Shown: in pieces, positions 1-64,000 of the stretch
How positions within the stretch are numbered: position 1 is the stretch's first letter
Layout of the letters: each line of letters opens with the position of its first letter
DNA from: a virus
Lineage: Duplodnaviria; Heunggongvirae; Uroviricota; Caudoviricetes
Direction: 5' to 3' (one strand)
DNA: 64,000 nucleotides
IMG/VR virus record: IMGVR_UViG_3300013121_000049
Coordinates: 80,253-144,252 of that record
Notes under the pieces: generated by a model
Database searches by the model: none
Told to the model about the DNA's origin: nothing
The model's input: the letters and a program-made list of their open reading frames with translations, nothing else
Translations under genes and position numbers: made by a program

Positions 1-938
1 TCGGCCAGCGCATTCAGGATGGCGCTGAAATCACCCAGGGTTCGCAACTTGGCCACGCATTCCGGGCCCAGGGGCTTGATGGACTTCAGGATAGGGTTCA
101 GGATTTTGCCGCCCTGCAGGATGGTGCCGCCGGGGATTTTCTTGATGAGGTCGGACATCTTGCGCAAGGCGGCTTCCTTGGTCACCACGCGGTGGCTGGC
201 GATCTTGGTATGATCGCCCATTCCAGCCTCTTCCGCCAGGATGGCCCCGGGGACGGCGCCCACCGCATGCGCCACCTTGCGCAGGGCGGACGACGTGACA
301 TCCGCCGGACGCAGCACGAAGGACATGTCGAAGAACTTGAGCGGACCCAGGTTGAGCGCCATGACGCGCTGACCGTTCGGGTAGATGCGGTTCATCTCGG
401 TCTTCAAGTGCTGACAGTACGCCGCCGTGCTGTGCGCCTTGTTGTTGCAGATCGAGCAGACGTCCCAGGGGGTCTTGCAAGCCATGGATGTAGATGGGTA
501 GTCACCTCGCGCAATACGCTCCAGGATGTCCTTGCCCTTTTCCCGATCCACTTCCTCCACGACCTCGATACGGTGCATGTCGCGGTTGTAGACGGCGAAC
601 AGGACTTTGCCAATGCTCTTGGCCGGGTCGTCGTTGATGTGGTGGCGGAAGACGTGCCCGTGCTCTTCGAACGTCTTGCAGTACTGGATCAGCTGGTCTT
701 CCGGGAAGTAGTCGCCGTTCTTGTTCGAACCGTAGTACTCCCCTGCCCCCATGGCGTTGATGTGCAGGTAGAACTTGGAAGGGTTGGGCCGCAGGACATG
801 CGTGATGAAGTGATCTATCTCGGCATGCGCAGCCCGCTTCGTCAACCCGGAGAGGGACTGCCCCGGGGTAACCAGGTGCATCCGAGGCTCATCGTCCTGG
901 TAGAACGAATCGAGGTCAACGATCTTGGTCAGCGACAT
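1..938 (-). CDS. hypothetical protein, partial: the N-terminal 312 aa continue beyond the window start (MSLTKIVDLDSFYQDDEPRMHLVTPG...; His-rich EHGHVFRHH and CSICNNKAHSTAAYC motifs)
   Basis: Translated by hand from the minus strand. ATG is the reverse complement of 936-938, with a GAGGA ribosome-binding site 7 nt upstream. The frame stays open to position 1 with a protein-like composition. It is not in the ORF track because no stop codon lies inside the window. Confidence 0.55.
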   Translation of the reverse strand, partial: MSLTKIVDLDSFYQDDEPRMHLVTPGQSLSGLTKRAAHAEIDHFITHVLRPNPSKFYLHINAMGAGEYYGSNKNGDYFPEDQLIQYCKTFEEHGHVFRHHINDDPAKSIGKVLFAVYNRDMHRIEVVEEVDREKGKDILERIARGDYPSTSMACKTPWDVCSICNNKAHSTAAYCQHLKTEMNRIYPNGQRVMALNLGPLKFFDMSFVLRPADVTSSALRKVAHAVGAVPGAILAEEAGMGDHTKIASHRVVTKEAALRKMSDLIKKIPGGTILQGGKILNPILKSIKPLGPECVAKLRTLGDFSAILNALA

Positions 939-945
939 ACTGTCC

Positions 946-1518
946 TCACTTCACAACGTAATTCTTGATGGGCATTTGCTGGTTCCCGGAGTACCGGGTC
1001 TCCAGGTTAGTCAGCATGTCGATGGTCTTGACATCCAGTCCGCCGCTTTCGATCGCCGGCACCAGGATGCTGGCCAGGATGTTGGCGTCGGCCGCCGCGT
1101 TCGGCGCATACCGGAAAATGGTGGCCGCCATGGCGTTGATGACCGTGCGGTCCGCCATGCGCAGACGAGGCTCCTTCATGATCGCCTGTTCCAGCGCCTC
1201 GCGAAACTTCGACGCCTGAATCGGGTTGTTCACCACGGCCTTGCTCAGGCGGGCCAGCCCAAGGATGGCTCCCCCGGCCAGCGTGGCCCCGAGGACGCCA
1301 AGGCCGATGCCGGAAATCTTGCCGGCCAGACCGGACGCGGCAGCGCCCGCCAGCGCCGGGCCGCCCGCGGCGAAGGACGCTTTCTTGTCCATGGGCAAAG
1401 CGTCGAAGGAAGCCAGAACTTCCTGCGCCAAGTCATTACATGCCGTCGAGTGGAATCCCATCTTGCGGAATTCGGCGACACACGCCCGCTTCAGGTAATG
1501 GGGAAACAGATCGCTCAT
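946..1518 (-). CDS. hypothetical protein with a Gly/Ala-rich hydrophobic (membrane-like) segment
   Basis: ORF 946..1566, trimmed to the internal Met (MSDLFPHY) that follows a GGAG motif. It has a long AAGGPALAGAAASGLAGKISGIGLGVLGATLAGGAILGLA segment. It lies in the same operon as the flanking genes. Confidence 0.5.
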   Translation of the reverse strand: MSDLFPHYLKRACVAEFRKMGFHSTACNDLAQEVLASFDALPMDKKASFAAGGPALAGAAASGLAGKISGIGLGVLGATLAGGAILGLARLSKAVVNNPIQASKFREALEQAIMKEPRLRMADRTVINAMAATIFRYAPNAAADANILASILVPAIESGGLDVKTIDMLTNLETRYSGNQQMPIKNYVVK

Positions 1519-1522
1519 GAAA

Positions 1523-2707
1523 TCAATCTCCGTGCAGGGAGGAGTAGACGTGTTCGGATGGAGCAATCTGCTCCCGGAAGAAGAGGGGCTCCGCCTTGTC
1601 CATGGCCCCTTGGATAGACGGATTCTTGGCCAAGCGCCCCACAGGGGATGCCTTGAATCGACGCGCTCGATCAGACCAGCGCTGGGCAGCCGTCATGGTT
1701 GCCTTGGCCGTACCTTCCGGAGGGATCTCTGCTTGCTTGCGGAAGGCTGCACTGGGCTGCGCGCGGCCGGGGGACGCCTTCCTTACGCTACCGCGCAAAG
1801 TCGGACCGTCTCCCGGAGCCGTACTGCGGCCATTCCAGATGCCGGGACCGATGGCTCCTTGCGGCTGCGCCATGTGCGTCGGCGCCGGATGGGAAATCGC
1901 CGTGCGGTACCCCGGGGACAACGGAGAGCGCAGGTCTGCCTTCACCAGGGAGGCGATGCCGTTGGCGCTGACCAGACCGGCCATCTTATCCAGGCACTCC
2001 GCCACCAGGTTGCTGCGCTCGACCAGCTCTGCGGCCTTGACCAGCAGAAGGCCGAGTTGGGCCAGCGGCTTGAACTCGTTCACCCGGAAAGGGACGCGGC
2101 CGGCGGACTTGCTGTGGCCCTCTTCCGCCAGAAGCCCTACCAGGTAGTCCTTGCCGAGGCCGGTGTACGACGCCAGCTTGTCCTGTAGCCAGGGATCCCG
2201 ACGAATTTCCGCCGCCGACTTCTCGATGGTCTCCCGCATGGCCAGCATTTCATGAGTCAGCACGTCCCGGTCCCGGCGCAGTTTCTCACTCCAGTCCATG
2301 GCAATCTTGATCTGGACATGGCGAGGCCATTGGTCGATGGATCCGAAGTCGAATCCTTCCGCAACCGGAGCGGCCGAAGCGGCCTTCTGCATGCCGGGGC
2401 CCGCGAGGATGGACAGGGTCTCGTCGTAAACCGACGCCGACTTTTCGTGGTCTTCGGGGATCAGGAGAGATGCGCGAATGACATCGCGTTCCGCCAGGGG
2501 AAACTGGAAGGTACGGTCAGCCGACTTCTCCAGCAACTTGAGGTACGTCACCTGATTGGCGCTCTCGATCAGGCGGTCGGTCTGCGCCAGGTTGAGGCTG
2601 TTCTCCCGAGCGGCCTTCACAATACCGTCGTTGAGCGAGACGCCCTGATTGATGAACTGGGTGACCACGCTGGCCGTCATGGTCTTGAGCAAATCGGTGC
2701 TGAACAT
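1523..2707 (-). CDS. hypothetical protein (394 aa), mostly helical, possibly virion or scaffold-related
   Basis: Complete ORF. A GAGGAG ribosome-binding site sits upstream of the ATG at 2707. It packs tightly with its neighbours. Confidence 0.6.
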   Translation of the reverse strand: MFSTDLLKTMTASVVTQFINQGVSLNDGIVKAARENSLNLAQTDRLIESANQVTYLKLLEKSADRTFQFPLAERDVIRASLLIPEDHEKSASVYDETLSILAGPGMQKAASAAPVAEGFDFGSIDQWPRHVQIKIAMDWSEKLRRDRDVLTHEMLAMRETIEKSAAEIRRDPWLQDKLASYTGLGKDYLVGLLAEEGHSKSAGRVPFRVNEFKPLAQLGLLLVKAAELVERSNLVAECLDKMAGLVSANGIASLVKADLRSPLSPGYRTAISHPAPTHMAQPQGAIGPGIWNGRSTAPGDGPTLRGSVRKASPGRAQPSAAFRKQAEIPPEGTAKATMTAAQRWSDRARRFKASPVGRLAKNPSIQGAMDKAEPLFFREQIAPSEHVYSSLHGD

Positions 2708-2743
2708 GCGGGAGGCTCCTCTGCATGGATCTAGTTTACACCA

Positions 2744-3478
2744 TCATCCGGAGTTGAGGCCCCAATCGATGGATGGGCCTTTCTTCGGGTACATGGCGTC
2801 GACGGCCGGGTGTTTGCCCACCACTTGCGGCGACCCGGCCAATTTCTCGATTTCCTTCATGGCGGCATCCAGGTCGGCAGCGCCCGCGCTGTTGTTGACG
2901 TCCGGCAGAACCTGCGGGTCGTCGCCAACGTCGTCGAGAGACGGGATGGGCAATTCTTCCGGATTCGCCCCGGAGACTGCCAGCTCCAGGTCGTCCAGCA
3001 ACCCCTTCTTGTCGGTCACCCACAGCTTCAGGCTGCGGCCTACCGCCAAAGCCACCATGGCCCACTTTCGAGCCTCGGCGTCGTTGTCGCTGGTGGCCGC
3101 CGCAAAGAACGCCTCCTTGGCCTTGAACACGCAATCCGGGAAAAGGCGCTGCATCCCCTCTACCGCGGACACCTCGACGGGCATCCCCAGCCGCCATTGG
3201 ACAAACTCGATGCCCTGGGTGATCGCCCACATCTTCAGGTTCTTCTCTTCGGTATCCTGAATGGAGTGGACGTGCTCCAGCTTGGCCAGCTTCGACGCCA
3301 GGCGTACCCGGTAATGTCGGCTGACATACTCTTCGATAACGACAAGGGGGAGTCCGAACATGTCGGCGATGAGGTTATTGTCGGGCGTAGCAAGAAGAGC
3401 CGCTTCCAGATAAAGGCGCTGGAAGCGGCTGTGTTTTATTTCCGAGAAGTACGTGAACAGGTCAACGTCATCGGTCAT
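2744..3478 (-). CDS. hypothetical protein (244 aa)
   Basis: Complete ORF. Its start overlaps the upstream stop as ATGA at 3475-3478. Confidence 0.6.
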   Translation of the reverse strand: MTDDVDLFTYFSEIKHSRFQRLYLEAALLATPDNNLIADMFGLPLVVIEEYVSRHYRVRLASKLAKLEHVHSIQDTEEKNLKMWAITQGIEFVQWRLGMPVEVSAVEGMQRLFPDCVFKAKEAFFAAATSDNDAEARKWAMVALAVGRSLKLWVTDKKGLLDDLELAVSGANPEELPIPSLDDVGDDPQVLPDVNNSAGAADLDAAMKEIEKLAGSPQVVGKHPAVDAMYPKKGPSIDWGLNSG

Positions 3479-5440
3479 ATTCTGCTGCGCGAAGTGTCGG
3501 CGTCCCGACTGATAGCCGCATTGAGCGCGTTCTTCAGCTTCAATGCACTGTCCCCCAGCGAACGATACGTCCCACGCAAGGCGGATATCAGGGTCGGCAG
3601 GTTATCGGGTGCGCTCTCGTCGGCCCCCAGCCGGAGGAACAGGAGAGTGCGGCCAATCCGGTCAAGGCAACGATCGATGGCCGGCAAGTAGGTAGAGATA
3701 GTGCTATACATCGACGGGTCGAGCAAGATCTGCGAAATGATGGTCGACTCCACAATATCAGGGTAACCCGTGTCGATCGCTCCCTGAACAGCGTTGGTAT
3801 CGAACAGCGTCGGCTCTTCCTGGGGCGGCATCTGGCCATACTCGGGGATTTCCCCGACCGGCGTGGCGCCCATGTCGCTGGCCTTCTTCGCCATGAAAAC
3901 CGTGATGCTGCCTTTTTCCTGGGCCGACTTGATGAAGGTCAGGCACGCCTGCTTGCCAATGCCCTCCCCGATGATCAGCTTCTTGACGAGGTCGATTTCC
4001 GAGATCGGGCTTCCATTGAACGAGAACATGCCGTGACCATGGCTGCGGATCTCCACGGGGTCCTGGAGCATGCCGATGGTTCGCAACTCCAGCTTGCGCT
4101 GGGCGGAGTTGATGTTGCGCTCGACCGAGTCCGCGATGCAGTTGGGCAGAACCACGACGCTGCGGACGGGATTGGTGATGATCTCGCCGCTGTCGACGAA
4201 GTAGTCCCCTTTGAAGCCGGTGGACGCCGTCAGCTTGAGTCGGCCGCAGCGGTCCGCCATCCCCCGGTAGAATCCGTAATCCCAGGGCTCCTCCAGGTCC
4301 ATGACTACGGCGAAGTCCGTGTGGGTGACGGTGCACGCCGTGAACGGGCCCAACGCGCCCTTGCCGGTGAGGATGACGAAGGTGTCGCCGGTGACCACGG
4401 AGTTCAGGTCTCGGACGCGGCCTTGGGTGTAGAGCTCCTGAGCCACGTCAGAGAGCAGGACAGGCGTGTTGACCAGGACGGTCATGCCGTCGTCTGTCCA
4501 GCCGCCATACTCGGAGATGAACAGGTTGCCGCGCGCCTCCTTCCCGGCAACGCCCTCCGTGGTGAAGAAGCCGGCGTGCGGGCGCAGCTTGTGGTCAGGC
4601 ATGTCGATGCCTTCGCGACGCGGGGCGCGCTTCAACACCATGCCGTTGACGTGACTGCCATCGGCAAGCACCGCCTTGTAAGCCATGCCCTGGATGGCGC
4701 CCTGCAGCTGCAGGTAGCCCTCGGCGCCAGTCACTTGCTCCACGGCTTGGCGCGGCTCGATGACGTCGCCGCGAATGTGGTAACCGCAGTCCACGATGTC
4801 CTTGATGACCAGCGGATCCAGGTTGCTCAAGCCGGTGGTGCCGGTGATGACTTCGACCGAGGGCTTCGATACCGTGGTCGTCAGGGGCTTGGATTGCGGA
4901 GACGACGGGATGACCCGGGACTCCGCGATGGACTGCAGGTCGACATACCGGGAGATCTGCTTGGCCATGTCCTTGTTGTCGAGCATGGTGTTGTACAGGC
5001 GATCCCACAGATGAGGCGGTAACGTGGCCAGGAATTCCTCCAGCTGACCGCTGGCGTAGCTGTACTTGCCGGTGCGCGGCGGCACGATCAGGTTGTAGAC
5101 GGACGGGTTGATGTTGACGTACGACGGGATGCGCGTCGGCTTACCCATCCGCGTGCCTTGGCTACGGATGAGCTGCGTCACCGTGTCCGTGGTCAACGGG
5201 AGGAACATGTCCGTCGACATGTCGTAGAGGGAATCCAGCGGATAGACGATCTCGCCACGAGCAATCACCGGCACCAGGTAGAACCCCGGGGGGAGCTGGA
5301 GCAGGATGACGCCCATGGACACATTGGAGTCCTCTGGGAGCTTTGACGACAGATCCTGGAAGCGGATGATGTAGTTGGCCAGCTCGGGGGAGGCCTGGCT
5401 CAGGGACTGGATCGCTTCATTCGGGAAATCTTGCATCATG
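3475..5440 (-). CDS. hypothetical protein (about 654 aa) immediately downstream of the RNA polymerase beta-prime C-terminal gene
   Basis: ORF 3475..5472. Start assigned to the Met at 5440 (rc of 5438-5440), 4 nt after the stop of the upstream gene. The alternative start at 5472 would overlap by 29 nt. Confidence 0.6.
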
Positions 5441-5443
5441 ATG

Positions 5444-7267
5444 TCAGTACCTGCCGTGTTCGCCTTCACCAAAGGTTTTGCCGAAGATATACGGAGCTAT
5501 GGGATCCGTGGAATGCAGCGGCGATTCCTGAGATTGGGATGCCGCCTCAATGATACTTGATTTTAGGTTAGAAGACGCCAACCGTGAGATCCAGTTGGGG
5601 TCCAGCAGTTTTGACTGCTTGACGCCGGTAGCCATCGGCTCCACGGACAAGCCCGTCGTGGATATCGGCACCTCGTGAATGCCGCGCTGATTGAGTTCGC
5701 GCACATGCTGGTGGTCGAGCAGGGTGCCCGGCATCAGGCTGGATACCCGCCGGGCCAGGACCTTGCCGGCGGCCCGTTCGATCGGTACAACCTGACTGCC
5801 CTTGTCGAACTCGTGCGCCACCTTGCCGACTTCCACGATGTCTCCCGGCAAGAAGTCCGTGTCCCCGGGATTCTTGATCTTGACATACTTGGCGACGTTG
5901 CGGGCGATGACGTCGAAGTGCCGGGGGTCCAGGTCGTTGCCGTAGACTTCTCGCAACTTCTTGGAGAAGTACTCGCGTCCCGCCCCCAGTCCGCGCAGCT
6001 CGACCAACTCCTTGGGATTCGGAGTCCCTTCGGAAAGCTCCTGGCCCGCGTAAACGTGGTCACCTTCCTTCACTTTCAGGCCTTGGTCTTGGGGAACGAA
6101 GTGAGGGATGCCGTTGACGTGGACCTGGAAGTCACCCAGAGCGGTCTTCTCAATCTTGTTAACCTTGCCGGCCGCCGTCGCCAGCGTCGCCGCATCCTGA
6201 AAGTTCTCAGGGATGGTCAGCAGGTTCTTGGATGCCTCGAACATGTTCTGCGTGGCCTTGATCTTGGACCCTGCCGTGCCGCCCTGGTGCTTGGATGAGA
6301 GCACCGCCTGGATCATGCCCTCCGAGATCGACTCTGCCGCCACGACCCCGACATTCTCGCCGATCTCCGGGTAATTGCCCCGGGAGTCCCGGCCGTAACA
6401 CATCTGGCAGATACCTTCGTGGGCCTCGCAGGTCGTCGGCGTGCGGATCGTGATGGTCTTGGTCCCTGAGGAGAGCTTTTCCTTGTAATAGGCGTCGTCC
6501 ACCATGTGATCCGTGCCGGCTTCTACGTGGCCGACGACGCGCCGTCGGTCGTGGACGTCGTAAGGCGTACCGTTCTTGGTCCCGCAATTATGAATAGTGA
6601 CGACCTCGTGGAACACCGAGGGGACCAGCTTCTTGAAAAGAGCGCCGGGCTCGGACGCCGCCATCTGGGCCTTGATCGTCGCCGCTCGGCCGCCGTAGGC
6701 CATGGCCAGGTGTTCGGCCGGCGTCAGACCCTCTGCAAAGGAGTGGCGAATTGGCAGCGGGATAGGCTTGCCCTCGATGTCTACGGACATCATCGGGGAG
6801 AACGTGCCCTGCCCCAGTTGCATGGGGTTGCCGCGCGCGCCGGTCAGCGCCATGAGGCCCGCCGTGGACCCCTTGCTTACCATGTACTTCAAGTTGAGGT
6901 CTTGCGACTTCTTGACGTATTGCCCGGCCACCTCGTTCAACGCCTGAGTTTTCTGGGCGCGCGTCAACTTGGAGTTGTCGTTGATGGCGTTGATCTTGTT
7001 CACGTACTCATCCAGGAAGACGTTGCGCTCCTGGCTGTCGTTCTCGTAGTCGGTGAGCGGCGTGGAAAACCCGTTGACGGTTGCCGTGTGAAAAAACAGG
7101 TTGGAGAGATTCTGGATGGTCTCATGGGCCTGGCTGCCGCCGTGCTTGATGACCAGCGACATGAGGTTCGTCACCCCATTCTTGTCGAGGACCATGTTGG
7201 GGTCATAGTGCTTCTGCACCTCGGGGGGCAGCATGCTCTTGATCAGTAGGGAGCCCGCGGTCGCCAT
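5444..7267 (-). CDS. DNA-directed RNA polymerase beta-prime subunit, C-terminal portion (region F with the bridge helix, and region G with the trigger loop), encoded as a separate polypeptide
   Basis: TGARGNPMQLGQG corresponds to E. coli SGARGSAAQIRQLAGMRG. CEAHEGICQMCYGRDSRGNYPEIGENVGVVAAESISEGMIQAVLSSKHQGG corresponds to the beta-prime block TCxxHGVCxxCYGRDLARG...[24 protein letters not shown]. Confidence 0.9.
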   Translation of the reverse strand: MATAGSLLIKSMLPPEVQKHYDPNMVLDKNGVTNLMSLVIKHGGSQAHETIQNLSNLFFHTATVNGFSTPLTDYENDSQERNVFLDEYVNKINAINDNSKLTRAQKTQALNEVAGQYVKKSQDLNLKYMVSKGSTAGLMALTGARGNPMQLGQGTFSPMMSVDIEGKPIPLPIRHSFAEGLTPAEHLAMAYGGRAATIKAQMAASEPGALFKKLVPSVFHEVVTIHNCGTKNGTPYDVHDRRRVVGHVEAGTDHMVDDAYYKEKLSSGTKTITIRTPTTCEAHEGICQMCYGRDSRGNYPEIGENVGVVAAESISEGMIQAVLSSKHQGGTAGSKIKATQNMFEASKNLLTIPENFQDAATLATAAGKVNKIEKTALGDFQVHVNGIPHFVPQDQGLKVKEGDHVYAGQELSEGTPNPKELVELRGLGAGREYFSKKLREVYGNDLDPRHFDVIARNVAKYVKIKNPGDTDFLPGDIVEVGKVAHEFDKGSQVVPIERAAGKVLARRVSSLMPGTLLDHQHVRELNQRGIHEVPISTTGLSVEPMATGVKQSKLLDPNWISRLASSNLKSSIIEAASQSQESPLHSTDPIAPYIFGKTFGEGEHGRY

Positions 7268-7331
7268 AGTGAAATCTCTCGGGAATGCGTAAATCTTAGC
7301 ACAGCCGTTCGTTCAATTTATCCGCAGGGTT

Positions 7332-7340
7332 TGGCATAAG
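7332..7340 (+). promoter_or_regulatory. promoter-like motif TGGCATAAG, a variant of the recurring TGGTATAAG element
   Basis: Lies 31 nt upstream of the ATG at 7371, at the divergent junction. Confidence 0.35.
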
Positions 7341-7370
7341 GACTATGACCTCAACACAGCGGAGTAAAGC

Positions 7371-7688
7371 ATGCACTTGTTAACTTGGTCTCAGACTTTT
7401 TTCCTGGGCCGTGAACTCGGTCCGGTTTTTCCCATCACCATCCCGGCGGATACCGCCGTGGAAAAAACGCGCGGTATGACGTCTGTCCGCAAGGCAGACT
7501 TCGTCCTGACGGCGCGCGTTGACGGCGCAAAAAACACCTTCAAGGTCTGGATCGATCCTATGAAAGGACTGGTCCTCGTCCTGTCCGGGAAAGCCGGCTA
7601 TGAGCAGGCCGGTCTGTTCTGGACGGCAGACCCGGACAAGGTGGCATCCGTCCTCCGCATCAAAGGGTATTCACCATGCGCCGCCTGA
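7371..7688 (+). CDS. hypothetical protein (105 aa)
   Basis: ORF with a GGAG motif 9 nt upstream. It is the first gene of a small plus-strand island. Confidence 0.5.
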   Translation: MHLLTWSQTFFLGRELGPVFPITIPADTAVEKTRGMTSVRKADFVLTARVDGAKNTFKVWIDPMKGLVLVLSGKAGYEQAGLFWTADPDKVASVLRIKGYSPCAA

Positions 7689-7951
7689 TCTTTTCGTTGT
7701 CCATGCCCAGGGTAAACTCCTGGAACGGCAAGTGGTCCAAGGAAGGCTGCTCCCTGTGGCTTGCCCGTGATGTCCCGGAAGGGCGCGCGGAACAGCTCCT
7801 CAACGAAGGCCCGTTCGATTACGACTTCGGCGACGGCTGGACCGCCCGCATCATTGTTTCCAGCACAGAACCGAAAGAACCATCCACAGGCTTCTGTGGC
7901 TACGACTGGATGGTCGACAGCCTGCTGGCCTGCGGGAGTATCTGCTCCTAG
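7676..7951 (+). CDS. hypothetical protein (91 aa)
   Basis: ORF that overlaps the previous gene by 13 nt. Confidence 0.45.
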   Translation: MRRLIFSLSMPRVNSWNGKWSKEGCSLWLARDVPEGRAEQLLNEGPFDYDFGDGWTARIIVSSTEPKEPSTGFCGYDWMVDSLLACGSICS

Positions 7952-7971
7952 TCATTTTTGACGGAGTAGGT

Positions 7972-7980
7972 TGGTATAAG
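7972..7980 (+). promoter_or_regulatory. promoter-like motif TGGTATAAG (extended -10-like)
   Basis: Exact copy of the recurring motif, 32 nt upstream of the ATG at 8012. Confidence 0.5.
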
Positions 7981-8011
7981 ATAGTACTCAACAAACAAAG
8001 AGGTGGTTAGC

Positions 8012-8224
8012 ATGAACCCTTACCTGAAAGAGATGGAGAAAGTCGCTGGTGTCCTGCAGAACGCGGGCGCTGCAATCAAGAAGCAGCTTACGACTCCCCT
8101 CAAGGTACAAGGGGGCCGCATCGTCAAGCAGATGCACCCCGACGACGAAAAGGCGTTGGCAAAAGCCATCAAGGATAAGATGGCAAATGGTGAAGTAAAG
8201 CACGTCACCGGAATTTTTGATTAA
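8012..8224 (+). CDS. small hypothetical protein (70 aa, Lys-rich)
   Basis: ATG at 8012 preceded by an AAAGAGGTGG ribosome-binding site. It sits between a promoter motif and a terminator. Confidence 0.55.
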   Translation: MNPYLKEMEKVAGVLQNAGAAIKKQLTTPLKVQGGRIVKQMHPDDEKALAKAIKDKMANGEVKHVTGIFD

Positions 8225-8253
8225 AAAGAAAAGGGCCTCGCGCCCTTTTCTTT
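8222..8253. terminator. bidirectional intrinsic terminator (A-tract, AGGGC-ctcgc-GCCCT stem-loop, T-tract)
   Basis: Hairpin at 8232-8246 flanked by AAAAAGAAAA and TTTTCTTT. It lies at the convergent junction with the minus-strand gene 8262..9314. The downstream flank CTTTTCTTTAGCCGRRATTACC is shared with the terminator at 26096-26127. Confidence 0.7.
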
Positions 8254-8261
8254 AGCCGAAA

Positions 8262-9314
8262 TTACCTCCGAAACCCTTTGCTCCCCAGCAACTGGAGCAC
8301 GGACGAAGACAGGTTTGTCCCGATCTTGCTGGCCAGGGAAGGTTTGCTCAGCTCAACGACTTGTCGGGCAACATCCGGGGCCATTCGGCGTGCTTTGCTC
8401 AGTAGGTTGGAGAAGTTTTTCGGGCGGGACTCCGCCCACGGAATACCTAGCCCTTTTGTAACAAAATTGGCCTCCCCTGCCGATTGGCGCCAAGAATTGG
8501 TCAAAGACAAGGGGTGTGTCCCGCTATTCTCCATGGAGTATCGGTCTGCGTCATAAAATATGCCCAGATCTCCTTTTTGCGTGGATTTCACCACTTGTCT
8601 GGCGGACACGGCAGGCGGCACGATGTGGTCATAGGGGTCATGCCCCCTGTCCAGGCTCTCTCTTGCCAGTACTGCAGGGCTGACGTGAGAGTATACCCTG
8701 GGCACCTTATCCAACCCGACGTTAGGACCGTGTTTTTGGAGCAACCGCCTGCTCTCGTCATACTCGTAGAACTCATGACGATGGGCCTTGACATCCTGAA
8801 GCCGGCGAAGGTCCTCTGCCACATTACCGGAGGGACCCAGTAGCGGGGGGACTCGAATGTCTGCGTGCATTACCCCCGTTCCGGGGTGATATGACGTTAC
8901 TTTTGTCTCGTATTGAGCCTTGGGGTGATAGGACTCGTTGATGTTTGTCTTCGGGATAACATTGATAGGGCGAGCTTCATAGGTACGAAGATCCGGGGTA
9001 ACTCCGCCTCTCCGCAGGATTGCATCCGCCATTGCTCGCGTACCTTTGGTTTGCCCCTCAAGGTATTGCGCGGGAGACCGGAGAACCCCTCTGTCTTGCA
9101 ATTCTTGCAGCCGTGACATCGGATATTTTTCCCGGTTATCCGCGATGTGACGGGACAACCTGTTGGCCTCCTTGACCAATGCCTGCCCCTCCTTTGCCCG
9201 CCGGGCCACGCTGAGCGCAATAGCCACTGCCTGCTTCTGCGGCTTACCCGCCGCCATTTCTGTGCGAATATTCTGGGAGATGGCTTCTCGGGAATCGGAG
9301 GGGATCAGCGGCAT
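8262..9314 (-). CDS. hypothetical virion-associated protein (350 aa)
   Basis: Last gene of the long minus-strand structural operon. It ends KGFRR, with its stop next to the terminator. Confidence 0.6.
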   Translation of the reverse strand: MPLIPSDSREAISQNIRTEMAAGKPQKQAVAIALSVARRAKEGQALVKEANRLSRHIADNREKYPMSRLQELQDRGVLRSPAQYLEGQTKGTRAMADAILRRGGVTPDLRTYEARPINVIPKTNINESYHPKAQYETKVTSYHPGTGVMHADIRVPPLLGPSGNVAEDLRRLQDVKAHRHEFYEYDESRRLLQKHGPNVGLDKVPRVYSHVSPAVLARESLDRGHDPYDHIVPPAVSARQVVKSTQKGDLGIFYDADRYSMENSGTHPLSLTNSWRQSAGEANFVTKGLGIPWAESRPKNFSNLLSKARRMAPDVARQVVELSKPSLASKIGTNLSSSVLQLLGSKGFRR

Positions 9315-9477
9315 GACAGCGGTCCTCGTTTACTTGGCGGTTGGCTCTGCTATCGCCTGCTGGGCAGCTCCCATCGTCGAGGAGCCCGGCTGGCGGCGCA
9401 TTGCAGCATTTCTGTTCTTCGTCCTGACCGGGCCTTCCCTGGCGCTGGTCTTGCTATGGGTGGTCCTGCGGTCCTGA
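9313..9477 (+). CDS. possible small membrane protein (54 aa, two predicted transmembrane helices: MTAVLVYLAVGSAIACWAAPIVEEPGWRRIAAFLFFVLTGPSLALVLLWVVLRS)
   Basis: It fills, to the nucleotide, the only large (163 nt) gap in the minus-strand operon. A GGAGGGG motif lies 7-13 nt upstream. Its ATG at 9313-9315 shares a CATG with the minus-strand ATG at 9312-9314. Confidence 0.35.
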   Translation: MTAVLVYLAVGSAIACWAAPIVEEPGWRRIAAFLFFVLTGPSLALVLLWVVLRS

Positions 9478-10746
9478 TCAGACGTGATGCCACTTACGGG
9501 CGTTCAGCGCAAACTGGGCCATGTGACGGAGGTGAGCGTTTTCCGTAGTAGCCAAGACGTGACGCAGGGATTCCTCGGAAATGCGCTCGCCTTGCGGGAC
9601 GCCCATGGCGGCATGGAGGTCGCCCCTGTGCGCGGGGTTAACGGGTTGGAAGTCGGCGGAAGCCTGCTTGCTGATCAGCGGCATACGGTCAAACCGCGCC
9701 TGCGCCCGCGGCGTTCCCGACGCGCCCAGTACAGCGCCCAGCGCGGCTGCTGCGGGGACAGCGTATTTCAACCGAACCCCGGGAATCATGCTCAGGCCTA
9801 CCCCCGTAATACCTCCGGCAAGGGCTCCTGTTGTCGACCGACCCAGCATGGTGGGGCGGTGTACTTCGCTAGGTTGCAGCCACCCTTCCCGGATACCCTG
9901 GTCGATCCGGTGATCCCGGTATACCTGCAGCCCTACGCCCGCAGCCGCTCCACCGAGAGACCCCGCTGCCGCCCATGCAGGGCTGGCGCCGCCTCCCAGC
10001 CAACTGCCCAGCATGCCGCCCCAGATCGCTCCGGAAACTTTGTCAGTATCCCCGGGGTAGACATACTTGACCTGAGGGCGAGAGTCCTCCGCCGACTTGG
10101 TTAGAAATTGCCGAGCCAGCGACAGGGAAGATTGCTTAAAAATACCTGTGTACATGGGATTAAGGCTCCCCGTAGATGGATGGAACGGGAGACTATCTGC
10201 CGCGAGTATTTCTCCCAGGTCTGCCGAAGATGATTTGGCAGTGGCCAAGAGATACTGATCATACTTATGGCGAAGGCTATTCGGAACAGAGTCTTTGTGA
10301 TGAAAAGCCTCCTGGAACTTATCATGGATGCTTCCCTCTCTAAGCCTGGAGGTAAGGTCGCTCTCCAGCTCCGGATACCTCGAATATGCCCCCGCTTGAA
10401 GCGCTGCTTTTCTGGAAGAAATATCGGAAAAATGAGCCTGCATGGCCCGCCAGTCCTCTGGGGTTGGCGAAGCTGCGTGCGTAATCACCGGAGTAGGGCC
10501 GTTCATAAAATTTTTTAAGGGCTCCCGAATAGAGGGAGGGACTTCCCCTATGTCCTTGCGCAAGGCGTCAATCGTACCTGTCGCGTGAGCCAACCCGCCC
10601 CGCAAAGCTCTCCTTCGAAGACTGACCGCAAGCGCCCCTCCCCCCAGCAACGCTCCGCCGGCCAACGCCAAGCCGGGCAGGTTTACAGGCTGGCCATGCT
10701 TGCGCGTGGCTTCCGGCGGAGTATTACGAGAGGACAGGACGCTCAT
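9478..10746 (-). CDS. hypothetical Gly-rich protein (422 aa), possibly an internal virion protein
   Basis: Complete ORF with Gly/Ala-rich hydrophobic stretches. Its start is 2 nt from the upstream stop. Confidence 0.6.
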   Translation of the reverse strand: MSVLSSRNTPPEATRKHGQPVNLPGLALAGGALLGGGALAVSLRRRALRGGLAHATGTIDALRKDIGEVPPSIREPLKNFMNGPTPVITHAASPTPEDWRAMQAHFSDISSRKAALQAGAYSRYPELESDLTSRLREGSIHDKFQEAFHHKDSVPNSLRHKYDQYLLATAKSSSADLGEILAADSLPFHPSTGSLNPMYTGIFKQSSLSLARQFLTKSAEDSRPQVKYVYPGDTDKVSGAIWGGMLGSWLGGGASPAWAAAGSLGGAAAGVGLQVYRDHRIDQGIREGWLQPSEVHRPTMLGRSTTGALAGGITGVGLSMIPGVRLKYAVPAAAALGAVLGASGTPRAQARFDRMPLISKQASADFQPVNPAHRGDLHAAMGVPQGERISEESLRHVLATTENAHLRHMAQFALNARKWHHV

Positions 10747-10747
10747 G

Positions 10748-11263
10748 TCAGGCCGCCTTCACGATGTAATCGGTGTCGTTGAACTGGAAGCTGTTGGCGG
10801 TGAGCGCCATGCCCAGAACCTGGTGAATGGATCCGGTGCCTTGAGCACTGATCGGGGTAGCCGTCGCACCGCCCGGCGTGGTCGCCGACAGGTAGTAACG
10901 GGTGTCCGGGGTCAGGCCGGTCAGCGCGGTGTTCACGCCGTCAAAATATACCATGACGCCGGTCGCATTGGCGGCAGCCGATTGCAGGACGAAGCCTTCG
11001 GCGTAGTGGCCGCCGGCGGAAGCCACTGCGTTGGCAATCTTGCCATCACTGCGGATGTAGACGAAAGCGCCAGCCGCCAAGTTTTCGAAAGCCGTGCCCG
11101 TATAGGTGTCCGGGCCGATGCCGACCGGCATGAAGGACAGATCGAGACGACCGTTGGCGTCAAGGGCGGGGATGGCGCCGGCGCTGGAGATACCGGCGCT
11201 GGCAGTGATCGCCACGACTTCGGAGGTCTTGCCGTTGACGAGGGCGAGATAGGTAGTAGCCAT
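10748..11263 (-). CDS. hypothetical structural protein (171 aa), Ala/Gly/Thr-rich
   Basis: ORF in the structural operon. Confidence 0.55.
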   Translation of the reverse strand: MATTYLALVNGKTSEVVAITASAGISSAGAIPALDANGRLDLSFMPVGIGPDTYTGTAFENLAAGAFVYIRSDGKIANAVASAGGHYAEGFVLQSAAANATGVMVYFDGVNTALTGLTPDTRYYLSATTPGGATATPISAQGTGSIHQVLGMALTANSFQFNDTDYIVKAA

Positions 11264-11267
11264 GATG

Positions 11268-11909
11268 TTACCTCGGAGCGTTGAAGATGATCGGGGGGGA
11301 GATGTCGACCTTTATTTTAGTCGGTTCCATCGCTACCCCAACCTGCTGCTGAAACAAAGCACCCGGCTGGTTAGGATCTTGGGTCAACCCCCCGTTCCAG
11401 CCGAGAAAAACAGGCTGCCCGGGAGTCCAGGCCCAGTTCTGATTAACCAGTTCGCCTTCCTGAATGACCTTGATCATGGTCCCCATCAAAGCCGAGTTAT
11501 TGGCCACGCCCAGGATGGCGTCCGCGCTGGCCATATCCCGGTTGCTGCCATGCACTGCCGCCCCCACGGAATTCGCCACCACGACGTAGCCGGCGATAAC
11601 CGATCCGCCGGCCGGCCGGTCAATGCTGACCTGGGAACGATCGATCACGGCGACCGTATGCCCAAGGTCCAGCGGCGTTTTCTCTGTGACGATCACGCCG
11701 TTGGTTGCCTGGTAGTACCGGGCGCCCTGAGTGAAGACGTAGAAGGTCAGCACGCCCGCAGGGTCTGTTGTCGTGGGGTTGGCAATCTGCTGGCCGTGGA
11801 TGTCAAACAAGTCGGACAGCGTGACGCCATCCGCCTCAAAGATGGTCGTGGGCGCCGATCGCAACACGGCGCCGTTCTTGTAGCGGATCGTCTGCTGGAT
11901 GCGATACAT
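11268..11909 (-). CDS. tail-fibre or adhesin-like protein (213 aa)
   Basis: Composition and position match a fibre or collar-type protein. It is tightly coupled to its neighbours. Confidence 0.55.
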   Translation of the reverse strand: MYRIQQTIRYKNGAVLRSAPTTIFEADGVTLSDLFDIHGQQIANPTTTDPAGVLTFYVFTQGARYYQATNGVIVTEKTPLDLGHTVAVIDRSQVSIDRPAGGSVIAGYVVVANSVGAAVHGSNRDMASADAILGVANNSALMGTMIKVIQEGELVNQNWAWTPGQPVFLGWNGGLTQDPNQPGALFQQQVGVAMEPTKIKVDISPPIIFNAPR

Positions 11910-11912
11910 GGG

Positions 11913-12368
11913 TCACCAAGAGTCGACGACGGGCAGGTCGAGCATGTACAGGTGCTGGGGCGTGATCCTACTCATGGCCTCCGCCCGGAAATACCGGTTA
12001 CCGGCTTTGTGAATGGCGTAGTACACGGCTTCCGAGCACCAGAACGCATCGGATTCTTGCCAGTTGCGGTGCATGCCTAGCCCCAGTGCCCCCAGCGTAT
12101 CGTAGGGAAGACCGAGAAGGGACACGGCGTTGGCGATGACGTCCTTGGCGCTCTTGACCGGGCACTCCAGGATGACTCCTTTTCGGGAACGATCTTTCAG
12201 GGACTGCAGGGACGATACGTGTACACCCCCCTGGAAAGTGGCTTCCATAATGCGGCCGTCGTCGATGACCAACGCGGCATGCGCCCATTCGGACCACGTA
12301 TTCCACTTGATGATCCGGGCGAAGGGGCCCTTGGTGTCCGCCAGGACAATTTGCACGGAATCGGTCAT
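11913..12368 (-). CDS. hypothetical protein (151 aa)
   Basis: ORF 11913..12518, trimmed to the Met at 12368 (MTDSVQIV), which forms an ATGA overlap with the stop of the upstream gene. Confidence 0.5.
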   Translation of the reverse strand: MTDSVQIVLADTKGPFARIIKWNTWSEWAHAALVIDDGRIMEATFQGGVHVSSLQSLKDRSRKGVILECPVKSAKDVIANAVSLLGLPYDTLGALGLGMHRNWQESDAFWCSEAVYYAIHKAGNRYFRAEAMSRITPQHLYMLDLPVVDSW

Positions 12369-12787
12369 ACAAGCACCTTGTGGAGTTTCCAGTTGATGGC
12401 CAGGTTGACATCGAGGCTGCCGGTGTTGGTGTACGACAGGCGAATAGCCAGGCCCGCCGGTATCTTGGCTGGATACGGCATGTCCATGTTGATGTTGACG
12501 TTGCCCACGAGGAGCCACTCCTCGATGAAGGTCTTCACCACGCCGCCCGGAGTGCCTGTGATGGCGCCGGAGGGGTCGACAACCTGGAATGACGCCGTGT
12601 CGCCGAAATTGCTGTACAGGCTGATTACCCAGGCCCCGGTAATCAGCGTGTCGTCTGTCAGGACCAAGTCAAGATCGGTTGTAAGCCCGGGCGGACAAAG
12701 CTTGCTTACCCCTTTAGCCGCATAGTTCAGCTTGGACTTCTGAAAGTCTGCTACGCTCTGCGGATCATACGTCGTATTGGACGGCAT
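12365..12787 (-). CDS. hypothetical structural protein (140 aa)
   Basis: ORF whose start is directly adjacent to the stop of the upstream 595 aa gene. Confidence 0.55.
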   Translation of the reverse strand: MPSNTTYDPQSVADFQKSKLNYAAKGVSKLCPPGLTTDLDLVLTDDTLITGAWVISLYSNFGDTASFQVVDPSGAITGTPGGVVKTFIEEWLLVGNVNINMDMPYPAKIPAGLAIRLSYTNTGSLDVNLAINWKLHKVLV

Positions 12788-14575
12788 TTACGTGTCCTCG
12801 CTCCAATTGATGGCAACAAGCTGATTGGATGAACCGCCCGATATGGGCGTAACCGAGATCGTCAAGGTTTCTCCGGGCTGGAGTTGGATATCGAAGTCAG
12901 TCAGGTCGCAGAAGGTCGTCCCCTTGGGGTCGGCGATCGTGTTGAACACCGTGATGCCGCCAGTGACCGTAGTCCCCGCCGTATCCACCGCCGCCAGGGA
13001 GTTGTTGGCGTCGATGTTGGCGTAGGACGGTACGCCGCCCAAGGTCGCGTTTTTAACGGCCTTGACGATGGCCGGTACATTAGAAAGCGTCCCCACGGAT
13101 ACCGATCGTATCCGAATCGTCGAGTTATTGCTGACGCCGTTGATCGTTGTGTTGCAGCGCACGGAGAGAACGCTGGTATCCGTCCCTGACGCAATGCTCT
13201 TCGTATGGTTTGCCGCATAGATGGCGTCTCCCGCCCGGCTACGCTCCCCCTCCAGAAATACCCCGAAGCTGCCGGACTTGACCACGATATTCGAGGTGTT
13301 CGACGTATTTGCTGCCTGTATCTGGAACCAGAGCGTTGGATTGATGAACTGAGGCTGCGTTGCCGAGTTGGCGAAGGATGTACGGTGGAAGTCCACCCAT
13401 TCGCCATTCGCCGGATTGATCACCGAGAACAGGCAGCCAAACACTCCGAGGTAGCCGATCTGCAGTTTGAAGATGTTGATCTTCGTGGGATCGATCGTCA
13501 TCCCGGACTTACCCGTGCCGTCCAGAGGGTCGAGGTTGAAGGCCGCCTGAGCCGTCCAGGTATTTACGCTATTCCTTCGCCAGAGAACCCCGAAAGACGT
13601 TCCGTTATAGCCGACCCCGAAGCCGTCCTGAGCGTTGAACATGCCGGCGGTCTGAGAGGAGTTCGCCACCCCCGCGGTAAACACCGCCGTGAATCGCGCA
13701 AGGACACCCTGTCCCGCCCGGTGCTTTGCAACCCGCACCGAACGAATCGTAGCGCTGGAGGACGCCGCTGCCGTCGTGGACACCACCGCCATCTGATTCG
13801 CCGAAGTCGCCGTCCCCGAACCCGTCGTACTGCTGGAAACGATGTTCGAGTTCAACCCATAGGCAAAGTCCCCTTGTGTAAACGGAGACGGGATTGCGAC
13901 CAACTGTTCTCCGAACACGGAGCCAATCCCCGCGGCGGCCGTCGATAGCTTGCCTCCTCGGGTTGCTACGGGAGTCGCGATGTTTCCGCCAGAGGAGAGC
14001 CCGTAGAGCAGGATGGGGGATAGGTTCTGAACCATGGCCGGGGTTTTTGCGTCGATGCTGGCCGATGCGGCGTCCGTTACCCGCAGTGCTCCCGCCGTCG
14101 TCAGCGACAGCGGATTGCTCTGCCCGGTGGTGTACGCAGGGGCCGCCGTAGTGACTGCGCCAAATATCAGGTTACCCGTCTGCCCTGTCGTCGTGGATCC
14201 GGCCGCCGCATTGGTCGGCTGGTTGGCTGCGGTAGACGCACCCGTGGGAAGGGGGAGCGTTCCGTCGGAGGCGTAGACGAACGACTGGCTCTGAGCTGCT
14301 GTTTTCTGACCAAGGTCCCGGGGGGACAACGTGATATTGGCCATGACGGGAGGGGATGCCAGCACCAGCCCTGTATTCAGGTTGACCCACTTCATGGAAA
14401 ACGTGAAGGGAGACCCCTGGGTGATCAAGGGGATGGCCATCAGCGTATCGCCGACGCTGTACCCCGTCCCGGCCGTGACAACCTTGTAGGTGGCGCTGGG
14501 CGCACCACTGGTCAAATCAAGGATGTTCTCGGTCCAGACCCCGCCGGATAGCTGAAGGTACGTCGTCGTGGCCAT
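12788..14575 (-). CDS. tail fibre or receptor-binding-like protein (595 aa), Ser/Thr/Gly/Ala-rich
   Basis: Large ORF with a low-complexity composition typical of fibres. Confidence 0.65.
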   Translation of the reverse strand: MATTTYLQLSGGVWTENILDLTSGAPSATYKVVTAGTGYSVGDTLMAIPLITQGSPFTFSMKWVNLNTGLVLASPPVMANITLSPRDLGQKTAAQSQSFVYASDGTLPLPTGASTAANQPTNAAAGSTTTGQTGNLIFGAVTTAAPAYTTGQSNPLSLTTAGALRVTDAASASIDAKTPAMVQNLSPILLYGLSSGGNIATPVATRGGKLSTAAAGIGSVFGEQLVAIPSPFTQGDFAYGLNSNIVSSSTTGSGTATSANQMAVVSTTAAASSSATIRSVRVAKHRAGQGVLARFTAVFTAGVANSSQTAGMFNAQDGFGVGYNGTSFGVLWRRNSVNTWTAQAAFNLDPLDGTGKSGMTIDPTKINIFKLQIGYLGVFGCLFSVINPANGEWVDFHRTSFANSATQPQFINPTLWFQIQAANTSNTSNIVVKSGSFGVFLEGERSRAGDAIYAANHTKSIASGTDTSVLSVRCNTTINGVSNNSTIRIRSVSVGTLSNVPAIVKAVKNATLGGVPSYANIDANNSLAAVDTAGTTVTGGITVFNTIADPKGTTFCDLTDFDIQLQPGETLTISVTPISGGSSNQLVAINWSEDT

Positions 14576-14635
14576 GGGCGGAAATACCTGTAAAAAAGAG
14601 GGGGAGCTCCTCCATTTTAGACGAAGCTCCTCGGT

Positions 14636-14908
14636 TTAGGCATCCTGAGCGCCGGCAAACTGCGGCTGCTGCTTCAGCAACAGGTAGGCGTAGTTCAACG
14701 GGTTGGCCGCCTGGATATCCGGAGGATTCTGGATACCCAGTGTCTGACGGTCAAGCGGATCGTTTTCCTGGCGATCCTGCGAGTTCTCCCACACCTCCAG
14801 CAGCAGACTGCATTGCCGAGAAGTGTGACCGGTAACTTCTACTTTGATGTACGCGCTGCTGAGCACGCGGCCCTGCGAAGTGCGTACATTTTGCACGATG
14901 ATAGCCAT
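14636..14908 (-). CDS. small hypothetical protein (90 aa)
   Basis: ORF 14636..14965, trimmed to Met20 (rc of 14906-14908). That Met lies 1 nt after the upstream stop and has a GGGGG ribosome-binding site. Confidence 0.4.
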   Translation of the reverse strand: MAIIVQNVRTSQGRVLSSAYIKVEVTGHTSRQCSLLLEVWENSQDRQENDPLDRQTLGIQNPPDIQAANPLNYAYLLLKQQPQFAGAQDA

Positions 14909-14909
14909 A

Positions 14910-16814
14910 TTAACCCCCGTTATGATGAGCTTCGTAGGTGCACTGCCAGTAGCAAGTATCGCCACCTGCAGCAGTTGTGTTTGCCATGCTGATGTCCAAC
15001 AAGCCGCTGGACACAGCAGGAGTAAAAGTAATCGTCTGCGTGTCAGGATTCCAGTCAGTACCTACAGTCTGCGTATCCAATGTCGCTGTCGTGCCATCCC
15101 AACGCACACAAACGCGGCGTTTTCCATACCACACCGCACCTGCGCTGGTTGTCATTGTCAGCAAGCATTCAAAAATACTAACCGCGTGATGTCCTGTGGG
15201 TTTCGTCAGATACGCAGGAAGTTTGGTATTGCTCGAAGTGACAAGCGAAGACGCAGCAGTACCAGTGGACGACCCTTTGAGCGAGCCGACGTAGCCTGTA
15301 ACCTTCGACGCGCTGTACGAAACACTGCTATTTCCAAACAGTGCAGCATCTTCCGGGCATAGCCCAGAAGAATTTATGAGTTTTCCAGACAATACAGCCT
15401 GATTACTTTTGTTCGCCTTATTTGATGTACCAGCCAGAATTGAAGATGTTGTGCCACCGGGATTTACATTCCCATTCGCCGTATTTATGGAGGGCAGTGA
15501 CTTATACGACACAAGATCTATGTTGTAGTCCGGCAGAGAAAGAGTCCTGTTAGCAGTGGCGTAGTTTGTGATTGCTGTGTACGCTCCTGGAACTCCAAGA
15601 TAAGGATTTGCCAGCACCCTGGCGAACGGAATTAAATACTGCGTATTTGGCGTCAGGTTAACCAAGTTCCATAGATTACCCGATGGGACATACGTATACA
15701 GGTATGTAAACCTTTCGCAACCGGGCACATTGCTACCAGTTATCTGCACAGTGGGTGCGACACTGTACAAGTCCGGCCCCATCACATTTTTAGTGCCTCC
15801 GTTCAGTGTTATGATCCCAACTCCGCTGCCGATACGAGAGTCTTTGTTTAGTGGAGTATCCTTAATAATCACCCAGTCGCCATCTGCTGGAGAGGCTGGC
15901 AAGTTGATAGTATACGAGGAAGTATCAGCGCTGCATTGATATACGCGCCCCGCCACAAGATTCAGCCCTGATGACGTAACAATACCTGCGGGGTCATACA
16001 ACGGCACATTAACTGTGCTGCCTCCGTAACCAAGAATTGCAAGATTGCCGCCGGACACTGTATACGTTAGCGGAATACTGCCAAGATTCACATCTTGGTT
16101 AGGCATAGTGATAGTACGTGCCGTTGCAGTGGAGATATTACCAAGACTCCACGCAATTTTCTTTGTGTTATCCGTACCATCAACTACCCGCCACACGTTT
16201 GATTTCGGCAAATCGCTGTACGCTTTAATTGCCTTCTGGCTGGGAACGCGTGTGTCACTGTTTGATGAAAGCGTCGTATCCGTATCGACGTTCGCCGCGT
16301 TGAACGGCGTGTAGCCGAGGTTCCCCTCGATCTGCGCCCAGTTGGCGGCCGTCTGTCCCGGCGCATCAGTCAGGGCCCGGATGGTGTCGCCGACATTCAC
16401 CGCGACGCCTCCCAACGTACCGGCGACGCTGATGTACCAGAGGTCGCCCTTCATGATGGCGCCGGCCGCGCCGCTGCCTCCGGAGGTCGGGTAGGTGTTC
16501 CCGCTGGCATTGTAGTTACCGCGATCCTTGACGACGCCGGAGATGGCCAGGCCAACCGTGGTTTGGACAAACGCCGTCGTGGATATCCGCGTCGAGTTGT
16601 CTCCCGTGGTCGGTGTCGGCGCCGTTGGGCTTCCTGTCAACGCCAGGTTATCCACGGACGCCACGTCAGAGAATTCAGAACCGCTTGGCGTTGACCCTTT
16701 GGGGATGCGCGTGGTCACCCGCTTCATCACGCCGCCATAGAGAACCAGCTCGTTGACCTCGTAGCCTTCCCCGGGCTGGTAAACCGTGATGAACCCGATC
16801 TTGGTCGTCTTCAT
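14910..16814 (-). CDS. tail-fibre-like protein (634 aa)
   Basis: Gly/Thr/Ser/Asn-rich ORF with a GAGGA ribosome-binding site. Confidence 0.65.
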   Translation of the reverse strand: MKTTKIGFITVYQPGEGYEVNELVLYGGVMKRVTTRIPKGSTPSGSEFSDVASVDNLALTGSPTAPTPTTGDNSTRISTTAFVQTTVGLAISGVVKDRGNYNASGNTYPTSGGSGAAGAIMKGDLWYISVAGTLGGVAVNVGDTIRALTDAPGQTAANWAQIEGNLGYTPFNAANVDTDTTLSSNSDTRVPSQKAIKAYSDLPKSNVWRVVDGTDNTKKIAWSLGNISTATARTITMPNQDVNLGSIPLTYTVSGGNLAILGYGGSTVNVPLYDPAGIVTSSGLNLVAGRVYQCSADTSSYTINLPASPADGDWVIIKDTPLNKDSRIGSGVGIITLNGGTKNVMGPDLYSVAPTVQITGSNVPGCERFTYLYTYVPSGNLWNLVNLTPNTQYLIPFARVLANPYLGVPGAYTAITNYATANRTLSLPDYNIDLVSYKSLPSINTANGNVNPGGTTSSILAGTSNKANKSNQAVLSGKLINSSGLCPEDAALFGNSSVSYSASKVTGYVGSLKGSSTGTAASSLVTSSNTKLPAYLTKPTGHHAVSIFECLLTMTTSAGAVWYGKRRVCVRWDGTTATLDTQTVGTDWNPDTQTITFTPAVSSGLLDISMANTTAAGGDTCYWQCTYEAHHNGG

Positions 16815-16823
16815 TGTCTGTCC

Positions 16824-19800
16824 TCAATTCGCGTTGGTGCGGGTGGTGATGAACGCCTTCCACGACATATCGCCGAGAACGCCGGTGCTGCCGACCGTGA
16901 TACGCAGGAGACCGTCGCTCTGGGACGCATCGATGGCGACCGATGTAGTCGCTCCGACAGGCATGCCATCCCACTCTTCAGCAATCAGGGTCTCCCCTAC
17001 CGCCATGAAGGTGGGTCCATAGCAGCGGGTCCGCAGGATGGATTCCCGGTAGTAAAACACGCCGGAAGCACAACCTTCGATGACGATGTGGTGAGACGCT
17101 TGAGTACTGTTCCTCGGGGAACCAACCGGAGTCGGACTAGTAGCGATCGTATTGTATTGACCGATCACCCCGGTGCCGTCCAGCGTCAGCGCCTTCGTGC
17201 TGTTCAGGGTGGTGTTGGCCGTCAATACGACTTCCTGGTGCAACGCACTGTTGGACCTCGACAGCAAATACCACGTAGTCCCCTTGAGTCCAATCTCGCA
17301 GAGATCCCCCGGCAGCAGCTGAAGGGAAGCGCATGCGCTGTCCACGGAGTTCCCCAGCTGAGCGGAAAACGTCGCCCATATAGGCGCTACCGCCCGGAAT
17401 ACGATGCGCTTTCCTTCGCGCGCAAAAGGCAGCACGTAGGTCTGCGACATCCCGGAGAGCGTCGACGTGGTCAGGTTGACCAGATCCGCCCCAGCAGGGA
17501 CGGTCAACGTGCCCGATAGCGCCGTAGCCGTCAGGGTCACCGTACTGGAATTAGGCCGAATCTCCTTGACGCCGGTATATACCCGGATGACGCCGGAAGC
17601 ATCCAGGTTGTAGGCTTGGGCGTCTACCGCCCAGTCAACTCTCCACGAAGCGCCTGCGGGAATCCTCCCCAGAGGCAGGCTCTGTGCAATGCCGGGGCCA
17701 TAGGTATCCCCGGTATCTTCGTTGACCAGGACAACGTGGTAGTTCGGCCCATTGAATATGCTGAATGCAAAACTGACATCGACGGCGGACTGGTTTTCCA
17801 CCATCACCACGCCAGCTGCTGTAGAGACATTATCAAAGACCAGGGACGTCCCGATAACGCTCCCCGTAAACGCGGGGTCCAGAACAACCGTGATTGCTCG
17901 CGTACGATCCGCATAGATCGGAGCAGACACGTTTCCGGGGTTGCCGGTAAACACCCAACGAGGAGATCCGGTATCGGATTCTCCCTCCAGCTTGGTGCAG
18001 ACCCACCCAGGAGGGACGTTACTGGTTTCAAGGCCGGTTCTGAGCCGACTGAACTCGTTCCCTGTGCCGACCCAGCGCAACCCTCCGCCGTACGCAGCAT
18101 ACGCCTGCGTCCCTGCGCTTTGCGTCGTAATCACCATGTTGTCGAACGGCACCACCTGCGTCCAGGCAAGGCCGTCTTGCAGCACGAGGTTCCCCGGGGT
18201 ATACCCCGCGAAAGCGCCGGTCGGTGAATTACCCACAAGAAAGCCATCGGCTCCGCCCAGGCCGGTAAACGGCACGTCGTTCACAATATGTACGTACAAA
18301 ACCCCGGGGCTGCGGCCAGTCTGTGTCAGCGCGCGCAGAGCCCTCTGCAGCAAATCCGGGATGCCGATCAGCGCGACATCGGTCTCCAGCGTAGTGATCC
18401 GGGTCTCATGGTCACCTGTCGTCGTCTGCAGCCCCGATACTTGGCCGTCCAGCGTCGTCAGGTGCGTATCCGTGGCCGAGATGTAGTTGGCCAAGTCGGT
18501 TTGCAGGGCGCCGATATCCGCCTGATACTGCGTCAACCTGACCAGAGAGCTTGCCTTGGGATAGACGAAGATCGTGGTCGCATCCATGAACTCGACAATG
18601 TCACCGGTCTCTGCCGCCACTCCGTTGTAGGATCCGCCGGGGAGAGCGTAGTACCGGTTTCCGACTTCCGCGCCAACAGGGGGGTACGGGTCGTGAGTCG
18701 TAACGGTGAGCCACGGAACAAAGTTTCCGGGGATGCCCTCCGTGATCGCCAGGGGATCGATCGAGTGCCGCAACGAAACCGTTGCGCCTATCTGAGGGTC
18801 TCCCGCTTGAATCGAGGAGTAGGTCCCTTCCACGAAGGCGCAGATCGTGGTGATATCCGCCGGGAGGACAAACGGAGTAAGACCGCCGATCCACCCCTGG
18901 TCAACGCCATTAACGAGGAACCCTACCTTCCCGGTAGCGCCCTCGAAGTAGACAACTACCCGGCAGTCCACCGGGAAAGTCAGCGGAATTGCCTGGGATA
19001 CCAGGGTGTCTGTCCCCCCGGGATGCTCGTACTGGCTGGATACGGAGCCGATAATGCCGGACGGACTATTGGCTACCTGGATGAATACGGAGAATCCCTT
19101 GGTCATCGCGGCATTCCGGGCAAATATGCCGGAGAACGCTATAACCTGTCCGGACCCGAGCAGCGCGGCTGTCATATCGGAAGACACGTCCAGCAAGATC
19201 GCAGTGACATTAGGGCCCGTAGGCAAGGGGAGGTCGCCCACGCTGCCCGTATTAGTAAGCACCTGGAATCCGTTTGCCGTCGCCGCCGCATAGGCAAAGA
19301 AGGGGGGGTTCCCTTCAAAAAGGCTGAAGGAGTGAACGCTGTCGTCTCCGGATACCGTGGGGAACGGAGCAGCGCCAATGAACTCCGCCACCCCATCCAT
19401 GACGGGGTACTGGAGAATGTCTTGTTGCTGGGTGACCGGCGACATATCCCAGCCGCCTTTGATCGGCAGGTCGAGGTTGGCCCTGGCCGCCAGCGGCTGC
19501 ACTGCAATCCACTGCCCTCCCGAGTAGATCAGCATATCCTTCTCAGCGCCGGTAATGGCGCCGATATCGACCAGACTTTGCGGAACGTCCAGGACTCCGG
19601 ACCAATGAACCTGGGCGGCGAGGCCTGCCCGGTACTCTTGATAGCCGGAGGCGTCGCCGAGATGCGTATCGTCGATCACCCGGTACATGATCTGGATGTC
19701 GTCTTGCATCACGGTGTCGCCGTTTTGCACTTGCGCCGTGGTCAGAGCAAACCGGGCAGCCTCGTCGGCCACATGCACCAGACGCTCCAGCGCCGCTGCC

Positions 19801-20114
19801 GGGATAACCGACAACGGCAGCATGCCCGTGGTGATGTTCGATGCGTTGGTCGTGTCGACATTCTGGACGTTACCCAAGCCGACGTCCGCGTTGGTCAGGA
19901 CAACGATGCCGACTTTGCCGTTAACGCTCAGCACGCTGCTCGGCGGAAAGTAGCCCAGAGTAGTCCCATAACCTACTCCGGTAGCTACCACCGGGCGACC
20001 CGCTCCTCCCTGCCACGTCGAAAATGCGTCCGTGGAGAACAGCTTGGTGCCGATGTTGCCGTTGACGAAGTTGATGAACGGCTGGATGTCTTCCAAGTAA
20101 ATGGGCGTCGGCAT
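16824..20114 (-). CDS. large tail protein (1096 aa), likely a fibre, tailspike or baseplate component
   Basis: Gly/Thr-rich ORF with a coiled-coil-like segment (TTLDGQVSGLQTTTGDHETRITTLETDVAL). It shares a TAATG stop/start overlap with the upstream gene. Confidence 0.7.
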   Translation of the reverse strand: MPTPIYLEDIQPFINFVNGNIGTKLFSTDAFSTWQGGAGRPVVATGVGYGTTLGYFPPSSVLSVNGKVGIVVLTNADVGLGNVQNVDTTNASNITTGMLPLSVIPAAALERLVHVADEAARFALTTAQVQNGDTVMQDDIQIMYRVIDDTHLGDASGYQEYRAGLAAQVHWSGVLDVPQSLVDIGAITGAEKDMLIYSGGQWIAVQPLAARANLDLPIKGGWDMSPVTQQQDILQYPVMDGVAEFIGAAPFPTVSGDDSVHSFSLFEGNPPFFAYAAATANGFQVLTNTGSVGDLPLPTGPNVTAILLDVSSDMTAALLGSGQVIAFSGIFARNAAMTKGFSVFIQVANSPSGIIGSVSSQYEHPGGTDTLVSQAIPLTFPVDCRVVVYFEGATGKVGFLVNGVDQGWIGGLTPFVLPADITTICAFVEGTYSSIQAGDPQIGATVSLRHSIDPLAITEGIPGNFVPWLTVTTHDPYPPVGAEVGNRYYALPGGSYNGVAAETGDIVEFMDATTIFVYPKASSLVRLTQYQADIGALQTDLANYISATDTHLTTLDGQVSGLQTTTGDHETRITTLETDVALIGIPDLLQRALRALTQTGRSPGVLYVHIVNDVPFTGLGGADGFLVGNSPTGAFAGYTPGNLVLQDGLAWTQVVPFDNMVITTQSAGTQAYAAYGGGLRWVGTGNEFSRLRTGLETSNVPPGWVCTKLEGESDTGSPRWVFTGNPGNVSAPIYADRTRAITVVLDPAFTGSVIGTSLVFDNVSTAAGVVMVENQSAVDVSFAFSIFNGPNYHVVLVNEDTGDTYGPGIAQSLPLGRIPAGASWRVDWAVDAQAYNLDASGVIRVYTGVKEIRPNSSTVTLTATALSGTLTVPAGADLVNLTTSTLSGMSQTYVLPFAREGKRIVFRAVAPIWATFSAQLGNSVDSACASLQLLPGDLCEIGLKGTTWYLLSRSNSALHQEVVLTANTTLNSTKALTLDGTGVIGQYNTIATSPTPVGSPRNSTQASHHIVIEGCASGVFYYRESILRTRCYGPTFMAVGETLIAEEWDGMPVGATTSVAIDASQSDGLLRITVGSTGVLGDMSWKAFITTRTNAN

Positions 20115-22975
20115 TACGGGGTCTCCTCGATCTCAAAGGTCACCAGATGCGCGGGGTCGTTGTTCCCCAGCACGTTGGCCTGATCGTTGTTGTAGACCAG
20201 GTTGCCCGTCGGGTTAGCAACGCCGGACGGCCCGGTAATCGTATAGGTGAACGGACCCGACAGCGGGTCATTCCCAGTGGCCCCGGTGTACGTCACGTTG
20301 AACGTGCCCGCGGCTCCCTTCGACAAATTGGTTGCCTTCAGCTTAGCCGTATTGACGACCGGCGTACCGATGATGGCTTCTCTGGATTGCACGGGGAACG
20401 ACACCGGGCGCCGCACGAAACCGCCAACCGTGTAGTTGGCCCCGCCGGAAATCGTCGTCACCACGATACCCGCCGGGTTACGCACCGACAGGTTGCTGAA
20501 TGCCGTGACGCCCTTCGGATCGGTGTCGAATACCTTGAGGACCCGTGATGGCGTAAACCCGGTCGTCCATGCACCCTGCCAGGAGCCGATCCCCGCATCG
20601 AGAGAGTCTACGGTCAGCAGTTGCGGAGTCGGATTGACGTCATGCAGGGAGACCGTATAGCCCGGGGCGCCGCTGTATCCCGTCGCCGGCGACAGCGGGC
20701 CGGACTGCAGCCGGGCCGGACTGCCGGAGATGCTGACCGCCACGACCGGCGTGATGCTGGCGACAAAGACGGTAGTCGTAAACACGCCGGACGTCGCATT
20801 GGTCGCCTTCGTCAGGGTCACCCGGATGTTGTTGTTCGGCGTCGTCAAGTTGTATTCCTGGACACCTGCGCCAACCGTTACGTCCACTTGGCTGGATGTA
20901 GCATTGGCCAGCACCAGATCTCCGGTCGGGTTGGCTATCGCTACTGCCGTGTAATTGGCCGGCGTAAACGCCACGGTTACCGCAGGGTCTCCTTCCTTGA
21001 TGGCGGTCTGACCGATCGGATAAACAATGGCGGCAAACGCATTCGTCGGACGAACGTCATCCAGGGAGACGATGTTGGCCGTAGTGAACCACGCAGACCA
21101 AGCCCCCGCCGGGGACTTCACTCGAACCTTGATGTACTTGCTGACCGGCAATCCCCCCGGCTGACTGCGCGCCGCCGCCGTCAGGGTTTGCACAAAGCCA
21201 ATGGTTGCCGGGAAGTTGTTGGACGCCGCCAGGTGCGCACTGCCGGCTTCATCGGCAAACTCGATGGCCGTAAAAGGGGAGTCCGCCGTAACGGTGACGC
21301 CGAATGTCTGCCCCGCCGCGTAATCGACCTGCCCCAGCTGCAGGTTCGGACTACTGACTACAGCAGACAGGACAACCGGAGGCGTTTCGTACTGAAGGCT
21401 GACGGAATGCCGGGGGCCTTCTCCGTGGGTAACCGAAAGAGTTGTCGCCCCCAGGGTATCGACGTCCACATACCCCGTCCACGTATCGGTGCTGCCTACC
21501 CGGGTCAAAGGAACCGGCGTGCTCAGGCCGAGAGTCACCGTCGGCTTAAAGTGCAGCATTCCGGTTGTCGCCAGCACAGTCACCCGGACCAGATGTGTCG
21601 AAGAAAGTCCGCTGACGAACACATTGCCGTCATCCGACGTCACCTTGTTGCCGACGTTATCTGACGGGTTCGTTGCCGAGATATCGGAGATCGCCACGAA
21701 GCCATGGGAGATGTTGGTGGTCAACGTCGTGTTGTCTCCCAGGGTCGCCGTCAGATTGGAATCGGTCGGGCTGTACTGCAGGGAGGTAATTGCAGGCGGG
21801 ACAGTGATCTGTGTCGACAGAACATCGCCGCTGGACAAAGTCAGCGTCAGGGTCTGCGTCTGGCCATCGTAATCCAGGCCAGATACTCCAGGGGGAAGGG
21901 CCACGCTGGCTTGCGTCCCGTCACCCATTTCCACGACGAGCTCGCCGGTCTGATCGCTGTAGCTAAGGCTGGCGATGTTGGTCGGCACATCCGTCTGGAG
22001 AAACGTGCCGTCTCGCATGGAGATCGTCAGGACGTGATCGGTGGGGTTGAACTCCAGGCCGATCACCGGATTCAGGTCGTGGTCGTGCTCCGGCGGCAGA
22101 CGGCTGATCCACAGGTCCTGCAGGTTGTTCTCGAAGCGCACCCGATCCCCCTTCAGGGTGCGATATCCACGGTACATACCCGGATGGGTGACCAGGTACT
22201 GCTTGCCGTCGGCGGCATCCACAGGAGGCGTAGCATCCCCGGACGTCTGCATGGGGCTGTGGCCGCCGATAGTGGCGGCCGCCGTGAAGGCCAGGGATCC
22301 CGCTTGGAAAGCGACGTGCGACGTGGCGAAGGTCATGTAGCAAAGGCCATACAGGGTCGCCGGCTGCGGAAGGCCCAGGAGGCCCATCGGCCCAGCCTGC
22401 AAAATGGGCTCGGACCCCTTCTGCACGACCAGGTTCATGTTCTGGAAGTCGATGCCGATGAAGATGTGGTCGCCGGCCACCGCGGGGGACTGCCAGTTCC
22501 CAGAAACAGGCGCCTGCACCACGCCGGCGATCACGGGAAACGCTTGAAAACCTGACGCCGAAACCTGCAGCCAATTGCCGAAAATGGGGTCCGGAGAGGC
22601 GCTCTCGATCATCAGGGCTTCGAACATCTCCGGCGTCGTATTCTCATCGAGGAACGCCGCGCCATAGCTGACTACATTGTCCCCGGGCTGAATTGCGGGG
22701 ACCACCAGCGGACCCATCCACCGGGTACCCGAGAATGCCGTGGCGGGGATGCCGTTTCCAGTGAACGCGGCGGACATGTTGCCGGAGTCCGGAATAACCG
22801 CGTCAGGGACCAGGGCCGACCCGTTCCATGTTCCGTGAAGGGCCCCGACGATAGCGGCGTTCGCCAGGGCGGACGTCATGTTCCAGGTGCCGGCCAGCGG
22901 CCAGACCGTTGGCGGGTGCTCCAGCGCCGGGTTCTGGAAGAGGAGGTGCGGAAAATCTACGCTGAGGCGACCCAT
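20114..22975 (-). CDS. tail protein (953 aa) with three tandem repeats of about 29 aa
   Basis: Repeat units are IASLSYSDQTGELVVEMGDGTQASVALP, VSGLDYDGQTQTLTLTLSSGDVLSTQITVP and ITSLQYSPTDSNLTATLGDNTTLTTNISHG. A GAGGA ribosome-binding site precedes the start. Confidence 0.7.
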   Translation of the reverse strand: MGRLSVDFPHLLFQNPALEHPPTVWPLAGTWNMTSALANAAIVGALHGTWNGSALVPDAVIPDSGNMSAAFTGNGIPATAFSGTRWMGPLVVPAIQPGDNVVSYGAAFLDENTTPEMFEALMIESASPDPIFGNWLQVSASGFQAFPVIAGVVQAPVSGNWQSPAVAGDHIFIGIDFQNMNLVVQKGSEPILQAGPMGLLGLPQPATLYGLCYMTFATSHVAFQAGSLAFTAAATIGGHSPMQTSGDATPPVDAADGKQYLVTHPGMYRGYRTLKGDRVRFENNLQDLWISRLPPEHDHDLNPVIGLEFNPTDHVLTISMRDGTFLQTDVPTNIASLSYSDQTGELVVEMGDGTQASVALPPGVSGLDYDGQTQTLTLTLSSGDVLSTQITVPPAITSLQYSPTDSNLTATLGDNTTLTTNISHGFVAISDISATNPSDNVGNKVTSDDGNVFVSGLSSTHLVRVTVLATTGMLHFKPTVTLGLSTPVPLTRVGSTDTWTGYVDVDTLGATTLSVTHGEGPRHSVSLQYETPPVVLSAVVSSPNLQLGQVDYAAGQTFGVTVTADSPFTAIEFADEAGSAHLAASNNFPATIGFVQTLTAAARSQPGGLPVSKYIKVRVKSPAGAWSAWFTTANIVSLDDVRPTNAFAAIVYPIGQTAIKEGDPAVTVAFTPANYTAVAIANPTGDLVLANATSSQVDVTVGAGVQEYNLTTPNNNIRVTLTKATNATSGVFTTTVFVASITPVVAVSISGSPARLQSGPLSPATGYSGAPGYTVSLHDVNPTPQLLTVDSLDAGIGSWQGAWTTGFTPSRVLKVFDTDPKGVTAFSNLSVRNPAGIVVTTISGGANYTVGGFVRRPVSFPVQSREAIIGTPVVNTAKLKATNLSKGAAGTFNVTYTGATGNDPLSGPFTYTITGPSGVANPTGNLVYNNDQANVLGNNDPAHLVTFEIEETP

Positions 22976-22992
22976 GGTTAGTCCTCTATCAA

Positions 22993-23001
22993 TGGTATAA
23001 G
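22993..23001 (+). promoter_or_regulatory. plus-strand copy of TGGTATAAG in a 28 nt gap between two minus-strand genes
   Basis: Exact motif, but it points into the antisense of gene 23004..23510. It may be coincidental or an antisense promoter. Confidence 0.2.
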
Positions 23002-23003
23002 GA

Positions 23004-23510
23004 TCAGGTCAGCGGAACCACGCGCCAACCGGTCTGACCCCCAACGAAGGTCACCAGGCAGGGGACGCTGATGTCCAGGTAGTAGGGCGCTGCGTCGCCC
23101 TGAATCGGCGCACTCGCCATCAGCTGGACGTTGTTGGTCTCCCAAGTGCCGATCAGGTTACCCGCCTGTCCCCGCGAAAACATCGCCGGGGTGATCAGGT
23201 GGGACGACCCGGACTTGTCGATTGCGTTGGGAAACAGCGTCACCACGATGCCGACCTGCGAGGTATCCGCCGAGATGTTCTCGCCTTCGGCCAGCACCGT
23301 ATCGGAGTTCTTGACCGGGAAGTCGCCGCGAATATCCACCATGGCGTTAGGGGAGATCGGCACGATCTTGCCTTGCCCCTGCGCCGTCTGTACGCTGGGA
23401 TCCTGATACTGCGCGTCGGTCAACGTGACCTTCTGGAGGTAGTTCAGGAACATCGCTCCGCCGAAGAGGCGGATGCCCTCCGTAACGACGCACTGGATGG
23501 ATTGGCTCAT
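23004..23510 (-). CDS. hypothetical structural protein (168 aa); first gene of the minus-strand structural operon
   Basis: ORF with a GGAGG ribosome-binding site. Confidence 0.6.
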   Translation of the reverse strand: MSQSIQCVVTEGIRLFGGAMFLNYLQKVTLTDAQYQDPSVQTAQGQGKIVPISPNAMVDIRGDFPVKNSDTVLAEGENISADTSQVGIVVTLFPNAIDKSGSSHLITPAMFSRGQAGNLIGTWETNNVQLMASAPIQGDAAPYYLDISVPCLVTFVGGQTGWRVVPLT

Positions 23511-23560
23511 GGGTACCTCCGGGCTACCTTTCCATTTTACAGCAGCGAAGAGGGGAATCC

Positions 23561-23818
23561 ATGTTCACCGACGCTGATATGCAGTTCATCCGCCGCCTGA
23601 AGGCCGGACAAATCGCCTGGGACGACCTCCCCGTCATCCTACAAGACACGTTGTTCGAATTCTTTCAGCCAAACATGCCCTACACTATTCAGAAAGCCAG
23701 GGACGACGATCCCGTCAACTGGATGACCAGACGCCTGCACTGGATTACGCACGATGGCCCGTCTCATGTCCTCCCGCCAGTTCAAGCACTGGCTGAATAC
23801 CTCCGTCCCTCACCGTAG
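23561..23818 (+). CDS. hypothetical protein (85 aa)
   Basis: ORF with a GAGGGG ribosome-binding site. It is the first gene of the plus-strand island. Confidence 0.5.
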   Translation: MFTDADMQFIRRLKAGQIAWDDLPVILQDTLFEFFQPNMPYTIQKARDDDPVNWMTRRLHWITHDGPSHVLPPVQALAEYLRPSP

Positions 23819-24062
23819 CGAGGCCGCCAACCAGCTCTTTGCCCGGGCGGTGGACAACGGCCGAACGATGGCCGAACAATTCCAGCACGAGCTGAGCGCG
23901 GATCGCCCGTTGGCGTTCACCGTACCCGGCCATGCCTTTTCCGTCGCCATGACGGCGTCATCCTACCTGATTTCCTACCGGTTCCTCGACGAAAGCGTCT
24001 GGACCGGTCAATCCCCGCTCCGCACGCACCGCAGCCTGGTGCTGGTGGAGCGCCGACCATGA
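23754..24062 (+). CDS. hypothetical protein (102 aa)
   Basis: Protein-like ORF that overlaps the previous gene by 65 nt in another frame. The ribosome-binding site is weak and the start is uncertain. Confidence 0.35.
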   Translation: MARLMSSRQFKHWLNTSVPHRSEAANQLFARAVDNGRTMAEQFQHELSADRPLAFTVPGHAFSVAMTASSYLISYRFLDESVWTGQSPLRTHRSLVLVERRP

Positions 24063-24069
24063 GGACTCC

Positions 24070-24414
24070 ATGAGCCAAGCCGACAAATATTTCTGGTTCC
24101 CGCACATCGACCGCATCACTCCCGACTACCCCGGATATACGGGGACCATCGAGACCAAGCACCTGCCTACCCTCCCGGGATACTGGGTAGTCCACCCGGA
24201 GAAGGGCTACCTGTTCTATCGCCTGTACATGGGCCCCAAGGGCGAAGTCACTGCGATGGTCAACGGCGATGAACGCACGGCCGAACGATTGCTCCTCTGG
24301 CTGAAACGACAGCCGATTCCCGGAATCGAAGACGCCCACCTGGCCTTCGTGCAGACAGGCTACTGCGAAAAAGCCTACCTCCACTTCCCTCACCACAAGG
24401 AAATCCCTTCATGA
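24070..24414 (+). CDS. hypothetical protein (114 aa)
   Basis: ORF with a GAGGA ribosome-binding site. It overlaps the DHH gene start as ATGA. Confidence 0.55.
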   Translation: MSQADKYFWFPHIDRITPDYPGYTGTIETKHLPTLPGYWVVHPEKGYLFYRLYMGPKGEVTAMVNGDERTAERLLLWLKRQPIPGIEDAHLAFVQTGYCEKAYLHFPHHKEIPS

Positions 24415-25319
24415 ATACCTCTCCCAAAACGGTCATCGTCTACCACGACAAATGCTTCGACGGCCTGGGCGCCCTGTGGGCCGTCCTGCGCAACCTGGAC
24501 TTCTCCGAAGACCTGGACGACGAAATCAACGACGGGTTGCTGATCCTACACGCCGCCAACTACGGTCAAGAACCGCCCGACGTCGCCGGCTGCGATGTCA
24601 TCATGGTGGACTTCAGCTATCCCCGCGACGTCATGGAACAGCTGATTGCCGATGCCAACTCCTTCATCTGCCTCGACCACCACAAGACCGCGCAGGAAGC
24701 GTTGGCTGGCCTTCCCGGCTGCCACTTCGACATGGACCAAAGCGGAGCCGGCATGGCCTGGCGGCACTTCGCCAAGCAGAGTGCCATGACTCCTTACTTC
24801 CTTTCCTACATCGAGGACCGCGACATCTGGCGCAAGGCGCTGCCTTGGACGGAGGAGGTCAATGCCTACATCGGCAGCATCGTCGACTTTGGCAGACCGG
24901 TGTTGGAAAACCTCTACGCCTTCGACCGCATCCAGGATATGACACCGCAGGAGATGGCGGGGATCGGCGGCCCGCTGCGTCGCGTCAACCTCAGCCACGT
25001 CGAATCCTGCGCGTCCATGTGGTTCTTCGTCACCCTGAAGAACGGCGTCGAGCTTCCCTGCGTCCTGGGCACGGCCAAGGTGGCCAGCGAAGTCGGCAAC
25101 CTGCTGTGCGCACACACCGACCTGGCCACGGCACTGGTCATCACCAGCGGCGGCGCCGGTCGCTTCGGCATGAGCTTCCGCTCGACGGCAGGAAAAGCAG
25201 CCGAACTGGCAAAACTGTACGGGGGCGGCGGTCACCTGAACGCGGCCGGCGCCAGCCTGGGGCCTGACGAGATCGGCGCCCTGCTGGCCACCCGGCGCGA
25301 GCGTCCGGAAAGTCAATAA
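24411..25319 (+). CDS. DHH-DHHA1 family phosphoesterase (NrnA or RecJ-like nanoRNase, or a cyclic or linear oligonucleotide phosphodiesterase)
   Basis: DHH motif FICLDHHKT. DHHA1 motif LYGGGGHLNAAGAS. Asp-rich N-terminal motifs (VYHDKCFDGLGA, VIMVDFS). Confidence 0.85.
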   Translation: MNTSPKTVIVYHDKCFDGLGALWAVLRNLDFSEDLDDEINDGLLILHAANYGQEPPDVAGCDVIMVDFSYPRDVMEQLIADANSFICLDHHKTAQEALAGLPGCHFDMDQSGAGMAWRHFAKQSAMTPYFLSYIEDRDIWRKALPWTEEVNAYIGSIVDFGRPVLENLYAFDRIQDMTPQEMAGIGGPLRRVNLSHVESCASMWFFVTLKNGVELPCVLGTAKVASEVGNLLCAHTDLATALVITSGGAGRFGMSFRSTAGKAAELAKLYGGGGHLNAAGASLGPDEIGALLATRRERPESQ

Positions 25320-25332
25320 CCGACAGGCCGAT

Positions 25333-25341
25333 TGGTATAAG
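25333..25341 (+). promoter_or_regulatory. promoter-like motif TGGTATAAG
   Basis: Lies 112 nt upstream of the small ORF at 25453. The leader contains the hairpin GGAGCctggtGCTCC. Confidence 0.45.
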
Positions 25342-25452
25342 GAGAATAGAGAGGAGCCTGGTGCTCCGATTACCCACGTCAAGCCTGAGCGTGGGGCCGC
25401 CGTCCGTGCCGATATCGAGCAACGGGTTGTCAGATGCTAAAGGAGCATAATC

Positions 25453-25581
25453 ATGGCCTACTTCACTATCATTACCACGTCCCTGCAAGTGATCACTGTT
25501 GCTGCAGCGTCTTTCCGCGACGCCATAACGGGGGCGGAAGCGCAGGGATACAAGGTCTCAGAATGCCGGGAGGCACGCTAA
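25453..25581 (+). CDS. small hypothetical protein (42 aa)
   Basis: A strong AAAGGAG ribosome-binding site lies 7 nt upstream of the ATG. A terminator follows immediately. Confidence 0.4.
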   Translation: MAYFTIITTSLQVITVAAASFRDAITGAEAQGYKVSECREAR

Positions 25582-25583
25582 GA

Positions 25584-25617
25584 CCGCGCCCCTCTTCGGA
25601 GGGGCGTTCACTTTTTT
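25584..25617 (+). terminator. intrinsic terminator (GCGCCCCTC-ttcg-GAGGGGCG followed by TTCACTTTTTT)
   Basis: A 9 bp GC-rich stem followed by a T-tract. Confidence 0.65.
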
Positions 25618-25645
25618 ACCCGCAACTTTCATTCCGGAGAAAGTC

Positions 25646-26095
25646 ATGAGCATCTCTTTCCTGCAGTTCTGGCTGCTCTGCGGACTGGCTACCCTCGCGG
25701 TGAGCCTGTTTGCATCGGCCTATGTCTTCGCCCGGGCGGTATCCGACCGGGCGGAATCCCTGCGCGGCGTCCGCTTGGGCGTCGTCGCCAACCTGGCTGT
25801 GGTCGTTTCGTCCACGATCATCTGCCTCATCGGCGGGCCGCTGGCGCTGGCGGCCTGCCTCACCCCGGCGACATGGAGATCCTGCCGGATGATTGCCTGC
25901 CACCCTCGCTTCAATGCGAGGGACGTATTGACCACGCTGGTGGTGGTCAAGGTCAAGGACGAGTACGTCATGGCGGATCAGAACCTCAGCCCCAACCCGC
26001 TGGACGGCGAGGTGTATACCTTGCCTGACGCCAGACGGCGCTATAAGCACGAACGCTACCAGTTCGTGCCGTTAGACCGCATCAAGGCGGTCTAA
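25646..26095 (+). CDS. membrane protein (149 aa) with an N-terminal transmembrane domain and a soluble C-terminal domain
   Basis: GGAGA ribosome-binding site. Hydrophobic N-terminus. It is the last gene before the bidirectional terminator. Confidence 0.6.
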   Translation: MSISFLQFWLLCGLATLAVSLFASAYVFARAVSDRAESLRGVRLGVVANLAVVVSSTIICLIGGPLALAACLTPATWRSCRMIACHPRFNARDVLTTLVVVKVKDEYVMADQNLSPNPLDGEVYTLPDARRRYKHERYQFVPLDRIKAV

Positions 26096-26127
26096 CGAAA
26101 AAGGCCCCGCAATGGGGCCTTTTCTTT
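26096..26127. terminator. bidirectional intrinsic terminator (AGGCCCC-gcaat-GGGGCCT with A- and T-tracts)
   Basis: Lies at the convergent junction between the plus-strand island and the 3' end of the RNA polymerase gene. It shares the CCTTTTCTTTAGCCGRRATTACC flank with the terminator at 8222-8253. Confidence 0.75.
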
Positions 26128-26135
26128 AGCCGGGA

Positions 26136-29100
26136 TTACCCGAGAGGTCGGACCCCATTGCTGACATCCGCCGGCGCGCTCATGCCCGCCTGGCTCTGGT
26201 ACTCGAAGGTCGTCTTCGAAAGGAAGTCCTCGACGCCCTGCGGGTAGAACTCGCTGGGCGGCAGGATGTACGGCGCGCTCTTCGGGTCGCCCTCGGCGTG
26301 GTTGTGGCTGACCGACTCGCCCGAAGCCTGCTTGTGGTGACTGCCGATGACGACCTCCTGGTTCTCGTGGACCTTGCCGGCCTTGAGCGCCGCCACGGCT
26401 TCCGCCTCTGTGGCGAAGTGCACGGTCTTCTGCGTCTCGTCCTTGCTGGTCAGATGTACGCTGCCCAGGATGGCCTCGTGGCCGGGCGCAAACATCGAGT
26501 AGCCGTAGCCCTTGCGCACGTCGTTGATGTGGTGCATTGGCAGCAGCTTGGCCTTGGCCTCGGCGATGGCTTCCGGCGTCATCGGCAAGTGCATGGTCAT
26601 GGCGTCGCCGTCGAAGTCCGCGCCGAACGCCGGCAAGTGCAGCGGATTCAGGCCGATCGTGTTTTCCTTGGTCGGCACCGGATAGATGGCCAGCTCGTTA
26701 GTCCGCAGCAGGGTCGGCGCGCGGTTCAGCAGCAGCGGGATGTCCTTGATGCAGCGGTTGAACGCATAGGTCGCCAGGTTGTCGCGCTTGGTGTAGGAAT
26801 CCAACGCCTCGGGCATCGACATGCCCTGCTTCGCCAGGAAACGCAGGATGTGGTACTTGTAGAGCACCCACAGCTGGTCCACCGGGATGCGGGCCTCGTT
26901 GAAGCCGACATCCGGGGCAGCATAGATCGTCGCCCGTCCCGAGAAGTTCTGCTTGCGCGCCAGCAACCGGTCATGAAACACCCCGGTCTTCGGCCCGCCT
27001 TCCCCGGCGATCTGCTTGATGAACCCCTTCAGCGGCTTCTTGGCGCCGATGTTGTCGCCCAAACCCATGATGGCCGCTGCGCCCTGATAGAGGTCCTTGC
27101 GCATGGGCACCAGGGCATCCGGCGTCGAATCCGCGAGGTTCTTCTTCAGGGTCTTGCTGACCAAGATGTGATCGTTGTACAGGTTGTTGACGTCCGCGAA
27201 GTGCAGACTGCCGCCGCCCTGATCCATGAAGGGGCGCATGACCGGGGGCAGCACGGGCATGTGCTTGATGACGTAGGCGTCCGCCGGGTTGGAGAATCCG
27301 CTCTTCTGCAGGCCGCGCAGGTACTTGGCGCGCTTCACCTCGTCATCTCGCGCCGATACCGACTTCAGGTTGACGGCGTTGTGCACGGAGGTCTTCAGCG
27401 CCTCGTCGACATCGATGTTGGCCAGCAACTCCTTGAACGCCTCGCCGCCCACCTTGATCTTGTCGTCGTTGTAGGCTTCGTCGGCGTCCGCCTTCTTGGT
27501 CATGCCGACACCGGTCTTGCCGATGTGAATATCCCGGACCTTGGACTGGTTCAGCGTGTCGTAGAGGCCGTAGTGTCCCGGCGCAATCTTCTGCACGCCG
27601 TAAGAGCCGTCAGTCAGCCGATCGAACTCGTCCGCGCTCAGCTTGAGCACCGACTTCACGGGCATCTCGAAGGTAGGGTTCACGATGGGCTCGGCCAACG
27701 TGTAGTGCGACCACTTGGTGCCCTCCGGGCCGCCGGTAATGATGGGGTCGAACATGCCGCCTTTCTCAGGCTGCAGGGTGCGCGCCAACAGGCGGCCCTC
27801 GTTGACCTCGCCGCCGCTCATCTCCAGGATCTTGTGGTCGGTCAGCGGGGCCAGCGTCACTTTGTCGTTGGCCGTGCGCACATCGATGCCGGCGCCCTTC
27901 AGGTAGCCCAAGAACTTGTCGGTGGCAAAGGTCGTCTTCGGCTTGGGAAGCGGCTCGCCATTCTGGAAGGCCTTCCAGAACTCCTCGTTCTTCTCGGCCT
28001 TGATGGTCGACATCTCCTGCAGGTTCTTGCGGGCGTTGGACCCCAGCAAGGCCAGGAATTCCATGTAGGCCGTCCGCTTGGATCCCTCTTCCCCGCCCTT
28101 GGACGGCTGGCGCCAGGAGTCATAGCCACCCTCGACGTTGCGGGCGCTGTAATTGGAGTCCGTGGTCTTGTAGGTCTTGACCACGTAATGCGGGCCGCCG
28201 AAGACCTTGGGCAACACCTTGCCGGAGACCGGATCCACCAGCACGTCATGCTGCTTGAGCCCGTGCGCCTTCAGCTCGTCCTTGATCTTGCGGACAGAGT
28301 CCCCGGCGTTCTCATAGTTGTGGACCACATACTGCTTGCCCGTCTTCTGGGCAATGCGACCGGCCGCCGTCTCCAGGACCGATCCCAGGTTGATCCGGGA
28401 GGTGACCGAAGCCGGGTTGAAGATGGCGTCGACGGGTTTCCCCGTCTCCTGGTTATAGGGCATCTGCTCGTCCGGGACGATCTTGGAGACCACGCCCTTG
28501 TTGCCATGAAAGCCGGTCAGCTTGTCGCCTACCTCCAGGTGCTTCACCGAGCGCGTCAGGATGCGAACCTCCTTGCCATCGGTGTGGGCCTCGATGACCT
28601 CGCCGGGCTCCTCGTGCGTCCAGTACTCCACGACTGCCAGGTACGGGGAAACCAGCTGCTTGCTGATGCGGTGGTACATCAGGTCGGTCGTGCTCATCGT
28701 GCGCGGCTTGAGCACCGCCCAGATGGGATCGCCGTAGCGCAGGGTCTGGCCTTTCTGGATGAAGCCGCGACTGTCCAGCTTGGCCAGCTGGTCGGACTTC
28801 AGCAGGGACGGGAACGTCTTGCGGAACAGCGCCCGATCGGTCTTCATGTCCGTCGTCAGGGACAGGTCGTACTTGTAGGCGTGGTGGCTGGACAGCTTCT
28901 CGGCCGCGCCTTGGCTGACCACGATGCCGTCTTCATGGTTGAAGCCGTGGTACGGCATGAAAGCCACGTTCAGGTTGCGGCCCAGCGCCAGTTCCCCGCC
29001 GCGCGTGTAGTTGCTGTCGTACAGGGACTGCCCCTTCTCGACGCGATCGCCCACCTTGACCAGCGGGGCCTCATCATCGCGGAACCCCTTCTGGTTGTAT

Positions 29101-30905
29101 GGCAGGTTGACCACGCGGGCGACCTTGGCCGTCTTCCCGTCATCCCCGCGGATCTCCATCCCGGTGTCGGTGATCTTGCTCACCGTGCCGCTCACCGGGC
29201 TGATCGTGGTCATGATCTTCCCATAGACCTTGGTGAACGGGACCTCCCTGCCGTTCCGGTCACGGGTGGCCGTGGTTACCAGCGGCGCCTCGCGGTCCTT
29301 CAGGGAGAGCGCCTGGACGATGGCCTTGCCCGCCATGGTCAGACGACCCGGATGGTCGGCGTTCATGAACGGCACCAGGTTGGTGGTGACCGTGTACATG
29401 TCCGTCGGCTTCTCCACCCAGTACTGGACCTTGGACTCCGGGACGTTCTTCAGGACGCCGTGATCCTGGGCCTGCACCAAGCCGTTCTTCTTGCCGATCG
29501 TGAACCCGATGCAAGCGTTCATGATCTGGGACGCCGACAGGTAGACCGAGCGCCCCTTGGTGTCCTTGAACCGGCCGTAAAGGTTGCCCTTGGCGTCGCG
29601 CGCCGAGTTGATGGCAAAGCGCAAGTCGACGCCCACCGTGTCGGCTTCCGGCGTCCGGCTGGGATCCAGGATGGTCAGGTGGGACGGGTCAATGTTGCGC
29701 GTCCGGACGTTGTTGGCTTTCTGCAGATCGATGCCGCCTTCCCCCTCGCCCAGAACGGTGACCTTGGCCACGTTCTCCAGGGACTCGATGGGGTTGGTTT
29801 CCGACGGCACGATCGACAGCGTGGACTTGGTCAGGAAGTTCTGCATGACCTTGTTGTAGGGCTTGGAGACCACGACCTTGCGGATCTTCGGCGTCTCCTT
29901 GGACAAGACGGCGCGGTCCAGCCCCCACTTGATCTTGCGGCTGGCGTCGCTGACGTTCTCGTGTTCGCGGCCCTGTTCAAACCGCCGGGCAATCAGGTCC
30001 GGGTAGCTCACGACCCGCTTGAACTGCAGGGAGTCGCGGTTGTCTTCCTCGCGCTCGCCCTTGTGGATGGCGATGATGTTGGCGGCGATACGCAGCAGGG
30101 CATCGCCATCCAGATGCCCAAAGGACTTGCCCAGGGTGACCTTGGTGCCGTCTTCATCCAGGGTACGCTTCTCCAGCCCGACCTTGATCCACTTGATCTT
30201 CTCGGCTTGCGCGGGGTCCGGGTTGGCCTTGCGCTGCTCGTACGGAGCCACCTTGCGATACAGGCGGTTGGCGATGCCGTCGCTATCCCCGGACTCCATC
30301 AGATCCTTGTCCCAGATGGCCGTGGGAATGTAGGCGGACGCTTTCTGCCGGTCGATGCCGAAGACGTGGCTGAGCACCCAGACCAGCGGCACGTTGATGT
30401 CGCCGCTGCTCAGGATCAACGTCTGCTTGCGCGGGTCCAGGGACACTTCCAGGGAGCCGCCGCCGGAGTTGATCTGGGCCATGACAGCGCCGTTGCTGCG
30501 CCGACGATGGTAGACGCCCTCCTTGAGCTGCAGGAGGTGGGAGATGACGTAGTTGTTGCCCTTGTAGACGACCGTGTGCTTGTCCGTCAGGTGAAAGCAG
30601 TCGGCCAGGGCGTAGTTCTTCTCTTCGTCGACCGTCTTCCCCGTCTGCTTGTCGATGATGCGCAGGGTGCCGCGCACCGGGAACGTCAGGGACTTCGATT
30701 CCAGGATCGCCTTCTTTTCGTCTTCCTTGTCGAACGTCTTGCGATCGATCGTGATGTCCGAGACCTCGATACGGTAGCGGGCGTTCTCGATGGGGAACTG
30801 CTTGCGCACGCCATCCACGATGGCCTGGCAAACATCGTTCAGCGTGCTGTCCGGAGACGAGATCATGTGCTTCAGCGGCTTGCCGTCGAGACTGGTCAGG
30901 CTCAT
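26136..30905 (-). CDS. DNA-directed RNA polymerase: a complete beta-like subunit fused to the N-terminal half of beta-prime (through the NADFDGD catalytic region), 1589 aa
   Basis: Beta-subunit blocks: [12 protein letters not shown] (compare GYNFEDSILVSE), [25 protein letters not shown] (compare [25 protein letters not shown]), and LGEGEGGID...TPEADTVGV. Beta-prime blocks: [16 protein letters not shown] and [25 protein letters not shown]. The start is at the ATG that forms an ATGA overlap with the upstream stop; a GTG at 30914 is an alternative. Confidence 0.92.
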   Translation of the reverse strand: [1589 protein letters not shown]

Positions 30906-31330
30906 AGTTGCCACCCCTCACCCGGTTCCTCGTCTTTCTTCGGCGTCTCGAAGACCACGCCCTCGTAGGGCGCATCCTTCGGCTCCAGATACGTCAGGAC
31001 GACGATCATCTCGCCCTCCTTGTTGAAGGATTCCTTGCGGTCCACCAGGTAGATCCGCGTGGTCTCCGAGTGGATACAGGCGTCCAGCAGGCTCTCCAGC
31101 ATCAGTTCCTGCTCGGCAAACCCGGACAGCAGGAACCGCTTGACCCGGAGCTTGTAGTCGGCCAGTTTGAACCCGGCCCGGCCGGGAGCCTTGTCCTTTA
31201 CCGCGGCTTCCTCGTCAAGGTTGCGCAGGGTGACCCCCGGCATGGCTGCCGAATAGTCCTGCAGACCGACTCCCGCGTTCTCCGGAAGGTTGGGGGCATT
31301 GACCCCCGGCGTCTTGTCACGCGGCGGCAT
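30902..31330 (-). CDS. hypothetical acidic protein (142 aa), translationally coupled to the RNA polymerase gene
   Basis: ORF 30902..31381, trimmed to the Met after the GGAGGA ribosome-binding site. Its stop overlaps the RNA polymerase start. Confidence 0.5.
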   Translation of the reverse strand: MPPRDKTPGVNAPNLPENAGVGLQDYSAAMPGVTLRNLDEEAAVKDKAPGRAGFKLADYKLRVKRFLLSGFAEQELMLESLLDACIHSETTRIYLVDRKESFNKEGEMIVVLTYLEPKDAPYEGVVFETPKKDEEPGEGWQL

Positions 31331-33071
31331 TGGCCTGTCCTCCATCGGCTTGAGCGTTCGGATCTCCCGGGTTGCCCGCATCCTGCGCCGGAGCCGGCTG
31401 CAGGGCGGAGACGTCCGGGCGTGCTGTCGTCATCAGGGCGTGCAGGAGGGCGGCCACCGGCATGTCCTCGTACTGCAGGCGCATGATGGCGGTCTGCTGA
31501 TCCTGCGGCGCGTAGGACTGCAGCTGGACGAACAGGTCATACGCCTTGCGCTTGGCCTCCTCGTAGCGTTCGTCGCGGTTGCGGGAATCCTTCTCCGCCA
31601 CGGCCGCCTTGTAGACCGCCTTGAGCTGGACGTCCTGGATGCGGATGGCCGTCTCGGCGCGCATCTCCGCCGCCCGGATCTGACGCTCTTGCTCCTCGCG
31701 GAAGTCGAGGCCGATGGATTCCAGCAGGGTGATGTCGGAGACCTGCCCGTTCTGCGCCAGCGTCGGCAGGAACTGCTTGAGCATCTCGTCGTCGGTCAGC
31801 TCGAATGGCGTCATCTTCACCGGCACCCGGGCAATCCCCAGGAAGGCCGAGATCTTGTTGAAGACCCAGTCGATCAGACCGTCGATGCTACGGACGTAGT
31901 TCTCCATGCTGTTCTTGAGCATGCGCAGGCCGATCGTGGAAGACGTCCAGTTCGTCGTACCGGCCATCATTTCCCGGGAAACACCCAGCGACATCAGGAG
32001 CTGCTCTTCGGACAGCTGCAGCTCCTGGGCCACGAGAAGGTTCTTGCCGTCGCCGCCGATCGTACTGATGCCCACCGGGACCGGTGCGATCACCTGATGG
32101 TTGGGGTCATGCTTGAACCGCTTGATATTTTCTTTCATGTTGTCCACGAAGCCTGCCAGCGACATCGACATCACGGGATCGCTGTTCGAGCTCTGCGGCT
32201 GCGGGAAGATCACGCGCAGCGGTGTCATGTGCTCGGATGCAATGGCTTCGTTGGCCCGGCGCATCATGGCCTGGTGGAAGATCAGCTGGTAGACCGCCAT
32301 GATCGGCGGAATGCAAACGCCGTCGTCGAGCTTGCCGATGCTCATGTTCATCAGGTGGTAGATGCTGTTCGGGTCGAACTTGAACGACTTCTTGAGACCA
32401 ATGGCCTCCAGCATGCCCATGGGAAGCGTCGACAGGTACATGGTGTCGCCCATCAGCACCTTGCGCTTGATGAACGGCGGGATCTGGTAGTAGTACTCCG
32501 ACTCGCCGGTGACCGGGTTGTGGTTCACCGTCATGTAGTTCGGGTCCCAGCTGATCAGGTTGATGCGACCCTCGTCCCGGACGTACTTGTCGGTGACTTC
32601 GTAGACCCCGGTATACCCGCAGCCCCGGGCCGGGCAGCCGCCGGTGAACTTGCCGTTGCGGAAGCGGATCTTCGCAATACTGCGGACGTTGTGAACGGTC
32701 TTGCAGGACGGGCATACCGCCGTGCGAACGAAGGGCAGGTAGACGGAGACGAAGGAGTTGCCTCTGGTGTAGTACTCCAGACCGAAGTTGTTCAGCTTAT
32801 GCTTGAGCTGGATGGCCTTGCACAGCCGCTTGTAGCGATCCGCCAGGTCCTGGGAATCCGTATCCGGGATGAAGTCGGTGATCGGGTAGGTTGCGTGCTT
32901 GCGCAGGACCTCCATTGCCGTCGGGGATTGCGTGACGATGAAGTCAGCCCACCGCAGCAACTCCTTGAAGTTGCGTGGCAGGAACTGGTTGCTCAGCGTG
33001 AAGAAAGGGTTGGGCTGGTACCCCCGGTTGAAGTCTCCGTACAAACCGGCGCCACTCATCGGGTCTATCAT
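31317..33071 (-). CDS. Zn-ribbon-containing protein (584 aa), function unknown; candidate RNA polymerase accessory or virion protein
   Basis: Zn-ribbon pattern CPSCKTVHNV...CPARGCGYTG. The C-terminus is a helical, charged region. It sits in an operon with the RNA polymerase and overlaps it. Confidence 0.65.
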   Translation of the reverse strand: MIDPMSGAGLYGDFNRGYQPNPFFTLSNQFLPRNFKELLRWADFIVTQSPTAMEVLRKHATYPITDFIPDTDSQDLADRYKRLCKAIQLKHKLNNFGLEYYTRGNSFVSVYLPFVRTAVCPSCKTVHNVRSIAKIRFRNGKFTGGCPARGCGYTGVYEVTDKYVRDEGRINLISWDPNYMTVNHNPVTGESEYYYQIPPFIKRKVLMGDTMYLSTLPMGMLEAIGLKKSFKFDPNSIYHLMNMSIGKLDDGVCIPPIMAVYQLIFHQAMMRRANEAIASEHMTPLRVIFPQPQSSNSDPVMSMSLAGFVDNMKENIKRFKHDPNHQVIAPVPVGISTIGGDGKNLLVAQELQLSEEQLLMSLGVSREMMAGTTNWTSSTIGLRMLKNSMENYVRSIDGLIDWVFNKISAFLGIARVPVKMTPFELTDDEMLKQFLPTLAQNGQVSDITLLESIGLDFREEQERQIRAAEMRAETAIRIQDVQLKAVYKAAVAEKDSRNRDERYEEAKRKAYDLFVQLQSYAPQDQQTAIMRLQYEDMPVAALLHALMTTARPDVSALQPAPAQDAGNPGDPNAQADGGQANAAA

Positions 33072-33120
33072 TCTGCTTTGCTCCGGGGAATCCAGTCTAT
33101 TTTACGACGAGGAGGTGGCC

Positions 33121-35397
33121 TTACAAGGGGCCTTTCCCGGCCATGATGATCACCAGTCCCGGCCCGCCCGCCGTCGCAAGCAGTGGATCTATTCCCGGGC
33201 CGCCGGAGTAATGGTGACCTATCCCCCCCGCCCCGTACGATCCGGGGAATTGAGCCGTCGTCATGGACAGCAGCGGAGCCGCCCAGCTGGCGATGTGATC
33301 AGGTACAACTACCGCCGCTCCCGCAGATACGTGGTCCCAGTTCGAAATATCATGACCGGGGGAGTTGACTCTGGCAATGAAAACGTACCCGGCTGGGTAG
33401 TAAAACCGGCCGATCCTGCCGGGCACCGATACCGTCCAGTGATCCCCCGCCGCCACCGTTCCGCCAACGCCGCTGCCTACGGTAGGATAGGACGGATTGG
33501 CCTGGGCGTCCCAGTTACCCTGATTGCTGACAAGAGGCCCCGGGCGAGACCCCTGCCAAGCTGCGCCTGGGCCGCCTCGTGTGCTCCCCAAGGGGCCAGC
33601 ATACACAGTGACTTCCGTATCAGCCGCCAACACGTTCTGCCCGTCGTCTACCGCCCCTCTCAGTCGAACAATTCGACTACGAGACGGAAGAAAGACCCCG
33701 GCGGCGTTAATGAAGCCGGCTTGAACCACCTTGTAGTCTCCCTTCGACCCGCTGAACGAATAGCTCGACTCATTTGCTGCCCCTACCAGGTTAACTCCGG
33801 GCCACCATGAGTAATCTCCCTGCGCATAATGAAACTCATGCGTATACCCCTTGCCCAGTAAGTTGAACGCCTCGAACGGAATACCGGCTTTCCCGCCGCA
33901 CCCGCCGATGTTCCCCGCGAAGGCCCCATCCTTGCCAATTCCCCCCGTTTCGCCTGCCGGCAGACAGACTTGATAGACCGGAAGATAATTCGCATCAAGG
34001 ATCGTAACGAAGGTGTCTGCTGCGCCGGATGACAAAAACGGGTCCCCTCCGTAAGTGGAGTTGTCGTGAGAGTAGACCGGGTTAAAGGAGGGCACTGACC
34101 CGTTGTGCCACGCATTGACCCCCACCCAGTTATTATTTGCGGGGGTGTCAGGAGTGCCGAACTCAGAGACCACCTTGAATCCCCCGAGGTCGCCATAAAC
34201 GGTAAATACCGCAGCAGATCCCGGGCCCCCGCCCCCGCCACCCCCGCCTCTGGCCGTGCCATCCTGCCCCCAGGTATTGCCGGCGCCTCCTACCCCTATC
34301 CCCAGCACCGTGAGGCTTCGCGTACCCGCCGGGAGGGTATCGATCGTTGTGTTGCCGACGCCCGTTCGTACATGCACCAGCTGATCAGACAGCCCACCAG
34401 AGCCCGCAGTAATCACCAGCCACGTCGACCACGACGCCCCGTTGTATGTGCGCGACGCAACTGCGCCATCAACTGCGCTATGCGCGTCTTGCGCAATAAC
34501 AACCCCTTTCTGCCGAACCTTGAGTACGCCCGCCGTGAACGGGCGGTTCTTTACCGCATCTTGAGCGGGGTTCAGGCCCTCAAACGAATACTCACCGACC
34601 GTCGTCACCGTGTCCAGATCGGCATCCCCTACCGCATTCCCGGTCAGGGCCAGATCGCGATCGATGCCGTTGGCGTAGGCACGCGACAGCGTCAGGAAGG
34701 GATCGTCGTCCGTACCGCCGCCCTCCTCCCACCAGCCGGTCAACTCCACGTCCTGAGAGGCTATCACCGTCTGGTTGTGACCGAGGACGACCCGCATGAC
34801 CTCAAAAGCCCCGCCTACCGGGGTAGGAAATGTATAGGGAGGGCCGATCAATTGGTCCGACCCGGCGACCGCAGTAAACAGCAGCTTCTTGACCTGATTG
34901 ACGCCGCCCGTGAACAGAGACTTGAACTGGGCCGTGGTGCCGGGATCAGCCGGATCAAAGCCGGGGATCGTGGCATCTTCGGCAACTACCTGAGCCTGAA
35001 TGCTGTATGGCCGACTGTAACCTACCGCGATGCCGGCCGCCGAGAACGTCAAGGTCTGCGCAGCCGTAGCCAAGGCAATCCGGGCGGTATCCACAGGATG
35101 GGCGTTAGTCGTAACCGTCGTGTTGACCGTAGCAATGGCACGGACAAGGGTGAGCGTCAGGTTGCCGTTGTACTGCAGACGGCCTACCGCCGTGTTCTCT
35201 TTGGCATAACCGCGCAGCGCCCATGCAATGGCCCCTGCCAACGGTGTCTGGGACGCAATCAAAGCGTCCGACCCGTCCACCAGCAGCTCGTCGTTCTTAG
35301 CCATGTCCTTGAGCGGACGGTTGTCGACATCCCGGTGGTAGGGGTCGCCGCTCAAATAGTAACGGACCTGGGAAAGCAGGTTGCGGATGAGGCTCAT
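33121..35397 (-). CDS. glycine-rich tail-fibre-like protein (758 aa)
   Basis: ORF 33121..35523, trimmed to the Met (MSLIRNLL) after the GGAGA ribosome-binding site. It contains a poly-Gly tract (GGGGGGGGPG) and a Gly/Ser/Thr-rich composition. Confidence 0.65.
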   Translation of the reverse strand: MSLIRNLLSQVRYYLSGDPYHRDVDNRPLKDMAKNDELLVDGSDALIASQTPLAGAIAWALRGYAKENTAVGRLQYNGNLTLTLVRAIATVNTTVTTNAHPVDTARIALATAAQTLTFSAAGIAVGYSRPYSIQAQVVAEDATIPGFDPADPGTTAQFKSLFTGGVNQVKKLLFTAVAGSDQLIGPPYTFPTPVGGAFEVMRVVLGHNQTVIASQDVELTGWWEEGGGTDDDPFLTLSRAYANGIDRDLALTGNAVGDADLDTVTTVGEYSFEGLNPAQDAVKNRPFTAGVLKVRQKGVVIAQDAHSAVDGAVASRTYNGASWSTWLVITAGSGGLSDQLVHVRTGVGNTTIDTLPAGTRSLTVLGIGVGGAGNTWGQDGTARGGGGGGGGPGSAAVFTVYGDLGGFKVVSEFGTPDTPANNNWVGVNAWHNGSVPSFNPVYSHDNSTYGGDPFLSSGAADTFVTILDANYLPVYQVCLPAGETGGIGKDGAFAGNIGGCGGKAGIPFEAFNLLGKGYTHEFHYAQGDYSWWPGVNLVGAANESSYSFSGSKGDYKVVQAGFINAAGVFLPSRSRIVRLRGAVDDGQNVLAADTEVTVYAGPLGSTRGGPGAAWQGSRPGPLVSNQGNWDAQANPSYPTVGSGVGGTVAAGDHWTVSVPGRIGRFYYPAGYVFIARVNSPGHDISNWDHVSAGAAVVVPDHIASWAAPLLSMTTAQFPGSYGAGGIGHHYSGGPGIDPLLATAGGPGLVIIMAGKGPL

Positions 35398-35441
35398 AGT
35401 CGGATCTCCGGAGGCGTCTTCTGATTTTACGCCTAAAAAGC

Positions 35442-35451
35442 CGGGTATAAG
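35442..35451 (+). promoter_or_regulatory. promoter-like motif CGGGTATAAG
   Basis: Lies in the divergent region, 147 nt upstream of the ATG at 35598. The leader is purine-rich. Confidence 0.4.
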
Positions 35452-35597
35452 CATAGTGGAATCACGAGGGAGACGCGACAGAGAGCGAGATAGAGAACGC
35501 AACCAGAGACCATTCATAGACAACTACGACAGCCCAAGCCAAGCCGACCAGTCCGAGACGGTTGACAGCGGCGAGGGATTTTTACCCGGAGAACAGC

Positions 35598-36062
35598 ATG
35601 AAACTCAATCTTGAAAACCTAGAGCACTTGGCGGATGTCTGCGTCGATAGCGGACAACTGCTGATCGTGGACCCCTGCTACATCGACAGTCAGTGGGAGG
35701 AGAAAGAATTCCAGGACATCCGCCGGTTCCGCCACAAGACCACGGGCGACATACTGGCGTATCGGACGGACTTCCCGCACTTCGAAGCCGTCATCCCCAA
35801 GTACGGCCAGACCATGAACCAGCTCAACCAGACAGGGGAGTGGGAGCCCGTCCCGGTACCGGTCCCCCCGGGCTTGAACTACGACGCCTGTTGCCGAACT
35901 ACACTGGGCGAGAAGGACGGCGGCAGCATCGCCGGCATTGCCGCTGCACTGTCTTCCGGCTATGGAGACGGCACCTACCCGGTATTCGTCGAACGCAACG
36001 CGGAAGGCGTCATCGTGAAGATCATCATCGATCTCGACCCGGAAGAGGAGTGCGACGGATGA
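35598..36062 (+). CDS. hypothetical protein (154 aa)
   Basis: ORF 35562..36062, with the ATG at 35598 after a GGAG ribosome-binding site. Confidence 0.55.
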   Translation: MKLNLENLEHLADVCVDSGQLLIVDPCYIDSQWEEKEFQDIRRFRHKTTGDILAYRTDFPHFEAVIPKYGQTMNQLNQTGEWEPVPVPVPPGLNYDACCRTTLGEKDGGSIAGIAAALSSGYGDGTYPVFVERNAEGVIVKIIIDLDPEEECDG

Positions 36063-36292
36063 CTGCCCTCCTGGCTATGCTGGCTGCCGCCGTCGCGGCG
36101 GCCGGTTACCTGGTATGGCTATTCCTGAAAGCCATCCTTGCCCTGTTTTTCGTGTTCTATCAGGTGCTGTTCACAGGACTGCAGATGGTGTGGATCGCCT
36201 CCGGACAACCCGGATGGCTCGCCATGCTGATCTGCCTGTGGGTCAGCGTATCCATCTTTCTGCTGCTTGCCCGGGGGGTTCGCCGTGGGTGA
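36059..36292 (+). CDS. small membrane protein (77 aa, two or three transmembrane helices); a holin-like candidate
   Basis: ATGA overlap with the upstream stop. Sequence begins MTALLAMLAAAVAAAGYLVWLFLKAILALFFVFYQVLFTGLQMVWIASG... Confidence 0.5.
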   Translation: MTALLAMLAAAVAAAGYLVWLFLKAILALFFVFYQVLFTGLQMVWIASGQPGWLAMLICLWVSVSIFLLLARGVRRG

Positions 36293-36302
36293 AGAAGAGT
36301 TC

Positions 36303-36599
36303 ATGGACAACGTCATCTGCCCCGTTGTCCTGTTTTGCGCACGCCAGCGCTTTCGACAATACGCCCAGCTCCGTGAACTCATCGAGGAACTGCTGCTCGG
36401 CATGGAGTCTTTCGGGTATGTAGACGTCATCGGGCCGGGTGCGATAGATTCGCTGATTGAAGAGGGGATTCGCGGCGTTCTGGACCAAGGGGACTCCTTG
36501 ATGCCGCCGCTGACCGGACCACAAGAAAATGCGCTGCGCGACATGCTGCGGCAAATGAGCCAGCCACCAGAGGATGACGTAGACTATGGCCAATTTTGA
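36303..36599 (+). CDS. hypothetical acidic protein (98 aa) ending EDDVDYGQF
   Basis: ORF 36267..36599. The start is uncertain (ATG at 36303 or GTG at 36285). Confidence 0.45.
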   Translation: MDNVICPVVLFCARQRFRQYAQLRELIEELLLGMESFGYVDVIGPGAIDSLIEEGIRGVLDQGDSLMPPLTGPQENALRDMLRQMSQPPEDDVDYGQF

Positions 36600-36804
36600 C
36601 GATACCGCCACTGAGTACGAAGAGTTCGAACGAGACCTGGCCCTGCGTCGCCAGAAGGAATCCCCGAAATTTCCGCGTTTGACTCCGAAGGGGCGTTGCC
36701 ATAATTGCAACGAGCCCCTGCTCTCCGGGATCCTGTTCTGCGACAAGGACTGCTGTGCGGATTATGAGGCGCTGGAGAGCGCCAAGAAGCGCAACGGGAG
36801 ATAA
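36586..36804 (+). CDS. small Cys-rich (Zn-binding) protein (72 aa)
   Basis: Cys pattern CHNCNEPLL...CDKDCC. It overlaps the previous gene by 14 nt. Confidence 0.5.
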   Translation: MANFDDTATEYEEFERDLALRRQKESPKFPRLTPKGRCHNCNEPLLSGILFCDKDCCADYEALESAKKRNGR

Positions 36805-36806
36805 CC

Positions 36807-37175
36807 GTGCAACGCTATGCCCTGTTCCCCTCCGCAGTGGGGACGCTGTACCCCGTCCTGACTCCGCCGGGCCTCCCGGTGGAGGAGGAGCTCAAGCAGA
36901 TACGCGACGCCCACTTGCTGGTCGATGAAGCCGTCTTCGTCGGTTACGCCTTCGAAGAAGACGCCTTGCCCCTGCTTCTCGCCGGGCTCGAAGGCGATCT
37001 GGTCAACGCCATGACCAATCGCGTCCGCGTCCTCACCAAAAGCAACGTCCTGCCCCGCCTCCCCGTAGACTTCGCCCCGGCGGACTTGCTCCGCCAGATT
37101 ACGGAGACGCTTTTTTTACACCTGTCTGAAGACGGGAAGAACCTGTTCTTCCCCCTGTCGACCCACCGGATCTGA
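36807..37175 (+). CDS. hypothetical protein (122 aa)
   Basis: GTG start with a GGGAG ribosome-binding site 7 nt upstream. Confidence 0.5.
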   Translation: MQRYALFPSAVGTLYPVLTPPGLPVEEELKQIRDAHLLVDEAVFVGYAFEEDALPLLLAGLEGDLVNAMTNRVRVLTKSNVLPRLPVDFAPADLLRQITETLFLHLSEDGKNLFFPLSTHRI

Positions 37176-37178
37176 CCC

Positions 37179-39101
37179 ATGCAAGTCCGCGCCCTCCCTG
37201 GGGGGCGCTACGCGGAGATTGTCGCGGAGTCCCCCCATACCGATTTACCCCTGCTGGACAGCTTTCTCGGCGGGCACAAACACCGTAGCCGGCCGTCCCG
37301 CCTGGTGAGCCGCGACAACCCGCTGGTCCTGAAGTCCGTCCTGCGCCGCCTGAAGCGGCACGTCAAGAACAAAGTCCGGATCCACCTGGACGCCGAAATC
37401 GCTCAGGACTACCTGGGAGAGCCCAAGCTCAAGCCGCTGCCCGCCGGGTTCCGCTACCACACGGCCCCGCTGGAGCACCAGGATATCGCCCTGCGTTACC
37501 TGTGGACGTATCCGCGATTCGGTCTGGGCCTGGACCCCGGTCTGGGAAAGACCAAGGTTGTCCTCGACTGGTTCGCCCTGCTGCAGGTCAAGAAGGCGCT
37601 GGTCATTTGCCCCAAGCCGCTGTTCTACGAATGGCTTCGCCAGGCCCCCCTGCACCGCCCCGACCTGAAGGTCCACGTCCTGTCTTCGGTCTCCTACCGG
37701 GATCTCATTGCAACCCGACAGGAGAAGCTGCAGAGCCCCGACCTGGACCGCGACACCCGTCGAAGGCTGGAGGCTGAACTGCGTACGCTGGAGCGTGAGC
37801 GCCAAGAGGAGAACGATCGGGTGCGGGACGCCCAGGTCATCGTGGCCAACTACGCCAAGCTCCTGCAGAACGAGACGTTCTTCACCAAGATGCCCTGGGA
37901 CGCCGTGGCCATCGACGAAGCCCTGGTCAAGAACCCCGACAGCGAACAGAGCCGCGTCATCCAGGCCATCTCCGACAAGGGCATGCCGATCACGCTGATG
38001 TCGGGCACCCTGATCAACAACGACGCCGGTGACTGCTTCTCGCCGATCCGCATCCTCGACCGATCTATCCTGGGTTCCAGCTTCTACGCCTTCAAGCAGC
38101 GGTACGCCGTCTATCGCCAGTTCGAAGACCCCGAGGGAAAGACCCGAAACCTGCTTGTCGGGTACAAGGATGTGGAGGAGATTCAGGACGCCCTGAATTC
38201 CGTCTTCCTGTTCATGCGCAAGGAGCAATGGCTCAAGGATTTGCCGCCCAAGATCTTCAAGGAGATCGAGGTCGAGCTGTCCGAGGACCAGAAGCGCGTC
38301 TACAAGCTGCTGAAGGAAAACTACGCCGCCCGGCTGCTCAACGACGAATGGGTGGAAGCGGATAACCCCATGGTGCTGGCCGGCAAGCTGGCCCAGATAT
38401 CGTCGGGGTTCATCTACTACGGCTCCCCGGAAGACGAGCTTCGCGACCTGGGGCTGGTCAGCCTGGCTACCTTGCTGCAAGGGAAAAAGGGCAAGGACGG
38501 CGCCAAATCCAAACGGGTCAAGAAGCCGCGCTTCACCTTCAAGTTTGCCGAGAATCCGAAAATCGATGCCGCCATGGCGTTACTAACCGGTGAACTGGCA
38601 AAGAAGAAGGTCGTGCTCTGGTACAACTTCGGCGCCGAGGAAGAAATGCTGGCGGCGGCCCTGCGGCAGCGCGGCATCACCTACCGCACGATCAACGGCG
38701 AGACCAAGGACTCCGGCAAGCTGATCGCCGAGTTCAACACCACGGAGAACGTGCAGGTCCTGATGTGCCAGGCCAAGGCGGTCAACTACGGCATCACGCT
38801 GCTCGGCCGCAACATCGACGACTGCGAGTACGAACCCGAGCTGAGTCCGGAAGTGTACACCCACGTTTTCTACAGCCTGAATTACAGCCTGGAAGTCTTC
38901 CTGCAGCAGCAGGACCGAAGCCACCGCATCGGTATGACTCACAGCCCTACCTATTACATCCTCAGAGGAAAGACCATGATCGAGCGTGCGATCTACCGCC
39001 GCCTGCTGGCCCGCATGGAGGTCCGCGAGGCCTTCGTCCGCGACACCCTGCGCCCGCCCCCTTCCAAGGAGCCGGTCATCGCCGGTCTGGGAGACGACTG
39101 A
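37179..39101 (+). CDS. SNF2-family (DEAD/DEAH-like) helicase
   Basis: Motif I LGLDPGLGKTKVVL. A DExx-type motif II (AIDEALVKN). A C-terminal helicase domain (VLWYNFGAEEEMLAAAL...QQQDRSHRIGM). Confidence 0.85.
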   Translation: MQVRALPGGRYAEIVAESPHTDLPLLDSFLGGHKHRSRPSRLVSRDNPLVLKSVLRRLKRHVKNKVRIHLDAEIAQDYLGEPKLKPLPAGFRYHTAPLEHQDIALRYLWTYPRFGLGLDPGLGKTKVVLDWFALLQVKKALVICPKPLFYEWLRQAPLHRPDLKVHVLSSVSYRDLIATRQEKLQSPDLDRDTRRRLEAELRTLERERQEENDRVRDAQVIVANYAKLLQNETFFTKMPWDAVAIDEALVKNPDSEQSRVIQAISDKGMPITLMSGTLINNDAGDCFSPIRILDRSILGSSFYAFKQRYAVYRQFEDPEGKTRNLLVGYKDVEEIQDALNSVFLFMRKEQWLKDLPPKIFKEIEVELSEDQKRVYKLLKENYAARLLNDEWVEADNPMVLAGKLAQISSGFIYYGSPEDELRDLGLVSLATLLQGKKGKDGAKSKRVKKPRFTFKFAENPKIDAAMALLTGELAKKKVVLWYNFGAEEEMLAAALRQRGITYRTINGETKDSGKLIAEFNTTENVQVLMCQAKAVNYGITLLGRNIDDCEYEPELSPEVYTHVFYSLNYSLEVFLQQQDRSHRIGMTHSPTYYILRGKTMIERAIYRRLLARMEVREAFVRDTLRPPPSKEPVIAGLGDD

Positions 39102-39103
39102 CC

Positions 39104-40675
39104 ATGTGGACCCGTCAGCAAATCACCGAGAACTTCCCGCTGGAAGGCCGGGCGCCGCGCTTCTCACAGGTCGTCACCGTGGAGGCCATCCTCGACAGCT
39201 TCATGAACCGGGGTAAGCGTTTCGTCATCCTGCAGTCCCCCGTGGGTTCCGGGAAATCGGCCATCGCCATGTCGCTGGCCAAGTACTTCGGCAGCAGCCA
39301 CGTCCTTACGCCGCGCAAGCCCCTGCAGGACCAGTACTTCAGCGACTTCCAGCACATGGCGGTCACCATGAAGGGCCGGTCCTCCTACCCTTGCGTCTAC
39401 CTGGACAACAGCGAGTACGAGCTGATCCGCAAGTTCATCTTGCGCGGGGAGTCGCCACCGGCGTTCATCACCGAGCGCAACTGCGCCCAGGGTCGCTGCA
39501 GCAACGGCAACAAGGAAGTCTACGAGGCCTGCTCCCGGCGCCAGCAATGCCCTTACTCCCTGGCCATGGGCGTTGCCCAGCAGAGCAACCACATCCTCCA
39601 CAACTTTCACTCGTTCATCTTTCAGGCCTATATGGGCGACAAGTTCGACAAGCGCCCCCTGATGGTCATTGACGAAGCCCACCGCCTGCGAAACACGCTG
39701 CCGGACTTCCTTAGCCGCCAGGTTTTCGCCCGCGGCATCCGGGGAGACTCCAAGACGCCGGCGGACGGCGCTCCGATTGACGAATGGTGCGACTGGTTCA
39801 GCCAGGAGGAATTCGTCCACAAGTACAGCACCAAGGTCGACCGGGAAGACTACCTGGACCGTATCGCCTCGCTGCGCATGGGCATGCGCGGCCGGGAATA
39901 CGTCATCGAGCGCAAGGTGCTGGACGCAGGCACGCGATTCACTTTCCGCCCGCTGTACCTGGGGCAGATTGCCGAGGAGTTTCTCTTCCAGTTCGCCGAC
40001 AAGATCCTGCTGATGTCCGGCACGATCTACAGCAAGGACGCCTTCTGCGACCGGCTGGGCATTGACCCAGAGGAAGCCGACTTCCTCGACGTCGACTCCT
40101 CCTTCCCGGTGAAGATCCGCCCGGTCATCGTCAAGCCCGACTACCTGGTGCCGACGTCCCACAAGGACAAAGACATGCGGAGGATCCGCGATGTCGTGAA
40201 GACGATCCTCGACCGGGCTCCGGACAAGAAGGGCCTGATTCACGTCCCCAGCTACGAGTTCGGCCGCGAGCTGATCTCGGCCATGCCCGACGAGCCGCGC
40301 CTGCTTGGCCACGCCTCGGACAACACGCAGGAAACGCTCGACAAGTTCTTCCAGAGCGATCAGGCGCTGGTGCTGGTTTCCCCGGTTTGCACGGAAGGCG
40401 TGGACTTCAAGGACGACCGCGCGCGCTTCCAGATCGTCTGCCGGGTGCCCTATCCGAATGTCGGCGATCCCTGGGTGAAGGCGCACATGGAGCGTAGCCG
40501 CAACTGGTTCAACCTGGAGGCACTGACCGTGTTCGGCCAGATGCTGGGCCGCGTCAATCGCCATGACGACGACTACGGGGTTACCGTGCTCATCGACGAA
40601 CGCTTCCCCGACTTCATCCGGCGCAACAAGCACTTGATCCCGGAATGGCAATACAAGGCGTTCATTTTCCGCTGA
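39104..40675 (+). CDS. XPD/Rad3/DinG-family Fe-S helicase
   Basis: Walker A SPVGSGKS. DEAH box VIDEAHRL. A four-Cys Fe-S cluster (C...C..C...C between CVYLD and QQCPY). The start is trimmed to the ATG at 39104. Confidence 0.85.
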   Translation: MWTRQQITENFPLEGRAPRFSQVVTVEAILDSFMNRGKRFVILQSPVGSGKSAIAMSLAKYFGSSHVLTPRKPLQDQYFSDFQHMAVTMKGRSSYPCVYLDNSEYELIRKFILRGESPPAFITERNCAQGRCSNGNKEVYEACSRRQQCPYSLAMGVAQQSNHILHNFHSFIFQAYMGDKFDKRPLMVIDEAHRLRNTLPDFLSRQVFARGIRGDSKTPADGAPIDEWCDWFSQEEFVHKYSTKVDREDYLDRIASLRMGMRGREYVIERKVLDAGTRFTFRPLYLGQIAEEFLFQFADKILLMSGTIYSKDAFCDRLGIDPEEADFLDVDSSFPVKIRPVIVKPDYLVPTSHKDKDMRRIRDVVKTILDRAPDKKGLIHVPSYEFGRELISAMPDEPRLLGHASDNTQETLDKFFQSDQALVLVSPVCTEGVDFKDDRARFQIVCRVPYPNVGDPWVKAHMERSRNWFNLEALTVFGQMLGRVNRHDDDYGVTVLIDERFPDFIRRNKHLIPEWQYKAFIFR

Positions 40676-40681
40676 CCGAAT

Positions 40682-40690
40682 TGGTATAAG
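40682..40690 (+). promoter_or_regulatory. promoter-like motif TGGTATAAG
   Basis: Lies 43 nt upstream of the ATG at 40733. A short GGGGAC-acttc-GTCCC hairpin follows. Confidence 0.45.
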
Positions 40691-40732
40691 GACAGTACCG
40701 GGGACACTTCGTCCCTTTCAAAGGAGAGTGCC

Positions 40733-41182
40733 ATGAGCATTACTGTTACCGCAAGCTTTGTGGAGACCCCGATCCTCCACGGCCTGCAGACCCTGCTAGC
40801 AGTGAATCACAGCCGCCGTCAGGCTTCTGTAGAGATCGGAGAATTCTTGACCGCAGCCTTCCCGGCAATCGCCGGGGCGGCTGCAAAAGAGTTCGACGTG
40901 GAAGAGTGCCAGCTCTTCCACGACGCAGCCCGAGCCGTCGGCCCGGACGTGGCGCAAGCCATGTGCGTCAAGCTGGACGCCATGCCCCCGAGCATGGTGA
41001 TACCGCATGCGGTTGCTTTCCTCCAGCGCGAGCTGGCGGCAAGCGACTGTGATGAGACCCTGCTCCTGAAAGGGGCGAGCCTCATTGATCGGGGCCTCCG
41101 TGCCAAGGCAGGGATCCTGCCCTGCGCGGAAGGCGCGGTGCACGGCATCCGCGCCGTGCGCCGCCTGCTGGAGGCCGCATGA
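40733..41182 (+). CDS. hypothetical protein (149 aa)
   Basis: ORF with an AAAGGAGAG ribosome-binding site. Confidence 0.55.
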   Translation: MSITVTASFVETPILHGLQTLLAVNHSRRQASVEIGEFLTAAFPAIAGAAAKEFDVEECQLFHDAARAVGPDVAQAMCVKLDAMPPSMVIPHAVAFLQRELAASDCDETLLLKGASLIDRGLRAKAGILPCAEGAVHGIRAVRRLLEAA

Positions 41183-41235
41183 ATTGGCCGGATGAAGACG
41201 ACGACGAGGCCCTAGACCTCGATGTCGTCTTCTGA
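41179..41235 (+). CDS. small acidic peptide (18 aa) MNWPDEDDDEALDLDVVF
   Basis: ATGA overlap with the upstream gene. A terminator follows. A paralogue lies at 43070..43147; it differs by synonymous changes (AAT/AAC, CCG/CCC, CTA/TTA), which indicates selection at the protein level. Confidence 0.35.
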   Translation: MNWPDEDDDEALDLDVVF

Positions 41236-41247
41236 CTCCCTCAATTC

Positions 41248-41271
41248 AGCCCGCCATGTGCGGGCTTTTTT
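41248..41271 (+). terminator. intrinsic terminator (AGCCCGC-catgt-GCGGGCT followed by TTTTT)
   Basis: A 7 bp GC stem followed by a T-tract. Confidence 0.7.
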
Positions 41272-41282
41272 AGCCCGAACAC

Positions 41283-41291
41283 GGGTATAAG
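41283..41291 (+). promoter_or_regulatory. promoter-like motif GGGTATAAG
   Basis: Lies directly after the terminator. It heads a 545 nt non-coding stretch before the ATG at 41834. Confidence 0.45.
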
Positions 41292-41812
41292 AAGCTAGAC
41301 ACCGAACTTTACCCCAGGCGGGGTACGGCGTGTCATGGCAAGGCCGGGCTCGGCACGGTCCGGCGGGGCTTGCAGAGGTTTGGCGAGGTGCGGCGTGGCA
41401 AGGACTTCTCACTGGGCTCGGCGAGTTCAGTGAGAAGTCCTTGAGGAAGGGTTTGGCTTGATCTGGTCAGGTTGGGCTGGGCGGGGTGTTGCTTGGAAAG
41501 GCAAGCCTGGGCTCGGCGAGGCAAGGCTAGGAGAGGCAAGGCGAGCCGGGGAATGGCAAAGCTTGGCAAGGCGTGGCAAGGCCCGGCATGGCGGGGCTCG
41601 GATAGGCACGGCATGGCTGGGTTAGGTACGGATTGGCATGGCGAGGGTTTCTCGCTGGGCTCGACGAGTTCAGCGAGAAACCCTTGGTGACTAGCACTAA
41701 TGATTATCTTCAATGGCGAGGTTCGGTCAGGTTTGGACAGGACGGGCTGGGTAAGGTAAGGCATGGCAAGGGCTTCGCCCGGAGCGGGAAACCACTCCGG
41801 GTTTTTCTTTTT
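41292..41812 (+). ncRNA. candidate structured non-coding RNA or long leader: GGCAAGGC/GGGCTCGGC-type short repeats, two covarying hairpins, and a 3' intrinsic terminator
   Basis: Hairpin 1, 41403-41439: GACTTCTCACTG-ggctcggcgagtt-CAGTGAGAAGTC. Hairpin 2, 41645-41683: GGGTTTCTCGCTG-ggctcgacgagtt-CAGCGAGAAACCC. The loops are near-identical and the stems differ but stay complementary. The terminator CCCGGAG...CTCCGGG plus TTTTTCTTTTT lies at 41778-41812. Confidence 0.4.
41778..41812 (+). terminator. intrinsic terminator or attenuator immediately upstream of the ribosome-binding site for gene 41834
   Basis: A 7 bp stem (CCCGGAG / CTCCGGG) followed by a T-tract. Confidence 0.6.
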
Positions 41813-41833
41813 CACACACAAAAGGAGGTCAGC

Positions 41834-42454
41834 ATGGCTGGCAAGAAGAAAGACGTGGTGGGCGATCCCACCAATGGCGGTGAAGAAAGCATTCTGGCTT
41901 CTGCGCCCTACACAGTTCGAGTTCAAATTACTGGAAGTGCGAAGTTTCTGTTTCACAGATGGAACTGCGAAAGCATTGAAGCCAAAGCAGCTGCGGCCAA
42001 GAACAGCGCCGCTAAGAGGACTGACGATACCGCGTCTTACGTTTACCGTGACGACGACGGCAATCTGTGCATCCCCGGCGAGTATCTGCGGCAGGCGATC
42101 ATTGCCGCCGCCAAGTACCGTCAGGATCCGCGCAGTCCGCGCAAGTCCATGATGGACATCACGAAGGCCGGCATCGTCAGCCTGACCGACTTGGCCAGCT
42201 TGGGTGTTCAGGATTGGGACTTCCTGGACAAGCGCCGGGTGGTCGTGCAACGCGCGGGCATCAACAGGACTCGGCCCGCCATGAACGCCGGGTGGTCAGC
42301 CGAGTTCGACTTGATGGTCGGACTTCCCGAATATTTCACTCCTGCACTGGTCAATGATCTGCTGGTAGACGCTGGCCGCCTGATCGGCATCGGCGACTTC
42401 CGGCCGACGTTTGGCCGATTCAACGTAACCCATTTTGAGGTGCTGACGAAATGA
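41834..42454 (+). CDS. hypothetical protein (206 aa)
   Basis: ORF 41633..42454, trimmed to the ATG at 41834 after an AAAGGAGG ribosome-binding site. The upstream part of the listed ORF is the repeat region. Confidence 0.6.
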   Translation: MAGKKKDVVGDPTNGGEESILASAPYTVRVQITGSAKFLFHRWNCESIEAKAAAAKNSAAKRTDDTASYVYRDDDGNLCIPGEYLRQAIIAAAKYRQDPRSPRKSMMDITKAGIVSLTDLASLGVQDWDFLDKRRVVVQRAGINRTRPAMNAGWSAEFDLMVGLPEYFTPALVNDLLVDAGRLIGIGDFRPTFGRFNVTHFEVLTK

Positions 42455-43086
42455 CCGCTCCCGCTTACTTCGCCCACACTTTGGGCGAATACAAGCTGCC
42501 CGCAGACGCGGCAGCCAAGCTCCACTCCGCCCCACGAGACCTGGGGAAGTTCATGCCGGTAGTCCTGGACTTGTGCGGGGAAGCCGCTGAATGGGCTACC
42601 ACCGCCCTGCTACACGTTCTCTCCGAGCTGCCGGATAAACTGGCAAAAGAGGTCGGCGTGACGGTTTCCATGGACGACCTCAAGACGTTCAACGCCGGCT
42701 TCCTGCTGTCCACCATCGAGCAGGAAATCCCCCGCGTGCAGGACTTCGGAGGAAAGGATGCCCGGGAAATCTCCTTGGACGACCTGGCCAGCGTCCTGCG
42801 GTTCACGGCGCTGCAGTCCAAGACAATGCTCCTGCACGAGGAACTCCTCGGCAAGACCATGCTGGACGACAGCGTCCACCCCGTGAAACGCTTGGCGGCG
42901 ATGACGCAGTTCAAGGAAGTTGGGGAAATGGCGGTCAAAGAATTCCTGAAGACGGTGCGGTGGTGCGACGTTCTGGCAGACCGCGCCAATCGCTCCGGAT
43001 TCGTCCGGGATACTCTGGAAGCTTTGCTGATCGAGAGCCTGGTAATGCCGCCCGGCGAGGAGGACAACCATGCAAGCGCACATTAA
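42451..43086 (+). CDS. hypothetical protein (211 aa)
   Basis: ORF with an ATGA overlap with the previous gene. Confidence 0.6.
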   Translation: MTAPAYFAHTLGEYKLPADAAAKLHSAPRDLGKFMPVVLDLCGEAAEWATTALLHVLSELPDKLAKEVGVTVSMDDLKTFNAGFLLSTIEQEIPRVQDFGGKDAREISLDDLASVLRFTALQSKTMLLHEELLGKTMLDDSVHPVKRLAAMTQFKEVGEMAVKEFLKTVRWCDVLADRANRSGFVRDTLEALLIESLVMPPGEEDNHASAH

Positions 43087-43147
43087 CTGGCCCCCGGAGC
43101 CCGAGGATAACGAGGATGACTCGTTAGACCTCGATGTCGTGGGCTGA
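43070..43147 (+). CDS. small acidic peptide (25 aa) MQAHINWPPEPEDNEDDSLDLDVVG
   Basis: Paralogue of the 41179 peptide. It overlaps the end of gene 42451..43086 in another frame. It is also antisense to the last 24 nt of the sigma factor gene. A terminator follows. Confidence 0.3.
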   Translation: MQAHINWPPEPEDNEDDSLDLDVVG

Positions 43148-44032
43148 CTCAACGACGGCCTCCTCCGGGAGGCCTTTTTTTACATAGAATTGCCGGATCT
43201 TGCGCATGGCCGCAGTCTGCAGACGACGGACCTCGGACACCGTGCACCCCATATCCTGAGACAGCTGACTGATACTCTGCTTGGCCGCGCCGGCCAGCTC
43301 GAACATCGCCGAAATGACGCGCCACTCCCGAGAGGAAAGCATGGCCTGCAGGCGCCCGCACAAGAGGTCGTCATCCATGCTCTGGATGAGGTCATCTGAG
43401 AAGTCGGCCACCGTGAGGGGGGCCAGGGTAATGTCTGATCGCGCAACGGCGTCATCAATGTCGGCAGAGGAGTGGCGAGAGGAGTGTGAAGACAGGATGC
43501 CGCGGAGGATGTCATCGATGTAGACGGTGACGTACAGGGTCTTTCGCAAGTTGGCGATGATCTCCGTACTGGTGGATGGCGCGCACCGCTGCTGAAGCTC
43601 GACATCCGTGATCCTGGGTTCCTTGGCCAGGATGTCGCGTATCTTCACGGCAAGCTGCTGCTGCCACACGGGGAGCTTGACCAGCCTGAGCTTCTGCTGC
43701 GTCCGCCACTGGCACTGGTTTACCCACCACCCGGCGTAGGTCAGGAACTTGTGCCCGCGCTTGTAGTCGAACCGCGACAGGGCGATACACAGACCTTCGT
43801 TCCCCGCCGCCACCAGTTCTTCGAACTCATAGGCACCCAGTTTACGAGCACGCAGCTTGGCCTGCTTGGCGACAAACATGATGCACGACCGGACGATCTT
43901 GTCGCGGGCCGCATCCTTTTTCCAGCGCGGCGCTTCCGGATCCTCCAGTGTGGCGAACAGAGACTGCTCCTCCTCCCGGCTCAAGGGCTTTTGTTTTGAA
44001 ACCAGGGTGAAATAGGAGGATATTGGATCCAC
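43124..44032 (-). CDS. sigma-70 family RNA polymerase sigma factor (302 aa)
   Basis: Region 2: IMFVAKQAKLRARKLGAYEFEELVAAGNEGLCIALSRFDYKRGHKFLTYAGWWVNQCQWRT, which has the FSTYATWWIRQAI-type pattern. Region 4: SSREWRVISAMFELAGAAKQSISQLSQDMGCTVSEVRRLQTAAMRKIR. The start is a GTG with a weak ribosome-binding site, so it is uncertain. Confidence 0.85.
   Translation of the reverse strand: MDPISSYFTLVSKQKPLSREEEQSLFATLEDPEAPRWKKDAARDKIVRSCIMFVAKQAKLRARKLGAYEFEELVAAGNEGLCIALSRFDYKRGHKFLTYAGWWVNQCQWRTQQKLRLVKLPVWQQQLAVKIRDILAKEPRITDVELQQRCAPSTSTEIIANLRKTLYVTVYIDDILRGILSSHSSRHSSADIDDAVARSDITLAPLTVADFSDDLIQSMDDDLLCGRLQAMLSSREWRVISAMFELAGAAKQSISQLSQDMGCTVSEVRRLQTAAMRKIRQFYVKKGLPEEAVVESAHDIEV
43157..43181 (+). 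terminator. intrinsic terminator (GGCCTCC-tccg-GGAGGCC followed by TTTTTTT), located inside the 3' coding region of the convergent sigma gene
   Basis: A 7 bp stem followed by a T7 tract. On the opposite strand the same bases encode ...KKGLPEEAVV of the sigma factor. Confidence 0.65.
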
Positions 44033-44096
44033 GTTTCTAATTGCCGTGTTCGCCGATCCGATCTAGCATATAGAGGCGATAACCTGGAGTAAATCC

Positions 44097-44312
44097 ATGC
44101 GCCTCAAGATAGAAAAACACCCGACCGAAAATAAGGGTCGAATCACCGTTGTTGCCGACAGCGACGACGAAAAAGTCAAACTGGACCTGCTGTTCCAGGC
44201 CCTGATGACCACCGCCCGCAAACAGGGCGAAATGACCTCCACCAATTCGTTCTCCGTACTGTTCGAGACCTCTCCCGAATGGAAGAACCCGGAAGGCGGG
44301 AGGCGGCCATGA
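44097..44312 (+). CDS. hypothetical protein (71 aa)
   Basis: ORF with a GGAG ribosome-binding site. Confidence 0.45.
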   Translation: MRLKIEKHPTENKGRITVVADSDDEKVKLDLLFQALMTTARKQGEMTSTNSFSVLFETSPEWKNPEGGRRP

Positions 44313-44725
44313 CAAACCTGCTTGCCCTCCTGGGGTTGCTGAGCGACGACATGCCGCCTGAGGCCAAGATCGCCATCGTGGCGCATGAAGTCAACCGCCT
44401 CTACTGCAAGGCGCAGCACATGGCCATACCCCCTGCCTGGATGGATCTTTCCGACAACCTGAAGAACAGCGCCATCATGGGCGTCCGCCTTCGCTTGGAG
44501 GACGGCGGCAAAGCCGATGCCGAGTTCTTTCACGGCGAGTGGATGAAAGCCAGGTTGGCGGACGGCTGGACCCTGGGGGACACCGTGGACCACCAAGCCA
44601 AGACGCACCCCTGCCTGCGTCCTTACAGCGAACTGCCGGAAGCCCAGCGTCGCAAGGATCTCATTTTTGACGCCGCCGTTCGCCTCGGCGCCCTGATTTT
44701 TCAGCCGGCGCAATCGCCGGTATAA
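44309..44725 (+). CDS. RyR (ryanodine-receptor) domain protein (138 aa)
   Basis: The sequence HEVNRLYCKAQ...FFHGEWMKARLADGWTLGDTVDHQAKTHPCLRPYSELPEAQRRKDL matches the phage RyR domain signature. The start is trimmed to the ATG that forms an ATGA overlap. Confidence 0.6.
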   Translation: MTNLLALLGLLSDDMPPEAKIAIVAHEVNRLYCKAQHMAIPPAWMDLSDNLKNSAIMGVRLRLEDGGKADAEFFHGEWMKARLADGWTLGDTVDHQAKTHPCLRPYSELPEAQRRKDLIFDAAVRLGALIFQPAQSPV

Positions 44726-44726
44726 G
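44717..44726 (+). promoter_or_regulatory. promoter-like motif CCGGTATAAG, overlapping the stop codon of the upstream gene
   Basis: Lies 17 nt upstream of the ATG at 44743. Confidence 0.35.
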
Positions 44727-44742
44727 CCTCTCGGAGACCACC

Positions 44743-45135
44743 ATGACCATTACCCGTGAAGACTTGGCCGCTATCATCGCCGAGCGCGTTGACACCCATG
44801 TATCTCAAACCGTGGGGGAAGCCCACCACTACCCCACCCTCGACCAGACCGGCCGCATTATCCCCACCAACGGAGTGGACTCCCTGAAGAATCTGATTGC
44901 ACAAGGTCTTCAGCAAAGCGTACAGCCGATCTTCAATATCACCTCAGAGCAAGGCACCTGGGCGCCTGCCTCCGACCTGATCTCCGAGGATCCTCCTGCC
45001 GTGGTCGGCTTACCCTGCACCAAGATTACCGGCAAAATCATCCTTTTCACTACCCAGGAAGAGTTGGACGCCTTCAAGGCCGGGCTTCTGGAAGACCTGT
45101 ACAACGCCCTGCAGGAGCCACAACCTGCTGGCTAA
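44743..45135 (+). CDS. hypothetical protein (130 aa)
   Basis: ORF with a GGAGAC ribosome-binding site. Confidence 0.55.
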   Translation: MTITREDLAAIIAERVDTHVSQTVGEAHHYPTLDQTGRIIPTNGVDSLKNLIAQGLQQSVQPIFNITSEQGTWAPASDLISEDPPAVVGLPCTKITGKIILFTTQEELDAFKAGLLEDLYNALQEPQPAG

Positions 45136-45151
45136 CCCCACCCTCTCTTAC

Positions 45152-45175
45152 AAGCGCCTTCGGGCGCTTTTTTTT
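45152..45175 (+). terminator. intrinsic terminator (AAGCGCC-ttcg-GGCGCTT followed by TTTTTTT)
   Basis: Stem-loop plus a T8 tract, immediately followed by the GGAGA ribosome-binding site of the next gene. Confidence 0.7.
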
Positions 45176-45185
45176 GGAGAAACAC

Positions 45186-45407
45186 ATGGCAACAGATATC
45201 AAGACAACGGCGCGATCCGTCGAGGTTACCCCCAGCGGTTTCCGCGAAGTGGAGGCTACCCTGTCAGGGGTAGACGCCGGCAGCGTGCTCGACCACTTTT
45301 CCGCAAGCGAGGTCATAAAGCACTTTGGCACAGAAGCCATCCTGAATGAGATCGGGATGAGTGAGTGCGTTGATCACTTCAACCTCACCCTTGCCGACGA
45401 CGACTGA
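45186..45407 (+). CDS. hypothetical acidic protein (73 aa)
   Basis: ORF 45174..45407, trimmed to the ATG at 45186. Confidence 0.5.
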   Translation: MATDIKTTARSVEVTPSGFREVEATLSGVDAGSVLDHFSASEVIKHFGTEAILNEIGMSECVDHFNLTLADDD

Positions 45408-46081
45408 TGCCCGCCGTCACCCTGCAATGGTCGCCTGCCTGGAAAAACGACATCGGCCATTCCGGCTGGATCATCCCGGCCTACCGGGACTGGATGTACC
45501 CGATTCGCGAAGGCGACCTGCTGGCCCACGATGTCCTGCAGCACATCTCTCCGGAGCAAGACGGCTCCGTCGCCAAGGAGATCTCCGCGCTGGGCGCCGC
45601 CGCTTTTACCCACTTTCTGTCCGGCGGCCTGCACCATCCCATGTATACGCCCGAAGAAGATATGGGGACCTCCCTCTCCAGCCTGGTCATCGAGCAGTTC
45701 GAAGTCAACAACGGGCGTCCGCTGGACCCACCGCCGCGCAATCGCCTGGTCCCGGACTTTGACTCGGAGTTCGGCTACATCTTCAGCCACTGCGAGGCAA
45801 GCTGCAGCGGACCGGCCAGAAGCTGGTTCCGCCGCCACGAACGCTCCGTTCGCCTATGGTTTGCCGACGGTTTTGCCCGCGCCCGCCGACGCTACGGCGA
45901 CCCGGGGTACGCGCTTATGCTGTTCCAAGCGGTTTCCCGCGCAGCTGATGGCCTGATCAAGCGCAGTATCGGCTTCGATGACTACCTGTCGGCCTCCGAT
46001 GAAGTCACCCTGCGCTATTGCATCGCCCGTCGTTCGGCAGAACTGATTGTCCCGCCTCACCTGGAGGAACTGCTCTTGTGA
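45407..46081 (+). CDS. hypothetical protein (224 aa)
   Basis: ORF with a TGATG overlap with the upstream gene. Confidence 0.55.
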   Translation: MPAVTLQWSPAWKNDIGHSGWIIPAYRDWMYPIREGDLLAHDVLQHISPEQDGSVAKEISALGAAAFTHFLSGGLHHPMYTPEEDMGTSLSSLVIEQFEVNNGRPLDPPPRNRLVPDFDSEFGYIFSHCEASCSGPARSWFRRHERSVRLWFADGFARARRRYGDPGYALMLFQAVSRAADGLIKRSIGFDDYLSASDEVTLRYCIARRSAELIVPPHLEELLL

Positions 46082-46380
46082 CCCTTCCCCCTGAACTGCG
46101 CGACGCGATACGCGCCCTGATCGACGAGCACCGGCTCACCCTCGTAGAGAAGGTCAGCGTGGACTCCGATGCCTTCGATACGAACGCCGAGTACCGCAAG
46201 GCCATCGCCGAAGCCAAGAAAAAGATCGGAGCGCGCCTGACCGACCGGCTCGCCCAAGTCGTTTCGAATCCGAAATCCCTTGGCTACGAGAACTACGCGG
46301 TATCCGTCGCCGTGCTCAAGAACCCCGACGCCCTTGTCAGCCGACTGCTGGCACTGTTGGATACCCGGGAAAAGCGGTAA
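46078..46380 (+). CDS. hypothetical protein (100 aa)
   Basis: ORF 46018..46380, trimmed to the GTG at 46078 that forms a GTGA overlap with the upstream stop. Confidence 0.45.
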   Translation: MTLPPELRDAIRALIDEHRLTLVEKVSVDSDAFDTNAEYRKAIAEAKKKIGARLTDRLAQVVSNPKSLGYENYAVSVAVLKNPDALVSRLLALLDTREKR

Positions 46381-46390
46381 CCTGAACCTT

Positions 46391-46399
46391 TGGTATAAG
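46391..46399 (+). promoter_or_regulatory. promoter-like motif TGGTATAAG
   Basis: Lies 19 nt upstream of the ATG at 46418. Confidence 0.45.
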
Positions 46400-46417
46400 C
46401 ATTTTGGAGACACCGCC

Positions 46418-46600
46418 ATGCTCGAAAAAAACGGTATGCTCAACCTGACTCAGGAGGAAATCCTGGCCATTCAACGCGGGCAAGTTCCGCAGCGTCTGGC
46501 CGAGGAGTTCGGGCAATCCCCTGCCCGTCTAAAGGAACTGGTGAAATCCGGGGAATACCGCAAAGACAACGCTAACCACAACGAGACAAACCATGACTGA
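46418..46600 (+). CDS. small putative DNA-binding (HTH-like) protein (60 aa)
   Basis: ORF 46280..46600, trimmed to the ATG at 46418 after a GGAGAC ribosome-binding site. It contains the helix-rich segment LTQEEILAIQRGQVPQRLAEEFGQSPARLKELV. Confidence 0.45.
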   Translation: MLEKNGMLNLTQEEILAIQRGQVPQRLAEEFGQSPARLKELVKSGEYRKDNANHNETNHD

Positions 46601-47462
46601 AGCAACTGAAATCTCCCTGCCCTCCATCCAAGGCATTCGCGAAGCGGCTGCCAAGCTTCCCAAGGACCTCAAAGCCAATGCGCTGGCCCTCTGCGATGAC
46701 ATGGAGCAAGTCATCGAAGGCTTGGGCGACAGCGACAAGATCTGGTACCCGACGCGCTTGCGCATCGTTCAAGGCACCACCAAGACCAAGGAGCTGACCA
46801 ACCCCGATGAAGCCGCCCGCGGCAGGCTGATCATCGGCAACACGGTGGTCGGCAAGGAAATGAACGTGTACGCTATCCGCCTGTGGAACAGCCGTACGCT
46901 GATGAACCCGGATGTCGACAAGACGAACGTCATGTGCACCTCTCCGGACGGCAAGTTCGGCACGCGCTACGGCCGCTGCGGCAGCGAGCACTGCCTGTAT
47001 GCCAAGTTCGACGAAGCGTCGAAGAAAGCCGTTCCCTGCCGGTCGAACCAGGATGCCATTCTGCTGACGGACGATTTCCGCCACATCCTGCACTTCCAGT
47101 TCTACCGCACGTCTTCGGACCTGGGCAAGAACTTCAAGGCCATGCTGTCCAAGGTCGGCCCGGAATACATGTTGCGAAAGCTGGCCTTCAAGACCGAGGA
47201 CTCGGAGAAGAAGGACACCGTCAGCGCACCGGCGATCAGCCGTACCGACGTGACGGCCGGCGGCGCCGAACGCGAGTTCATCCTGGCCGTCACCAAGTAC
47301 TACGCCGACCGCCGTCACTATGAGCTGGCTCGCCACGAAGCCTATCTGGCCGAGAAGCGCGCCCGCGGCCAAGAGGCTGAACCAGTCAGCCACGAGGATG
47401 TGCGCCGCATCGCCGTGGCGCAGGAGCAGGCCGGTGTGGAGACCGGCGGCATCGACCTCTAA
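46593..47462 (+). CDS. hypothetical protein (289 aa), possibly a recombination partner of the downstream nuclease
   Basis: ORF that overlaps the upstream gene by 8 nt. It has a Cys cluster CTSPDGKFGTRYGRCGSEHC. Confidence 0.55.
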   Translation: MTEATEISLPSIQGIREAAAKLPKDLKANALALCDDMEQVIEGLGDSDKIWYPTRLRIVQGTTKTKELTNPDEAARGRLIIGNTVVGKEMNVYAIRLWNSRTLMNPDVDKTNVMCTSPDGKFGTRYGRCGSEHCLYAKFDEASKKAVPCRSNQDAILLTDDFRHILHFQFYRTSSDLGKNFKAMLSKVGPEYMLRKLAFKTEDSEKKDTVSAPAISRTDVTAGGAEREFILAVTKYYADRRHYELARHEAYLAEKRARGQEAEPVSHEDVRRIAVAQEQAGVETGGIDL

Positions 47463-47474
47463 CCCCTACGAAGA

Positions 47475-47502
47475 AAGCCCGGGTACGCCCGGGCTTTTTT
47501 TT
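47475..47502 (+). terminator. intrinsic terminator (AAGCCCGGG-tac-GCCCGGGCTT followed by TTTTTT)
   Basis: A 9-10 bp GC stem followed by a T8 tract. Confidence 0.7.
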
Positions 47503-47522
47503 GCCCCAACTGAGGCCATTCC

Positions 47523-48425
47523 GTGGAAGACCTGAAAAAAGAGATCGTGCGGCGCGTCTCGGAGCCGCGAATACTGGTCATGGACGCCCCGCGAACCGGC
47601 CCGTGGTCAAACTCCAGCCTGAAAATGCTGGAAAAGTGCCCGATGTTCTGGTTCCTGGAAAAGGTCCTGAAGATACAGGCGCCCCGGGACCCGTCCTCAC
47701 AGACGTCCTACCTGAATGCACTGGGAAAGGCCGCGCACTACCTGCTGGAGCTTCGCCTGTCGGGGAGCAGCAAGCCCCGGGCGCTTCGTTTGGTGGAAGA
47801 GCAGTACCGCCTCTTGCTGCCGGACACCTGGTGGATAGCGTTCCATGACTTGATCCCCAACGTGGAATCCCTGCTCCTGAGGATCCACGACTTCATGCGC
47901 AAGGTCGTCGTCACCGACATCCTTGTCGAAACGAAGCTGGCATTCACCCATGACAAAAAAGCGGTGGAATTTGACGATCCCAGGGCTTTCTTCCGAGGCA
48001 TCATTGACCTTACCATCATGGTGGCTGACGGCCGAAGCATCATCATCGAACACAAGACCGGGGTTCCGGCGAGGTCATCCCTCGTCCCCTTCAACCGCCA
48101 GCTGGAAGGATGCTCTTCCCTGCTCCTGCTCGGCATGAATCCCGAGATCAAGGGAGTGCAGCCGTACTTGCATCACATCAAGGACGGCGTCGTCAGGAAG
48201 GGGCGGTATCTGCCGCGGCGCACCTTGACCGACAGAATCATTCCAGAGCTATATCACGACGTCAGCGACGCGCTGGCTCGTGTCCGCACGGAAGCGGTAT
48301 TTGATACCCGACGGGCCGGCAACACCCTGTGCCAGTACTGTCCTTACAACAACATTTGCAAAGGCCGAAACTCCTTCCTCAAGAGAGAGATCGTGCCGCT
48401 GACAGGAGCTTTCCTCCATGAGTAA
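47523..48425 (+). CDS. Cas4/RecB-like PD-(D/E)xK nuclease with a 4Fe-4S cluster
   Basis: Motif II GIIDLTI. Motif III IIEHKTG. A QPY motif. An N-terminal Cys (EKCPMFWF) plus C-terminal CQYCPYNNIC. GTG start after a GAGG motif. Confidence 0.75.
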   Translation: MEDLKKEIVRRVSEPRILVMDAPRTGPWSNSSLKMLEKCPMFWFLEKVLKIQAPRDPSSQTSYLNALGKAAHYLLELRLSGSSKPRALRLVEEQYRLLLPDTWWIAFHDLIPNVESLLLRIHDFMRKVVVTDILVETKLAFTHDKKAVEFDDPRAFFRGIIDLTIMVADGRSIIIEHKTGVPARSSLVPFNRQLEGCSSLLLLGMNPEIKGVQPYLHHIKDGVVRKGRYLPRRTLTDRIIPELYHDVSDALARVRTEAVFDTRRAGNTLCQYCPYNNICKGRNSFLKREIVPLTGAFLHE

Positions 48426-49308
48426 TCCGCCCCTCCGCACGCATGCCGCCCTTCTGGCCGGTCACGTCCCCAACCCTGAACTGGGCAACCTGCCCTCCCT
48501 CTCCCAGGATTACCTGGAAGAAGAACGCCGCAAGATCGAAGACTACGAGAAAATGGTCAAGCGCATGGGCGGCAAAGACCTCTCGCTGTCTTGCCTGCAC
48601 ATCGCCGCAATGGCCGGCTGGCGCCAGCGCTTCCAGACCGTGGTCGCCGGGGAGGATTGGGCCGGGAAAGGGCTTTGGCTGAACTTTGCCGCCGACACGG
48701 AATACGCGGAACTCCTGCAAGAACTGGGCATGGTGTGGTGTCACTGGAAGCGCTGCAACGAGCCGCACAATCCCCGGGTGATGATCGAGCTGGTGGACCT
48801 GGCCAGCGTCTTCTTCGACAAAATCCTTCAGGACCTCGGCGTTGAGGAATTTCAACCCAACATGCACCCGGACAGCCTGTCGACCAAGTTGGCTGACCTG
48901 GTCAACGCCACCTGGAGCCGCCACTTTGACTTCCTCGCGGAAGAAGGCATCCACGCCTCTGAAGAAACCACAGTCCTTTGCGCTTACCTGACTGAACTCA
49001 GGGAGTGCGTGGCGTCGATGAACCCGATCGAAGGCCTGGGCGTCATCGGTGCAATCCTCGCCATCCTCGGGCTGAACCCCCTGGACCTGTACGGATGGTT
49101 TCTGGGGAAGCAAATCCTCAACCTGTTCCGCCAGGAGCACGGTTACATGGAGGGTACCTACGTCAAGACCTGGGAAAACCGGGAAGACAACGAGCACCTC
49201 GCCACCCTTCTGCAACTCGCCCGGCAAGACGATTACAAGCAATTGCCGGCCAACGATGGCGCGGCGCTGCGTGACAATCTGAGCCGGATCTACCCCAACG
49301 CGGAGTGA
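48418..49308 (+). CDS. hypothetical protein (296 aa)
   Basis: ORF with a GGAG ribosome-binding site. It overlaps the upstream gene by 8 nt. Confidence 0.55.
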   Translation: MSNPPLRTHAALLAGHVPNPELGNLPSLSQDYLEEERRKIEDYEKMVKRMGGKDLSLSCLHIAAMAGWRQRFQTVVAGEDWAGKGLWLNFAADTEYAELLQELGMVWCHWKRCNEPHNPRVMIELVDLASVFFDKILQDLGVEEFQPNMHPDSLSTKLADLVNATWSRHFDFLAEEGIHASEETTVLCAYLTELRECVASMNPIEGLGVIGAILAILGLNPLDLYGWFLGKQILNLFRQEHGYMEGTYVKTWENREDNEHLATLLQLARQDDYKQLPANDGAALRDNLSRIYPNAE

Positions 49309-49314
49309 TCCCCC

Positions 49315-52236
49315 ATGAGCATGTTCCAGATCCTCAAGCGCGAAGTCCCCTTGCGCCAGGGGATCGAGCATTACACCGGGGCCAAGCTGACTTCCTGTGG
49401 AAGTCGTAACAGTCAACTCGAAGACACCTCCTGCCCGTTCTGCGGGCACAACGACTGCTTCAAGTGCCTCAGCGACGAGGATCAGGATATCCTCGTCCAC
49501 TTCCGATGCTATTCCTGCGGCCGGCAGGGCTCGGATACCGTGGCCTTCTACATGGAGCTGCACAACGCGAAGCCGGAGAACCGGGCAAAGAGCATCGAAG
49601 CCATCTATGCCGCCAAGCAGGTAGCCAAAGACTTCGATGTCCCCTGGCAAGACTTCGCCGCCGTGCAGCAAGAGATTCTCGACGTCACCGCCCGGTTCTA
49701 TCACTACTGCCTGACCGGGAACAGCGACCGGATCATCGTGGACGGCTACGACAACCTCAACCCGCTGAAGTACCAGACGGAGTACCGGAAGCACTCCTTG
49801 GAAGCGCTGGATGAGTTCGAGGTCGGGTGGGCGACCAAGTCCAATAGCCTGCAGGACTACCTGGAGGGGCTGGGCTACTCGGTAGAGGATTGCATCTCCG
49901 CCGGCGTCCTGGTTGAGCACAAGGACGAGAAGACCAAGAAGACGAAGGTAAACCCGCTGTTCTGGCCGGGGGTGTTCATCTATCCGCACTTCGTCGACGG
50001 AAAGGTCAGCCATTTCACCCAGAAAAGCCCGGACCCCCTGAAGCCATCCAAGCACCAGATGAAGGCCGAGCATTCCCGCAACGGCTACATGGTGTATGGT
50101 CAGGATGACGTCAAGCATGCCCGTCAGGTGTTCGTCGTTGAAGGGGAGAACGACCGGATATCCCTGTGGGAGCACCTGAAGGGGAAGGCCGCGGTCATCG
50201 CCCTGATCGGTCAACCCTCGAAGAAGCAATGCGACTGGATCGCCGCCAACCTCCGGGACAAGGACGTCTACACCATCTTCGACAATGACGACGCCGGGGA
50301 CAAATACCGGACGGTGTTCCAGGGGCTCAGCCTGGCTCGCCTGAAGCAGTTCAAGGTTCCGGGAAAATGGAAAGACATCGATGAGTACCTGAAGAAGGAT
50401 CCCGCTGCGGAACTGGAGCGTCTTGTCCCTGCCGTCATCAAGCTGGATACCGAAAACGCCCGTACCCCGGAAGACGGCAAGGACGGCACCGGCAGCTTGC
50501 GCGGCGTGTTCGAGGAGGGCAACTGCTACTACCGCCTCAGCATCGACCGGAAGGGAAACGCCGAGCCCGTCAAGGTCAGCAACTTCACCATGCGCCTGCA
50601 ACGGGTCTACGTCTACGAAAAGGACGACACCCGTGAACGCGAGGTCATCATCGTCAAGGAAGATGGCACGGAGGCCCCGGTCCCCTTGCTGGTCGATTCC
50701 CTGGTGAAGACCCGGCTGCAGGACTTCCGCAAAGCCATCGCAGACGTCGCCGACGTCGCGTTCTACGGAGGCGATCAGGACCTGCATGCGGTGTGGGACG
50801 CCGTGTACAACAAGCAGGAGGGGAAAGTCATCCGGGTGCCCATGGAGATAGGCCACCAGTACAACGGCGGATGGGTGTTCCGCGACTGCTACATCGACCC
50901 CAAGGGAGAGGTTTTCCCGGCAACCCGCGACGGGCTGATCCCGGTCCATGACGAATACCTGTTCCCCATGGGTGTCACCATCCAGACCAACGCCCGACGC
51001 AAGCACAGGCAACGTCACGGTATCCCCTCCCTGATCATCCCCTACGACAAGACGGAGGCCGAGCACGAAGCCTTCTTCCAGGAGTTCTGCCACCACTTCA
51101 TCCGGAACATCGGCGACGTTGGCATGGCTGTCTGCATGCTGGCCTGGGCCAAGGCCTGCGCCTTCAGCCACCAGGTCTTTGAGCACTATCGGTTCTTCCC
51201 GTTCCTCTACCTGTGGGGCCGGTTCGGCAAAGGCAAATCCACGGTGTCCTACTGGCTGCTCAACCTGTACGGAATGCGCGGCATCAGCGAAAACAGCCTG
51301 TCCCGCCTGGAGAGCGGCGTCGGCTTCAATCGCATGATGGCGACCTACAGTTCCCTGCCCGTCCTGCTGGAGGAGATGCGGGCAAACAAGGAAGCGTCCG
51401 ACCTACACGGCACCATCCGCTCCTGGTACAACCGGGTGCCCCGCCCCATGGGCGACCGCCGCGACGCCTCCGTGATCGTCAGCCAGCCCGTCCGCGCCTG
51501 CCTGATGTTCAACGGGGAGGACGTGCTGACCGACCCGGCGGCGCGATCACGGTGCATCGAGTTCCAGTTCCCCCCGGAGGAGAAGCGGGACCTGGATGTC
51601 TCCTACACCTGGATTGAAGGCCACGCGGAAGAACTGCCGTCCATCGGTCTCCGCTGGATCCGGGAGAGCCTCACCACGGACTACGAGGCGCTGTTTGCCG
51701 ACATGAAGCGGGTGGAACGCATGCTGCTGGCCGGGGCGACCAAGGACCGCCGCGTCGCCCAGCAGTGGAGCCTGATCGGCGTATTCGCAGACCATCTGTT
51801 CTCCGACCTGGGCCTGGACCCCGTCCAGTACAGTCTGGAGGCTTTCCTGATCGCCGCCTGCAAGGGGAGGTCGGAGGACATCCGCGAGGAGAACATCGTC
51901 ACCCAGTTCTTCCAGATGGTGGAGGGTATCCAGGTACAGAAAAACTCGCCGATCATGGTTGGCGAGCACTTGCGTGTCGCCGGGGACCAGATATTCCTGT
52001 GGGTGCCCGAGCTCTGGCAGATTTGCCAGCGCGAACGCGAAGCCCTCCGGAACAGCGCCACCACGTTCTCCTCGAAGGCCCTGCTCAATAGCCTGAGGGG
52101 GGAGCCCTACTACCAGGACACGGCGGCTCGCAAGATGGGGATGTCCGGCACCAACCGGAAAGTCGTCATTCTGCGCCTGGAAGAGGGTATTCCTGACAGT
52201 TTGAAGGCCATCGCGGCCCTCGCCGAAGCCGAGTAG
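49315..52236 (+). CDS. DNA primase fused to a helicase: Zn-binding domain, TOPRIM domain, and a C-terminal P-loop NTPase
   Basis: CHC2-type Zn finger (SCPFCGHNDCFKC...CYSCGRQG). TOPRIM acidic motifs (VFVVEGENDRISL, TIFDNDDAGDKY). Walker A GRFGKGKST. Confidence 0.88.
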   Translation: MSMFQILKREVPLRQGIEHYTGAKLTSCGSRNSQLEDTSCPFCGHNDCFKCLSDEDQDILVHFRCYSCGRQGSDTVAFYMELHNAKPENRAKSIEAIYAAKQVAKDFDVPWQDFAAVQQEILDVTARFYHYCLTGNSDRIIVDGYDNLNPLKYQTEYRKHSLEALDEFEVGWATKSNSLQDYLEGLGYSVEDCISAGVLVEHKDEKTKKTKVNPLFWPGVFIYPHFVDGKVSHFTQKSPDPLKPSKHQMKAEHSRNGYMVYGQDDVKHARQVFVVEGENDRISLWEHLKGKAAVIALIGQPSKKQCDWIAANLRDKDVYTIFDNDDAGDKYRTVFQGLSLARLKQFKVPGKWKDIDEYLKKDPAAELERLVPAVIKLDTENARTPEDGKDGTGSLRGVFEEGNCYYRLSIDRKGNAEPVKVSNFTMRLQRVYVYEKDDTREREVIIVKEDGTEAPVPLLVDSLVKTRLQDFRKAIADVADVAFYGGDQDLHAVWDAVYNKQEGKVIRVPMEIGHQYNGGWVFRDCYIDPKGEVFPATRDGLIPVHDEYLFPMGVTIQTNARRKHRQRHGIPSLIIPYDKTEAEHEAFFQEFCHHFIRNIGDVGMAVCMLAWAKACAFSHQVFEHYRFFPFLYLWGRFGKGKSTVSYWLLNLYGMRGISENSLSRLESGVGFNRMMATYSSLPVLLEEMRANKEASDLHGTIRSWYNRVPRPMGDRRDASVIVSQPVRACLMFNGEDVLTDPAARSRCIEFQFPPEEKRDLDVSYTWIEGHAEELPSIGLRWIRESLTTDYEALFADMKRVERMLLAGATKDRRVAQQWSLIGVFADHLFSDLGLDPVQYSLEAFLIAACKGRSEDIREENIVTQFFQMVEGIQVQKNSPIMVGEHLRVAGDQIFLWVPELWQICQREREALRNSATTFSSKALLNSLRGEPYYQDTAARKMGMSGTNRKVVILRLEEGIPDSLKAIAALAEAE

Positions 52237-52620
52237 CCGTTTCGGCTACCTCCGGCTACCTAACTGCTACTTCGCGTTTATCTTCAAGTAGCCGGGCAAA
52301 CCGTTGCGCCCCAACGGTTTCAGCTCTCCGGCTACCTCGGCTACCTCGGCTACCAAAAAAGTATGACGTCATATATACGTACATGTGCGCGTACGGTATT
52401 GACCGCCTAGTCACAGAAAAGTGTTGACATTCTCGTTTTCACTTGATCTAGGATTGTAGGACAATATATATCTCTTATATATATATAGTCTTTTTCAGAA
52501 AGTAGGTAGTAGAGGTAGCCCAAACGCTGAATCCCTTGCGCCCCAAAGATTTGCTCGGCTACCAAAAGGTAAAAACGAAGTAGCAATTAGGTAGCCGAGG
52601 TAGCCCGGCCTCGGGTATAA
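52237..52620. repeat. putative replication origin: GGCTACC iterons (direct and inverted, at least ten copies) flanking an AT-rich core at 52462-52486, plus palindromes TGACGTCA and TAGCCGtttCGGCTA
   Basis: CGGCTACCTCCGGCTACC at 52246. CCGGCTACCTCGGCTACCTCGGCTACC at 52327. GGTAGTAGAGGTAGCC at 52503. GGTAGCCGAGGTAGCC at 52589. Core AATATATATCTCTTATATATATATAG. A duplicated TTGCGCCCCAA. Lies immediately downstream of the primase-helicase gene. Confidence 0.55.
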
Positions 52621-52621
52621 G
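52613..52621 (+). promoter_or_regulatory. promoter-like motif GGGTATAAG
   Basis: Lies 20 nt upstream of the ATG at 52641, which has an AGGAGG ribosome-binding site. Confidence 0.45.
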
Positions 52622-52640
52622 AACGACAGGAGGCATCCTT

Positions 52641-53549
52641 ATGACTGAAACCGTTTACACCACCCCCTCCGGCCGCTTCCGGGTCGACGCTGAGCTGGAT
52701 GACGACGCCGAGAACCCCTGGAAAGACTGCGATACCGGCTTCGAATACCACTTCGAGGCCGGTCGATACATCAGCGACATCAGCAAAGACTTCCCCATGG
52801 ACTGCCACCCAGGCGGCCCGCGCTTCAAGGCCGGCCATCCGGACTACTGGTGGTACCCCGTGTACGCGTACATCCACAGCGGCATCACGGTCTCCCTGTC
52901 TCCGTTCTCCTGCCGCTGGGACTCCGGCGTCCTGGGGTGGGTGGCCGTCAAAAGGCCAAGCCGTGGCGGCGAGTGGCGCCGTCAAAAGGACTTCCTCAAG
53001 TACCTTCAGGGAATGATCGATGTTTACGACGACTACCTCACCGGCAACGTCTACGGATACCTTGTGGTCGATACGAAGACCGGGGACGAACTGGACTCCT
53101 GCTGGGGGTACTACGGAAACGACCACGAAAAGTCCGGGCTGCTGGAAGCAGGAAAAGCCCAGGCTGACTACTACGAATCCCAACTGGAGATCTGCATGAA
53201 CACTCGCCCCGTCCACGACAAGGACACCCTTTACCCCTTCTTCTGGGTCACCGCTGTCGTCCAGATAGAAGAGCCCGACTCGCCCGGCAAGTTCTACTAC
53301 CGCGACGCCGAGACCGATGATGACGCCACGCATTTCGGCGTCTACCGCTACAACCCGCCGGGCGCCGACGGCATCAGCGTTTGCGACCACATCTGTGACT
53401 GCCCTACCCGGCCGGTCGCCGAGCGGATCCGGGACACACTGGACCTGCTGCGCAACAGCATCAACGGTATCCTGCCCTGGCTCCCCGAAGAGACCGAGGC
53501 CAAGCGCAAGAATGCGCTGTCTCTTTACCAGACCGGGGATAAGTCATGA
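52641..53549 (+). CDS. hypothetical protein (302 aa), Trp/Tyr/Asp-rich
   Basis: ORF with a strong ribosome-binding site. It is the first gene after the origin-like region. Confidence 0.6.
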   Translation: MTETVYTTPSGRFRVDAELDDDAENPWKDCDTGFEYHFEAGRYISDISKDFPMDCHPGGPRFKAGHPDYWWYPVYAYIHSGITVSLSPFSCRWDSGVLGWVAVKRPSRGGEWRRQKDFLKYLQGMIDVYDDYLTGNVYGYLVVDTKTGDELDSCWGYYGNDHEKSGLLEAGKAQADYYESQLEICMNTRPVHDKDTLYPFFWVTAVVQIEEPDSPGKFYYRDAETDDDATHFGVYRYNPPGADGISVCDHICDCPTRPVAERIRDTLDLLRNSINGILPWLPEETEAKRKNALSLYQTGDKS

Positions 53550-53920
53550 GCGAGAAAAGTCACGTCTCCATGGAGCAGCACGCCTGCCTGGTCTGCACCA
53601 AGCTCTTTGACACCGGCGCCATCTTGCTGGATAAGCGTCTTCAAGCCAGCATGGACAACACTACGGTAACCGGGTGGGGTCTCTGCCCGGAACATCAGGC
53701 CAAGTGGGACGAAGGGTACATCGCCCTTGTCGAAGCCACGCCTGGGAACCCCCCTGGGCGCACCGGTCGCCTTGCCCATATCCGCCGGGAAGCTTGGGGG
53801 AAACTTTTCGACGTTCCTCCCCCCAGTCACCACGGCAAGCCCCTGCCCTTGGCCTTCATCGAGCCCGAGGCTTTCGAAAAGCTTGCCGCCCTTGCCACCC
53901 ACACGGACAATCCGGAATGA
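53546..53920 (+). CDS. Zn-finger protein (124 aa)
   Basis: Cys pattern CLVC...CPEH. ATGA overlap with the upstream gene. Confidence 0.55.
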   Translation: MSEKSHVSMEQHACLVCTKLFDTGAILLDKRLQASMDNTTVTGWGLCPEHQAKWDEGYIALVEATPGNPPGRTGRLAHIRREAWGKLFDVPPPSHHGKPLPLAFIEPEAFEKLAALATHTDNPE

Positions 53921-54909
53921 AATACGAACACACCATCGACTTCACTACCGGCGACGGCCTGGGCATCCTCACCTTGAAGCCCGTGAACGGGGTGGCCGAC
54001 GAAAAAACCCGCGACCTGATTCGCAAGCTGATCGCGCGGTGCCCTGATGGCTGCAAGACTCTGCATGTGTTCTTGCAGCCGCTCGGGAAAAACTCCTGGG
54101 CTTTTCGTATCATGCAGAAAGTGGGTGTCACATGGTCGACTCTGGTCTTCGAGGAGTTCACCGATGCCGGCTTCGGCAACATCCTCTTCATGGCCAAAGC
54201 GCTGGCCTGGGCGGAGGCCGGGACAGTGATCGTGGAGACCCGTATCCCTGCCTACAGTCGCCGTGAAGACCTCATTCCGTGGGTCATCTCCATGTCCCGG
54301 CAGTGCCTGATGTTCCACCCGGACGACGACCCGGCAGACGTCATCCGCAGTTTGACAGGCGAACCCTTGTTCACCTCGGAGGAGTGCGTCGTCCTGCGCC
54401 AGCAGATCGAGAAGATGCGTGCAGACTGGGAGGATGACCTGTACGTCGTGCTCAATGCCTTTGCCGCCGGTTTCGGCCGAGACGGCTTCGGAGTGGGATA
54501 CCTTGATGCGAGGAAGGCGGTGCTCTACTCGGAAGACGAGGAGAAACGGATCCACGACTACTTCACCGAGCAGGTCAAGCAAGCCGCTACCCTGCTGGCG
54601 TCCATCAAGGATACTGTGAATGCGGAAGGCCCGGGATACCCGACCGTGTCTCAGGCACATCTGTTGACTATCCTGGCCGACCGCACAGCGACCCGCGACG
54701 TCCTTTCGCATCTGGAGCCTGTCCTGGAAGACCCGCCTCCGCGGAAGACCCGCATCACCGACCGGCTACACGGCATCATCAACGATATGATCCGCAGCAA
54801 CGTTGGTACGTTCTCTTCCGCGTACCATGCCTCCGTGCACAAATCCGCCAGCCATTACTTGCGTGTCCTGGAGAATCCCAGTGGCATCTCGTCCAAGATC
54901 CCCGATTGA
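53917..54909 (+). CDS. hypothetical protein (330 aa)
   Basis: ORF 53674..54909, trimmed to the ATG at 53917 that forms an ATGA overlap. Confidence 0.55.
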   Translation: MKYEHTIDFTTGDGLGILTLKPVNGVADEKTRDLIRKLIARCPDGCKTLHVFLQPLGKNSWAFRIMQKVGVTWSTLVFEEFTDAGFGNILFMAKALAWAEAGTVIVETRIPAYSRREDLIPWVISMSRQCLMFHPDDDPADVIRSLTGEPLFTSEECVVLRQQIEKMRADWEDDLYVVLNAFAAGFGRDGFGVGYLDARKAVLYSEDEEKRIHDYFTEQVKQAATLLASIKDTVNAEGPGYPTVSQAHLLTILADRTATRDVLSHLEPVLEDPPPRKTRITDRLHGIINDMIRSNVGTFSSAYHASVHKSASHYLRVLENPSGISSKIPD

Positions 54910-54976
54910 GACGCACTTGCTGATCCTGACCCTGTTCAGGACGCATGTCTGGCTTACCGCGCCGCTGGTCCACCGC

Positions 54977-55228
54977 ATGCTGACACGTCATGGCTTTGAA
55001 TATTCGCTGCGGTCCACGCAGCGATTCATTGCCGACATGACAAGGACCGGCATGCTGGTTGTCCACCCGGAGGACCCGCAGCCATCGGAACACATGCGGC
55101 GCGGCCTCAACCCCGACCATCCGGTTGTCCGGGCGTGGGTGACCGGCGAACCGGTGCCCTACCCGACGTTCAAACAATCCGTTTCCCTGAGCCGCGGCCC
55201 GCGGCTCCCTCTTCAGGTGAATCCATGA
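54977..55228 (+). CDS. small hypothetical protein (about 83 aa; possible HTH); start uncertain (a TTG at 54917 is an alternative)
   Basis: ORF 54803..55228. Its upstream part overlaps the previous gene. Its stop forms an ATGA overlap with the GHKL gene. Confidence 0.3.
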   Translation: MLTRHGFEYSLRSTQRFIADMTRTGMLVVHPEDPQPSEHMRRGLNPDHPVVRAWVTGEPVPYPTFKQSVSLSRGPRLPLQVNP

Positions 55229-57117
55229 GCAACATCTCCATGCAGGTCTCCACGTCCAAGCTGATGCAGAGCCTGACCTATGCCTTCAACTCCCCGCGGT
55301 CTGTGCTCGGCGAGCTCCTGCAAAACTCCCGCCGGGCAAAAGCGAAAAACATCGTGCTGACCGTCGAGATGACCTTCTTGCGGCCGGATGGCGAACCTCT
55401 GGTAGTCACGCTGGGCCGCGATGAATGGGACGCTGTTTCCAGCGACTTCATGAACGCCGCGTACACCAGCCATGTTCGTCGAGATCTGAAGAACACCACC
55501 CTGACCTCATTGAGCTTCGAGGTCTGCGACGACGGCTGCGGCATCGACGACTTCCAGAAGCTCTTCTGCCTGGCCGACTCCGGCTGGTCGGACGACGTGA
55601 TGGAGGCGGAAGGCCCCTACGGCCTGGGGTTCTTCTCGGCTATCGTCAGCGCACCGCGTATCCTGTTGTCCAGCCGGGGCATTCGCCTGGACGTCAACTC
55701 CGCCGCGCTCATCTCCGGCAATGGCGTCGCCATTACGGAGACGCACACAGAGGACACGGGGAAGACGGTTGTCCGCCTTGAGGGAATTGATGCCTCCCGG
55801 ATGATCTCCGGTAACCTCACGGTGGACTCCTACGCCTACTCCAAGATGTGCTACGCCAATCTGGTCGAATACATCCAGAAGCTGGTCCAGGCGTTCCCTG
55901 TCCCGGTCCGCCTCCCCGACGGCTACCGCATCCAGTCTCCCTTTGCGGATATCCCCGGACGCCACGGTGTCGCCCTGCCCTGCGGCAGTCGAGCTATTTT
56001 CGGCCGCCCGGTAACAGGTCTCACTGCGTTCCGCAAGCCCGAGCAGGAAGCTGAGTTCTGGAAGCGGTACGTTCGCTATGCCGGCTCAATGTCCACCAGC
56101 GTGATGTACAGCCTGCAGAGCTTGCCTATTGAGGTATCCACCACCGGCATGCTGCCATCGCACGGCAGCCGGTCCCGTCGGTACTACCACGCCATGGTGC
56201 ATCTCAACTCTCGCAGCTACCGGGGCCGCCTGCCGGACCGCAGCCACATTTACGGCGAAGACGAACGCAGTGCGGACCTCACGGCTATTCGGGAGGACCT
56301 TTACGGCATGGTGGCGAAGCGGCGGATTGACCGCGAAGCCCCGCAGTTTGGCGACAACGTCTGGGCAGACGCCGCCATCCGCTGGTTGATGCCCATCTTT
56401 TCGGGCAGGTCCGTAGTGCACGGAATGGTGCCCATGATCGAGATGGTTCCGTCGTCTATCTGCATGGGACCGCGCTTGGGGTCACCCCATCGTTTTCAAG
56501 GCAGCGATACCCTGGCCAAGACAATGGATCTGGCCAGACTGCTCGGGGCAAGCCGCCAAATCCTCTGCCGGGACATGCTGTCGTCCGACGGAAGCTGCCC
56601 CTTGACCACCCCGGAAACCATGGTGCTGGTCGCGTCGTTTTCTTACGTAGTGGACACTGTATTCACCGAGGTTTACCCGGAAGTCCCTGTGACCACGGTA
56701 TCCTCTGTGGTAGAAGAGACAAGGGCTATCGTCAACCGAATTCAAGACCGCAAAGACGAGGCTCCGATTGTCATTCGCGCAGGTCTCCCGGAGTTCGTTT
56801 TTCACGAAGACCCGGTCCCCGCCATGTTCATCATCGGTAACCGCGCGTATCTTCCGAAACGACCGGGGATCACCCAGGAAGTTGCCGGCAAGCGATTGGC
56901 GCATATCCACCGGACGTCCTCTTACCCGAGCGCTCACCTCAAGGAGTTTGTGGCGGCGGCCTTGAAAGGCATGGGCCTGGACGAGGGGTTCCTGCTCAAG
57001 GAGTTCCGTGACAACCTCAACGATGACAGCGAGTTTCGCCAGCTGATTTCCGGCGGGGCTTTTACCCTCACCTTTGATGACAAGGGAGAACTGACGTATG
57101 TCGCAAGAGTACGGTAG
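55225..57117 (+). CDS. MutL-like GHKL-family ATPase (630 aa)
   Basis: N-box ELLQNSRRAKAK (compare MutL ELVENSLDAGAT; the Asp is replaced by Arg). G1 box VCDDGCGID (compare DNGCGI). G2 box PYGLGFFSAIVSA (compare GFRGEALASIS). Its size matches MutL. Confidence 0.7.
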   Translation: MSNISMQVSTSKLMQSLTYAFNSPRSVLGELLQNSRRAKAKNIVLTVEMTFLRPDGEPLVVTLGRDEWDAVSSDFMNAAYTSHVRRDLKNTTLTSLSFEVCDDGCGIDDFQKLFCLADSGWSDDVMEAEGPYGLGFFSAIVSAPRILLSSRGIRLDVNSAALISGNGVAITETHTEDTGKTVVRLEGIDASRMISGNLTVDSYAYSKMCYANLVEYIQKLVQAFPVPVRLPDGYRIQSPFADIPGRHGVALPCGSRAIFGRPVTGLTAFRKPEQEAEFWKRYVRYAGSMSTSVMYSLQSLPIEVSTTGMLPSHGSRSRRYYHAMVHLNSRSYRGRLPDRSHIYGEDERSADLTAIREDLYGMVAKRRIDREAPQFGDNVWADAAIRWLMPIFSGRSVVHGMVPMIEMVPSSICMGPRLGSPHRFQGSDTLAKTMDLARLLGASRQILCRDMLSSDGSCPLTTPETMVLVASFSYVVDTVFTEVYPEVPVTTVSSVVEETRAIVNRIQDRKDEAPIVIRAGLPEFVFHEDPVPAMFIIGNRAYLPKRPGITQEVAGKRLAHIHRTSSYPSAHLKEFVAAALKGMGLDEGFLLKEFRDNLNDDSEFRQLISGGAFTLTFDDKGELTYVARVR

Positions 57118-58630
57118 CCGTGCGCCTCGCCGCCGGTCCAGCCTGTCTGTGCTTCAGGAGCCCGGCGACCAGGTCACCGTCACCGTAGGCCAGGACACCG
57201 TAAAGGTGTCCGCGTCAGCCGACGATCCGCCGTGGGACAGAGAGCCTGTCCCCGTCTTTGACCTCCCGGACGAACCCGTGGTTCCTTCCCGACTGGCGGC
57301 GGAAAAGCCGGCTGAGAAGAAGCCCAAGAAAATCCTGATCCGCGACATGACGGCGGATCAGGTCTACGCGGCCGTGGAAGAACGCGGCAAGGTCACGCCG
57401 TCCCTGCAGGCCAGATTGAAGGAGATCGAGGACTTTTCCCAACTGTCCCCCCGCTGGTGCGAAAAGATTTGCCAGGCGCCTTGCGGAAAGAACCCCAACA
57501 CCACGGTTCGCGGCGACGCGGACATTGTCATCCTCACGTCGGTCAAATCCAGCGGCTCCCGCTTCAAGACCGGCGACGAGGAGGACAAGAAGCGTATCGA
57601 GGTCTGGTCTTTCATTGCCAACCGCGTGGCGCCGGACCTGCGCATCAAGGTCGTCTACGGCATGATCTGCCGCCCGGAGTTCCCCGACGGAACGCCGGAA
57701 AAAGACCGCAAGGTCAGCATGAGCAAGATCAAGCCGTGCTTTGCCTACCAGGAGCATTACCTGCGGACGCACCGGCCCAAGGTCATCATCGCCACCAGCG
57801 CGGCCGACCTTGGCCTGCTGGGCATCAAGGTGTCGATGAACAAGGGCTTGTCCAGCATCCAGGAATGGAACGGCATCCCCGTGGTGGTGACGCTGAACGT
57901 CGCACAAACCATGATGATCCGCCAGAACCAGCAGGGCGGTCGATGGGGCGTCGACATGTTCTTCCTCATCCAGAAGGACCTGGAGAAGGCCGCACGGATT
58001 GCCCGCGGCGAGTTCAACCCGGTAGGGCGATCCCCGGTGGACGTGATGAACTGGATGCGGTCCACAGGGCAACTGAAGGTTCTGGACACCCTGCAGAAAG
58101 TCCGAGAGTTCTGCATGCACGCGGCGTCCCTGCCGGCCAACAAGATGCTGACCTTCGACATCGAGTCGACGGGGCTGGATCCCTGGGCGGAAGACGCGCG
58201 CATCCTGACCATCCAGTTCGGCCTGACGGTCAACGGCAGGTCGGACGGGTTTGTCGTCCCCCTCTGGCACCGGGACAACCGGTTCTACAACCCCGACGAC
58301 GCATGGACGCTGGTTGCCATGGTCCTGACGGCTGACGTCAGCAAGGCCGGCCACGACGGGCGATTCGACATCCGCTACATCCAGGTCACGACGGGCGTCC
58401 GTGTCCGTAACTATCGGCTGGACACGTTGCTGCTCTTGCACTCGCGATCCAGCGGGCTGCAGAAATGCTACGGTCTGAAGAAAGCCGTCTGGGACGAAAT
58501 ACCGGAAAGCGGTCTTGGCGGGTACGACGACGTGATCGTCGAGAAGACCCCTGAAGAAGCGCTTGAGGATGACCCCGAAGACCTGGCCGACAACCCATTG
58601 GAGGAGCCTATTGAAGCCGCTCAATCTTGA
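57098..58630 (+). CDS. DNA polymerase I-family protein, N-terminal part: a domain of unknown identity (possibly UDG-like) plus 3'-5' exonuclease motifs Exo I and Exo II
   Basis: Exo I motif MLTFDIESTGLDPW. It overlaps the GHKL gene by 20 nt. The Exo III motif is absent here and is found at the N-terminus of the 59474 gene. Confidence 0.75.
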   Translation: MSQEYGSRAPRRRSSLSVLQEPGDQVTVTVGQDTVKVSASADDPPWDREPVPVFDLPDEPVVPSRLAAEKPAEKKPKKILIRDMTADQVYAAVEERGKVTPSLQARLKEIEDFSQLSPRWCEKICQAPCGKNPNTTVRGDADIVILTSVKSSGSRFKTGDEEDKKRIEVWSFIANRVAPDLRIKVVYGMICRPEFPDGTPEKDRKVSMSKIKPCFAYQEHYLRTHRPKVIIATSAADLGLLGIKVSMNKGLSSIQEWNGIPVVVTLNVAQTMMIRQNQQGGRWGVDMFFLIQKDLEKAARIARGEFNPVGRSPVDVMNWMRSTGQLKVLDTLQKVREFCMHAASLPANKMLTFDIESTGLDPWAEDARILTIQFGLTVNGRSDGFVVPLWHRDNRFYNPDDAWTLVAMVLTADVSKAGHDGRFDIRYIQVTTGVRVRNYRLDTLLLLHSRSSGLQKCYGLKKAVWDEIPESGLGGYDDVIVEKTPEEALEDDPEDLADNPLEEPIEAAQS

Positions 58631-58634
58631 TGGC

Positions 58635-59090
58635 ATGCTAGGGGGACTGTCCGACTGGACCCTCCCCATGCCCGCCATCGACACGAACCAGCCAGCCCTT
58701 ATCGGTGGGCAAACCGCAGTATTCATCCGCCAGGACCAGATCGGCCCTAACGTGGTCCTGTACTTTTGCAAACAGTCGTCGATCGAGGTGTCCCCTTTCA
58801 AGATCGACGGCACGCCGTACAGCGCCGGAGACATCGCCTTGATGGGGTTGTCCGGTGTAGCCAGCGATTCCCCGGTAGCCAATGGCAGCGCCAATACCGA
58901 CACGATCTACATCGTGATGCGGCGCGGCTCCTACAAGGTGGTCCATGATTTGAAGGAGGTGCTCGCCGAGAGCACCTTGCTCGGTGTTCGTCCGGAGGGG
59001 CTTCTTGAACTGCAGGTGGGACTGCTCAACGAAGCCCCGACGGCGATTCTCAGCGCGGAAGTGCTCAACGTCGATTCCGTCTTGCACTAG
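58635..59090 (+). CDS. hypothetical protein (151 aa), encoded between the two DNA polymerase fragments
   Basis: ORF 58563..59090, trimmed to the ATG at 58635. The ribosome-binding site is weak. Confidence 0.4.
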   Translation: MLGGLSDWTLPMPAIDTNQPALIGGQTAVFIRQDQIGPNVVLYFCKQSSIEVSPFKIDGTPYSAGDIALMGLSGVASDSPVANGSANTDTIYIVMRRGSYKVVHDLKEVLAESTLLGVRPEGLLELQVGLLNEAPTAILSAEVLNVDSVLH

Positions 59091-59415
59091 GCGGTTGGCC
59101 GTCGTCCTGGTAAGCCTCAATGAGCAGGCTCAGGACTTCCTCCAGCCGCTTTTCCGCCGCCAAGAGGCGATCGTCTACGGCCTTGTGGCGTAATGCCTCC
59201 ATTTCCTTGTAATGCTCGATGTGGGTGCGAAGCTCCTCTACGGTAGCTTCCACCCGGCTTTTCCACGTCTCCTCTTCGATCAGATCCTTCTTTTTTTGCC
59301 GGAAGTAATTCACGCCATTCCATAGGATGGTGACGACTCCCGAGATGAAGCCCACGATGGCGAGAACATACCCCATCAGGTCTTTTGTGGTATCAGGATT
59401 AGGAGGAGCAGCCAT
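59065..59415 (-). CDS. single-pass membrane protein with a cytoplasmic coiled coil (116 aa); the only minus-strand gene in the plus-strand replication cluster
   Basis: Transmembrane helix LMGYVLAIVGFISGVVTILW followed by charged heptad-like EEETWKSRVEATVEELRTHIEHYKEMEALRH. Confidence 0.5.
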   Translation of the reverse strand: MAAPPNPDTTKDLMGYVLAIVGFISGVVTILWNGVNYFRQKKKDLIEEETWKSRVEATVEELRTHIEHYKEMEALRHKAVDDRLLAAEKRLEEVLSLLIEAYQDDGQPPSARRNRR

Positions 59416-59473
59416 TTTTGCTAGCCTTTCTTGCGGGAGGTTTTGATGATTTTACCCCATAGGAGATGTCCGT

Positions 59474-61132
59474 ATGGCTAAGGCGAAAAACATTGCCTTT
59501 GAAAACGTGGACTTCCACGACCTGTGCAATTACGCGGGGACGGATGGCATCGTGACCCTGGAGATCATGAAGCGGATCTGGCCGGACGTAACCCGCAAAC
59601 CGATCTACCGGTATTTCTTCCAGAACGGCGAGGTCAAGGACATCGTCCTGCCGTCCATTGTCGAGGAGATGGATACCGTCAAGATGCCTGCCCACGAATT
59701 CCTCACGGACATGGAGGTTGAGGGCATGCCCTACGACAAGGAGCGCGCCGAGATCATGGGCACGGCGATGCGCCGGGAGATCGAGAGCCTGGAGCGTCGC
59801 ATCCACGACTTCATCGACCCCGGCTACAACCTGGATTCGGACAAGGATTTGACGGCCCTGCTCTATACGCCGCAGGGATTCAACCTCAAGTCGCCGTTCA
59901 AGACGAAGAAGGGCGGCGAAGCCACCAGCTACGAAGCTCTGGAAGTCCTGATTGGCAACTACCCGGAGCACGAAGCCTGGCTGAAGCCGCTGGCTCGCCG
60001 CCGCAAGGTCGCCGGCATCTACCGGGGCTTCATCGAGACCTACCGGGAAAAATACGTGCGCCGCGACGGCAAGGTGCACGCCAGCTACAACTTGTTCGGG
60101 ACGAGTTCACACCGCATTTCGTCGAACGATCCGAACATGCTCAACCTGCCGGCTTGGCGGTCCAGCAAACCATACGACCTGCGCAGCCTGTATACCGTGC
60201 CGCGCAAGATGTCGCCGGACGGCCTGAACGTCATCAACGAAATCTTCGCCTTCATCACGATGGACTTCTCTTCTTGCGAAGTGAAGATCTTGGCGGCGCT
60301 CTGCGAAGACGAGGGGCTGATCCAGGCCTGCCGGGAGGGCAAGGATTTCCATACGTACACCTTCAGTACGATTTCCGGCATCCCGTACGACGACATTCGC
60401 AAGGTACTGAAGGCCAGCGAAGCCGCCCTGAAAGCAGACCCGACTCTGGCCAAACTCCATGAGGAGTATAGTGATCAGAGGCAAGCCTATAAGGCAACGA
60501 CCTTTGGACTTATCTATGGGTCCTCTAATGAAGCGATTGCTACTGGTATCGGCAGGCCCATTGATGAGGTCAACAAGATCATCGAGGCGTACTTCACGAC
60601 GTTCCCGAAGATCAAGACGTTCATCGAAAACGCGCACCGCATGGCGATCCACAATCACTACCTGGTGACGCCGTTCGGTCAGCGCAAGCAAGCCGCCGGC
60701 ACCCTGCCGTGCTTCCGCAAGACGGCGGTCTACAACGCCAGCCTGCGTAACGCCCAGAACTTCCTGGTGCAGAGCACCGCATCGACGTTGGGTCTGCTGG
60801 TCTTCACCGAGATCAACAAGAAACTGCGCGAGATGGGCGGCGCCGTGATCTGCACGGTGTACGACTCCTGGGAAGGCTACGTCCCGATTTCCCGACTGGC
60901 GGAAGCTGTCGAGATGGGCTTTTACTACATGAACGATTGGCCGCAACAGCAATGGAGCTGGCTGACGTTCCCGATTGGCGCCGACGCGGAAGTCGGCATC
61001 AACTGGGGCAAGTCGCTGCAAGAAGTGAAGCGCGGCGTGACCCAGGAACAGTGCCTGAAGGCCGTGGAGGAGTCCCGGCATCTTCAGGAAAAATACGACC
61101 AACAAATGTGGGACGCCGCCTACGCGGCCTAA
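59474..61132 (+). CDS. DNA polymerase I-family polymerase domain (552 aa), with Exo III at its N-terminus
   Basis: Exo III YxxxD (CNYAGTDGIVTLEI). Motif A ITMDFSSCEVKILA. Motif B RQAYKATTFGLIYGSS. Motif C ICTVYDSWEG. GGAG ribosome-binding site. Confidence 0.88.
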   Translation: MAKAKNIAFENVDFHDLCNYAGTDGIVTLEIMKRIWPDVTRKPIYRYFFQNGEVKDIVLPSIVEEMDTVKMPAHEFLTDMEVEGMPYDKERAEIMGTAMRREIESLERRIHDFIDPGYNLDSDKDLTALLYTPQGFNLKSPFKTKKGGEATSYEALEVLIGNYPEHEAWLKPLARRRKVAGIYRGFIETYREKYVRRDGKVHASYNLFGTSSHRISSNDPNMLNLPAWRSSKPYDLRSLYTVPRKMSPDGLNVINEIFAFITMDFSSCEVKILAALCEDEGLIQACREGKDFHTYTFSTISGIPYDDIRKVLKASEAALKADPTLAKLHEEYSDQRQAYKATTFGLIYGSSNEAIATGIGRPIDEVNKIIEAYFTTFPKIKTFIENAHRMAIHNHYLVTPFGQRKQAAGTLPCFRKTAVYNASLRNAQNFLVQSTASTLGLLVFTEINKKLREMGGAVICTVYDSWEGYVPISRLAEAVEMGFYYMNDWPQQQWSWLTFPIGADAEVGINWGKSLQEVKRGVTQEQCLKAVEESRHLQEKYDQQMWDAAYAA

Positions 61133-61147
61133 CCACGGAGATCCTCA

Positions 61148-62050
61148 ATGACTGGTTTTCTGATGTTCTTCTCGATTGTGTTCGCTGTCTGGGCTATCTG
61201 CTGCAAGGTGTTCAAATCCGACCAGCACGCCCCGGGCATCCTCAAGCTGCCGGTTGCGTTGCCTGCAGCTCTCTCCGCAGTCATGCTGCTGGCCTCGCTG
61301 GCCAGCCTGTTCAACCCTTTCGTGACCATTGGCCAAACCCAGGTGGGCGTTCTGAAGCAGTGGGGGCGCATCGCTTCGGACGACGGCCTGTCGCCCGGCC
61401 TGCACACCGTCATCCCCGTCATGCAGACCGTGGACATCTGGGACGTATCCTTCACCAAGACTGCCGGGAAATCCGATGCTTCCAGCCGCGACGTGCAGCG
61501 CACGACGACGGAGTGGGCGCTGACCTGGCACCTTGATCCGAAAGCTGTGGTTCCCTTGGCCAAGCGTTCCGGGAAGGACTTCGAGACGACGCTGATCCAG
61601 CCCGCCGTGCAGGAATCCCTGAAGTCGGTGACCGCCAAGTTCACCGCGGAAAACCTGATCGCCCAGCGGGAGGACGTGCGCAGCCAGGTCGACGCCCTGC
61701 TCAACGAAAAGCTCAGCAAGTACGGCATCCGCATCGACCAGTTCGCCATCATGAACTTCGACTTCAGCCGCCAGTTTGACAGCGCGGTCGAGGCCAAGCA
61801 GCAGGCCGAGCAAATGGCGCTGAAGGCCAAGAATGACCTGGACCGCGTGAAGATCGAAGCCGAGCAGAAGGTCGCCCAGGCCCAGGCGGAGGCCGACGCC
61901 TTGCGGGCCCAGCGCGAGCAGATCACCCCCGAGCTTCTGGAGCTTCGCCGCGTGCAAGTCGCCCAGGAAGCCGTTGCCAAGTGGGATGGCCGCCTGCCGA
62001 CAACCAACGCCGGCGGCGCGCTGCCCTTCCTTGACCTCGTCAAGAAGTAA
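61148..62050 (+). CDS. SPFH/Band-7 (prohibitin/HflKC-like) membrane protein
   Basis: N-terminal transmembrane helix (FLMFFSIVFAVWAICC). SPFH core. C-terminal prohibitin-like coiled coil (AVEAKQQAEQMALKAKNDLDRVKIEAEQKVAQAQAEADALRA). Confidence 0.8.
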   Translation: MTGFLMFFSIVFAVWAICCKVFKSDQHAPGILKLPVALPAALSAVMLLASLASLFNPFVTIGQTQVGVLKQWGRIASDDGLSPGLHTVIPVMQTVDIWDVSFTKTAGKSDASSRDVQRTTTEWALTWHLDPKAVVPLAKRSGKDFETTLIQPAVQESLKSVTAKFTAENLIAQREDVRSQVDALLNEKLSKYGIRIDQFAIMNFDFSRQFDSAVEAKQQAEQMALKAKNDLDRVKIEAEQKVAQAQAEADALRAQREQITPELLELRRVQVAQEAVAKWDGRLPTTNAGGALPFLDLVKK

Positions 62051-62053
62051 CCC

Positions 62054-62485
62054 ATGCGCCCCGGGTCTCCCCGGGGCACGGAGTCTGCCGTGAGAACCCG
62101 TACTTTCCACGAAGACCTGTTCTTCGAGCACATGAAGCCCTACCGCCCGGAAGGCGTCGAGAAGAACGCGCTGAATATCTGCCTGGACTCCAACCCCATG
62201 CTGGAGACCTACGGCGCAGACTATGAGTTTGTCCTGAAGGCCGATCCGAACTACCTGTGGACACTGCTGGAGGCAGACGGCGCTCTGTACATCACGTCCG
62301 GTCGGCACTTCGTCAACCGGATCGGCTACTACATCACCGAACTGCCTCACCATGGTCTACACTTGGAATTCCGCATGGGTCGCGACGAGCCCGCTCTGAC
62401 GGCGGTAGGGTTGAACGCCCGGAAAAAGACGTTGGACCGGATGATCGAGACCTACCGCAAGAACCACGCCGGAGAGATGTCATGA
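62054..62485 (+). CDS. hypothetical protein (143 aa)
   Basis: ORF located 3 nt after the upstream stop. Confidence 0.5.
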   Translation: MRPGSPRGTESAVRTRTFHEDLFFEHMKPYRPEGVEKNALNICLDSNPMLETYGADYEFVLKADPNYLWTLLEADGALYITSGRHFVNRIGYYITELPHHGLHLEFRMGRDEPALTAVGLNARKKTLDRMIETYRKNHAGEMS

Positions 62486-63093
62486 GCATGAGCGACAATA
62501 AAGCATCACCCTTCGCTGTCTTGACCACTGGGCCGAATACCCCGCTGACTTCCATCGTGGAACGGGCGATGGTTGATTGCGTGAAACCACCGTCTCCGTT
62601 CTACGTTAACGCCCGTACAGGAGAACCGTGGGAGGATGACGAGATTCATGCGTCCCTGATGCAGCAAGACGCCTCTCTTCAAGCTATGGCTGATCGGATC
62701 GGTGTACTCAAAGACCTCTTGCGCACCCCGCTGACCGCCGGCCGCACTTTCATGGACCAATTGCCTGCCACAAACGAGGTGCGGATAAAGACACCAATGT
62801 TAGGCAAACGGATCGACTCCACTCCTTGCCCGGTAATCTCAATGGACGGTCTGACCCTTGCCAAGGTCCGGGCAATCGTGGCGGCGGCCGCCGGCCTGCT
62901 CACGGACGCCGACGACACCCCGGTGGAAGCCGACTCCCCGACGCTGCGCAACATCCTCCGCATGCAGCGCGAACTGGAGGACCTCCGTACGCCGAAACAG
63001 GCGGTCGCCGTTCAGGCTGCAGGCCCGGGCAAAGCGCTCTCCACTGATTACTTCCTGGCCTGTCGTCAGGACGGTAGGCATCCGCTGGCGTAA
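62482..63093 (+). CDS. hypothetical protein (203 aa)
   Basis: ORF 62257..63093, trimmed to the ATG at 62482 that forms an ATGA overlap. Confidence 0.5.
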   Translation: MSMSDNKASPFAVLTTGPNTPLTSIVERAMVDCVKPPSPFYVNARTGEPWEDDEIHASLMQQDASLQAMADRIGVLKDLLRTPLTAGRTFMDQLPATNEVRIKTPMLGKRIDSTPCPVISMDGLTLAKVRAIVAAAAGLLTDADDTPVEADSPTLRNILRMQRELEDLRTPKQAVAVQAAGPGKALSTDYFLACRQDGRHPLA

Positions 63094-63124
63094 ACTCCAT
63101 GGACAATGTCTTTGGGAGACGGCC

Positions 63125-63394
63125 ATGACCCCGCGCGAGCAGGTAGACCAGTACGCCATTCTCAATGCAGTCTTTGAGCTGGAGACTTACGCCAAGCACT
63201 TGGACTGCTCCACGGAGCACGACTGGCTGAGGTTACCTACCCAGGCTCCCTTCGTCCTGCGGGAGCGTCTGTCCACCGCCAAGGATGTGCTGGTCTTTTT
63301 CGGCATGTTGCATGAAGCCGGAGACCAGTTCTACATCGACAAGGAACACCCGCTCTACGATCACCGGAAGCTCTACGCGCCTTCCCCCGTCTAG
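63125..63394 (+). CDS. hypothetical protein (89 aa)
   Basis: ORF 62858..63394, trimmed to the ATG at 63125 after a GGGAGACGGCC ribosome-binding site. Confidence 0.5.
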   Translation: MTPREQVDQYAILNAVFELETYAKHLDCSTEHDWLRLPTQAPFVLRERLSTAKDVLVFFGMLHEAGDQFYIDKEHPLYDHRKLYAPSPV

Positions 63395-63417
63395 GTTTTA
63401 CGGAAAACCGCAGGCAT

Positions 63418-63426
63418 GGTATAAAT
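63418..63426 (+). promoter_or_regulatory. promoter-like motif TGGTATAAA
   Basis: Lies 31 nt upstream of the ATG at 63457. It is preceded by the GGTTTTacggAAAACC hairpin. Confidence 0.4.
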
Positions 63427-63456
63427 CGCCTACGATTTACTCACCCGAGACCGATC

Positions 63457-63897
63457 ATGTCTGACGTCGAAGAGAAGCCCGTAGAGGCCGCTGCGGAGGT
63501 CGTTACCGAGGTTCCCGCAGAAAAGCCCGCCAAGAAGGCGGCCAAGGCCGCCGCCCCCAAGGACCCTGTTGCTTCTGCTCCGGTTACCGTGCCCCTTGCG
63601 GCAGCCGAAGCGCTGGAGGCTATCGTGGACTCTCCGCTGTATCGCCAGATCCGGCTGACCACGCTGTCCTCCTTGATGCTGTACGAGCCGAACTGGTCTT
63701 TCCTGGCGCCCAAGATGTCCAGCCTGTGCGTGGCTATGCGCGATCTTTGCGAGGGGGATACCTCTCTGTCCTCCGAACGAACTCGTCTGGCGGTCGCCGC
63801 GCTGCCTGCGCTGATTACCGCATCCACTGACCAAGAAGACCGGTGGAACCGCATTGCCCACCGGGCATTTGCCGTCGCCGACCTGTGCCTCCGCTGA
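63457..63897 (+). CDS. hypothetical protein (146 aa) with an Ala/Lys/Pro-rich, histone-H1-like N-terminal tail
   Basis: ORF with the N-terminal low-complexity segment AEKPAKKAAKAAAPK. Confidence 0.55.
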   Translation: MSDVEEKPVEAAAEVVTEVPAEKPAKKAAKAAAPKDPVASAPVTVPLAAAEALEAIVDSPLYRQIRLTTLSSLMLYEPNWSFLAPKMSSLCVAMRDLCEGDTSLSSERTRLAVAALPALITASTDQEDRWNRIAHRAFAVADLCLR

Positions 63898-64000
63898 GGC
63901 CAGGTCACCCAAGGGCCAGCAGAAGGTGCCCGAGTCTCATGCCTCATAACATCTGCAGCTATAGCGCCTCCCTACTCCAAATGTCCTCGACGACAGGAAC

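Follow-up and report, generated by a model that had tools for sequence, protein, structure and literature searches.

Several described systems resemble the promoter-like element reported here, and each departs from it in particular ways. The extended -10 promoters of bacterial sigma70, and those of Thermus phage P23-45, share with it a G at -14, a TATAA core, a weak or dispensable -35, a presumed start site 7 nt further on and membership of a distinct phage class (PMC3950348). They differ in having T rather than G at -7; in addition, the element here lacks a conserved T in its 'TG' but keeps a G at -13 (T in the lineage of Vibrio phage D69). Moreover, P23-45 re-tunes the host holoenzyme, whereas the present phage brings its own sigma factor and its own polymerase. 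The gp28 and gp33/34 proteins of SPO1 and gp36 of phiEco32 are likewise phage sigma70-family proteins with a consensus unlike that of the host and with temporal promoter classes (PMC8948821, PMC13401047). These sigma factors redirect the host core enzyme, whereas a phage-encoded core is also present in this phage.

The early promoters of phiKZ and AR9 offer another parallel, since they consist of a short conserved AT-rich element near -10 that serves non-structural operons in phages with their own multisubunit polymerase (PMC7598289). However, those polymerases are highly divergent, split and sigma-less, whereas the enzyme described below is bacterial-like and fused, and is accompanied by sigma genes. 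No sigma was found in group 1 jumbo phages, to which the phiKZ type belongs (PMC7824862), and surveys of jumbo phages report a bacterial-like multisubunit polymerase and a sigma factor as mutually exclusive (PMC7824862, PMC7598289). The family studied here combines both features. The only paper on an isolate, Salmonella phage Arash, does not mention promoters (PMC10585845), and literature searches on the motif string, on TATAAG promoters and on phage polymerase-plus-sigma systems returned nothing relevant. Phage-specific promoter classes are already known, and it is the GGTATAAG consensus and its phage family that seem to be undescribed.

The window (the whole 64,000-nucleotide stretch of DNA that was analysed) comes from an uncultivated relative of Arash, a myovirus of about 180 kb. 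We consider it probable, from sequence and its comparison among relatives, that GGTATAAG marks a promoter class peculiar to this phage family, which would serve replication genes along with other non-structural genes and be read by a phage sigma factor, probably together with the phage polymerase. There are nine exact copies of GGTATAAG in the window, all on the plus strand (Table 1), against 0.33 expected, and none of 100 dinucleotide shuffles of the window reached nine. In an unbiased third-order-Markov scan it is the top-ranked 8-mer (9 versus 0.18 expected, z = 20.8), and the 9-mer YGGTATAAG occurs 6 times versus 0.16 expected. Two further sites carry one-off variants, GGCATAAG and GGTATAAA, in a context like that of the exact copies. 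Taken together, one-mismatch matches show no enrichment in the window (21 versus 16.4 expected), and the sites counted are therefore the exact copies plus these two context-matched variants, 11 in all. Thus, the recurrent plus-strand motif of the initial annotation stands, including both of its one-off copies, and most of its coordinates are right; two were off by one base (35442 should read 35443, and 44717 should read 44718). No tRNAs or Rfam families were found in the window.

All 11 sites are confined to non-coding DNA, which makes up 5.1% of the window, and this bears out the intergenic placement that had been proposed; site 44719 reaches into the stop codon of the ORF before it. At nine sites a plus-strand start codon follows closely, at the distances given in Table 1. 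The exceptions are site 22994, where the next plus-strand gene is 559 nt on, and site 41284, which has a 542-nt ORF-free stretch downstream. The first of these had been singled out as an antisense copy, and it does lie between two minus-strand genes. It points antisense across positions 23004-23510 towards the plus-strand block that begins at 23561, and the divergent gap ahead of that block (23511-23560, 50 nt) is too short for a motif copy. The statement that the copies often come right after terminators was too strong, because a clear hairpin with a T-run is found only before 41284.

Table 1. Predicted promoter cores and transcription genes in the window. Octamer start is the first base of GGTATAAG or of its variant, by which sites are named in the text; distance is from the end of the motif to the next plus-strand start codon.
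Feature	Coordinates	Strand	Octamer start	Distance (nt)	Comment
Predicted variant promoter core tGGCATAAG	7332..7340	+	7333 (GGCATAAG)	30	start codon 7371; divergent region shared with beta'-C gene
Predicted promoter core TGGTATAAG	7972..7980	+	7973	31	start codon 8012
Predicted promoter core TGGTATAAG	22993..23001	+	22994		within 28-nt gap separating two minus-strand structural genes
Predicted promoter core TGGTATAAG	25333..25341	+	25334	111	upstream of 25453/25646; -35-like GTCAATAA; positional orthologue L002 16957
Predicted promoter core gGGTATAAG	35443..35451	+	35444	146	upstream of 35598; back-to-back with minus-strand TAAAAT 35424-35429; orthologue L002 6088 = L058 1358
Predicted promoter core TGGTATAAG	40682..40690	+	40683	42	7 nt past helicase stop; start codon 40733; orthologue L002 1347 = L058 6099
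Predicted promoter core gGGTATAAG	41283..41291	+	41284		directly past intrinsic terminator 41248-41266; followed by non-coding (GGCNN)n array of about 450 nt
Predicted promoter core cGGTATAAG	44718..44726	+	44719	16	overlaps stop codon of 44309-44725; 6 nt to GGAG of gene 44743
Predicted promoter core TGGTATAAG	46391..46399	+	46392	18	6 nt to GGAG of gene 46418; orthologue is GGTATAAC at L058 7901
Predicted promoter core gGGTATAAG	52613..52621	+	52614	19	6 nt to AGGAGG of gene 52641; end of AT-rich iteron region past primase gene; orthologue L058 13254
Predicted variant promoter core TGGTATAAA	63417..63425	+	63418 (GGTATAAA)	31	start codon 63457
RNA polymerase large subunit, beta fused to N-terminal part of beta'	26136..30905	-			candidate core enzyme
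RNA polymerase beta' C-terminal subunit	5444..7267	-			Pfam Rpb1 domain 5
Sigma70-family factor, regions 1.2 to 4.2	43124..44032	-			Pfam Sigma70_r2 and r4; orthologue of Arash gp196

When 222 sites are pooled, the anatomy of the element is a weak TTcAAt, an 18-nt spacer, G-n-TATAAG and a pyrimidine/purine step seven nt downstream, where positions 6 and 7 after the hexamer are T (75%) and then a purine. The hexamer TATAAG would correspond to the -10 element (-12 to -7), and the invariant G two bases upstream of it to the G at -14 in extended -10 promoters. The T at -12 and the A at -11 do not vary either, and a T at -15 occurs in 7 of the 11 window sites and 72% of the metagenomic sites. The weak TT(c/a)AAT, 18 nt upstream of the hexamer, may serve as the -35; it differs from TTGACA, and among 158 metagenomic sites the T residues at -22 and -21 from the first G occur in 59-63%. 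The initial annotation had likened the motif to an extended -10 without a conserved -35. The likeness holds, but a -35-like element does exist, which is faint across the 11 window sites and became visible only once sites were pooled. An ATTTTA upstream of several sites, first taken as the -35, is in divergent regions the TAAAAT motif of the other strand. By sequence logic, transcription would start at the purine 7 nt past the hexamer. In three window sites a Shine-Dalgarno sequence begins exactly 6 nt past the motif, so the start site would have to lie within 7 nt.

Perhaps the motif is not a promoter, and instead acts as an RNA-level signal such as a processing site or 5' stabiliser, or as a binding site for a regulator or replication protein. 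Its strand specificity and its placement ahead of start codons would also suit an RNA element. However, sites 7333 and 35444 are in divergent intergenic regions with no upstream plus-strand transcription to process, and site 41284 comes after an intrinsic terminator. The -10-like composition, the -35-like partner at a fixed distance, the pyrimidine/purine step at +7 and the back-to-back arrangement with the other strand's motif in Arash also speak for a promoter, and we regard a non-promoter role as very improbable.

The promoter class that we favour extends well beyond the window. There are 30 copies on the non-structural strand of Arash versus a single copy on the other, and GGTATAAG is again the top 8-mer. 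A Shine-Dalgarno sequence and a start codon follow within 90 nt at 29 of these 30 sites, compared with 27% of random positions. An IMG/VR relative whose polymerase is 72% identical has 8 distinct copies (7 of GGTATAAG and 1 of GGTATAAC) on L002 and L058, on the same relative strand throughout. These include positional orthologues of sites 25334, 35444, 40683, 46392 and 52614, with flanks that are only about 50% identical. Vibrio phage D69 carries the variant GTTATAAG 9 times versus 1.1 expected. Among 49 metagenomic relatives, the strand opposite the polymerase gene holds 167 copies versus 51.5 expected, and the polymerase gene's own strand holds 46 copies versus 68.8 expected (p = 2.5e-17); the strand bias is absent in one clade (L014, L016, L045 and L050). 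Strand and position of the motif are kept among relatives with 35-60% GC from Salmonella, Vibrio and uncultivated hosts. Judged from these sequences, the consensus is unlike that of the host, and its conservation follows the phage lineage, not the host. The consensus sequences of the SPO1 and phiEco32 sigma factors are not known to be related to GGTATAAG. With the motif, transcription units could be mapped at once across a widespread and almost unstudied group of phages of about 180 kb, comprising the 49 metagenomic relatives and the Salmonella and Vibrio isolates. Megablast of 20 kb against phage records gave no match, IMG/VR scans with one protein at a time (the sigma factor, the DinG-like helicase or the beta'-C subunit) yielded no relatives, and scans of bacterial and archaeal genomes gave no clue to the host.

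Another possibility is that the host sigma70 holoenzyme reads these sites as extended -10 promoters, in which case the -35-dependent promoters of the host might be shut off by a phage factor, as with gp39 of P23-45. Indeed, 7 of the 11 window sites fit TGnTATAAt, and the middle and late promoters of P23-45 are extended -10 promoters for which the host enzyme is used (PMC3950348). Moreover, the phage polymerase genes lie behind a late-looking motif, so infection might start with the host enzyme. However, T(-7) belongs to the pair of bases that are flipped out and bound by sigma70 region 2 (PMC7598289), and this position holds a G at 10 of the 11 window sites and at 30 of the 40 GGTATAAN sites on the non-structural strand of Arash (T in 2). 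The first base of the 'TG' is variable while the following GG is constant, and the non-canonical hexamer persists across phages of Salmonella, Vibrio and unknown hosts over 35-60% GC. In addition, TATAAT does not occur in the window, and canonical sigma70 promoter matches are not enriched there (17 versus 19.6 +/- 3.7). We therefore consider reading by the host holoenzyme unlikely. By its geometry the element is predicted to be a sigma-type promoter, and a G at -7 would be unsuited to the housekeeping sigma70. This invariant G, which would separate the class from host sigma70 promoters, raises the structural question of a sigma region 2 pocket that chooses G over T.

The transcription genes in the window supply candidates for the phage machinery. 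The polymerase large subunit matches Pfam Rpb2_6 (7e-52), and its beta'-N part aligns with bacterial beta' through the clamp-helix region (E = 4e-43). A plus-strand ORF at 26298-30968 (tblastn E = 1e-58) was rejected as an antisense shadow of this gene, as Pfam matches the minus-strand ORF only. The sigma factor, a candidate for reading the motif, aligns along its entire length (region 1.2 to 4.2) with RpoS/RpoD (E = 1.6e-18), retains the YxxWW and Gln residues of region 2.3/2.4, and has a family-conserved Gln at the place of sigma70 E458 and sigmaS K173. Orthologues of this gp196 type are present in L002, Arash and D69. The family also carries a second, gp10 type, found in Arash virions and absent from the window, and the window shows no minimal sigma of the gp55 kind. 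The polymerase subunits were likewise detected in Arash virions, together with a sigma (PMC10585845). The gp196-type sigma is uninformative on co-variation with the G/T difference at -13, because its region 3.0 and extended -10 residues do not differ between Arash (GG type) and D69 (GT type). The motif upstream of the sigma gene, TTTACT-N17-TATGCT, does not recur elsewhere.

The phage polymerase might instead read the motif without any sigma, in the manner of jumbo-phage virion polymerases, which recognize an AT-rich element of about 10 nt centred at -10. Jumbo phages that encode RNA polymerases do have such a bioinformatically visible early motif (PMC7598289). Moreover, the polymerase was abundant in Arash virion preparations (PMC10585845). 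The same proteome also contains many plainly non-structural enzymes (PMC10585845), and thus packaging of the polymerase is not secure. Against sigma-independent reading, the polymerase has far more in common with bacterial enzymes than with the phiKZ type and includes the sigma-binding clamp helices, there are two sigma genes in the family, and the element has full sigma-type geometry with its -35, spacer, extended -10 and pyrimidine/purine start. We find this alternative quite improbable.

The favoured arrangement is thus one in which a phage-encoded sigma, most likely on the phage polymerase, would read the motif in Arash-like large myoviruses that carry a bacterial-type RNA polymerase and sigma70-family factors. 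A phage-specific class read by phage machinery had been suggested in the initial annotation, and the comparative evidence, the G(-7) and the presence of both sigma and polymerase in the window support it; we infer the reader itself from these features. In the window, the genes downstream of the motif include helicases, a nuclease, primase and DNA polymerase, and the class would drive these plus-strand units together with small genes and one non-coding repeat array.

The structural, polymerase and sigma genes of the other strand would be outside this class. The structural and polymerase genes, which face the other way from the GGTATAAG units, are preceded by (C/G)TAAAAT, and in Arash GGTATAAG is found back-to-back with this second motif. 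The T4 late promoters (TATAAATA, which use gp55, gp33 and the sliding clamp), to which the element had originally been compared, are similar to it in being AT-rich, -10-only phage promoters. However, GGTATAAG differs in sequence from TATAAATA and would act on replication and other non-structural genes instead of late ones. The comparison is better applied to (C/G)TAAAAT, which by its sequence is a look-alike of the T4 late promoter.

It is a substantial though still tentative possibility that the phage has a self-contained system, wherein a fused beta-beta' core and its own full-length sigma70-family factor use a G(-7) that is orthogonal to host sigma70, and that a two-sigma, two-motif programme (GnTATAAG, then TAAAAT) operates family-wide. 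If true, this would be the first phage lineage with a multisubunit polymerase shown to use canonical sigma factors. The motif also supplies synthetic biology with a candidate orthogonal sigma/promoter pair, and as both Arash and its Salmonella host can be cultured, the question is directly testable. A more speculative extension is a cascade in which the motif would control the second sigma gene as well, which lies within the structural operon. In D69 there is no copy within 3 kb of the homologue of the second sigma, and only a cGTATAAC is found 40 nt upstream. The single Arash copy on the structural strand is located 4 nt before gp9-gp10, which fits such a cascade.

There are nine copies of GGTATAAG in the 64-kb window, all on the plus strand, compared with 0.33 expected from dinucleotide-preserving shuffles. 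None of 100 shuffles reaches nine copies, and thus the enrichment over shuffled sequence, which the initial annotation had proposed as a check, holds. The motif is also the top-ranked 8-mer when all 8-mers of the window are compared with a third-order Markov model (9 versus 0.18, z = 20.8), and the 9-mer YGGTATAAG occurs six times versus 0.16 expected. The two one-off copies reported earlier are confirmed (GGCATAAG at 7333, GGTATAAA at 63418), and their context is like that of the exact copies. One-mismatch matches as a whole are not enriched in the window (21 versus 16.4), and TATAAT does not occur there.

Because shadow ORFs fill the raw ORF list in DNA of 60% GC, the gene map of the window was built with a codon-usage model. 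On this map, all 11 motif sites fall in the non-coding 5.1% of the window, although site 44719 overlaps a stop codon, and a plus-strand start codon lies 16-146 nt beyond nine of them. The intergenic placement claimed previously therefore stands, but the claim that copies often follow terminators is overstated, since a clear intrinsic terminator is found only before 41284. Downstream of this site, 542 nt contain no ORF. The copy at 22994 lies in a 28-nt gap separating two minus-strand genes and, as originally noted, points antisense to them. It may be the true promoter predicted for the plus-strand block from 23561, in which case the transcript would extend 560 nt in antisense direction, crossing structural gene 23004-23510. 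Between this gene and the block, the divergent gap of 50 nt (23511-23560) contains only a TAAAAT of the opposite strand.

In the genome of Salmonella phage Arash (53% GC), put together from five stretches, GGTATAAG is found 30 times on the non-structural-gene strand and once on the opposite strand, and it is likewise the top 8-mer (30 versus 2.1). A Shine-Dalgarno sequence and start codon follow within 90 nt at 29 of these 30 sites, compared with 27% of random positions. Two examined stretches of an IMG/VR relative (L002 and L058; 59% GC; polymerase 72% identical) carry eight distinct copies (seven GGTATAAG and one GGTATAAC), all on the equivalent of the window plus strand, and this phage has positional orthologues of the window sites 25334, 35444, 40683, 46392 and 52614. 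In pairwise alignments with the window, the motif is an island of identity between flanks that are about 50% identical. The non-structural strand of Vibrio phage D69 (45% GC) has the form G(T>G,C)TATAAG, with nine copies of GTTATAAG versus 1.1 expected. Among 49 metagenomic relatives of the polymerase (783 kb, 35-55% GC, with the duplicate locus L053 excluded from counts), G-n-TATAAG occurs 167 times opposite the polymerase gene versus 51.5 expected, and 46 times on the polymerase strand versus 68.8 expected (binomial p = 2.5e-17). This strand bias is absent in one clade (L014, L016, L045 and L050; polymerase 44% identical), which may use another motif or have its genes arranged differently.

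The anatomy of the element was derived from 222 pooled sites. The core consists of G, then any base (mostly G), then TATAAG, with an A two bases past the core and a T (75%) followed by a purine at positions 6 and 7 past the hexamer. The latter pair stands where transcription from a -10 hexamer should begin, 7 nt downstream, and fits the pyrimidine(-1)/purine(+1) step expected there. At window sites 44719, 46392 and 52614, exactly 6 nt separate the motif from the start of the Shine-Dalgarno sequence, and therefore the transcription start would lie no more than 7 nt from the motif if the mRNA includes this sequence. Positions -22 to -15, counted from the first G, show a weak TT(c/a)AAT(a)(a), with T reaching 59-63% in the metagenomic set, which corresponds to a predicted -35-like hexamer with an 18-nt spacer. 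It is visible in the window at 25334 (GTCAATAA), 7333 (TTCAATTT) and 40683 (TTCATTTT); an upstream ‘ATTTTA’ first taken as the -35 element was a mistaken reading. Thus, the G-n-TATAAG geometry agrees with the extended -10-like description in the initial annotation, but the supposed lack of any conserved -35 element gives way to this weak hexamer. Arash sites have an extra conserved downstream stretch, GGTATAAG-tAAaGTgTAaAc.

The window encodes a bacterial-type RNA polymerase in two proteins. The architecture is unusual, with a beta/beta'-N fusion and a free beta'-C. The polymerase also occurs alongside sigma genes, a pairing that is reported to be absent in jumbo-phage surveys (PMC7824862, PMC7598289). 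By polymerase, the closest isolates are Arash (180.8 kb; 48.8% identical) and the Vibrio phages D69, D181 and D148 (46%). Virion proteins of Arash are reported to include both polymerase subunits and the sigma factor gp10, and promoters are not mentioned in the paper describing this phage (PMC10585845). Megablast of 20 kb of the window against phage records gave no matches, and several IMG/VR scans with single-protein queries were empty, as were bacterial and archaeal genome scans. A 1556-aa plus-strand ORF at 26298-30968 was rejected as a gene, because it shadows the polymerase gene on the opposite strand. When translated, it still matches the Arash shadow frame by tblastn (E = 1e-58), which shows that a strong match of this kind does not settle the coding strand.

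Genes and (C/G)TAAAAT copies of the window
Feature	Coordinates	Strand	Details
Structural genes		minus	tail sheath, virion proteins, tail-fibre-like proteins
584-aa gene	31317-33071	minus	position matches portal gene of Arash
RNA polymerase beta fused to N-terminal part of beta'	26136-30905	minus	Pfam Rpb2_6 (7e-52), Rpb1_1, Rpb1_2
Separate beta' C-terminal protein	5444-7267	minus	Rpb1_5
Sigma70-family gene	43124-44032	minus	Pfam regions 2 and 4
Replication and nucleotide-metabolism genes		plus	SNF2 helicase, DinG-like helicase, PD-(D/E)XK nuclease, dUTPase-like protein, primase, 3'-5' exonuclease, family A DNA polymerase, DHH phosphoesterase
(C/G)TAAAAT, intergenic	14614-14619, 23534-23539, 33099-33104, 35424-35429, 59449-59454	minus	23-72 nt before start codons
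(C/G)TAAAAT in gene 3' ends	11314-11319, 5560-5565	minus	one 50 nt and one 90 nt before next start

The geometry of the motif is, as read from its sequence, that of a sigma70-family promoter. Region 2 of sigma70 flips out and binds two bases, T(-7) among them (PMC7598289). The -7 base is G in 10 of the 11 window sites; of 40 Arash GGTATAAN sites on the non-structural strand, 30 have G at -7 and only two have T. Moreover, phages of unrelated hosts retain the same non-canonical hexamer, and the window has no excess of canonical sigma70-type promoter matches (17 versus 19.6 +/- 3.7 in shuffles). These observations argue for the reading of GGTATAAG by a phage-encoded factor.

Along its whole length, from region 1.2 to 4.2, the window sigma factor can be aligned with structures of RpoS and RpoD (E = 1.6e-18). 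In regions 2.3 and 2.4 it retains the Y-x-x-W-W and Gln residues, and its -35 recognition helix is unlike that of sigma70. The window, Arash and D69 sigmas share a Gln in place of sigma70 E458 or sigmaS K173, at the position that reads the extended -10 element. The beta'-N portion of the polymerase aligns to bacterial beta' through the clamp-helix region (E = 4e-43), where sigma region 2 docks, so a cognate pair of phage core and sigma is plausible. Lineage conservation, G(-7) and the presence of both genes thus strengthen the original proposal of a phage-specific promoter class read by the phage sigma or polymerase, in which the assignment to these enzymes is one that we infer.

Arash and D69 have a second, gp10-type sigma with regions 2 and 3 and an apparent region 4, encoded within a structural operon; this type is not found in the window. 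Either sigma type is a candidate reader of GGTATAAG. The sole GGTATAAG on the Arash structural strand (11588-11595, plus, in stretch L003) lies 4 nt before gp9, just upstream of gp10, and hints at a sigma cascade. The cascade is a speculative idea that fits Arash but fails in D69, where there is no matching copy. In the sigma type shared with the window, the residues at the extended -10 positions are identical in Arash and D69 although their motifs differ at -13 (G and T, respectively), and so show no co-variation with the motif.

A second promoter-like motif, (C/G)TAAAAT, is located before minus-strand structural and polymerase genes. TAAAAT has seven minus-strand copies in the window, each after C or G, and two on the plus strand, and in the metagenomic loci there are 380 on the polymerase strand versus 165 on the other. 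The motif also precedes Arash structural genes, and in divergent regions of that genome both motifs lie back-to-back (CTTATACC-CTAAAATA). Because the polymerase genes fall in this class, the polymerase is probably made late. Such timing, suggested by promoter class and the Arash proteome, would be consistent with packaging of the enzyme in the virion and its use at the onset of the next infection. The sigma gene is preceded by a sigma70-like TTTACT-N17-TATGCT (44065-44093, minus), and its orthologues in L002, Arash and D69 have counterparts of this sequence upstream. This element does not recur beyond sigma genes, so it may represent a third, single-use promoter type.

Our literature search found no paper on GGTATAAG or on transcription in the Arash-like family. 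The element resembles extended -10 promoters in its predicted workings but lacks their defining T(-7). As a class it is like the phage-sigma promoters of SPO1 and phiEco32, except that here the phage core enzyme is also encoded. Polymerase-encoding jumbo phages likewise have bioinformatically visible early motifs (PMC7598289), but their polymerases are sigma-less and far more divergent than the window enzyme (PMC7598289, PMC7824862). The T4 late promoters to which GGTATAAG was initially likened are closer to the TAAAAT class before structural and polymerase genes. Its promoter role, deduced from sequence, would make GGTATAAG one more phage-specific promoter class, a type of element already known.

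Immediately 3' of the motif at 41284 is a non-coding (GGCNN)n array of about 450 nt (41300-41790, plus), whose period of 5 excludes a coding role. It holds two near-perfect hairpins with arms of 20-22 nt (41399-41443 and 41644-41684) and is closed by a terminator-like hairpin (41786-41807). No equivalent was found among the relatives' sequences compared. One possibility is a non-coding RNA driven by the promoter, another an array that binds protein. Arash carries a repeat element of at least about 100 nt in five nearly identical copies (26687, 66434, 100190, 138537 and 173311, plus) that includes ATATATAA...ATATATAA.

Three minus-strand ORFs, 8262-9314, 9478-10746 and 14910-16814, have poor scores in a codon model for which the remainder of the window served as training set; the third is tail-fibre-like. 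GC also dips to 0.54 at 14-16 kb. One explanation would be that host-range genes were exchanged recently. Finally, a 404-nt non-coding gap directly after the primase gene (52237-52640) has direct and inverted GGCTACC repeats flanking an AT-rich core that includes a (TA)n run, and looks like a putative replication origin.

Follow-up and report, generated by a model that had tools for sequence, protein, structure and literature searches.

A conserved slot with a DHH/DHHA1 phosphoesterase, a predicted short-oligonucleotide exonuclease, between the tail and RNA polymerase operons of a Caudoviricetes genome

Large phages and giant viruses commonly encode DHH phosphoesterases, whose role is debated: they may recycle nucleotides or process DNA, or they may destroy immune messengers. 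NrnB (COG2404; B. subtilis YngD, H. pylori NrnB) is a stand-alone DHH-DHHA1 protein with 3'-5' exonuclease activity on short RNA, and three NrnB proteins left c-di-AMP uncleaved; a helical linker is typical of these proteins, and those without a C-terminal extension prefer short RNA (PMC12709177). RecJ combines a catalytic core with an OB fold and C-terminal domains, exceeding 550 aa, and NrnA has been defined by an RxRxR motif in DHHA1 (PMC9779919). Among viral enzymes, a preprint describes mimivirus R106 and one phage DHH protein as blocking 3'3'-cGAMP signalling, and R106 as degrading many messengers in vitro (bioRxiv 10.64898/2026.07.21.739742). The locus presented here opens no new kind of system; its protein family, PHROG 4771, and a cyclic-nucleotide anti-defence prediction had already been published. 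What it contributes is a clean three-gene module, conserved across a phage clade with its own RNA polymerase, and a Cys that the whole family carries in its first metal-binding motif.

The window analysed is a 64,000-nt stretch (positions 80,253 to 144,252 of IMG/VR record IMGVR_UViG_3300013121_000049). As a reading of the sequence alone had described (hereafter, the sequence-only reading), six plus-strand ORFs form an opposite-strand block at 23561-26095 between two minus-strand operons, with an internal unit of promoter, small ORF and terminator, and with a closing terminator that folds on both strands. One flank is the tail operon, with a 953-aa tail sheath gene (phrog_15433, 1.4e-79), and the other is the 1592-aa gene of an RNA polymerase beta + beta'-N fusion. 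The features of the block are the following:

23561..23818, plus strand: ORF1, 85 aa, lineage-specific
23754..24062, plus strand: ORF2, 102 aa
24070..24414, plus strand: ORF3, 114 aa, ORFan
24411..25319, plus strand: DHH/DHHA1 phosphoesterase, 302 aa (phrog_4771, motifs, fold)
Motif residues of the 302-aa protein: H12-x-x-C15-x-D17-G18; D67; D89-H90-H91; D136/D138; S255-x-R257-S258; G272-G-G-H275
25312..25341, plus strand: promoter-like element GTCAAT-N18-TATAAG with a TG-extended -10, in TTGGTATAAG, conserved ahead of the 42-aa ORF in all five genomes
25342..25452, plus strand: leader of ~110 nt with hairpins, the Shine-Dalgarno sequence lying in a hairpin loop
25453..25581, plus strand: ORF5, 42 aa
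25586..25616, plus strand: intrinsic terminator after ORF5, a 9-bp GC-rich stem followed by a T-run (-19.1 kcal/mol, z -3.9)
25646..26095, plus strand: ORF6, 149 aa, two-helix membrane protein
26098..26127, both strands: bidirectional intrinsic terminator common to ORF6 and the converging RNA polymerase gene

The exact protein sequences of all six ORFs are present in public collections as called genes, and the third-position GC frame plot tracks the six called frames. At the nucleotide level, positions 23000-27000 gave zero matches in the phage collection, and no RNA family was detected in the block by an Rfam scan. Searches of ORF1, ORF2, ORF3, ORF5 and ORF6 against Pfam, PHROG, NCBIfam and PADLOC returned no credible match; zero PADLOC-DB profiles matched any of the six ORFs, a result uninformative on counter-defence, given that PADLOC models cover defence systems.

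According to its profile match, the 302-aa protein is a member of the already catalogued phage family PHROG 4771 (E 5e-57, residues 5-292 on profile positions 16-292 of 363), with homologues in 121 phage records and in more than 4000 metagenomic clusters. Profile searches were required for comparison with known structures, as a single-sequence search of the PDB gave noise only. The Pfam DHHA1 model scored 26.1 bits against a cut-off of 25.9, and the DHH N-terminal domain scored 25.8 bits (E 1.4e-5), below its cut-off of 28.1; the latter is a marginal miss, the predicted fold and the motifs agreeing with a DHH domain. The assignment as a DHH/DHHA1 enzyme held, and the protein has the DHH, motif II, motif IV and GGGH residues, which do not vary within the family. 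Residues H12, C15, D17, D67, DHH89-91, D136/D138, R257 and GGGH272-275 are unchanged among 55 aligned homologues, and nearly so in a 13-sequence alignment of cultured-phage members; motif III (D89-H90-H91) is invariant in both alignments, as reported also for D67 of motif II (VDFS) and for the DHHA1 G272-G273-G274-H275, whereas in motif IV (DRD-W) both D136 and D138 are invariant among the 55 sequences and D138 alone among the 13. Motif I reads H12-x-x-C15-x-D17-G18 throughout the family with an invariant Cys, so that C15 apparently replaces the first Asp of the canonical DxD, an equivalence drawn from spacing and partial alignments to 6mtz and 2eb0, not from superposition. In NrnB, judged by the YngD sequence, the motif is DxD, in contrast to the CxD of this family. 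Compared with L084, a 96%-identical sister genome, the gene displays 37 synonymous and 20 non-synonymous differences.

The AlphaFold2 model of the protein (pLDDT 94.9) contains a 23-residue helical inter-domain linker at residues 179-201, and only 27 residues follow GGGH. Among known systems it is close to the members of PHROG 4771 (e.g., Pseudomonas phage EL gp125, CcrColossus gp070, Serratia phage 2050HW gp261 and PaBG gp298), which share a similar length, the two-domain fold with a helical linker and the same motifs (H-x-x-C-x-D-G, VDFS, DHH, DRDLW, SLRS, GGGH); identity is 23-34% to the aligned cultured-phage members and reaches 38.5% with an uncultured 485-kb phage, the top record of the phage database. 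By fold, NrnA and GdpP rank below HAN, the RecJ core and a DHH protein of H. pylori. The best Foldseek match was 6mtz, an uncharacterised H. pylori protein that is also the best DHH-domain sequence match, at 13-14% identity, and that shares with NrnB and with the window protein the stand-alone DHH-DHHA1 architecture, the helical linker and the short C-terminus. With respect to the RecJ core, archaeal HAN and RecJ-Cdc45 (GAN), identity is 13-17%, and the window protein is at most half their size and carries neither the OB fold nor other extra domains, so the full RecJ architecture is not matched. It also belongs to the same superfamily as the NrnA/GdpP/Pde2/PggH/CdnP branch, with DHH and GGGH motifs and profile matches to their DHHA1 domains at 1e-8 to 1e-11. 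The NrnA-like option of the sequence-only reading was nevertheless discarded, as the equivalog NF053633 scored 17.8 bits against a cut-off of 350 and the RxRxR motif is missing (S-F-R-S, with a single Arg). A GdpP-type c-di-AMP phosphodiesterase was rejected as well, the 302 aa comprising DHH and DHHA1 only, without transmembrane helices, PAS or degenerate GGDEF, and the DHH/DHHA1 fold excludes Acb1 (2H), Apyc1 (MBL) and AcrIII-1 (DUF1874).

The gene neighbourhoods of homologues differ from that of the window, where the DHH gene lies between the tail-sheath and RNA polymerase operons together with the 42-aa and membrane protein genes, and not by ligase, RNase H or SbcCD. DNA ligase is found directly upstream or within ~1.3 kb of the homologue in EL, 2050HW, L090 and L093; RNase H is adjacent in EL and ~2.3 kb away in CcrColossus; the PaBG homologue lies between SbcC and SbcD; and that of L091 is within a PolA-ThyA-DHFR-dCMP deaminase-RdgC-SNF2-dUTPase cluster. 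Across 57 non-redundant IMG/VR loci, recurrent neighbours were C5 methylases, SNF2 helicase, dNMP kinase, DUF2303, PolA and primase-polymerase, along with integrase and repressor. BLAST clustering of the neighbours of these 57 homologues revealed no single conserved partner gene; the link to ligase and RNase H is therefore based on inspection of about ten loci and is not a statistical result.

The helical linker, these neighbours (DNA ligase, RNase H, SbcCD, polymerase) and the JGI/IMG name of several homologues (COG2404 'oligoribonuclease NrnB/cAMP/cGMP phosphodiesterase'; the window protein itself carries no name) favour an exonuclease of short oligonucleotides. Neighbourhood and fold evidence points to oligonucleotides as the substrates to consider first, and we give about even credence to an exonuclease of NrnB / RecJ-core type acting on short oligonucleotides, for which we infer substrate, polarity and biological role. 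Such an enzyme would depend on divalent metal and would convert short single-stranded RNA or DNA oligomers, from di- to penta-nucleotides and perhaps longer, into mononucleotides; in the infected cell, it could complete the degradation of oligonucleotides that stem from the host or from primers, so that they can be reused, or, alternatively, trim replication and recombination intermediates. The sequence-only reading had named two outcomes that would speak against its own proposal. Regarding the first, a loss of catalytic residues, these are present apart from the Cys in motif I, where CxD apparently takes the place of DxD; regarding the second, a RecJ-like exonuclease function, this is the direction suggested by the fold ranking of the model, by two papers and by the gene neighbourhoods in other phages.

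That proposal, the degradation of host signalling nucleotides, is unsupported by anything found here, and had been published previously as a prediction for jumbo-phage DHH proteins (PMC7824862). In its broader form, the enzyme would be a counter-defence phosphodiesterase acting on CBASS cyclic di-/trinucleotides, type III CRISPR cyclic oligoadenylates and c-di-AMP, with the 42-aa and membrane proteins as possible host-interaction factors, and we consider it rather unlikely. Besides that prediction and the activities described for R106 and one phage DHH protein, it draws on giant-virus DHH proteins matching the model at TM 0.70-0.77, on the position of the gene in a variable slot and, elsewhere, under a sigma-70-like extended -10 promoter, and on the neighbouring 42-aa gene, which shows 34% nucleotide divergence between 96%-identical genomes. 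The preprint also places the viral enzymes R106 and Ph-DHH-3B in the DHH-DHHA1 class, as here, and in its groups 4 and 5 the two domains are joined by an ordered helix, as in the window model (bioRxiv 10.64898/2026.07.21.739742). Against this function, three NrnB proteins did not cleave c-di-AMP, and EL gp125 (YP_418158 = Ph_DHH_7B), which belongs to the family of the window protein, was included in the cGAMP/STING inhibition panel, but the two DHH proteins reported as positive do not include it (bioRxiv 10.64898/2026.07.21.739742). A bolder version, quite doubtful in our estimation, would make the DHH, 42-aa and membrane proteins a joint counter-defence or host-takeover module, in which the Cys-variant enzyme breaks down immune signals made of cyclic or linear oligonucleotides and the 42-aa and two-helix membrane proteins hit other steps, e.g., membrane effectors; separately, the motif I Cys may set apart a DHH subfamily, common to phages and giant viruses, whose chemistry relies on a different metal or is redox-controlled.

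Two further functions were weighed against the oligonucleotide exonuclease. The PDB matches include 8a8k, an archaeal phosphatase of pAp (3'-phosphoadenosine 5'-phosphate; best Foldseek TM 0.53-0.54), and family II pyrophosphatases, and ATP-dependent ligases adjoin the homologues in L090 and L093, which would fit PPi removal; a pAp phosphatase or, as known among other DHH members, a pyrophosphatase/exopolyphosphatase, easing product inhibition in infection, e.g., by PPi from ligase or polymerase reactions, appears very unlikely to us even so. A non-catalytic scaffold like Cdc45, an inactive DHH fold organising a replication or transcription complex, is highly improbable: apart from the motif I position, all metal- and substrate-binding residues are invariant across sequences just 23-57% identical, which is unexpected for a dead enzyme.

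The DHH protein, the 42-aa protein and the two-helix membrane protein occupy the same slot in five related genomes, and for this reason the block is not a simple recent insertion. The term accessory island, used in the sequence-only reading, is therefore apt for the variable ORF1-ORF3 and not for this trio. The variable content consists of ORF1-3 in the window, a 164-aa gene in the sister strain L084 and a ~460-aa gene in L002/L003; in L004, a further relative, and in the cultured Salmonella phage Arash, other genes occupy the slot. We interpret the block as a conserved transcription slot, placed where genes converge downstream of the phage RNA polymerase gene; its core would be formed by the DHH/DHHA1 phosphoesterase, the membrane protein and the 42-aa protein, the last with a promoter and terminator of its own, and lineage-specific genes bounded by promoters and terminators would come and go around it.

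ORF1 is 100% identical in L084 and absent in L002, L003 and L179, and no homologues were found beyond near-identical genomes. Its GC3 is 0.77 outside the 65-nt overlap with ORF2, and the coding signal moves to the ORF2 frame at ~23742; GC3 of ORF2 is 0.80-0.82, the overlap included, and its public call is 98 aa, which would start at 23766. Selection is unreadable for both genes in the comparison with L084 because they show zero differences. ORF3 differs from its L084 counterpart by 18 synonymous and 2 non-synonymous changes, and only itself was recovered among 5.8 billion clusters; acylphosphatase matches (E 0.018) were dismissed as chance. Its stop overlaps the DHH start (ATGA), and translation of the two genes is therefore probably coupled. 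No promoter was found in this window for ORF1 to DHH, and promoters of the type preceding ORF5 lie upstream of DHH in L002, L003 and L179, and upstream of a small-gene cluster in L004.

The ORF5 unit of promoter, leader, ORF and terminator resembles phage 'morons', which are inserted between operons with their own promoter and terminator; unlike them, it is kept in five genomes and is not a sporadic insertion. The promoter 10-mer has 6 copies in the window, all on the plus strand, versus 0.9 expected. Because it extends into the start codon and differs from the conserved site, a candidate from a consensus scan (25427-25454) was set aside in favour of the TTGGTATAAG element. As a separate observation, a TTGGTATAAG-like site at 22992, antisense to a 168-aa gene, is without a -35-like box and is not shared by relatives; it is possibly a chance match. 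Promoter and leader are present twice in L084, giving three copies, and the fold energy of the window leader is no better than that of shuffles (z -0.34). ORF5 has exactly 42 codons in the window, L084, L002, L003 and L179, with 10 invariant residues. Relative to L084, it shows 11 synonymous and 15 non-synonymous differences, with 23 of the 44 changes at third codon positions; on this comparison, it is fast-evolving.

ORF6 is, as the sequence-only reading had it, a membrane protein, with two N-terminal hydrophobic helices followed by a C-terminal domain of ~75 aa. Weak profile matches were dismissed as chance, and homologues are confined to this phage clade, always after DHH and the 42-aa ORF; the gene accumulates 35 synonymous and 7 non-synonymous differences relative to L084. 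The hairpin that closes the block (A5-GGCCCC-GCAAT-GGGGCC-T4CT3) has the A-run and T-run at its sides and folding energies of -17.4 kcal/mol on the plus strand and -18.7 on the minus strand. In L084, the 164-aa gene is flanked by a copy of the ORF5 promoter-leader and closed by a near-identical copy of this same ORF6 terminator.

The slot between the minus-strand tail and RNA polymerase genes, whose plus-strand genes a sequence-only reading had called an accessory island, varies between genomes; yet the DHH gene, the 42-aa ORF5 and the two-helix membrane protein ORF6 (hereafter the trio) are a core conserved in five genomes and not a recently inserted element.

Features of the block and its right flank (window coordinates)
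23561-23818, + strand, ORF1, 85 aa
23754-24062, + strand, ORF2, 102 aa
24070-24414, + strand, ORF3, 114 aa
24411-25319, + strand, DHH, 302 aa
25312-25341, + strand, putative promoter-like element of the extended -10 type upstream of ORF5 (GTCAAT-N18-TATAAG, within TTGGTATAAG)
25453-25581, + strand, ORF5, 42 aa
25586-25616, second terminator, after ORF5 (-19.1 kcal/mol, z -3.9)
25646-26095, + strand, ORF6, 149 aa
26098-26127, both strands, bidirectional terminator (A5-GGCCCC-GCAAT-GGGGCC-T4CT3)
26136-30914, - strand, RNA polymerase beta fused to the N-terminal half of beta', 1592 aa

Using the RNA polymerase gene as anchor, together with exact-protein look-ups, we compared the slot among related genomes. 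L002, L003 and L179 carry the DHH gene, a 42-aa ORF and a two-helix membrane protein of ~160 aa in the order, strand and slot of the window, flanked by a homologue of a 168-aa gene and by the polymerase (72% identical to that of the window in L002 and L003). ORF1-3 are absent from all three; L002 and L003 bear an extra gene of ~460 aa, and L179 has none. The sister genome L084 contains ORF1-3 and an additional 164-aa gene between DHH and ORF5. In L004 (polymerase identity 64%) the slot has no DHH, its place being taken by five paralogous small genes, and in the cultured phage Arash (49%) it is filled by five different opposite-strand genes; in more distant relatives, DHH was not found within 10 kb of the polymerase. 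The L004 paralogues (8585-10173, 65-83 aa) share the N-terminus MNLIRSNLQYL and HAWRDDL-like tails, and are accompanied by a 76-aa gene. The ORF6 family is confined to this phage clade, and DHH is always present with it.

The exact products of all six ORFs are called as genes in public assemblies (contigs of 141-144 kb), GC3 is 0.75-0.84 for ORF2, ORF3, DHH and ORF6, and the third-position GC plot matches exactly the six ORF frames; within the 65-nt overlap of ORF1 and ORF2 the coding signal is that of ORF2, to which it switches at about 23742. The sister genome L084 matches the window at 95.9% identity through the DHH gene, and at 86.8% past it. As a test of selection between the two, synonymous and non-synonymous differences number 18 and 2 in ORF3, 37 and 20 in DHH, 35 and 7 in ORF6, and 11 and 15 in ORF5. 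ORF1 and ORF2 (window 23561-24062, L084 6748-7249) are 100% identical and so leave no differences to count, although adjacent genes and flanks differ by 3-7%; this 500-bp segment may therefore have been exchanged or swept recently. Within the block ORF5 evolves fastest, with a 34% nucleotide difference between genomes otherwise about 96% identical; its length and ten invariant residues are kept in the five genomes, and its promoter and leader are highly conserved despite this divergence.

The L084 164-aa gene (L084 8507-9315), absent from the window, is preceded by a second ~130-nt copy of the ORF5 promoter-leader through ATGGCC, and the terminator shared by ORF6 and the RNA polymerase gene recurs behind it in near-identical form. 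The unit is a gene cassette assembled from copies of regulatory parts present locally; either the window lost it, most simply by recombination between the two leader copies, or L084 gained it. Neither this turnover of cassettes by way of copied promoter-leaders and terminators nor the conserved trio was found in the literature searched.

The DHH enzyme is a new addition to a phage family that has already been described and annotated, matching phrog_4771 ('DHH phosphoesterase') at 5e-57, with Pfam DHHA1 slightly over the cut-off and DHH slightly under. By tblastn, homologues occur in 121 phage records, mostly of jumbo phages (phiCbK-like, EL-like, 2050HW-like, PaBG, RP12, Xanthomonas phages) and also of ~50-kb Vibrio phages, all at 38.5% identity or less; 4274 clusters of a large protein collection match at E <= 0.001, and many IMG/VR contigs of 35-65 kb carry a match. 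Missing catalytic residues, which the sequence-only reading had named as grounds against it, are not what the alignment shows: H12, C15, D17, G18, D67, D89-H90-H91, D136, D138, R257 and G272-G-G-H275 are invariant in 55 homologues and shared by the members from cultured phages. One qualification is that the family carries CxD in motif I, at the position probably equivalent, judging from spacing and partial alignments, to the DxD of DHH enzymes; this family-wide Cys was not found in the literature searched. In the confident AlphaFold model (pLDDT 94.9), a 23-residue helix joins two lobes. A Foldseek search of the PDB retrieved DHH-DHHA1 enzymes only (11-19% identity), with 6mtz, an uncharacterised protein from H. 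pylori, at the top, and the best viral models were giant-virus and jumbo-phage DHH proteins (TM 0.67-0.77).

An NrnA-like function, one of the options first proposed, was not sustained, as the protein failed the NrnA equivalog and lacks the RxRxR motif (as defined in PMC9779919). NrnB proteins (COG2404) act 3'-5' and left c-di-AMP uncleaved; they have a helical linker and, where a C-terminal extension is missing, prefer short RNA (PMC12709177). As the most likely function, we give roughly even chances to a metal-dependent exonuclease of the NrnB or RecJ-core type acting on short single-stranded oligonucleotides, which would serve nucleotide recycling or the trimming of replication and recombination intermediates. 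Destruction of immune messengers as counter-defence seems a good deal less probable; the support for it in this analysis consists of the promoter-driven placement in a variable slot and the rapid evolution of a neighbouring gene. Such a role was predicted for jumbo-phage DHH proteins in 2021 (PMC7824862), and a July 2026 preprint assayed a panel of DHH proteins from viruses, in which 3'3'-cGAMP signalling was blocked by mimivirus R106, which degraded many messengers, and by a single phage protein; the phrog_4771 member YP_418158 (EL gp125) was in that panel and was not reported positive (bioRxiv 10.64898/2026.07.21.739742). A small-molecule phosphatase is improbable beside these two readings, and a dead scaffold retaining the DHH fold without activity would be very surprising.

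Elsewhere, DHH homologues lie directly downstream of DNA ligase or within about 1.3 kb of it (EL, 2050HW and the phage loci L090 and L093), beside RNase H (adjacent in EL, about 2.3 kb off in CcrColossus), between SbcC and SbcD (PaBG), or within a cluster that encodes PolA, thymidylate synthase, DHFR, dCMP deaminase, RdgC, SNF2 and dUTPase (L091). No single partner recurs in 57 non-redundant IMG/VR loci, where the commonest neighbours are C5 methylases, SNF2 helicase, dNMP kinase, DUF2303, PolA and primase-polymerase, plus integrase/repressor. In Serratia phage 2050HW (L089) and Klebsiella phage KpLz-2_45 (L097) no more than 2-3 kb separate the gene from a tail-sheath operon on the opposite strand, as in the window, which may reflect old synteny or coincidence.

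In the window, a minus-strand tail operon lies to the left of the block. Its 953-aa product hits a PHROG for tail sheath (1.4e-79), and genes beyond that one match tail fibre and minor tail families. The replication genes (helicase, primase, split PolA, exonuclease, MazG-like enzyme) lie at 37-62 kb, distant from the block, and local context is therefore uninformative on DHH function. The family A DNA polymerase comprises two + strand ORFs (57098-58630 and 59474-61132) about 850 bp apart, and the gap holds two minus-strand ORFs (58638-59415) with lower GC3 and no Pfam match. The RNA polymerase is of the multisubunit type, with the C-terminal portion of beta' (Pfam Rpb1 domain 5) encoded 19 kb from the fusion, and a sigma-factor-like gene is also present (26136-30914, 5444-7267 and 43124-44032, all - strand). 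Its closest cultured relatives are those of Salmonella phage Arash and Vibrio phages D69, D181 and D148, and relatives at 30-38% identity occur on hundreds of metagenomic contigs.

The hairpin at 26098-26127 (-17.4 kcal/mol on the + strand, -18.7 on the - strand) lies between the ORF6 and polymerase stop codons and is therefore a bidirectional terminator; the terminator scanner, by prolonging the stem into the A and T runs, overlooked it. The promoter-like element upstream of the 42-aa ORF is kept in the window, L084, L002, L003 and L179; the same type precedes the DHH gene itself in the last three and the replacement genes in L004. A TTGGTATAAG-type element was looked for upstream of ORF1 in the window, as promoter of ORF1-ORF3 and DHH, and none was found. 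Allowing one mismatch, TTGGTATAAG occurs at six extended -10-like sites (7331, 7971, 22992, 25332, 40681 and 46390), all on the + strand, against 0.9 expected, a count reached in 0 of 100 shuffles. A TTCAAT, GTCAAT or GTCATT box usually lies 17-18 nt upstream, and short + strand gene units begin downstream of several sites; TTGGTATAAG appears to define a class of phage promoter that serves short + strand units and the beginning of the replication cluster. A second such unit between minus-strand operons (7331-8250; ORFs of 105, 91 and 73 aa) has the same architecture as the block, with two TTGGTATAAG elements as putative drivers.

Follow-up and report, generated by a model that had tools for sequence, protein, structure and literature searches.

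Introduction

Multisubunit RNA polymerases (RNAPs) of phage are known almost only as the phiKZ/AR9 type, which is very divergent, fragmented and sigma-less, and in which one enzyme is packaged and injected. Among cellular enzymes, natural fusions of rpoB to rpoC are found in Helicobacter and Wolbachia, and beta::beta-prime tethers have been engineered in E. coli; in all of these the beta C-terminus is joined directly to the beta-prime N-terminus. Such cellular fusions are chains of about 2800-2900 aa that include the whole of beta-prime, and they continue to rely on alpha2 and omega. A different rearrangement is seen in cyanobacteria and plastids, where beta-prime is divided between rpoC1 (gamma) and rpoC2 (beta-prime). 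The multimeric-RNAP-encoding Caudovirales (mReC) are uncultured tailed phages whose RNAP, like the one described here, can be aligned with cellular beta and beta-prime (Weinheimer and Aylward, 2020; PMC7481178). In the part of its table covered here, the genes for beta (about 920-1560 aa) and beta-prime (about 900-1370 aa) are separate and mostly adjacent, and the paper mentions neither a fusion nor a split in those phages. Finally, the paper on Salmonella phage Arash names beta and beta-prime genes and does not describe their fusion or split (PMC10585845).

Here we analyse a stretch of 64,000 nucleotides from a 144-kb viral genome (hereafter, the window), in which beta and the N-terminal half of beta-prime form one chain and the rest of beta-prime forms another. 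The layout is the mark of a big phage lineage that has hardly been described so far.

Results

One gene encodes all of beta and half of beta-prime

The fused gene (Table 1) lies in an open frame spanning 26136..30914(-). Translation probably begins at the ATG at 30905; this codon is provided with a GAGG-type Shine-Dalgarno sequence and overlaps the TGA of the upstream ORF as ATGA, and the database copy of the protein is likewise 1589 aa long. The beta part is single and uninterrupted (aa 1 to ~1017, nt ~27855..30905). Beta-prime region A extends from aa 1022 (TDHKILEM, nt 27842) across the catalytic double-psi beta-barrel, such that the beta-prime portion amounts to residues ~10-620 in E. coli numbering. 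The chain is made up of all of beta, a short linker, and beta-prime to the end of the active-site double-psi barrel region. Pfam placed Rpb2_6 (7.4e-52) and Rpb2_3 of beta, followed by Rpb1_1 and Rpb1_2 of beta-prime, on this one chain, and phmmer against the PDB matched aa ~60-1017 to bacterial beta (1.8e-59) and aa ~1120-1535 to beta-prime (~1e-41). An AF2 model of aa 901-1592 matched bacterial beta-prime and cyanobacterial gamma chains in Foldseek (E~1e-26). In the Pfam and PDB alignments beta has its conserved N-terminal lobes as well as the double-psi barrel with the lysine (Rpb2 domain 6), the alignment to bacterial beta-prime runs through the clamp-helix region (E. coli residues 167-567), and D1430, D1432 and D1434 of the catalytic loop are invariant across the family alignment (A3). 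The original prediction, made from sequence alone, had proposed a bacterial-type RNAP with a whole beta fused to the N-terminal half of beta-prime. Its coordinates were exactly right, and the beta and beta-prime motifs that it had assigned were matched in profile and structure searches against RpoB and RpoC, the best matches being bacterial RNAPs (E 1e-59 and 6e-45) and not phiKZ/AR9. An antisense 1556-aa ORF at 26298..30968(+) was rejected as a shadow of the sense frame; its composition is not protein-like and its likeness to Arash merely mirrors the sense frame.

The rest of beta-prime is indeed encoded by a separate gene, across a gap of 18,869 bp, and this 607-aa second chain contributes the funnel, bridge helix, trigger loop and second zinc site. 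The N-terminal Cys4 zinc-binding domain of beta-prime is absent from the fused chain, where the segment is cut down to GGPEGTKW. The whole protein has only four Cys (aa 26, 103, 465 and 1385), with none in aa 466-1384, and across the family the segment is likewise shortened and the consensus lacks Cys at this position. The domain has thus been deleted, and the enzyme, at about 1017 + 572 + 607 aa, is near minimal in size.

Table 1. Features of the RNAP genes and their surroundings in the window.
Feature	Coordinates	Strand	Evidence or remark
654-aa protein, orthologue of Arash virion protein Gp218	3475..5439	-	4 nt downstream of beta-prime C
Beta-prime C-half, 607 aa	5444..7267	-	Pfam Rpb1_5 2e-16; PDB bacterial beta-prime C-halves 6e-45
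Trigger loop (…SSKHQGG)	6278..6340	-	sequence motif in beta-prime C
Second zinc site, Cys228/280/287/290	6392..6592	-	HNCGT … CEAHEGICQMCYG; sole four Cys of the 607-aa chain
Bridge helix region, from GARGNP	6824..6841	-	sequence motif in beta-prime C
Divergent intergenic region upstream of the beta-prime C gene	7268..7370	.	CTAAGAT class B variant towards beta-prime C
Virion protein	12788..14575	-	
Fibre-like protein	14910..16814	-	
Minor-tail/virion protein	16824..20114	-	
Tail sheath	20114..22975	-	1.4e-79
Fused RNAP gene	26136..30905	-	1589 aa; whole beta joined to beta-prime N-half
C-terminal tail, aa ~1523-1589	26139..26339	-	non-conserved, predicted disordered, past conserved split site; pLDDT < 35
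Catalytic Mg-binding loop ADFDGD (beta-prime NADFDGD equivalent)	26604..26621	-	sequence; GADFDGD = aa 1428-1434
Position of the beta-prime N-terminal zinc-binding domain	27687..27770	-	shrunk to PEKGGMFDPIITGGPEGTKWSHYTLAEP, cysteine-free
Small conserved ORF, 142 aa	30902..31330	-	between portal-like and RNAP genes; TGA overlaps RNAP ATG (ATGA)
Portal-like gene	31317..33071	-	41.8% identity to Arash Gp204, annotated portal (E 8e-163); weak PHROG portal match 7.5e-5
GTAAAATAG, late-type (-10-only) promoter-like motif, class B	33097..33105	-	3' end 25 nt upstream of portal ATG
SNF2-family helicase, Arash Gp198c orthologue	37179..39101	+	Pfam SNF2-rel_dom 1.6e-18; PHROG 5e-82
ResIII/Helicase_C_2 helicase, Arash Gp197c orthologue	38765..40675	+	Pfam Helicase_C_2 3.9e-23, ResIII 2.8e-8; true start likely close to 39100
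Sigma70-family factor, 302 aa, regions 2 to 4, Arash Gp196 orthologue	43124..44032	-	PDB RpoS 7f0r_F 1.6e-18, aa 16-298; PHROG sigma 4.8e-24

The split site is shared, and the fusion defines a lineage

Beta-prime is cut at the same permissive site as in cyanobacteria, plastids and phiKZ-like phages, and the site is not new. On the fused chain, aa 1151-1518 align to residues 184-552 of the 624 of cyanobacterial gamma, extrapolation of this alignment puts the end of the chain near the gamma C-terminus, and Foldseek covers about 580-597 of the 611-617 residues of gamma. The second chain aligns to beta-prime from aa ~3-24; its aa 24 is paired with residues 5-12 in both cyanobacterial beta-prime and plastid beta-double-prime, and it begins 12-19 aa ahead of the cyanobacterial beta-prime start. 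The split in phiKZ beta-prime coincides with the cyanobacterial one (review PMC7598289), and the window's split maps to both. Most two-piece relatives stop at the equivalent of aa ~1521-1526, plus 0-10 residues, and the beta-prime C chain is 606-608 aa long at five loci. At one relative's locus (L007) an in-frame continuation across the split resembles read-through; this was rejected, and the locus is a true split, because two different stop codons stand there ahead of a fresh ATG.

A single chain held both beta-prime region A and the C-terminus of beta in all 150 of the best 150 representatives at 50% identity. Beta-prime C was also on that chain in 81 of these and not in 65, while four ended after about 110 aa of beta-prime. 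The family thus includes one-piece forms (~2000-2900 aa, often with inteins; P0149, P0150 and P0167 are examples), the two-piece form of the window and a three-piece form. The fused architecture of ~1500-1600 aa is found in at least 54 clusters at 90% identity, at least 839 clusters span the junction, and relatives occur on at least 574 IMG/VR contigs, with contigs of up to 198 kb. With the one-piece and three-piece forms included, the conserved feature of this large lineage is the fusion rather than the split; the beta::beta-prime tether is ancestral and the splitting of beta-prime a later, variable event. Inteins and homing-endonuclease inserts are frequent among the relatives.

No near relative was found by megablast of 20 kb against 50,697 phage records, exact matching of the window's two RNAP proteins in the contig index gave no hit, and we found no description of a phage RNAP composed of beta::beta-prime-N and beta-prime C in the open-access literature. 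Among cultured phages Arash is the closest relative; its Gp206 and Gp216 (OQ632216) are orthologues with 49% and 52% identity and the same two-piece layout, and Vibrio phages D69, D148 and D181 carry unannotated orthologues (46% identity for the fused gene). Both genes are labelled 'beta subunit' in the Arash record and 'hypothetical protein' in the Vibrio records. The distance between them is 4.8 kb in Arash, about 640 bp in D181 and 19 kb in the window, where the tail module lies between; D181 and D148 have a homing-endonuclease insert within the beta part. Each record of Arash and the Vibrio phages has RNAP at a single place, and no second copy was found in the window or the complete Arash genome. 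The window displays the traits of an Arash-like fused-RNAP lineage, namely the beta::beta-prime junction within a single chain, the gene order portal - small ORF - RNAP, a sigma factor and SNF2 helicase nearby, and GGTATAAR on the opposite strand. We consider its RNAP to be real, a fresh variant within the phage multisubunit RNAPs and probably of virion type.

Both RNAP genes lie in a structural context

As had been predicted, both genes lie amid structural genes of the minus strand, apart from the plus-strand replication genes (primase, PolA, nuclease). Phage Arash and the window are collinear. The portal-like gene heads the operon, and at every family locus fetched a gene of ~570-615 aa is followed by a small ORF and then by the RNAP gene. 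Arash and the Vibrio phages share this portal - small ORF - RNAP synteny with the window, together with the same sigma and SNF2/ResIII helicase neighbours. The small ORF has no Pfam or PHROG match and has positional homologues in Arash (Gp205) and at loci L002, L007, L008, L010 and L011. Through its overlap with the fused gene, the latter is translationally coupled to it, behind the portal gene and downstream of the conserved TAAAAT late-type motif. The SNF2 helicase stands beside the RNAP/sigma module across family loci. The Gp218 homologue directly follows beta-prime C in the window and follows a helicase in Arash and L008; it was considered as an extra subunit and rejected (AF2 model pLDDT 69, no significant PDB fold match), and only 12 homologues were found.

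The sigma gene of the window, whose orthology to Gp196 was assigned by tblastn, is syntenic with the RNAP module at L002, L008, L011, in Arash and in the window. Another sigma candidate, 41333..42250(-), was rejected for want of family matches, the real sigma being that in Table 1. Arash has two annotated sigma genes, Gp10 and Gp196, and the window yielded no sigma of the Gp10 (virion) type. Among 52 window ORFs none matched a Pfam family of alpha or omega, and tblastn with E. coli alpha and omega was negative for the window, for the complete genome of Arash and for three further loci; these searches are of low sensitivity and covered 64 kb of the 144-kb genome.

Two classes of promoter-like motif accompany these genes. 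Class A, GGTATAAR, has 10 sites in the window, all on the plus strand (0.7 expected), and 34 of 35 sites in Arash are on the early strand. The same strand bias is seen at L002, L007, L008, L009 and L011, and the motif is kept in phages with GC contents from 44% to 61%. The most conserved T of sigma70 -10 elements falls where class A has its final G or A. Class B is of late type; within the window alone its statistics are weak (4 found against 1.4 expected), and in Arash, L002, L007 and L008 the same nTAAAAT motif lies upstream of the beta-prime C gene and of genes in the portal region. The divergent region upstream of beta-prime C also holds CTTATGCC, a one-mismatch class A variant that faces the gene at 7371 on the plus strand. 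Scans for generic sigma70 promoters and for terminators gave no enrichment over shuffles. The ATGA coupling behind the portal-like gene, the conserved synteny and the family-wide TAAAAT motif point to late, structural-type regulation of the RNAP genes.

Discussion

The best explanation of these observations is that the two genes encode the catalytic core of a phage bacterial-type RNAP. Including the steps of packaging and sigma use that we infer for it, we give this reading a probability of about 0.6. The covalent beta::beta-prime tether would substitute for the alpha-dimer assembly platform, an alpha gene not having been found in the searches above. Both RNAP genes would be transcribed late, alongside the virion genes, from TAAAAT-type promoters, and the enzyme would be packaged in the capsid. 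Injected with the DNA, it would then begin transcribing the phage genome from the conserved GGTATAAG promoters on the opposite (early/replication) strand. Phage sigma70-family factors, one of which is encoded in the window, would set the choice of promoter, and the co-conserved SNF2 helicases are possibly RapA-like helpers. Where E. coli beta has D516, H526 and S531 in cluster I, the phage enzyme probably carries Ser, Asn and Thr, and rifampicin resistance is predicted for it.

The packaging step draws on virion mass spectrometry of Arash, in which Gp206 was the top protein (128 unique peptides, 3516 spectra) and Gp216 gave 40 unique peptides and 1210 spectra (PMC10585845). In the same data the adjacent helicase Gp217 (38 unique peptides/1148 spectra), Gp218 (36/1149, similar to beta-prime C) and sigma Gp10 (24/467) accompany the portal (32/877) and the major capsid protein, MCP (30/1333), while Gp196, the orthologue of the window's sigma, is absent from the virion list (PMC10585845). 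By analogy, the enzyme of the window is probably carried inside the particle. A real phage RNAP might nevertheless be unpackaged and serve intracellular middle/late transcription, with host RNAP, perhaps redirected by a phage sigma, making the early transcripts. What was detected in Arash would in that case be a very abundant late protein carried over into the preparation. The Arash authors themselves raise the possibility of carry-over, and their virions were prepared by sucrose gradient only and yielded 116 proteins, including obvious non-structural enzymes such as RNR, ligase and primase (PMC10585845). Moreover, GGTATAAG might be readable by host RNAP and its sigma70, because it resembles a generic extended -10 element. 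However, the replication enzymes gave only 2-3 unique peptides each, against 128 and 40 for RNAP subunits that stand at or above the portal and MCP (PMC10585845). The RNAP genes are also tied translationally and positionally to portal/virion genes at every locus examined, and class A ends in G or A instead of the T conserved for sigma70 and persists across the whole range of GC content. We hold an unpackaged polymerase to be unlikely, while giving it appreciable weight.

Less probable again is a phage core that is sigma-independent, as in phiKZ/AR9 with their non-sigma fifth subunit, with the phage sigmas reprogramming host RNAP. Phages without an RNAP of their own commonly encode sigma factors for the host core, and Gp218-like or other conserved uncharacterised proteins could be specificity subunits. 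Against this, Gp10 travels with the polymerase in Arash virions, the sigma gene keeps its synteny with the RNAP module at five loci, the enzyme aligns with bacterial beta-prime across the clamp-helix region, and the Gp218-like model has no sigma-like fold. Very little credence attaches to an artefact or decay, whether sequencing or assembly error, a pseudogene, or pieces rejoined by frameshifting or split-intein trans-splicing. The inteins and homing-endonuclease inserts of the relatives favour such a reading, but the fused length is equal in at least 54 independent clusters, the junction is present in every representative and the tail is disordered and non-conserved. GC3 (0.90 for the fused gene, 0.82 for beta-prime C) is typical of expressed genes in the window, and in Arash both proteins were seen at full length, peptides covering 89-100% of them. 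Nor could a frameshift, which the original prediction had named as a possible route back to a conventional layout, rejoin beta-prime C, because the pieces are 19 kb apart and their ends carry no intein motifs. That the window is cellular, a bacterial chromosome with a Helicobacter/Wolbachia-like rpoBC fusion, is scarcely credible at all. Natural rpoB-rpoC fusions do exist in some bacteria, but here the surrounding genes encode sheath, fibre, virion and portal-like proteins, and many ORFans and a replication module of phage type accompany them; the window is collinear with a phage, and the contig of a relative belongs to the viral genomes of IMG/VR. The window yielded no tRNA, and none of the 52 scanned ORFs, a set that leaves aside two small helicase-flanking ORFs at 36.1-36.8 kb, matched a ribosomal-protein family.

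Returning to the packaged, sigma-directed polymerase, a more ambitious and decidedly tentative extension, which we think somewhat improbable as a whole, is that a widespread lineage of ~145-200 kb tailed phages relies for all of its transcription on a single minimal tethered RNAP without alpha or omega. The enzyme would be packaged with a sigma70-family factor and an SNF2 helicase, injected, and switched between two promoter classes specific to the lineage, GGTATAAG early and TAAAAT late, by exchange of phage sigmas. If true, no earlier virion RNAP would have been shown to depend on sigma, and the enzyme would offer a test, set up by nature, of tethering as a replacement for the alpha platform. 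The lineage is of interest in any case. Its enzyme is clearly bacterial in sequence, yet of about 2200 aa, with the N-terminal zinc domain lost and alpha and omega undetected, and it offers fused large subunits in natural one-, two- and three-piece versions with their own sigma70-type factors. It bears on the minimal assembly requirement of a bacterial-type RNAP, on repeated splitting at the same beta-prime site (in cyanobacteria, plastids, phiKZ and this lineage), on the packaging and ejection of a ~240-kDa polymerase, and on the co-evolution of phage sigmas with conserved phage promoters. Experiments are feasible because cultured members exist (Arash and Vibrio phages D69, D148 and D181).

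How, then, does this enzyme compare with those already described? With phiKZ/AR9 it shares a phage two-barrel RNAP without recognisable alpha or omega and a beta-prime cut after the catalytic barrel. In other respects the layout is unlike that of phiKZ, as the original prediction maintained: beta is whole and fused, against two to three pieces in the phiKZ type; there is one RNAP set in the window and in Arash, against two (virion and non-virion) in phiKZ/AR9; and sigma70-family factors are encoded, whereas phiKZ-like phages have none. Its sequence also matches bacterial RNAP far better (Pfam 7e-52, PDB 1e-59) than it matches the PHROG phage 'RNA polymerase beta subunit' families (1e-31 to 1e-6). 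Membership of mReC is unsupported, since gene lengths and layout differ in the part of the mReC RNAP table covered here, and six metagenomes with contigs of the fused-RNAP family are absent from that table (PMC7481178). Cyanobacterial and plastid RNAP (rpoB, rpoC1 and rpoC2) divides beta-prime at the same position. Cyanobacteria, however, keep rpoB separate, possess alpha, omega and the zinc-binding domain, and have a C-half of 1318-1350 aa with a large insertion, against 607 aa here. From whole rpoBC fusions of the Helicobacter/Wolbachia type the window differs in that its chain stops after Rpb1 domains 1-2/3; the one-piece phage relatives (about 2000-2900 aa) are a nearer analogue of those cellular fusions than the window's own enzyme.

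Identity and anatomy of the two chains

RNA polymerase (RNAP) is encoded here in two minus-strand genes separated by 18.9 kb, the first of which fuses a whole β subunit to the N-terminal half of β′ while the second supplies the C-terminal half (the C-half). We place the probability of this identity and architecture at about 0.97, and the original prediction, which had set the fused gene at 26136-30905 with the C-half apart, is borne out there far above chance. Profile searches of both polypeptides, which that prediction had proposed as a check, matched the β and β′ families. In the fused chain the Pfam order is Rpb2_6 (7.4e-52) and Rpb2_3 from β followed by Rpb1_1 and Rpb1_2 (4.9e-13) from β′, and the top matches among PDB sequences are bacterial β (1.8e-59) and bacterial β′ (~1e-41); the C-half scores 2.2e-16 against Rpb1_5 and 6.1e-45 against bacterial β′, in its C-terminal half. 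The fused ORF spans 26136..30914 and probably starts at the ATG at 30905, which has GAGG ahead of it, shares an ATGA overlap with the TGA of the upstream ORF and gives the length of the database copy of the protein. The long ORF on the opposite strand was rejected as a shadow ORF, produced by a GC3 of 0.90 in the RNAP sense frame; the interval that it occupies also has a strong AT skew (-0.16 to -0.19).

Features of the window discussed in the text
Feature	Coordinates	Strand	Remarks
Fused β + β′ N-half gene	26136..30905	minus	1589 aa
β′ C-half gene	5444..7267	minus	607 aa
Orthologue of Arash virion protein Gp218	3475..5439	minus	654 aa; 4 nt after C-half gene
Portal-like gene	31317..33071	minus	41.8% identity to Arash Gp204; virion-protein gene ahead
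Sigma70-family factor	43124..44032	minus	RpoS-like 1.6e-18, regions 2-4
RyR-domain small protein	44279..44725	plus	Pfam 2.5e-11
3′-5′ exonuclease-containing gene (family A polymerase)	57098..58630	plus	
Polymerase gene (family A)	59474..61132	plus	
Fibre-like gene	14910..16814	minus	634 aa
Shadow ORF (rejected)	26298..30968	plus	1556 aa
GGTATAAR sites	7973, 22994, 25334, 35444, 40683, 41284, 44719, 46392, 52614, 63418	plus	
nTAAAAT sites	33105, 23540, 14620, 35430, 59455	minus	

β homology extends to about aa 1017 and β′ region A begins at aa 1022 (TDHKILEMSGGEV…PEKGGMFD), aligned to Thermus aquaticus β′ residues 14-51; read from these alignments, the two subunits are tethered directly, head-to-tail. 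The stretch corresponding to the bacterial Cys4 zinc-binding domain is shortened and free of cysteine, as it also is in the family consensus, and the whole chain holds four cysteines, none within aa 466 to 1384. The segment that carries the catalytic GADFDGD, residues 1140-1535, aligns with E. coli β′ 167-567; in many relatives across the family, DYDGD replaces DFDGD in the catalytic loop. Residues 1151-1518 align to 184-552 of the 624 residues of cyanobacterial γ (the β′ N-half), and by extrapolation the chain would end near the γ C-terminus. An AF2 model of aa 901-1592 has pLDDT 85-95 across most of the β′ core, matches bacterial β′ chains at E~1e-26 and spans about 580-597 residues of cyanobacterial γ (611-617 in all), with the final ~68 residues of the chain predicted to be disordered. 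The C-half, in which the bridge helix and trigger loop are recognisable, begins 12-19 residues ahead of the N-terminus of cyanobacterial β′ and plastid β″, and its only four cysteines all lie in the second zinc site. The β′ cut thus maps to the cyanobacterial site, which is also the position of the phiKZ-type split (PMC7598289), and we regard it as a recurrent permissive site since both groups are cut there too.

One-, two- and three-piece relatives

Fused proteins of ~1500-1600 aa made up at least 54 of the clusters (90% identity) recovered by a word-indexed search, and over 60 further clusters have proteins of ~1113-1165 aa; these align to aa 14 to ~1132 and so, judging by alignment, consist of β plus the first ~110 aa of β′. 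In this shorter group Rpb1_1 and Rpb1_2 lie on a separate gene of ~384-391 aa and Rpb1_5 on another of 608 aa; in one related locus (L007) the break at 13403-13423 reads TGA…TAA, after which a new ATG comes directly ahead of the VGGEAF motif. The second β′ cut of this sister clade, ~110 aa past the fusion junction, falls in a stretch aligned to Thermus β′ ~424-832, and on some JGI contigs carrying the related protein P0073 the gap at this cut holds three extra genes (279, 264 and 166 aa).

Used as the query of an exhaustive HMMER search, the junction region (aa 850-1301) matched 839 representative clusters at E ≤ 1e-30. Among the best 150 of these, the β C-terminus and β′ region A share one chain in all 150; the C-half is on the same chain too in 81 (one-piece forms of ~1700-4700 aa, median ~2300, in which LAGLIDADG inteins are common) and absent from it in 65, and the chain ends ~110 aa into β′ in four. 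In most two-piece representatives the chain stops no more than ~10 residues from the point that corresponds to aa 1521-1526. Relatives occur on at least 574 IMG/VR contigs, the longest being 198 kb. In a set of 50,697 phage records, cultured members are limited to Salmonella phage Arash, at 49% identity, and the Vibrio phages D69, D148 and D181, at 46%. The gap between the fused gene and the C-half gene is ~640 bp in D181 (C-half downstream), 4.8 kb in Arash and 19 kb in the window, and therefore 'fused, then split, then dispersed' is a fair reading.

The RNAP gene has been repeatedly invaded by mobile elements in relatives. LAGLIDADG inteins lie near the catalytic loop of many one- and two-piece forms (proteins P0150, P0153 and P0167; locus L010, 10001-18760, whose terminase is also intein-bearing), and a homing-endonuclease insert splits the β part in D181 (locus L093, 10516-11464) and D148.

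Gene neighbourhood and promoter-like motifs

Both RNAP genes sit among minus-strand structural and virion genes while the replication genes are on the plus strand, just as anticipated. The minus-strand order is virion protein, portal-like gene, small conserved ORF and fused RNAP gene, and that strand also carries sheath, minor-tail, fibre-like and other virion proteins; the plus strand encodes, besides small ORFs, a primase, a nuclease, a DHH phosphoesterase, a split PolA and helicases of the SNF2 and ResIII types. The window and Arash are collinear, and a tblastn comparison found no counterpart in Arash of the 7.3-26.1 kb tail block between the RNAP genes. In every family locus examined, a gene of ~570-615 aa at the portal position is followed by a small ORF and then by the RNAP gene; most of these loci, among them those whose RNAP gene is in one piece or otherwise differs, have a sigma factor and an SNF2 helicase nearby.

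Other features of the neighbourhood deserve mention. The RyR-domain gene adjoins the sigma gene, and the 72%-identical relative also has a RyR-domain gene in the corresponding position (L002, 1-49). The family A DNA polymerase seems to occupy two genes, separated by two minus-strand ORFs; in Arash the counterparts carry the annotations uracil DNA glycosylase and DNA polymerase fragments. The fibre-like gene, missed by GC3-based gene calling, shows a local GC dip (0.54 vs ~0.60), a composition which suggests a horizontally exchanged receptor-binding module.

The window has ten copies of GGTATAAR where 0.7 would be expected, a count that none of 100 shuffles reached, and all ten are on the plus strand. 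The sites lie 20-60 nt ahead of plus-strand gene starts, and a T-tract precedes most of them by 14-18 nt; the early strand has 34 of the 35 copies in Arash, and the strand bias is repeated in five metagenomic relatives. This motif probably serves the lineage as its early/middle promoter. A second motif, nTAAAAT, resembles T4 late promoters and is found 25-36 nt upstream of minus-strand structural-operon ATGs (portal, 23510, 14575, 59415 and 35430), with statistics that are weak within the window alone; it also precedes the portal-region and β′ C-half genes in Arash and the related loci L002, L007 and L008, and in relatives it often stands back-to-back with CTTATACC (GGTATAAR reverse-complemented). 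Because of gene order and this motif context, both RNAP genes appear likely to belong to the late/structural regulon.

Virion association, sigma and the covalent tether

LC-MS of sucrose-gradient Arash particles placed the fused chain Gp206 top of all proteins (128 unique peptides, 3516 spectra), with Gp216, the C-half (40, 1210), the adjacent helicase Gp217 (38, 1148), Gp218 (36, 1149) and a sigma factor, Gp10 (24, 467), detected together with portal (32, 877) and major capsid protein (30, 1333) (PMC10585845). Primase, ligase and UDG gave 2-3 unique peptides each, and the authors point out that abundant proteins may have been carried over into the preparation (PMC10585845). Gp196, the orthologue of the window's sigma factor, is absent from the virion list (PMC10585845), and a Gp10-type sigma was sought in the window and not found. 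By analogy with Arash, we lean towards the RNAP being packaged in virions of this phage as well. The spectral count of Gp218 nearly equals those of the β′ C-half and helicase; its fast-evolving counterpart in the window, with 12 homologues found and no recognisable fold in an AF2 model, may be associated with the RNAP or serve in ejection.

No α or ω family was matched in 52 window ORFs (Pfam), and E. coli α and ω probes (approximate sequences) had no match in the window, the complete Arash genome or three other loci. Engineered E. coli β::β′ fusions are functional. Given these and the family-wide fusion, we tentatively infer that the covalent tether may stand in for the α platform, a suggestion we consider somewhat doubtful. 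The odds that the phage core initiates in a sigma-dependent manner seem to us about even.

Comparison with known RNA polymerases

The enzyme would work like the bacterial RNAP core and probably like the phiKZ-type virion RNAP, and it fails the defining features of each known group compared. It differs from the bacterial core in having no zinc-binding domain and in that α and ω were not found. The expected departure from the phiKZ-like layout was borne out: compared with phiKZ and AR9, β is unsplit, one set is seen in the window and in the complete Arash genome, and a sigma factor is encoded. In contrast to cyanobacteria, there is no free-standing rpoB, and the C-half lacks the big insertion; unlike in the Helicobacter and Wolbachia fusions, β′ is not whole. 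The multimeric-RNAP-encoding Caudovirales (mReC; PMC7481178) have a different gene layout in the table entries compared, and six metagenomes with contigs of the fused-RNAP family are not in its RNAP table. Reviews up to 2026 (including PMC7598289) describe phage multisubunit RNAPs as devoid of sigma homologues and leave the β::β′ architecture unmentioned, and we found no description of a phage RNAP made of β::β′-N plus β′ C in the open-access literature; in the Arash paper the two genes are given just as β and β′ (PMC10585845), and the Vibrio phage records label both hypothetical. The gene products and their virion association had thus already been seen, and what is new, as far as the open-access literature can tell, is the architecture, its breadth, the association with sigma and the promoters.
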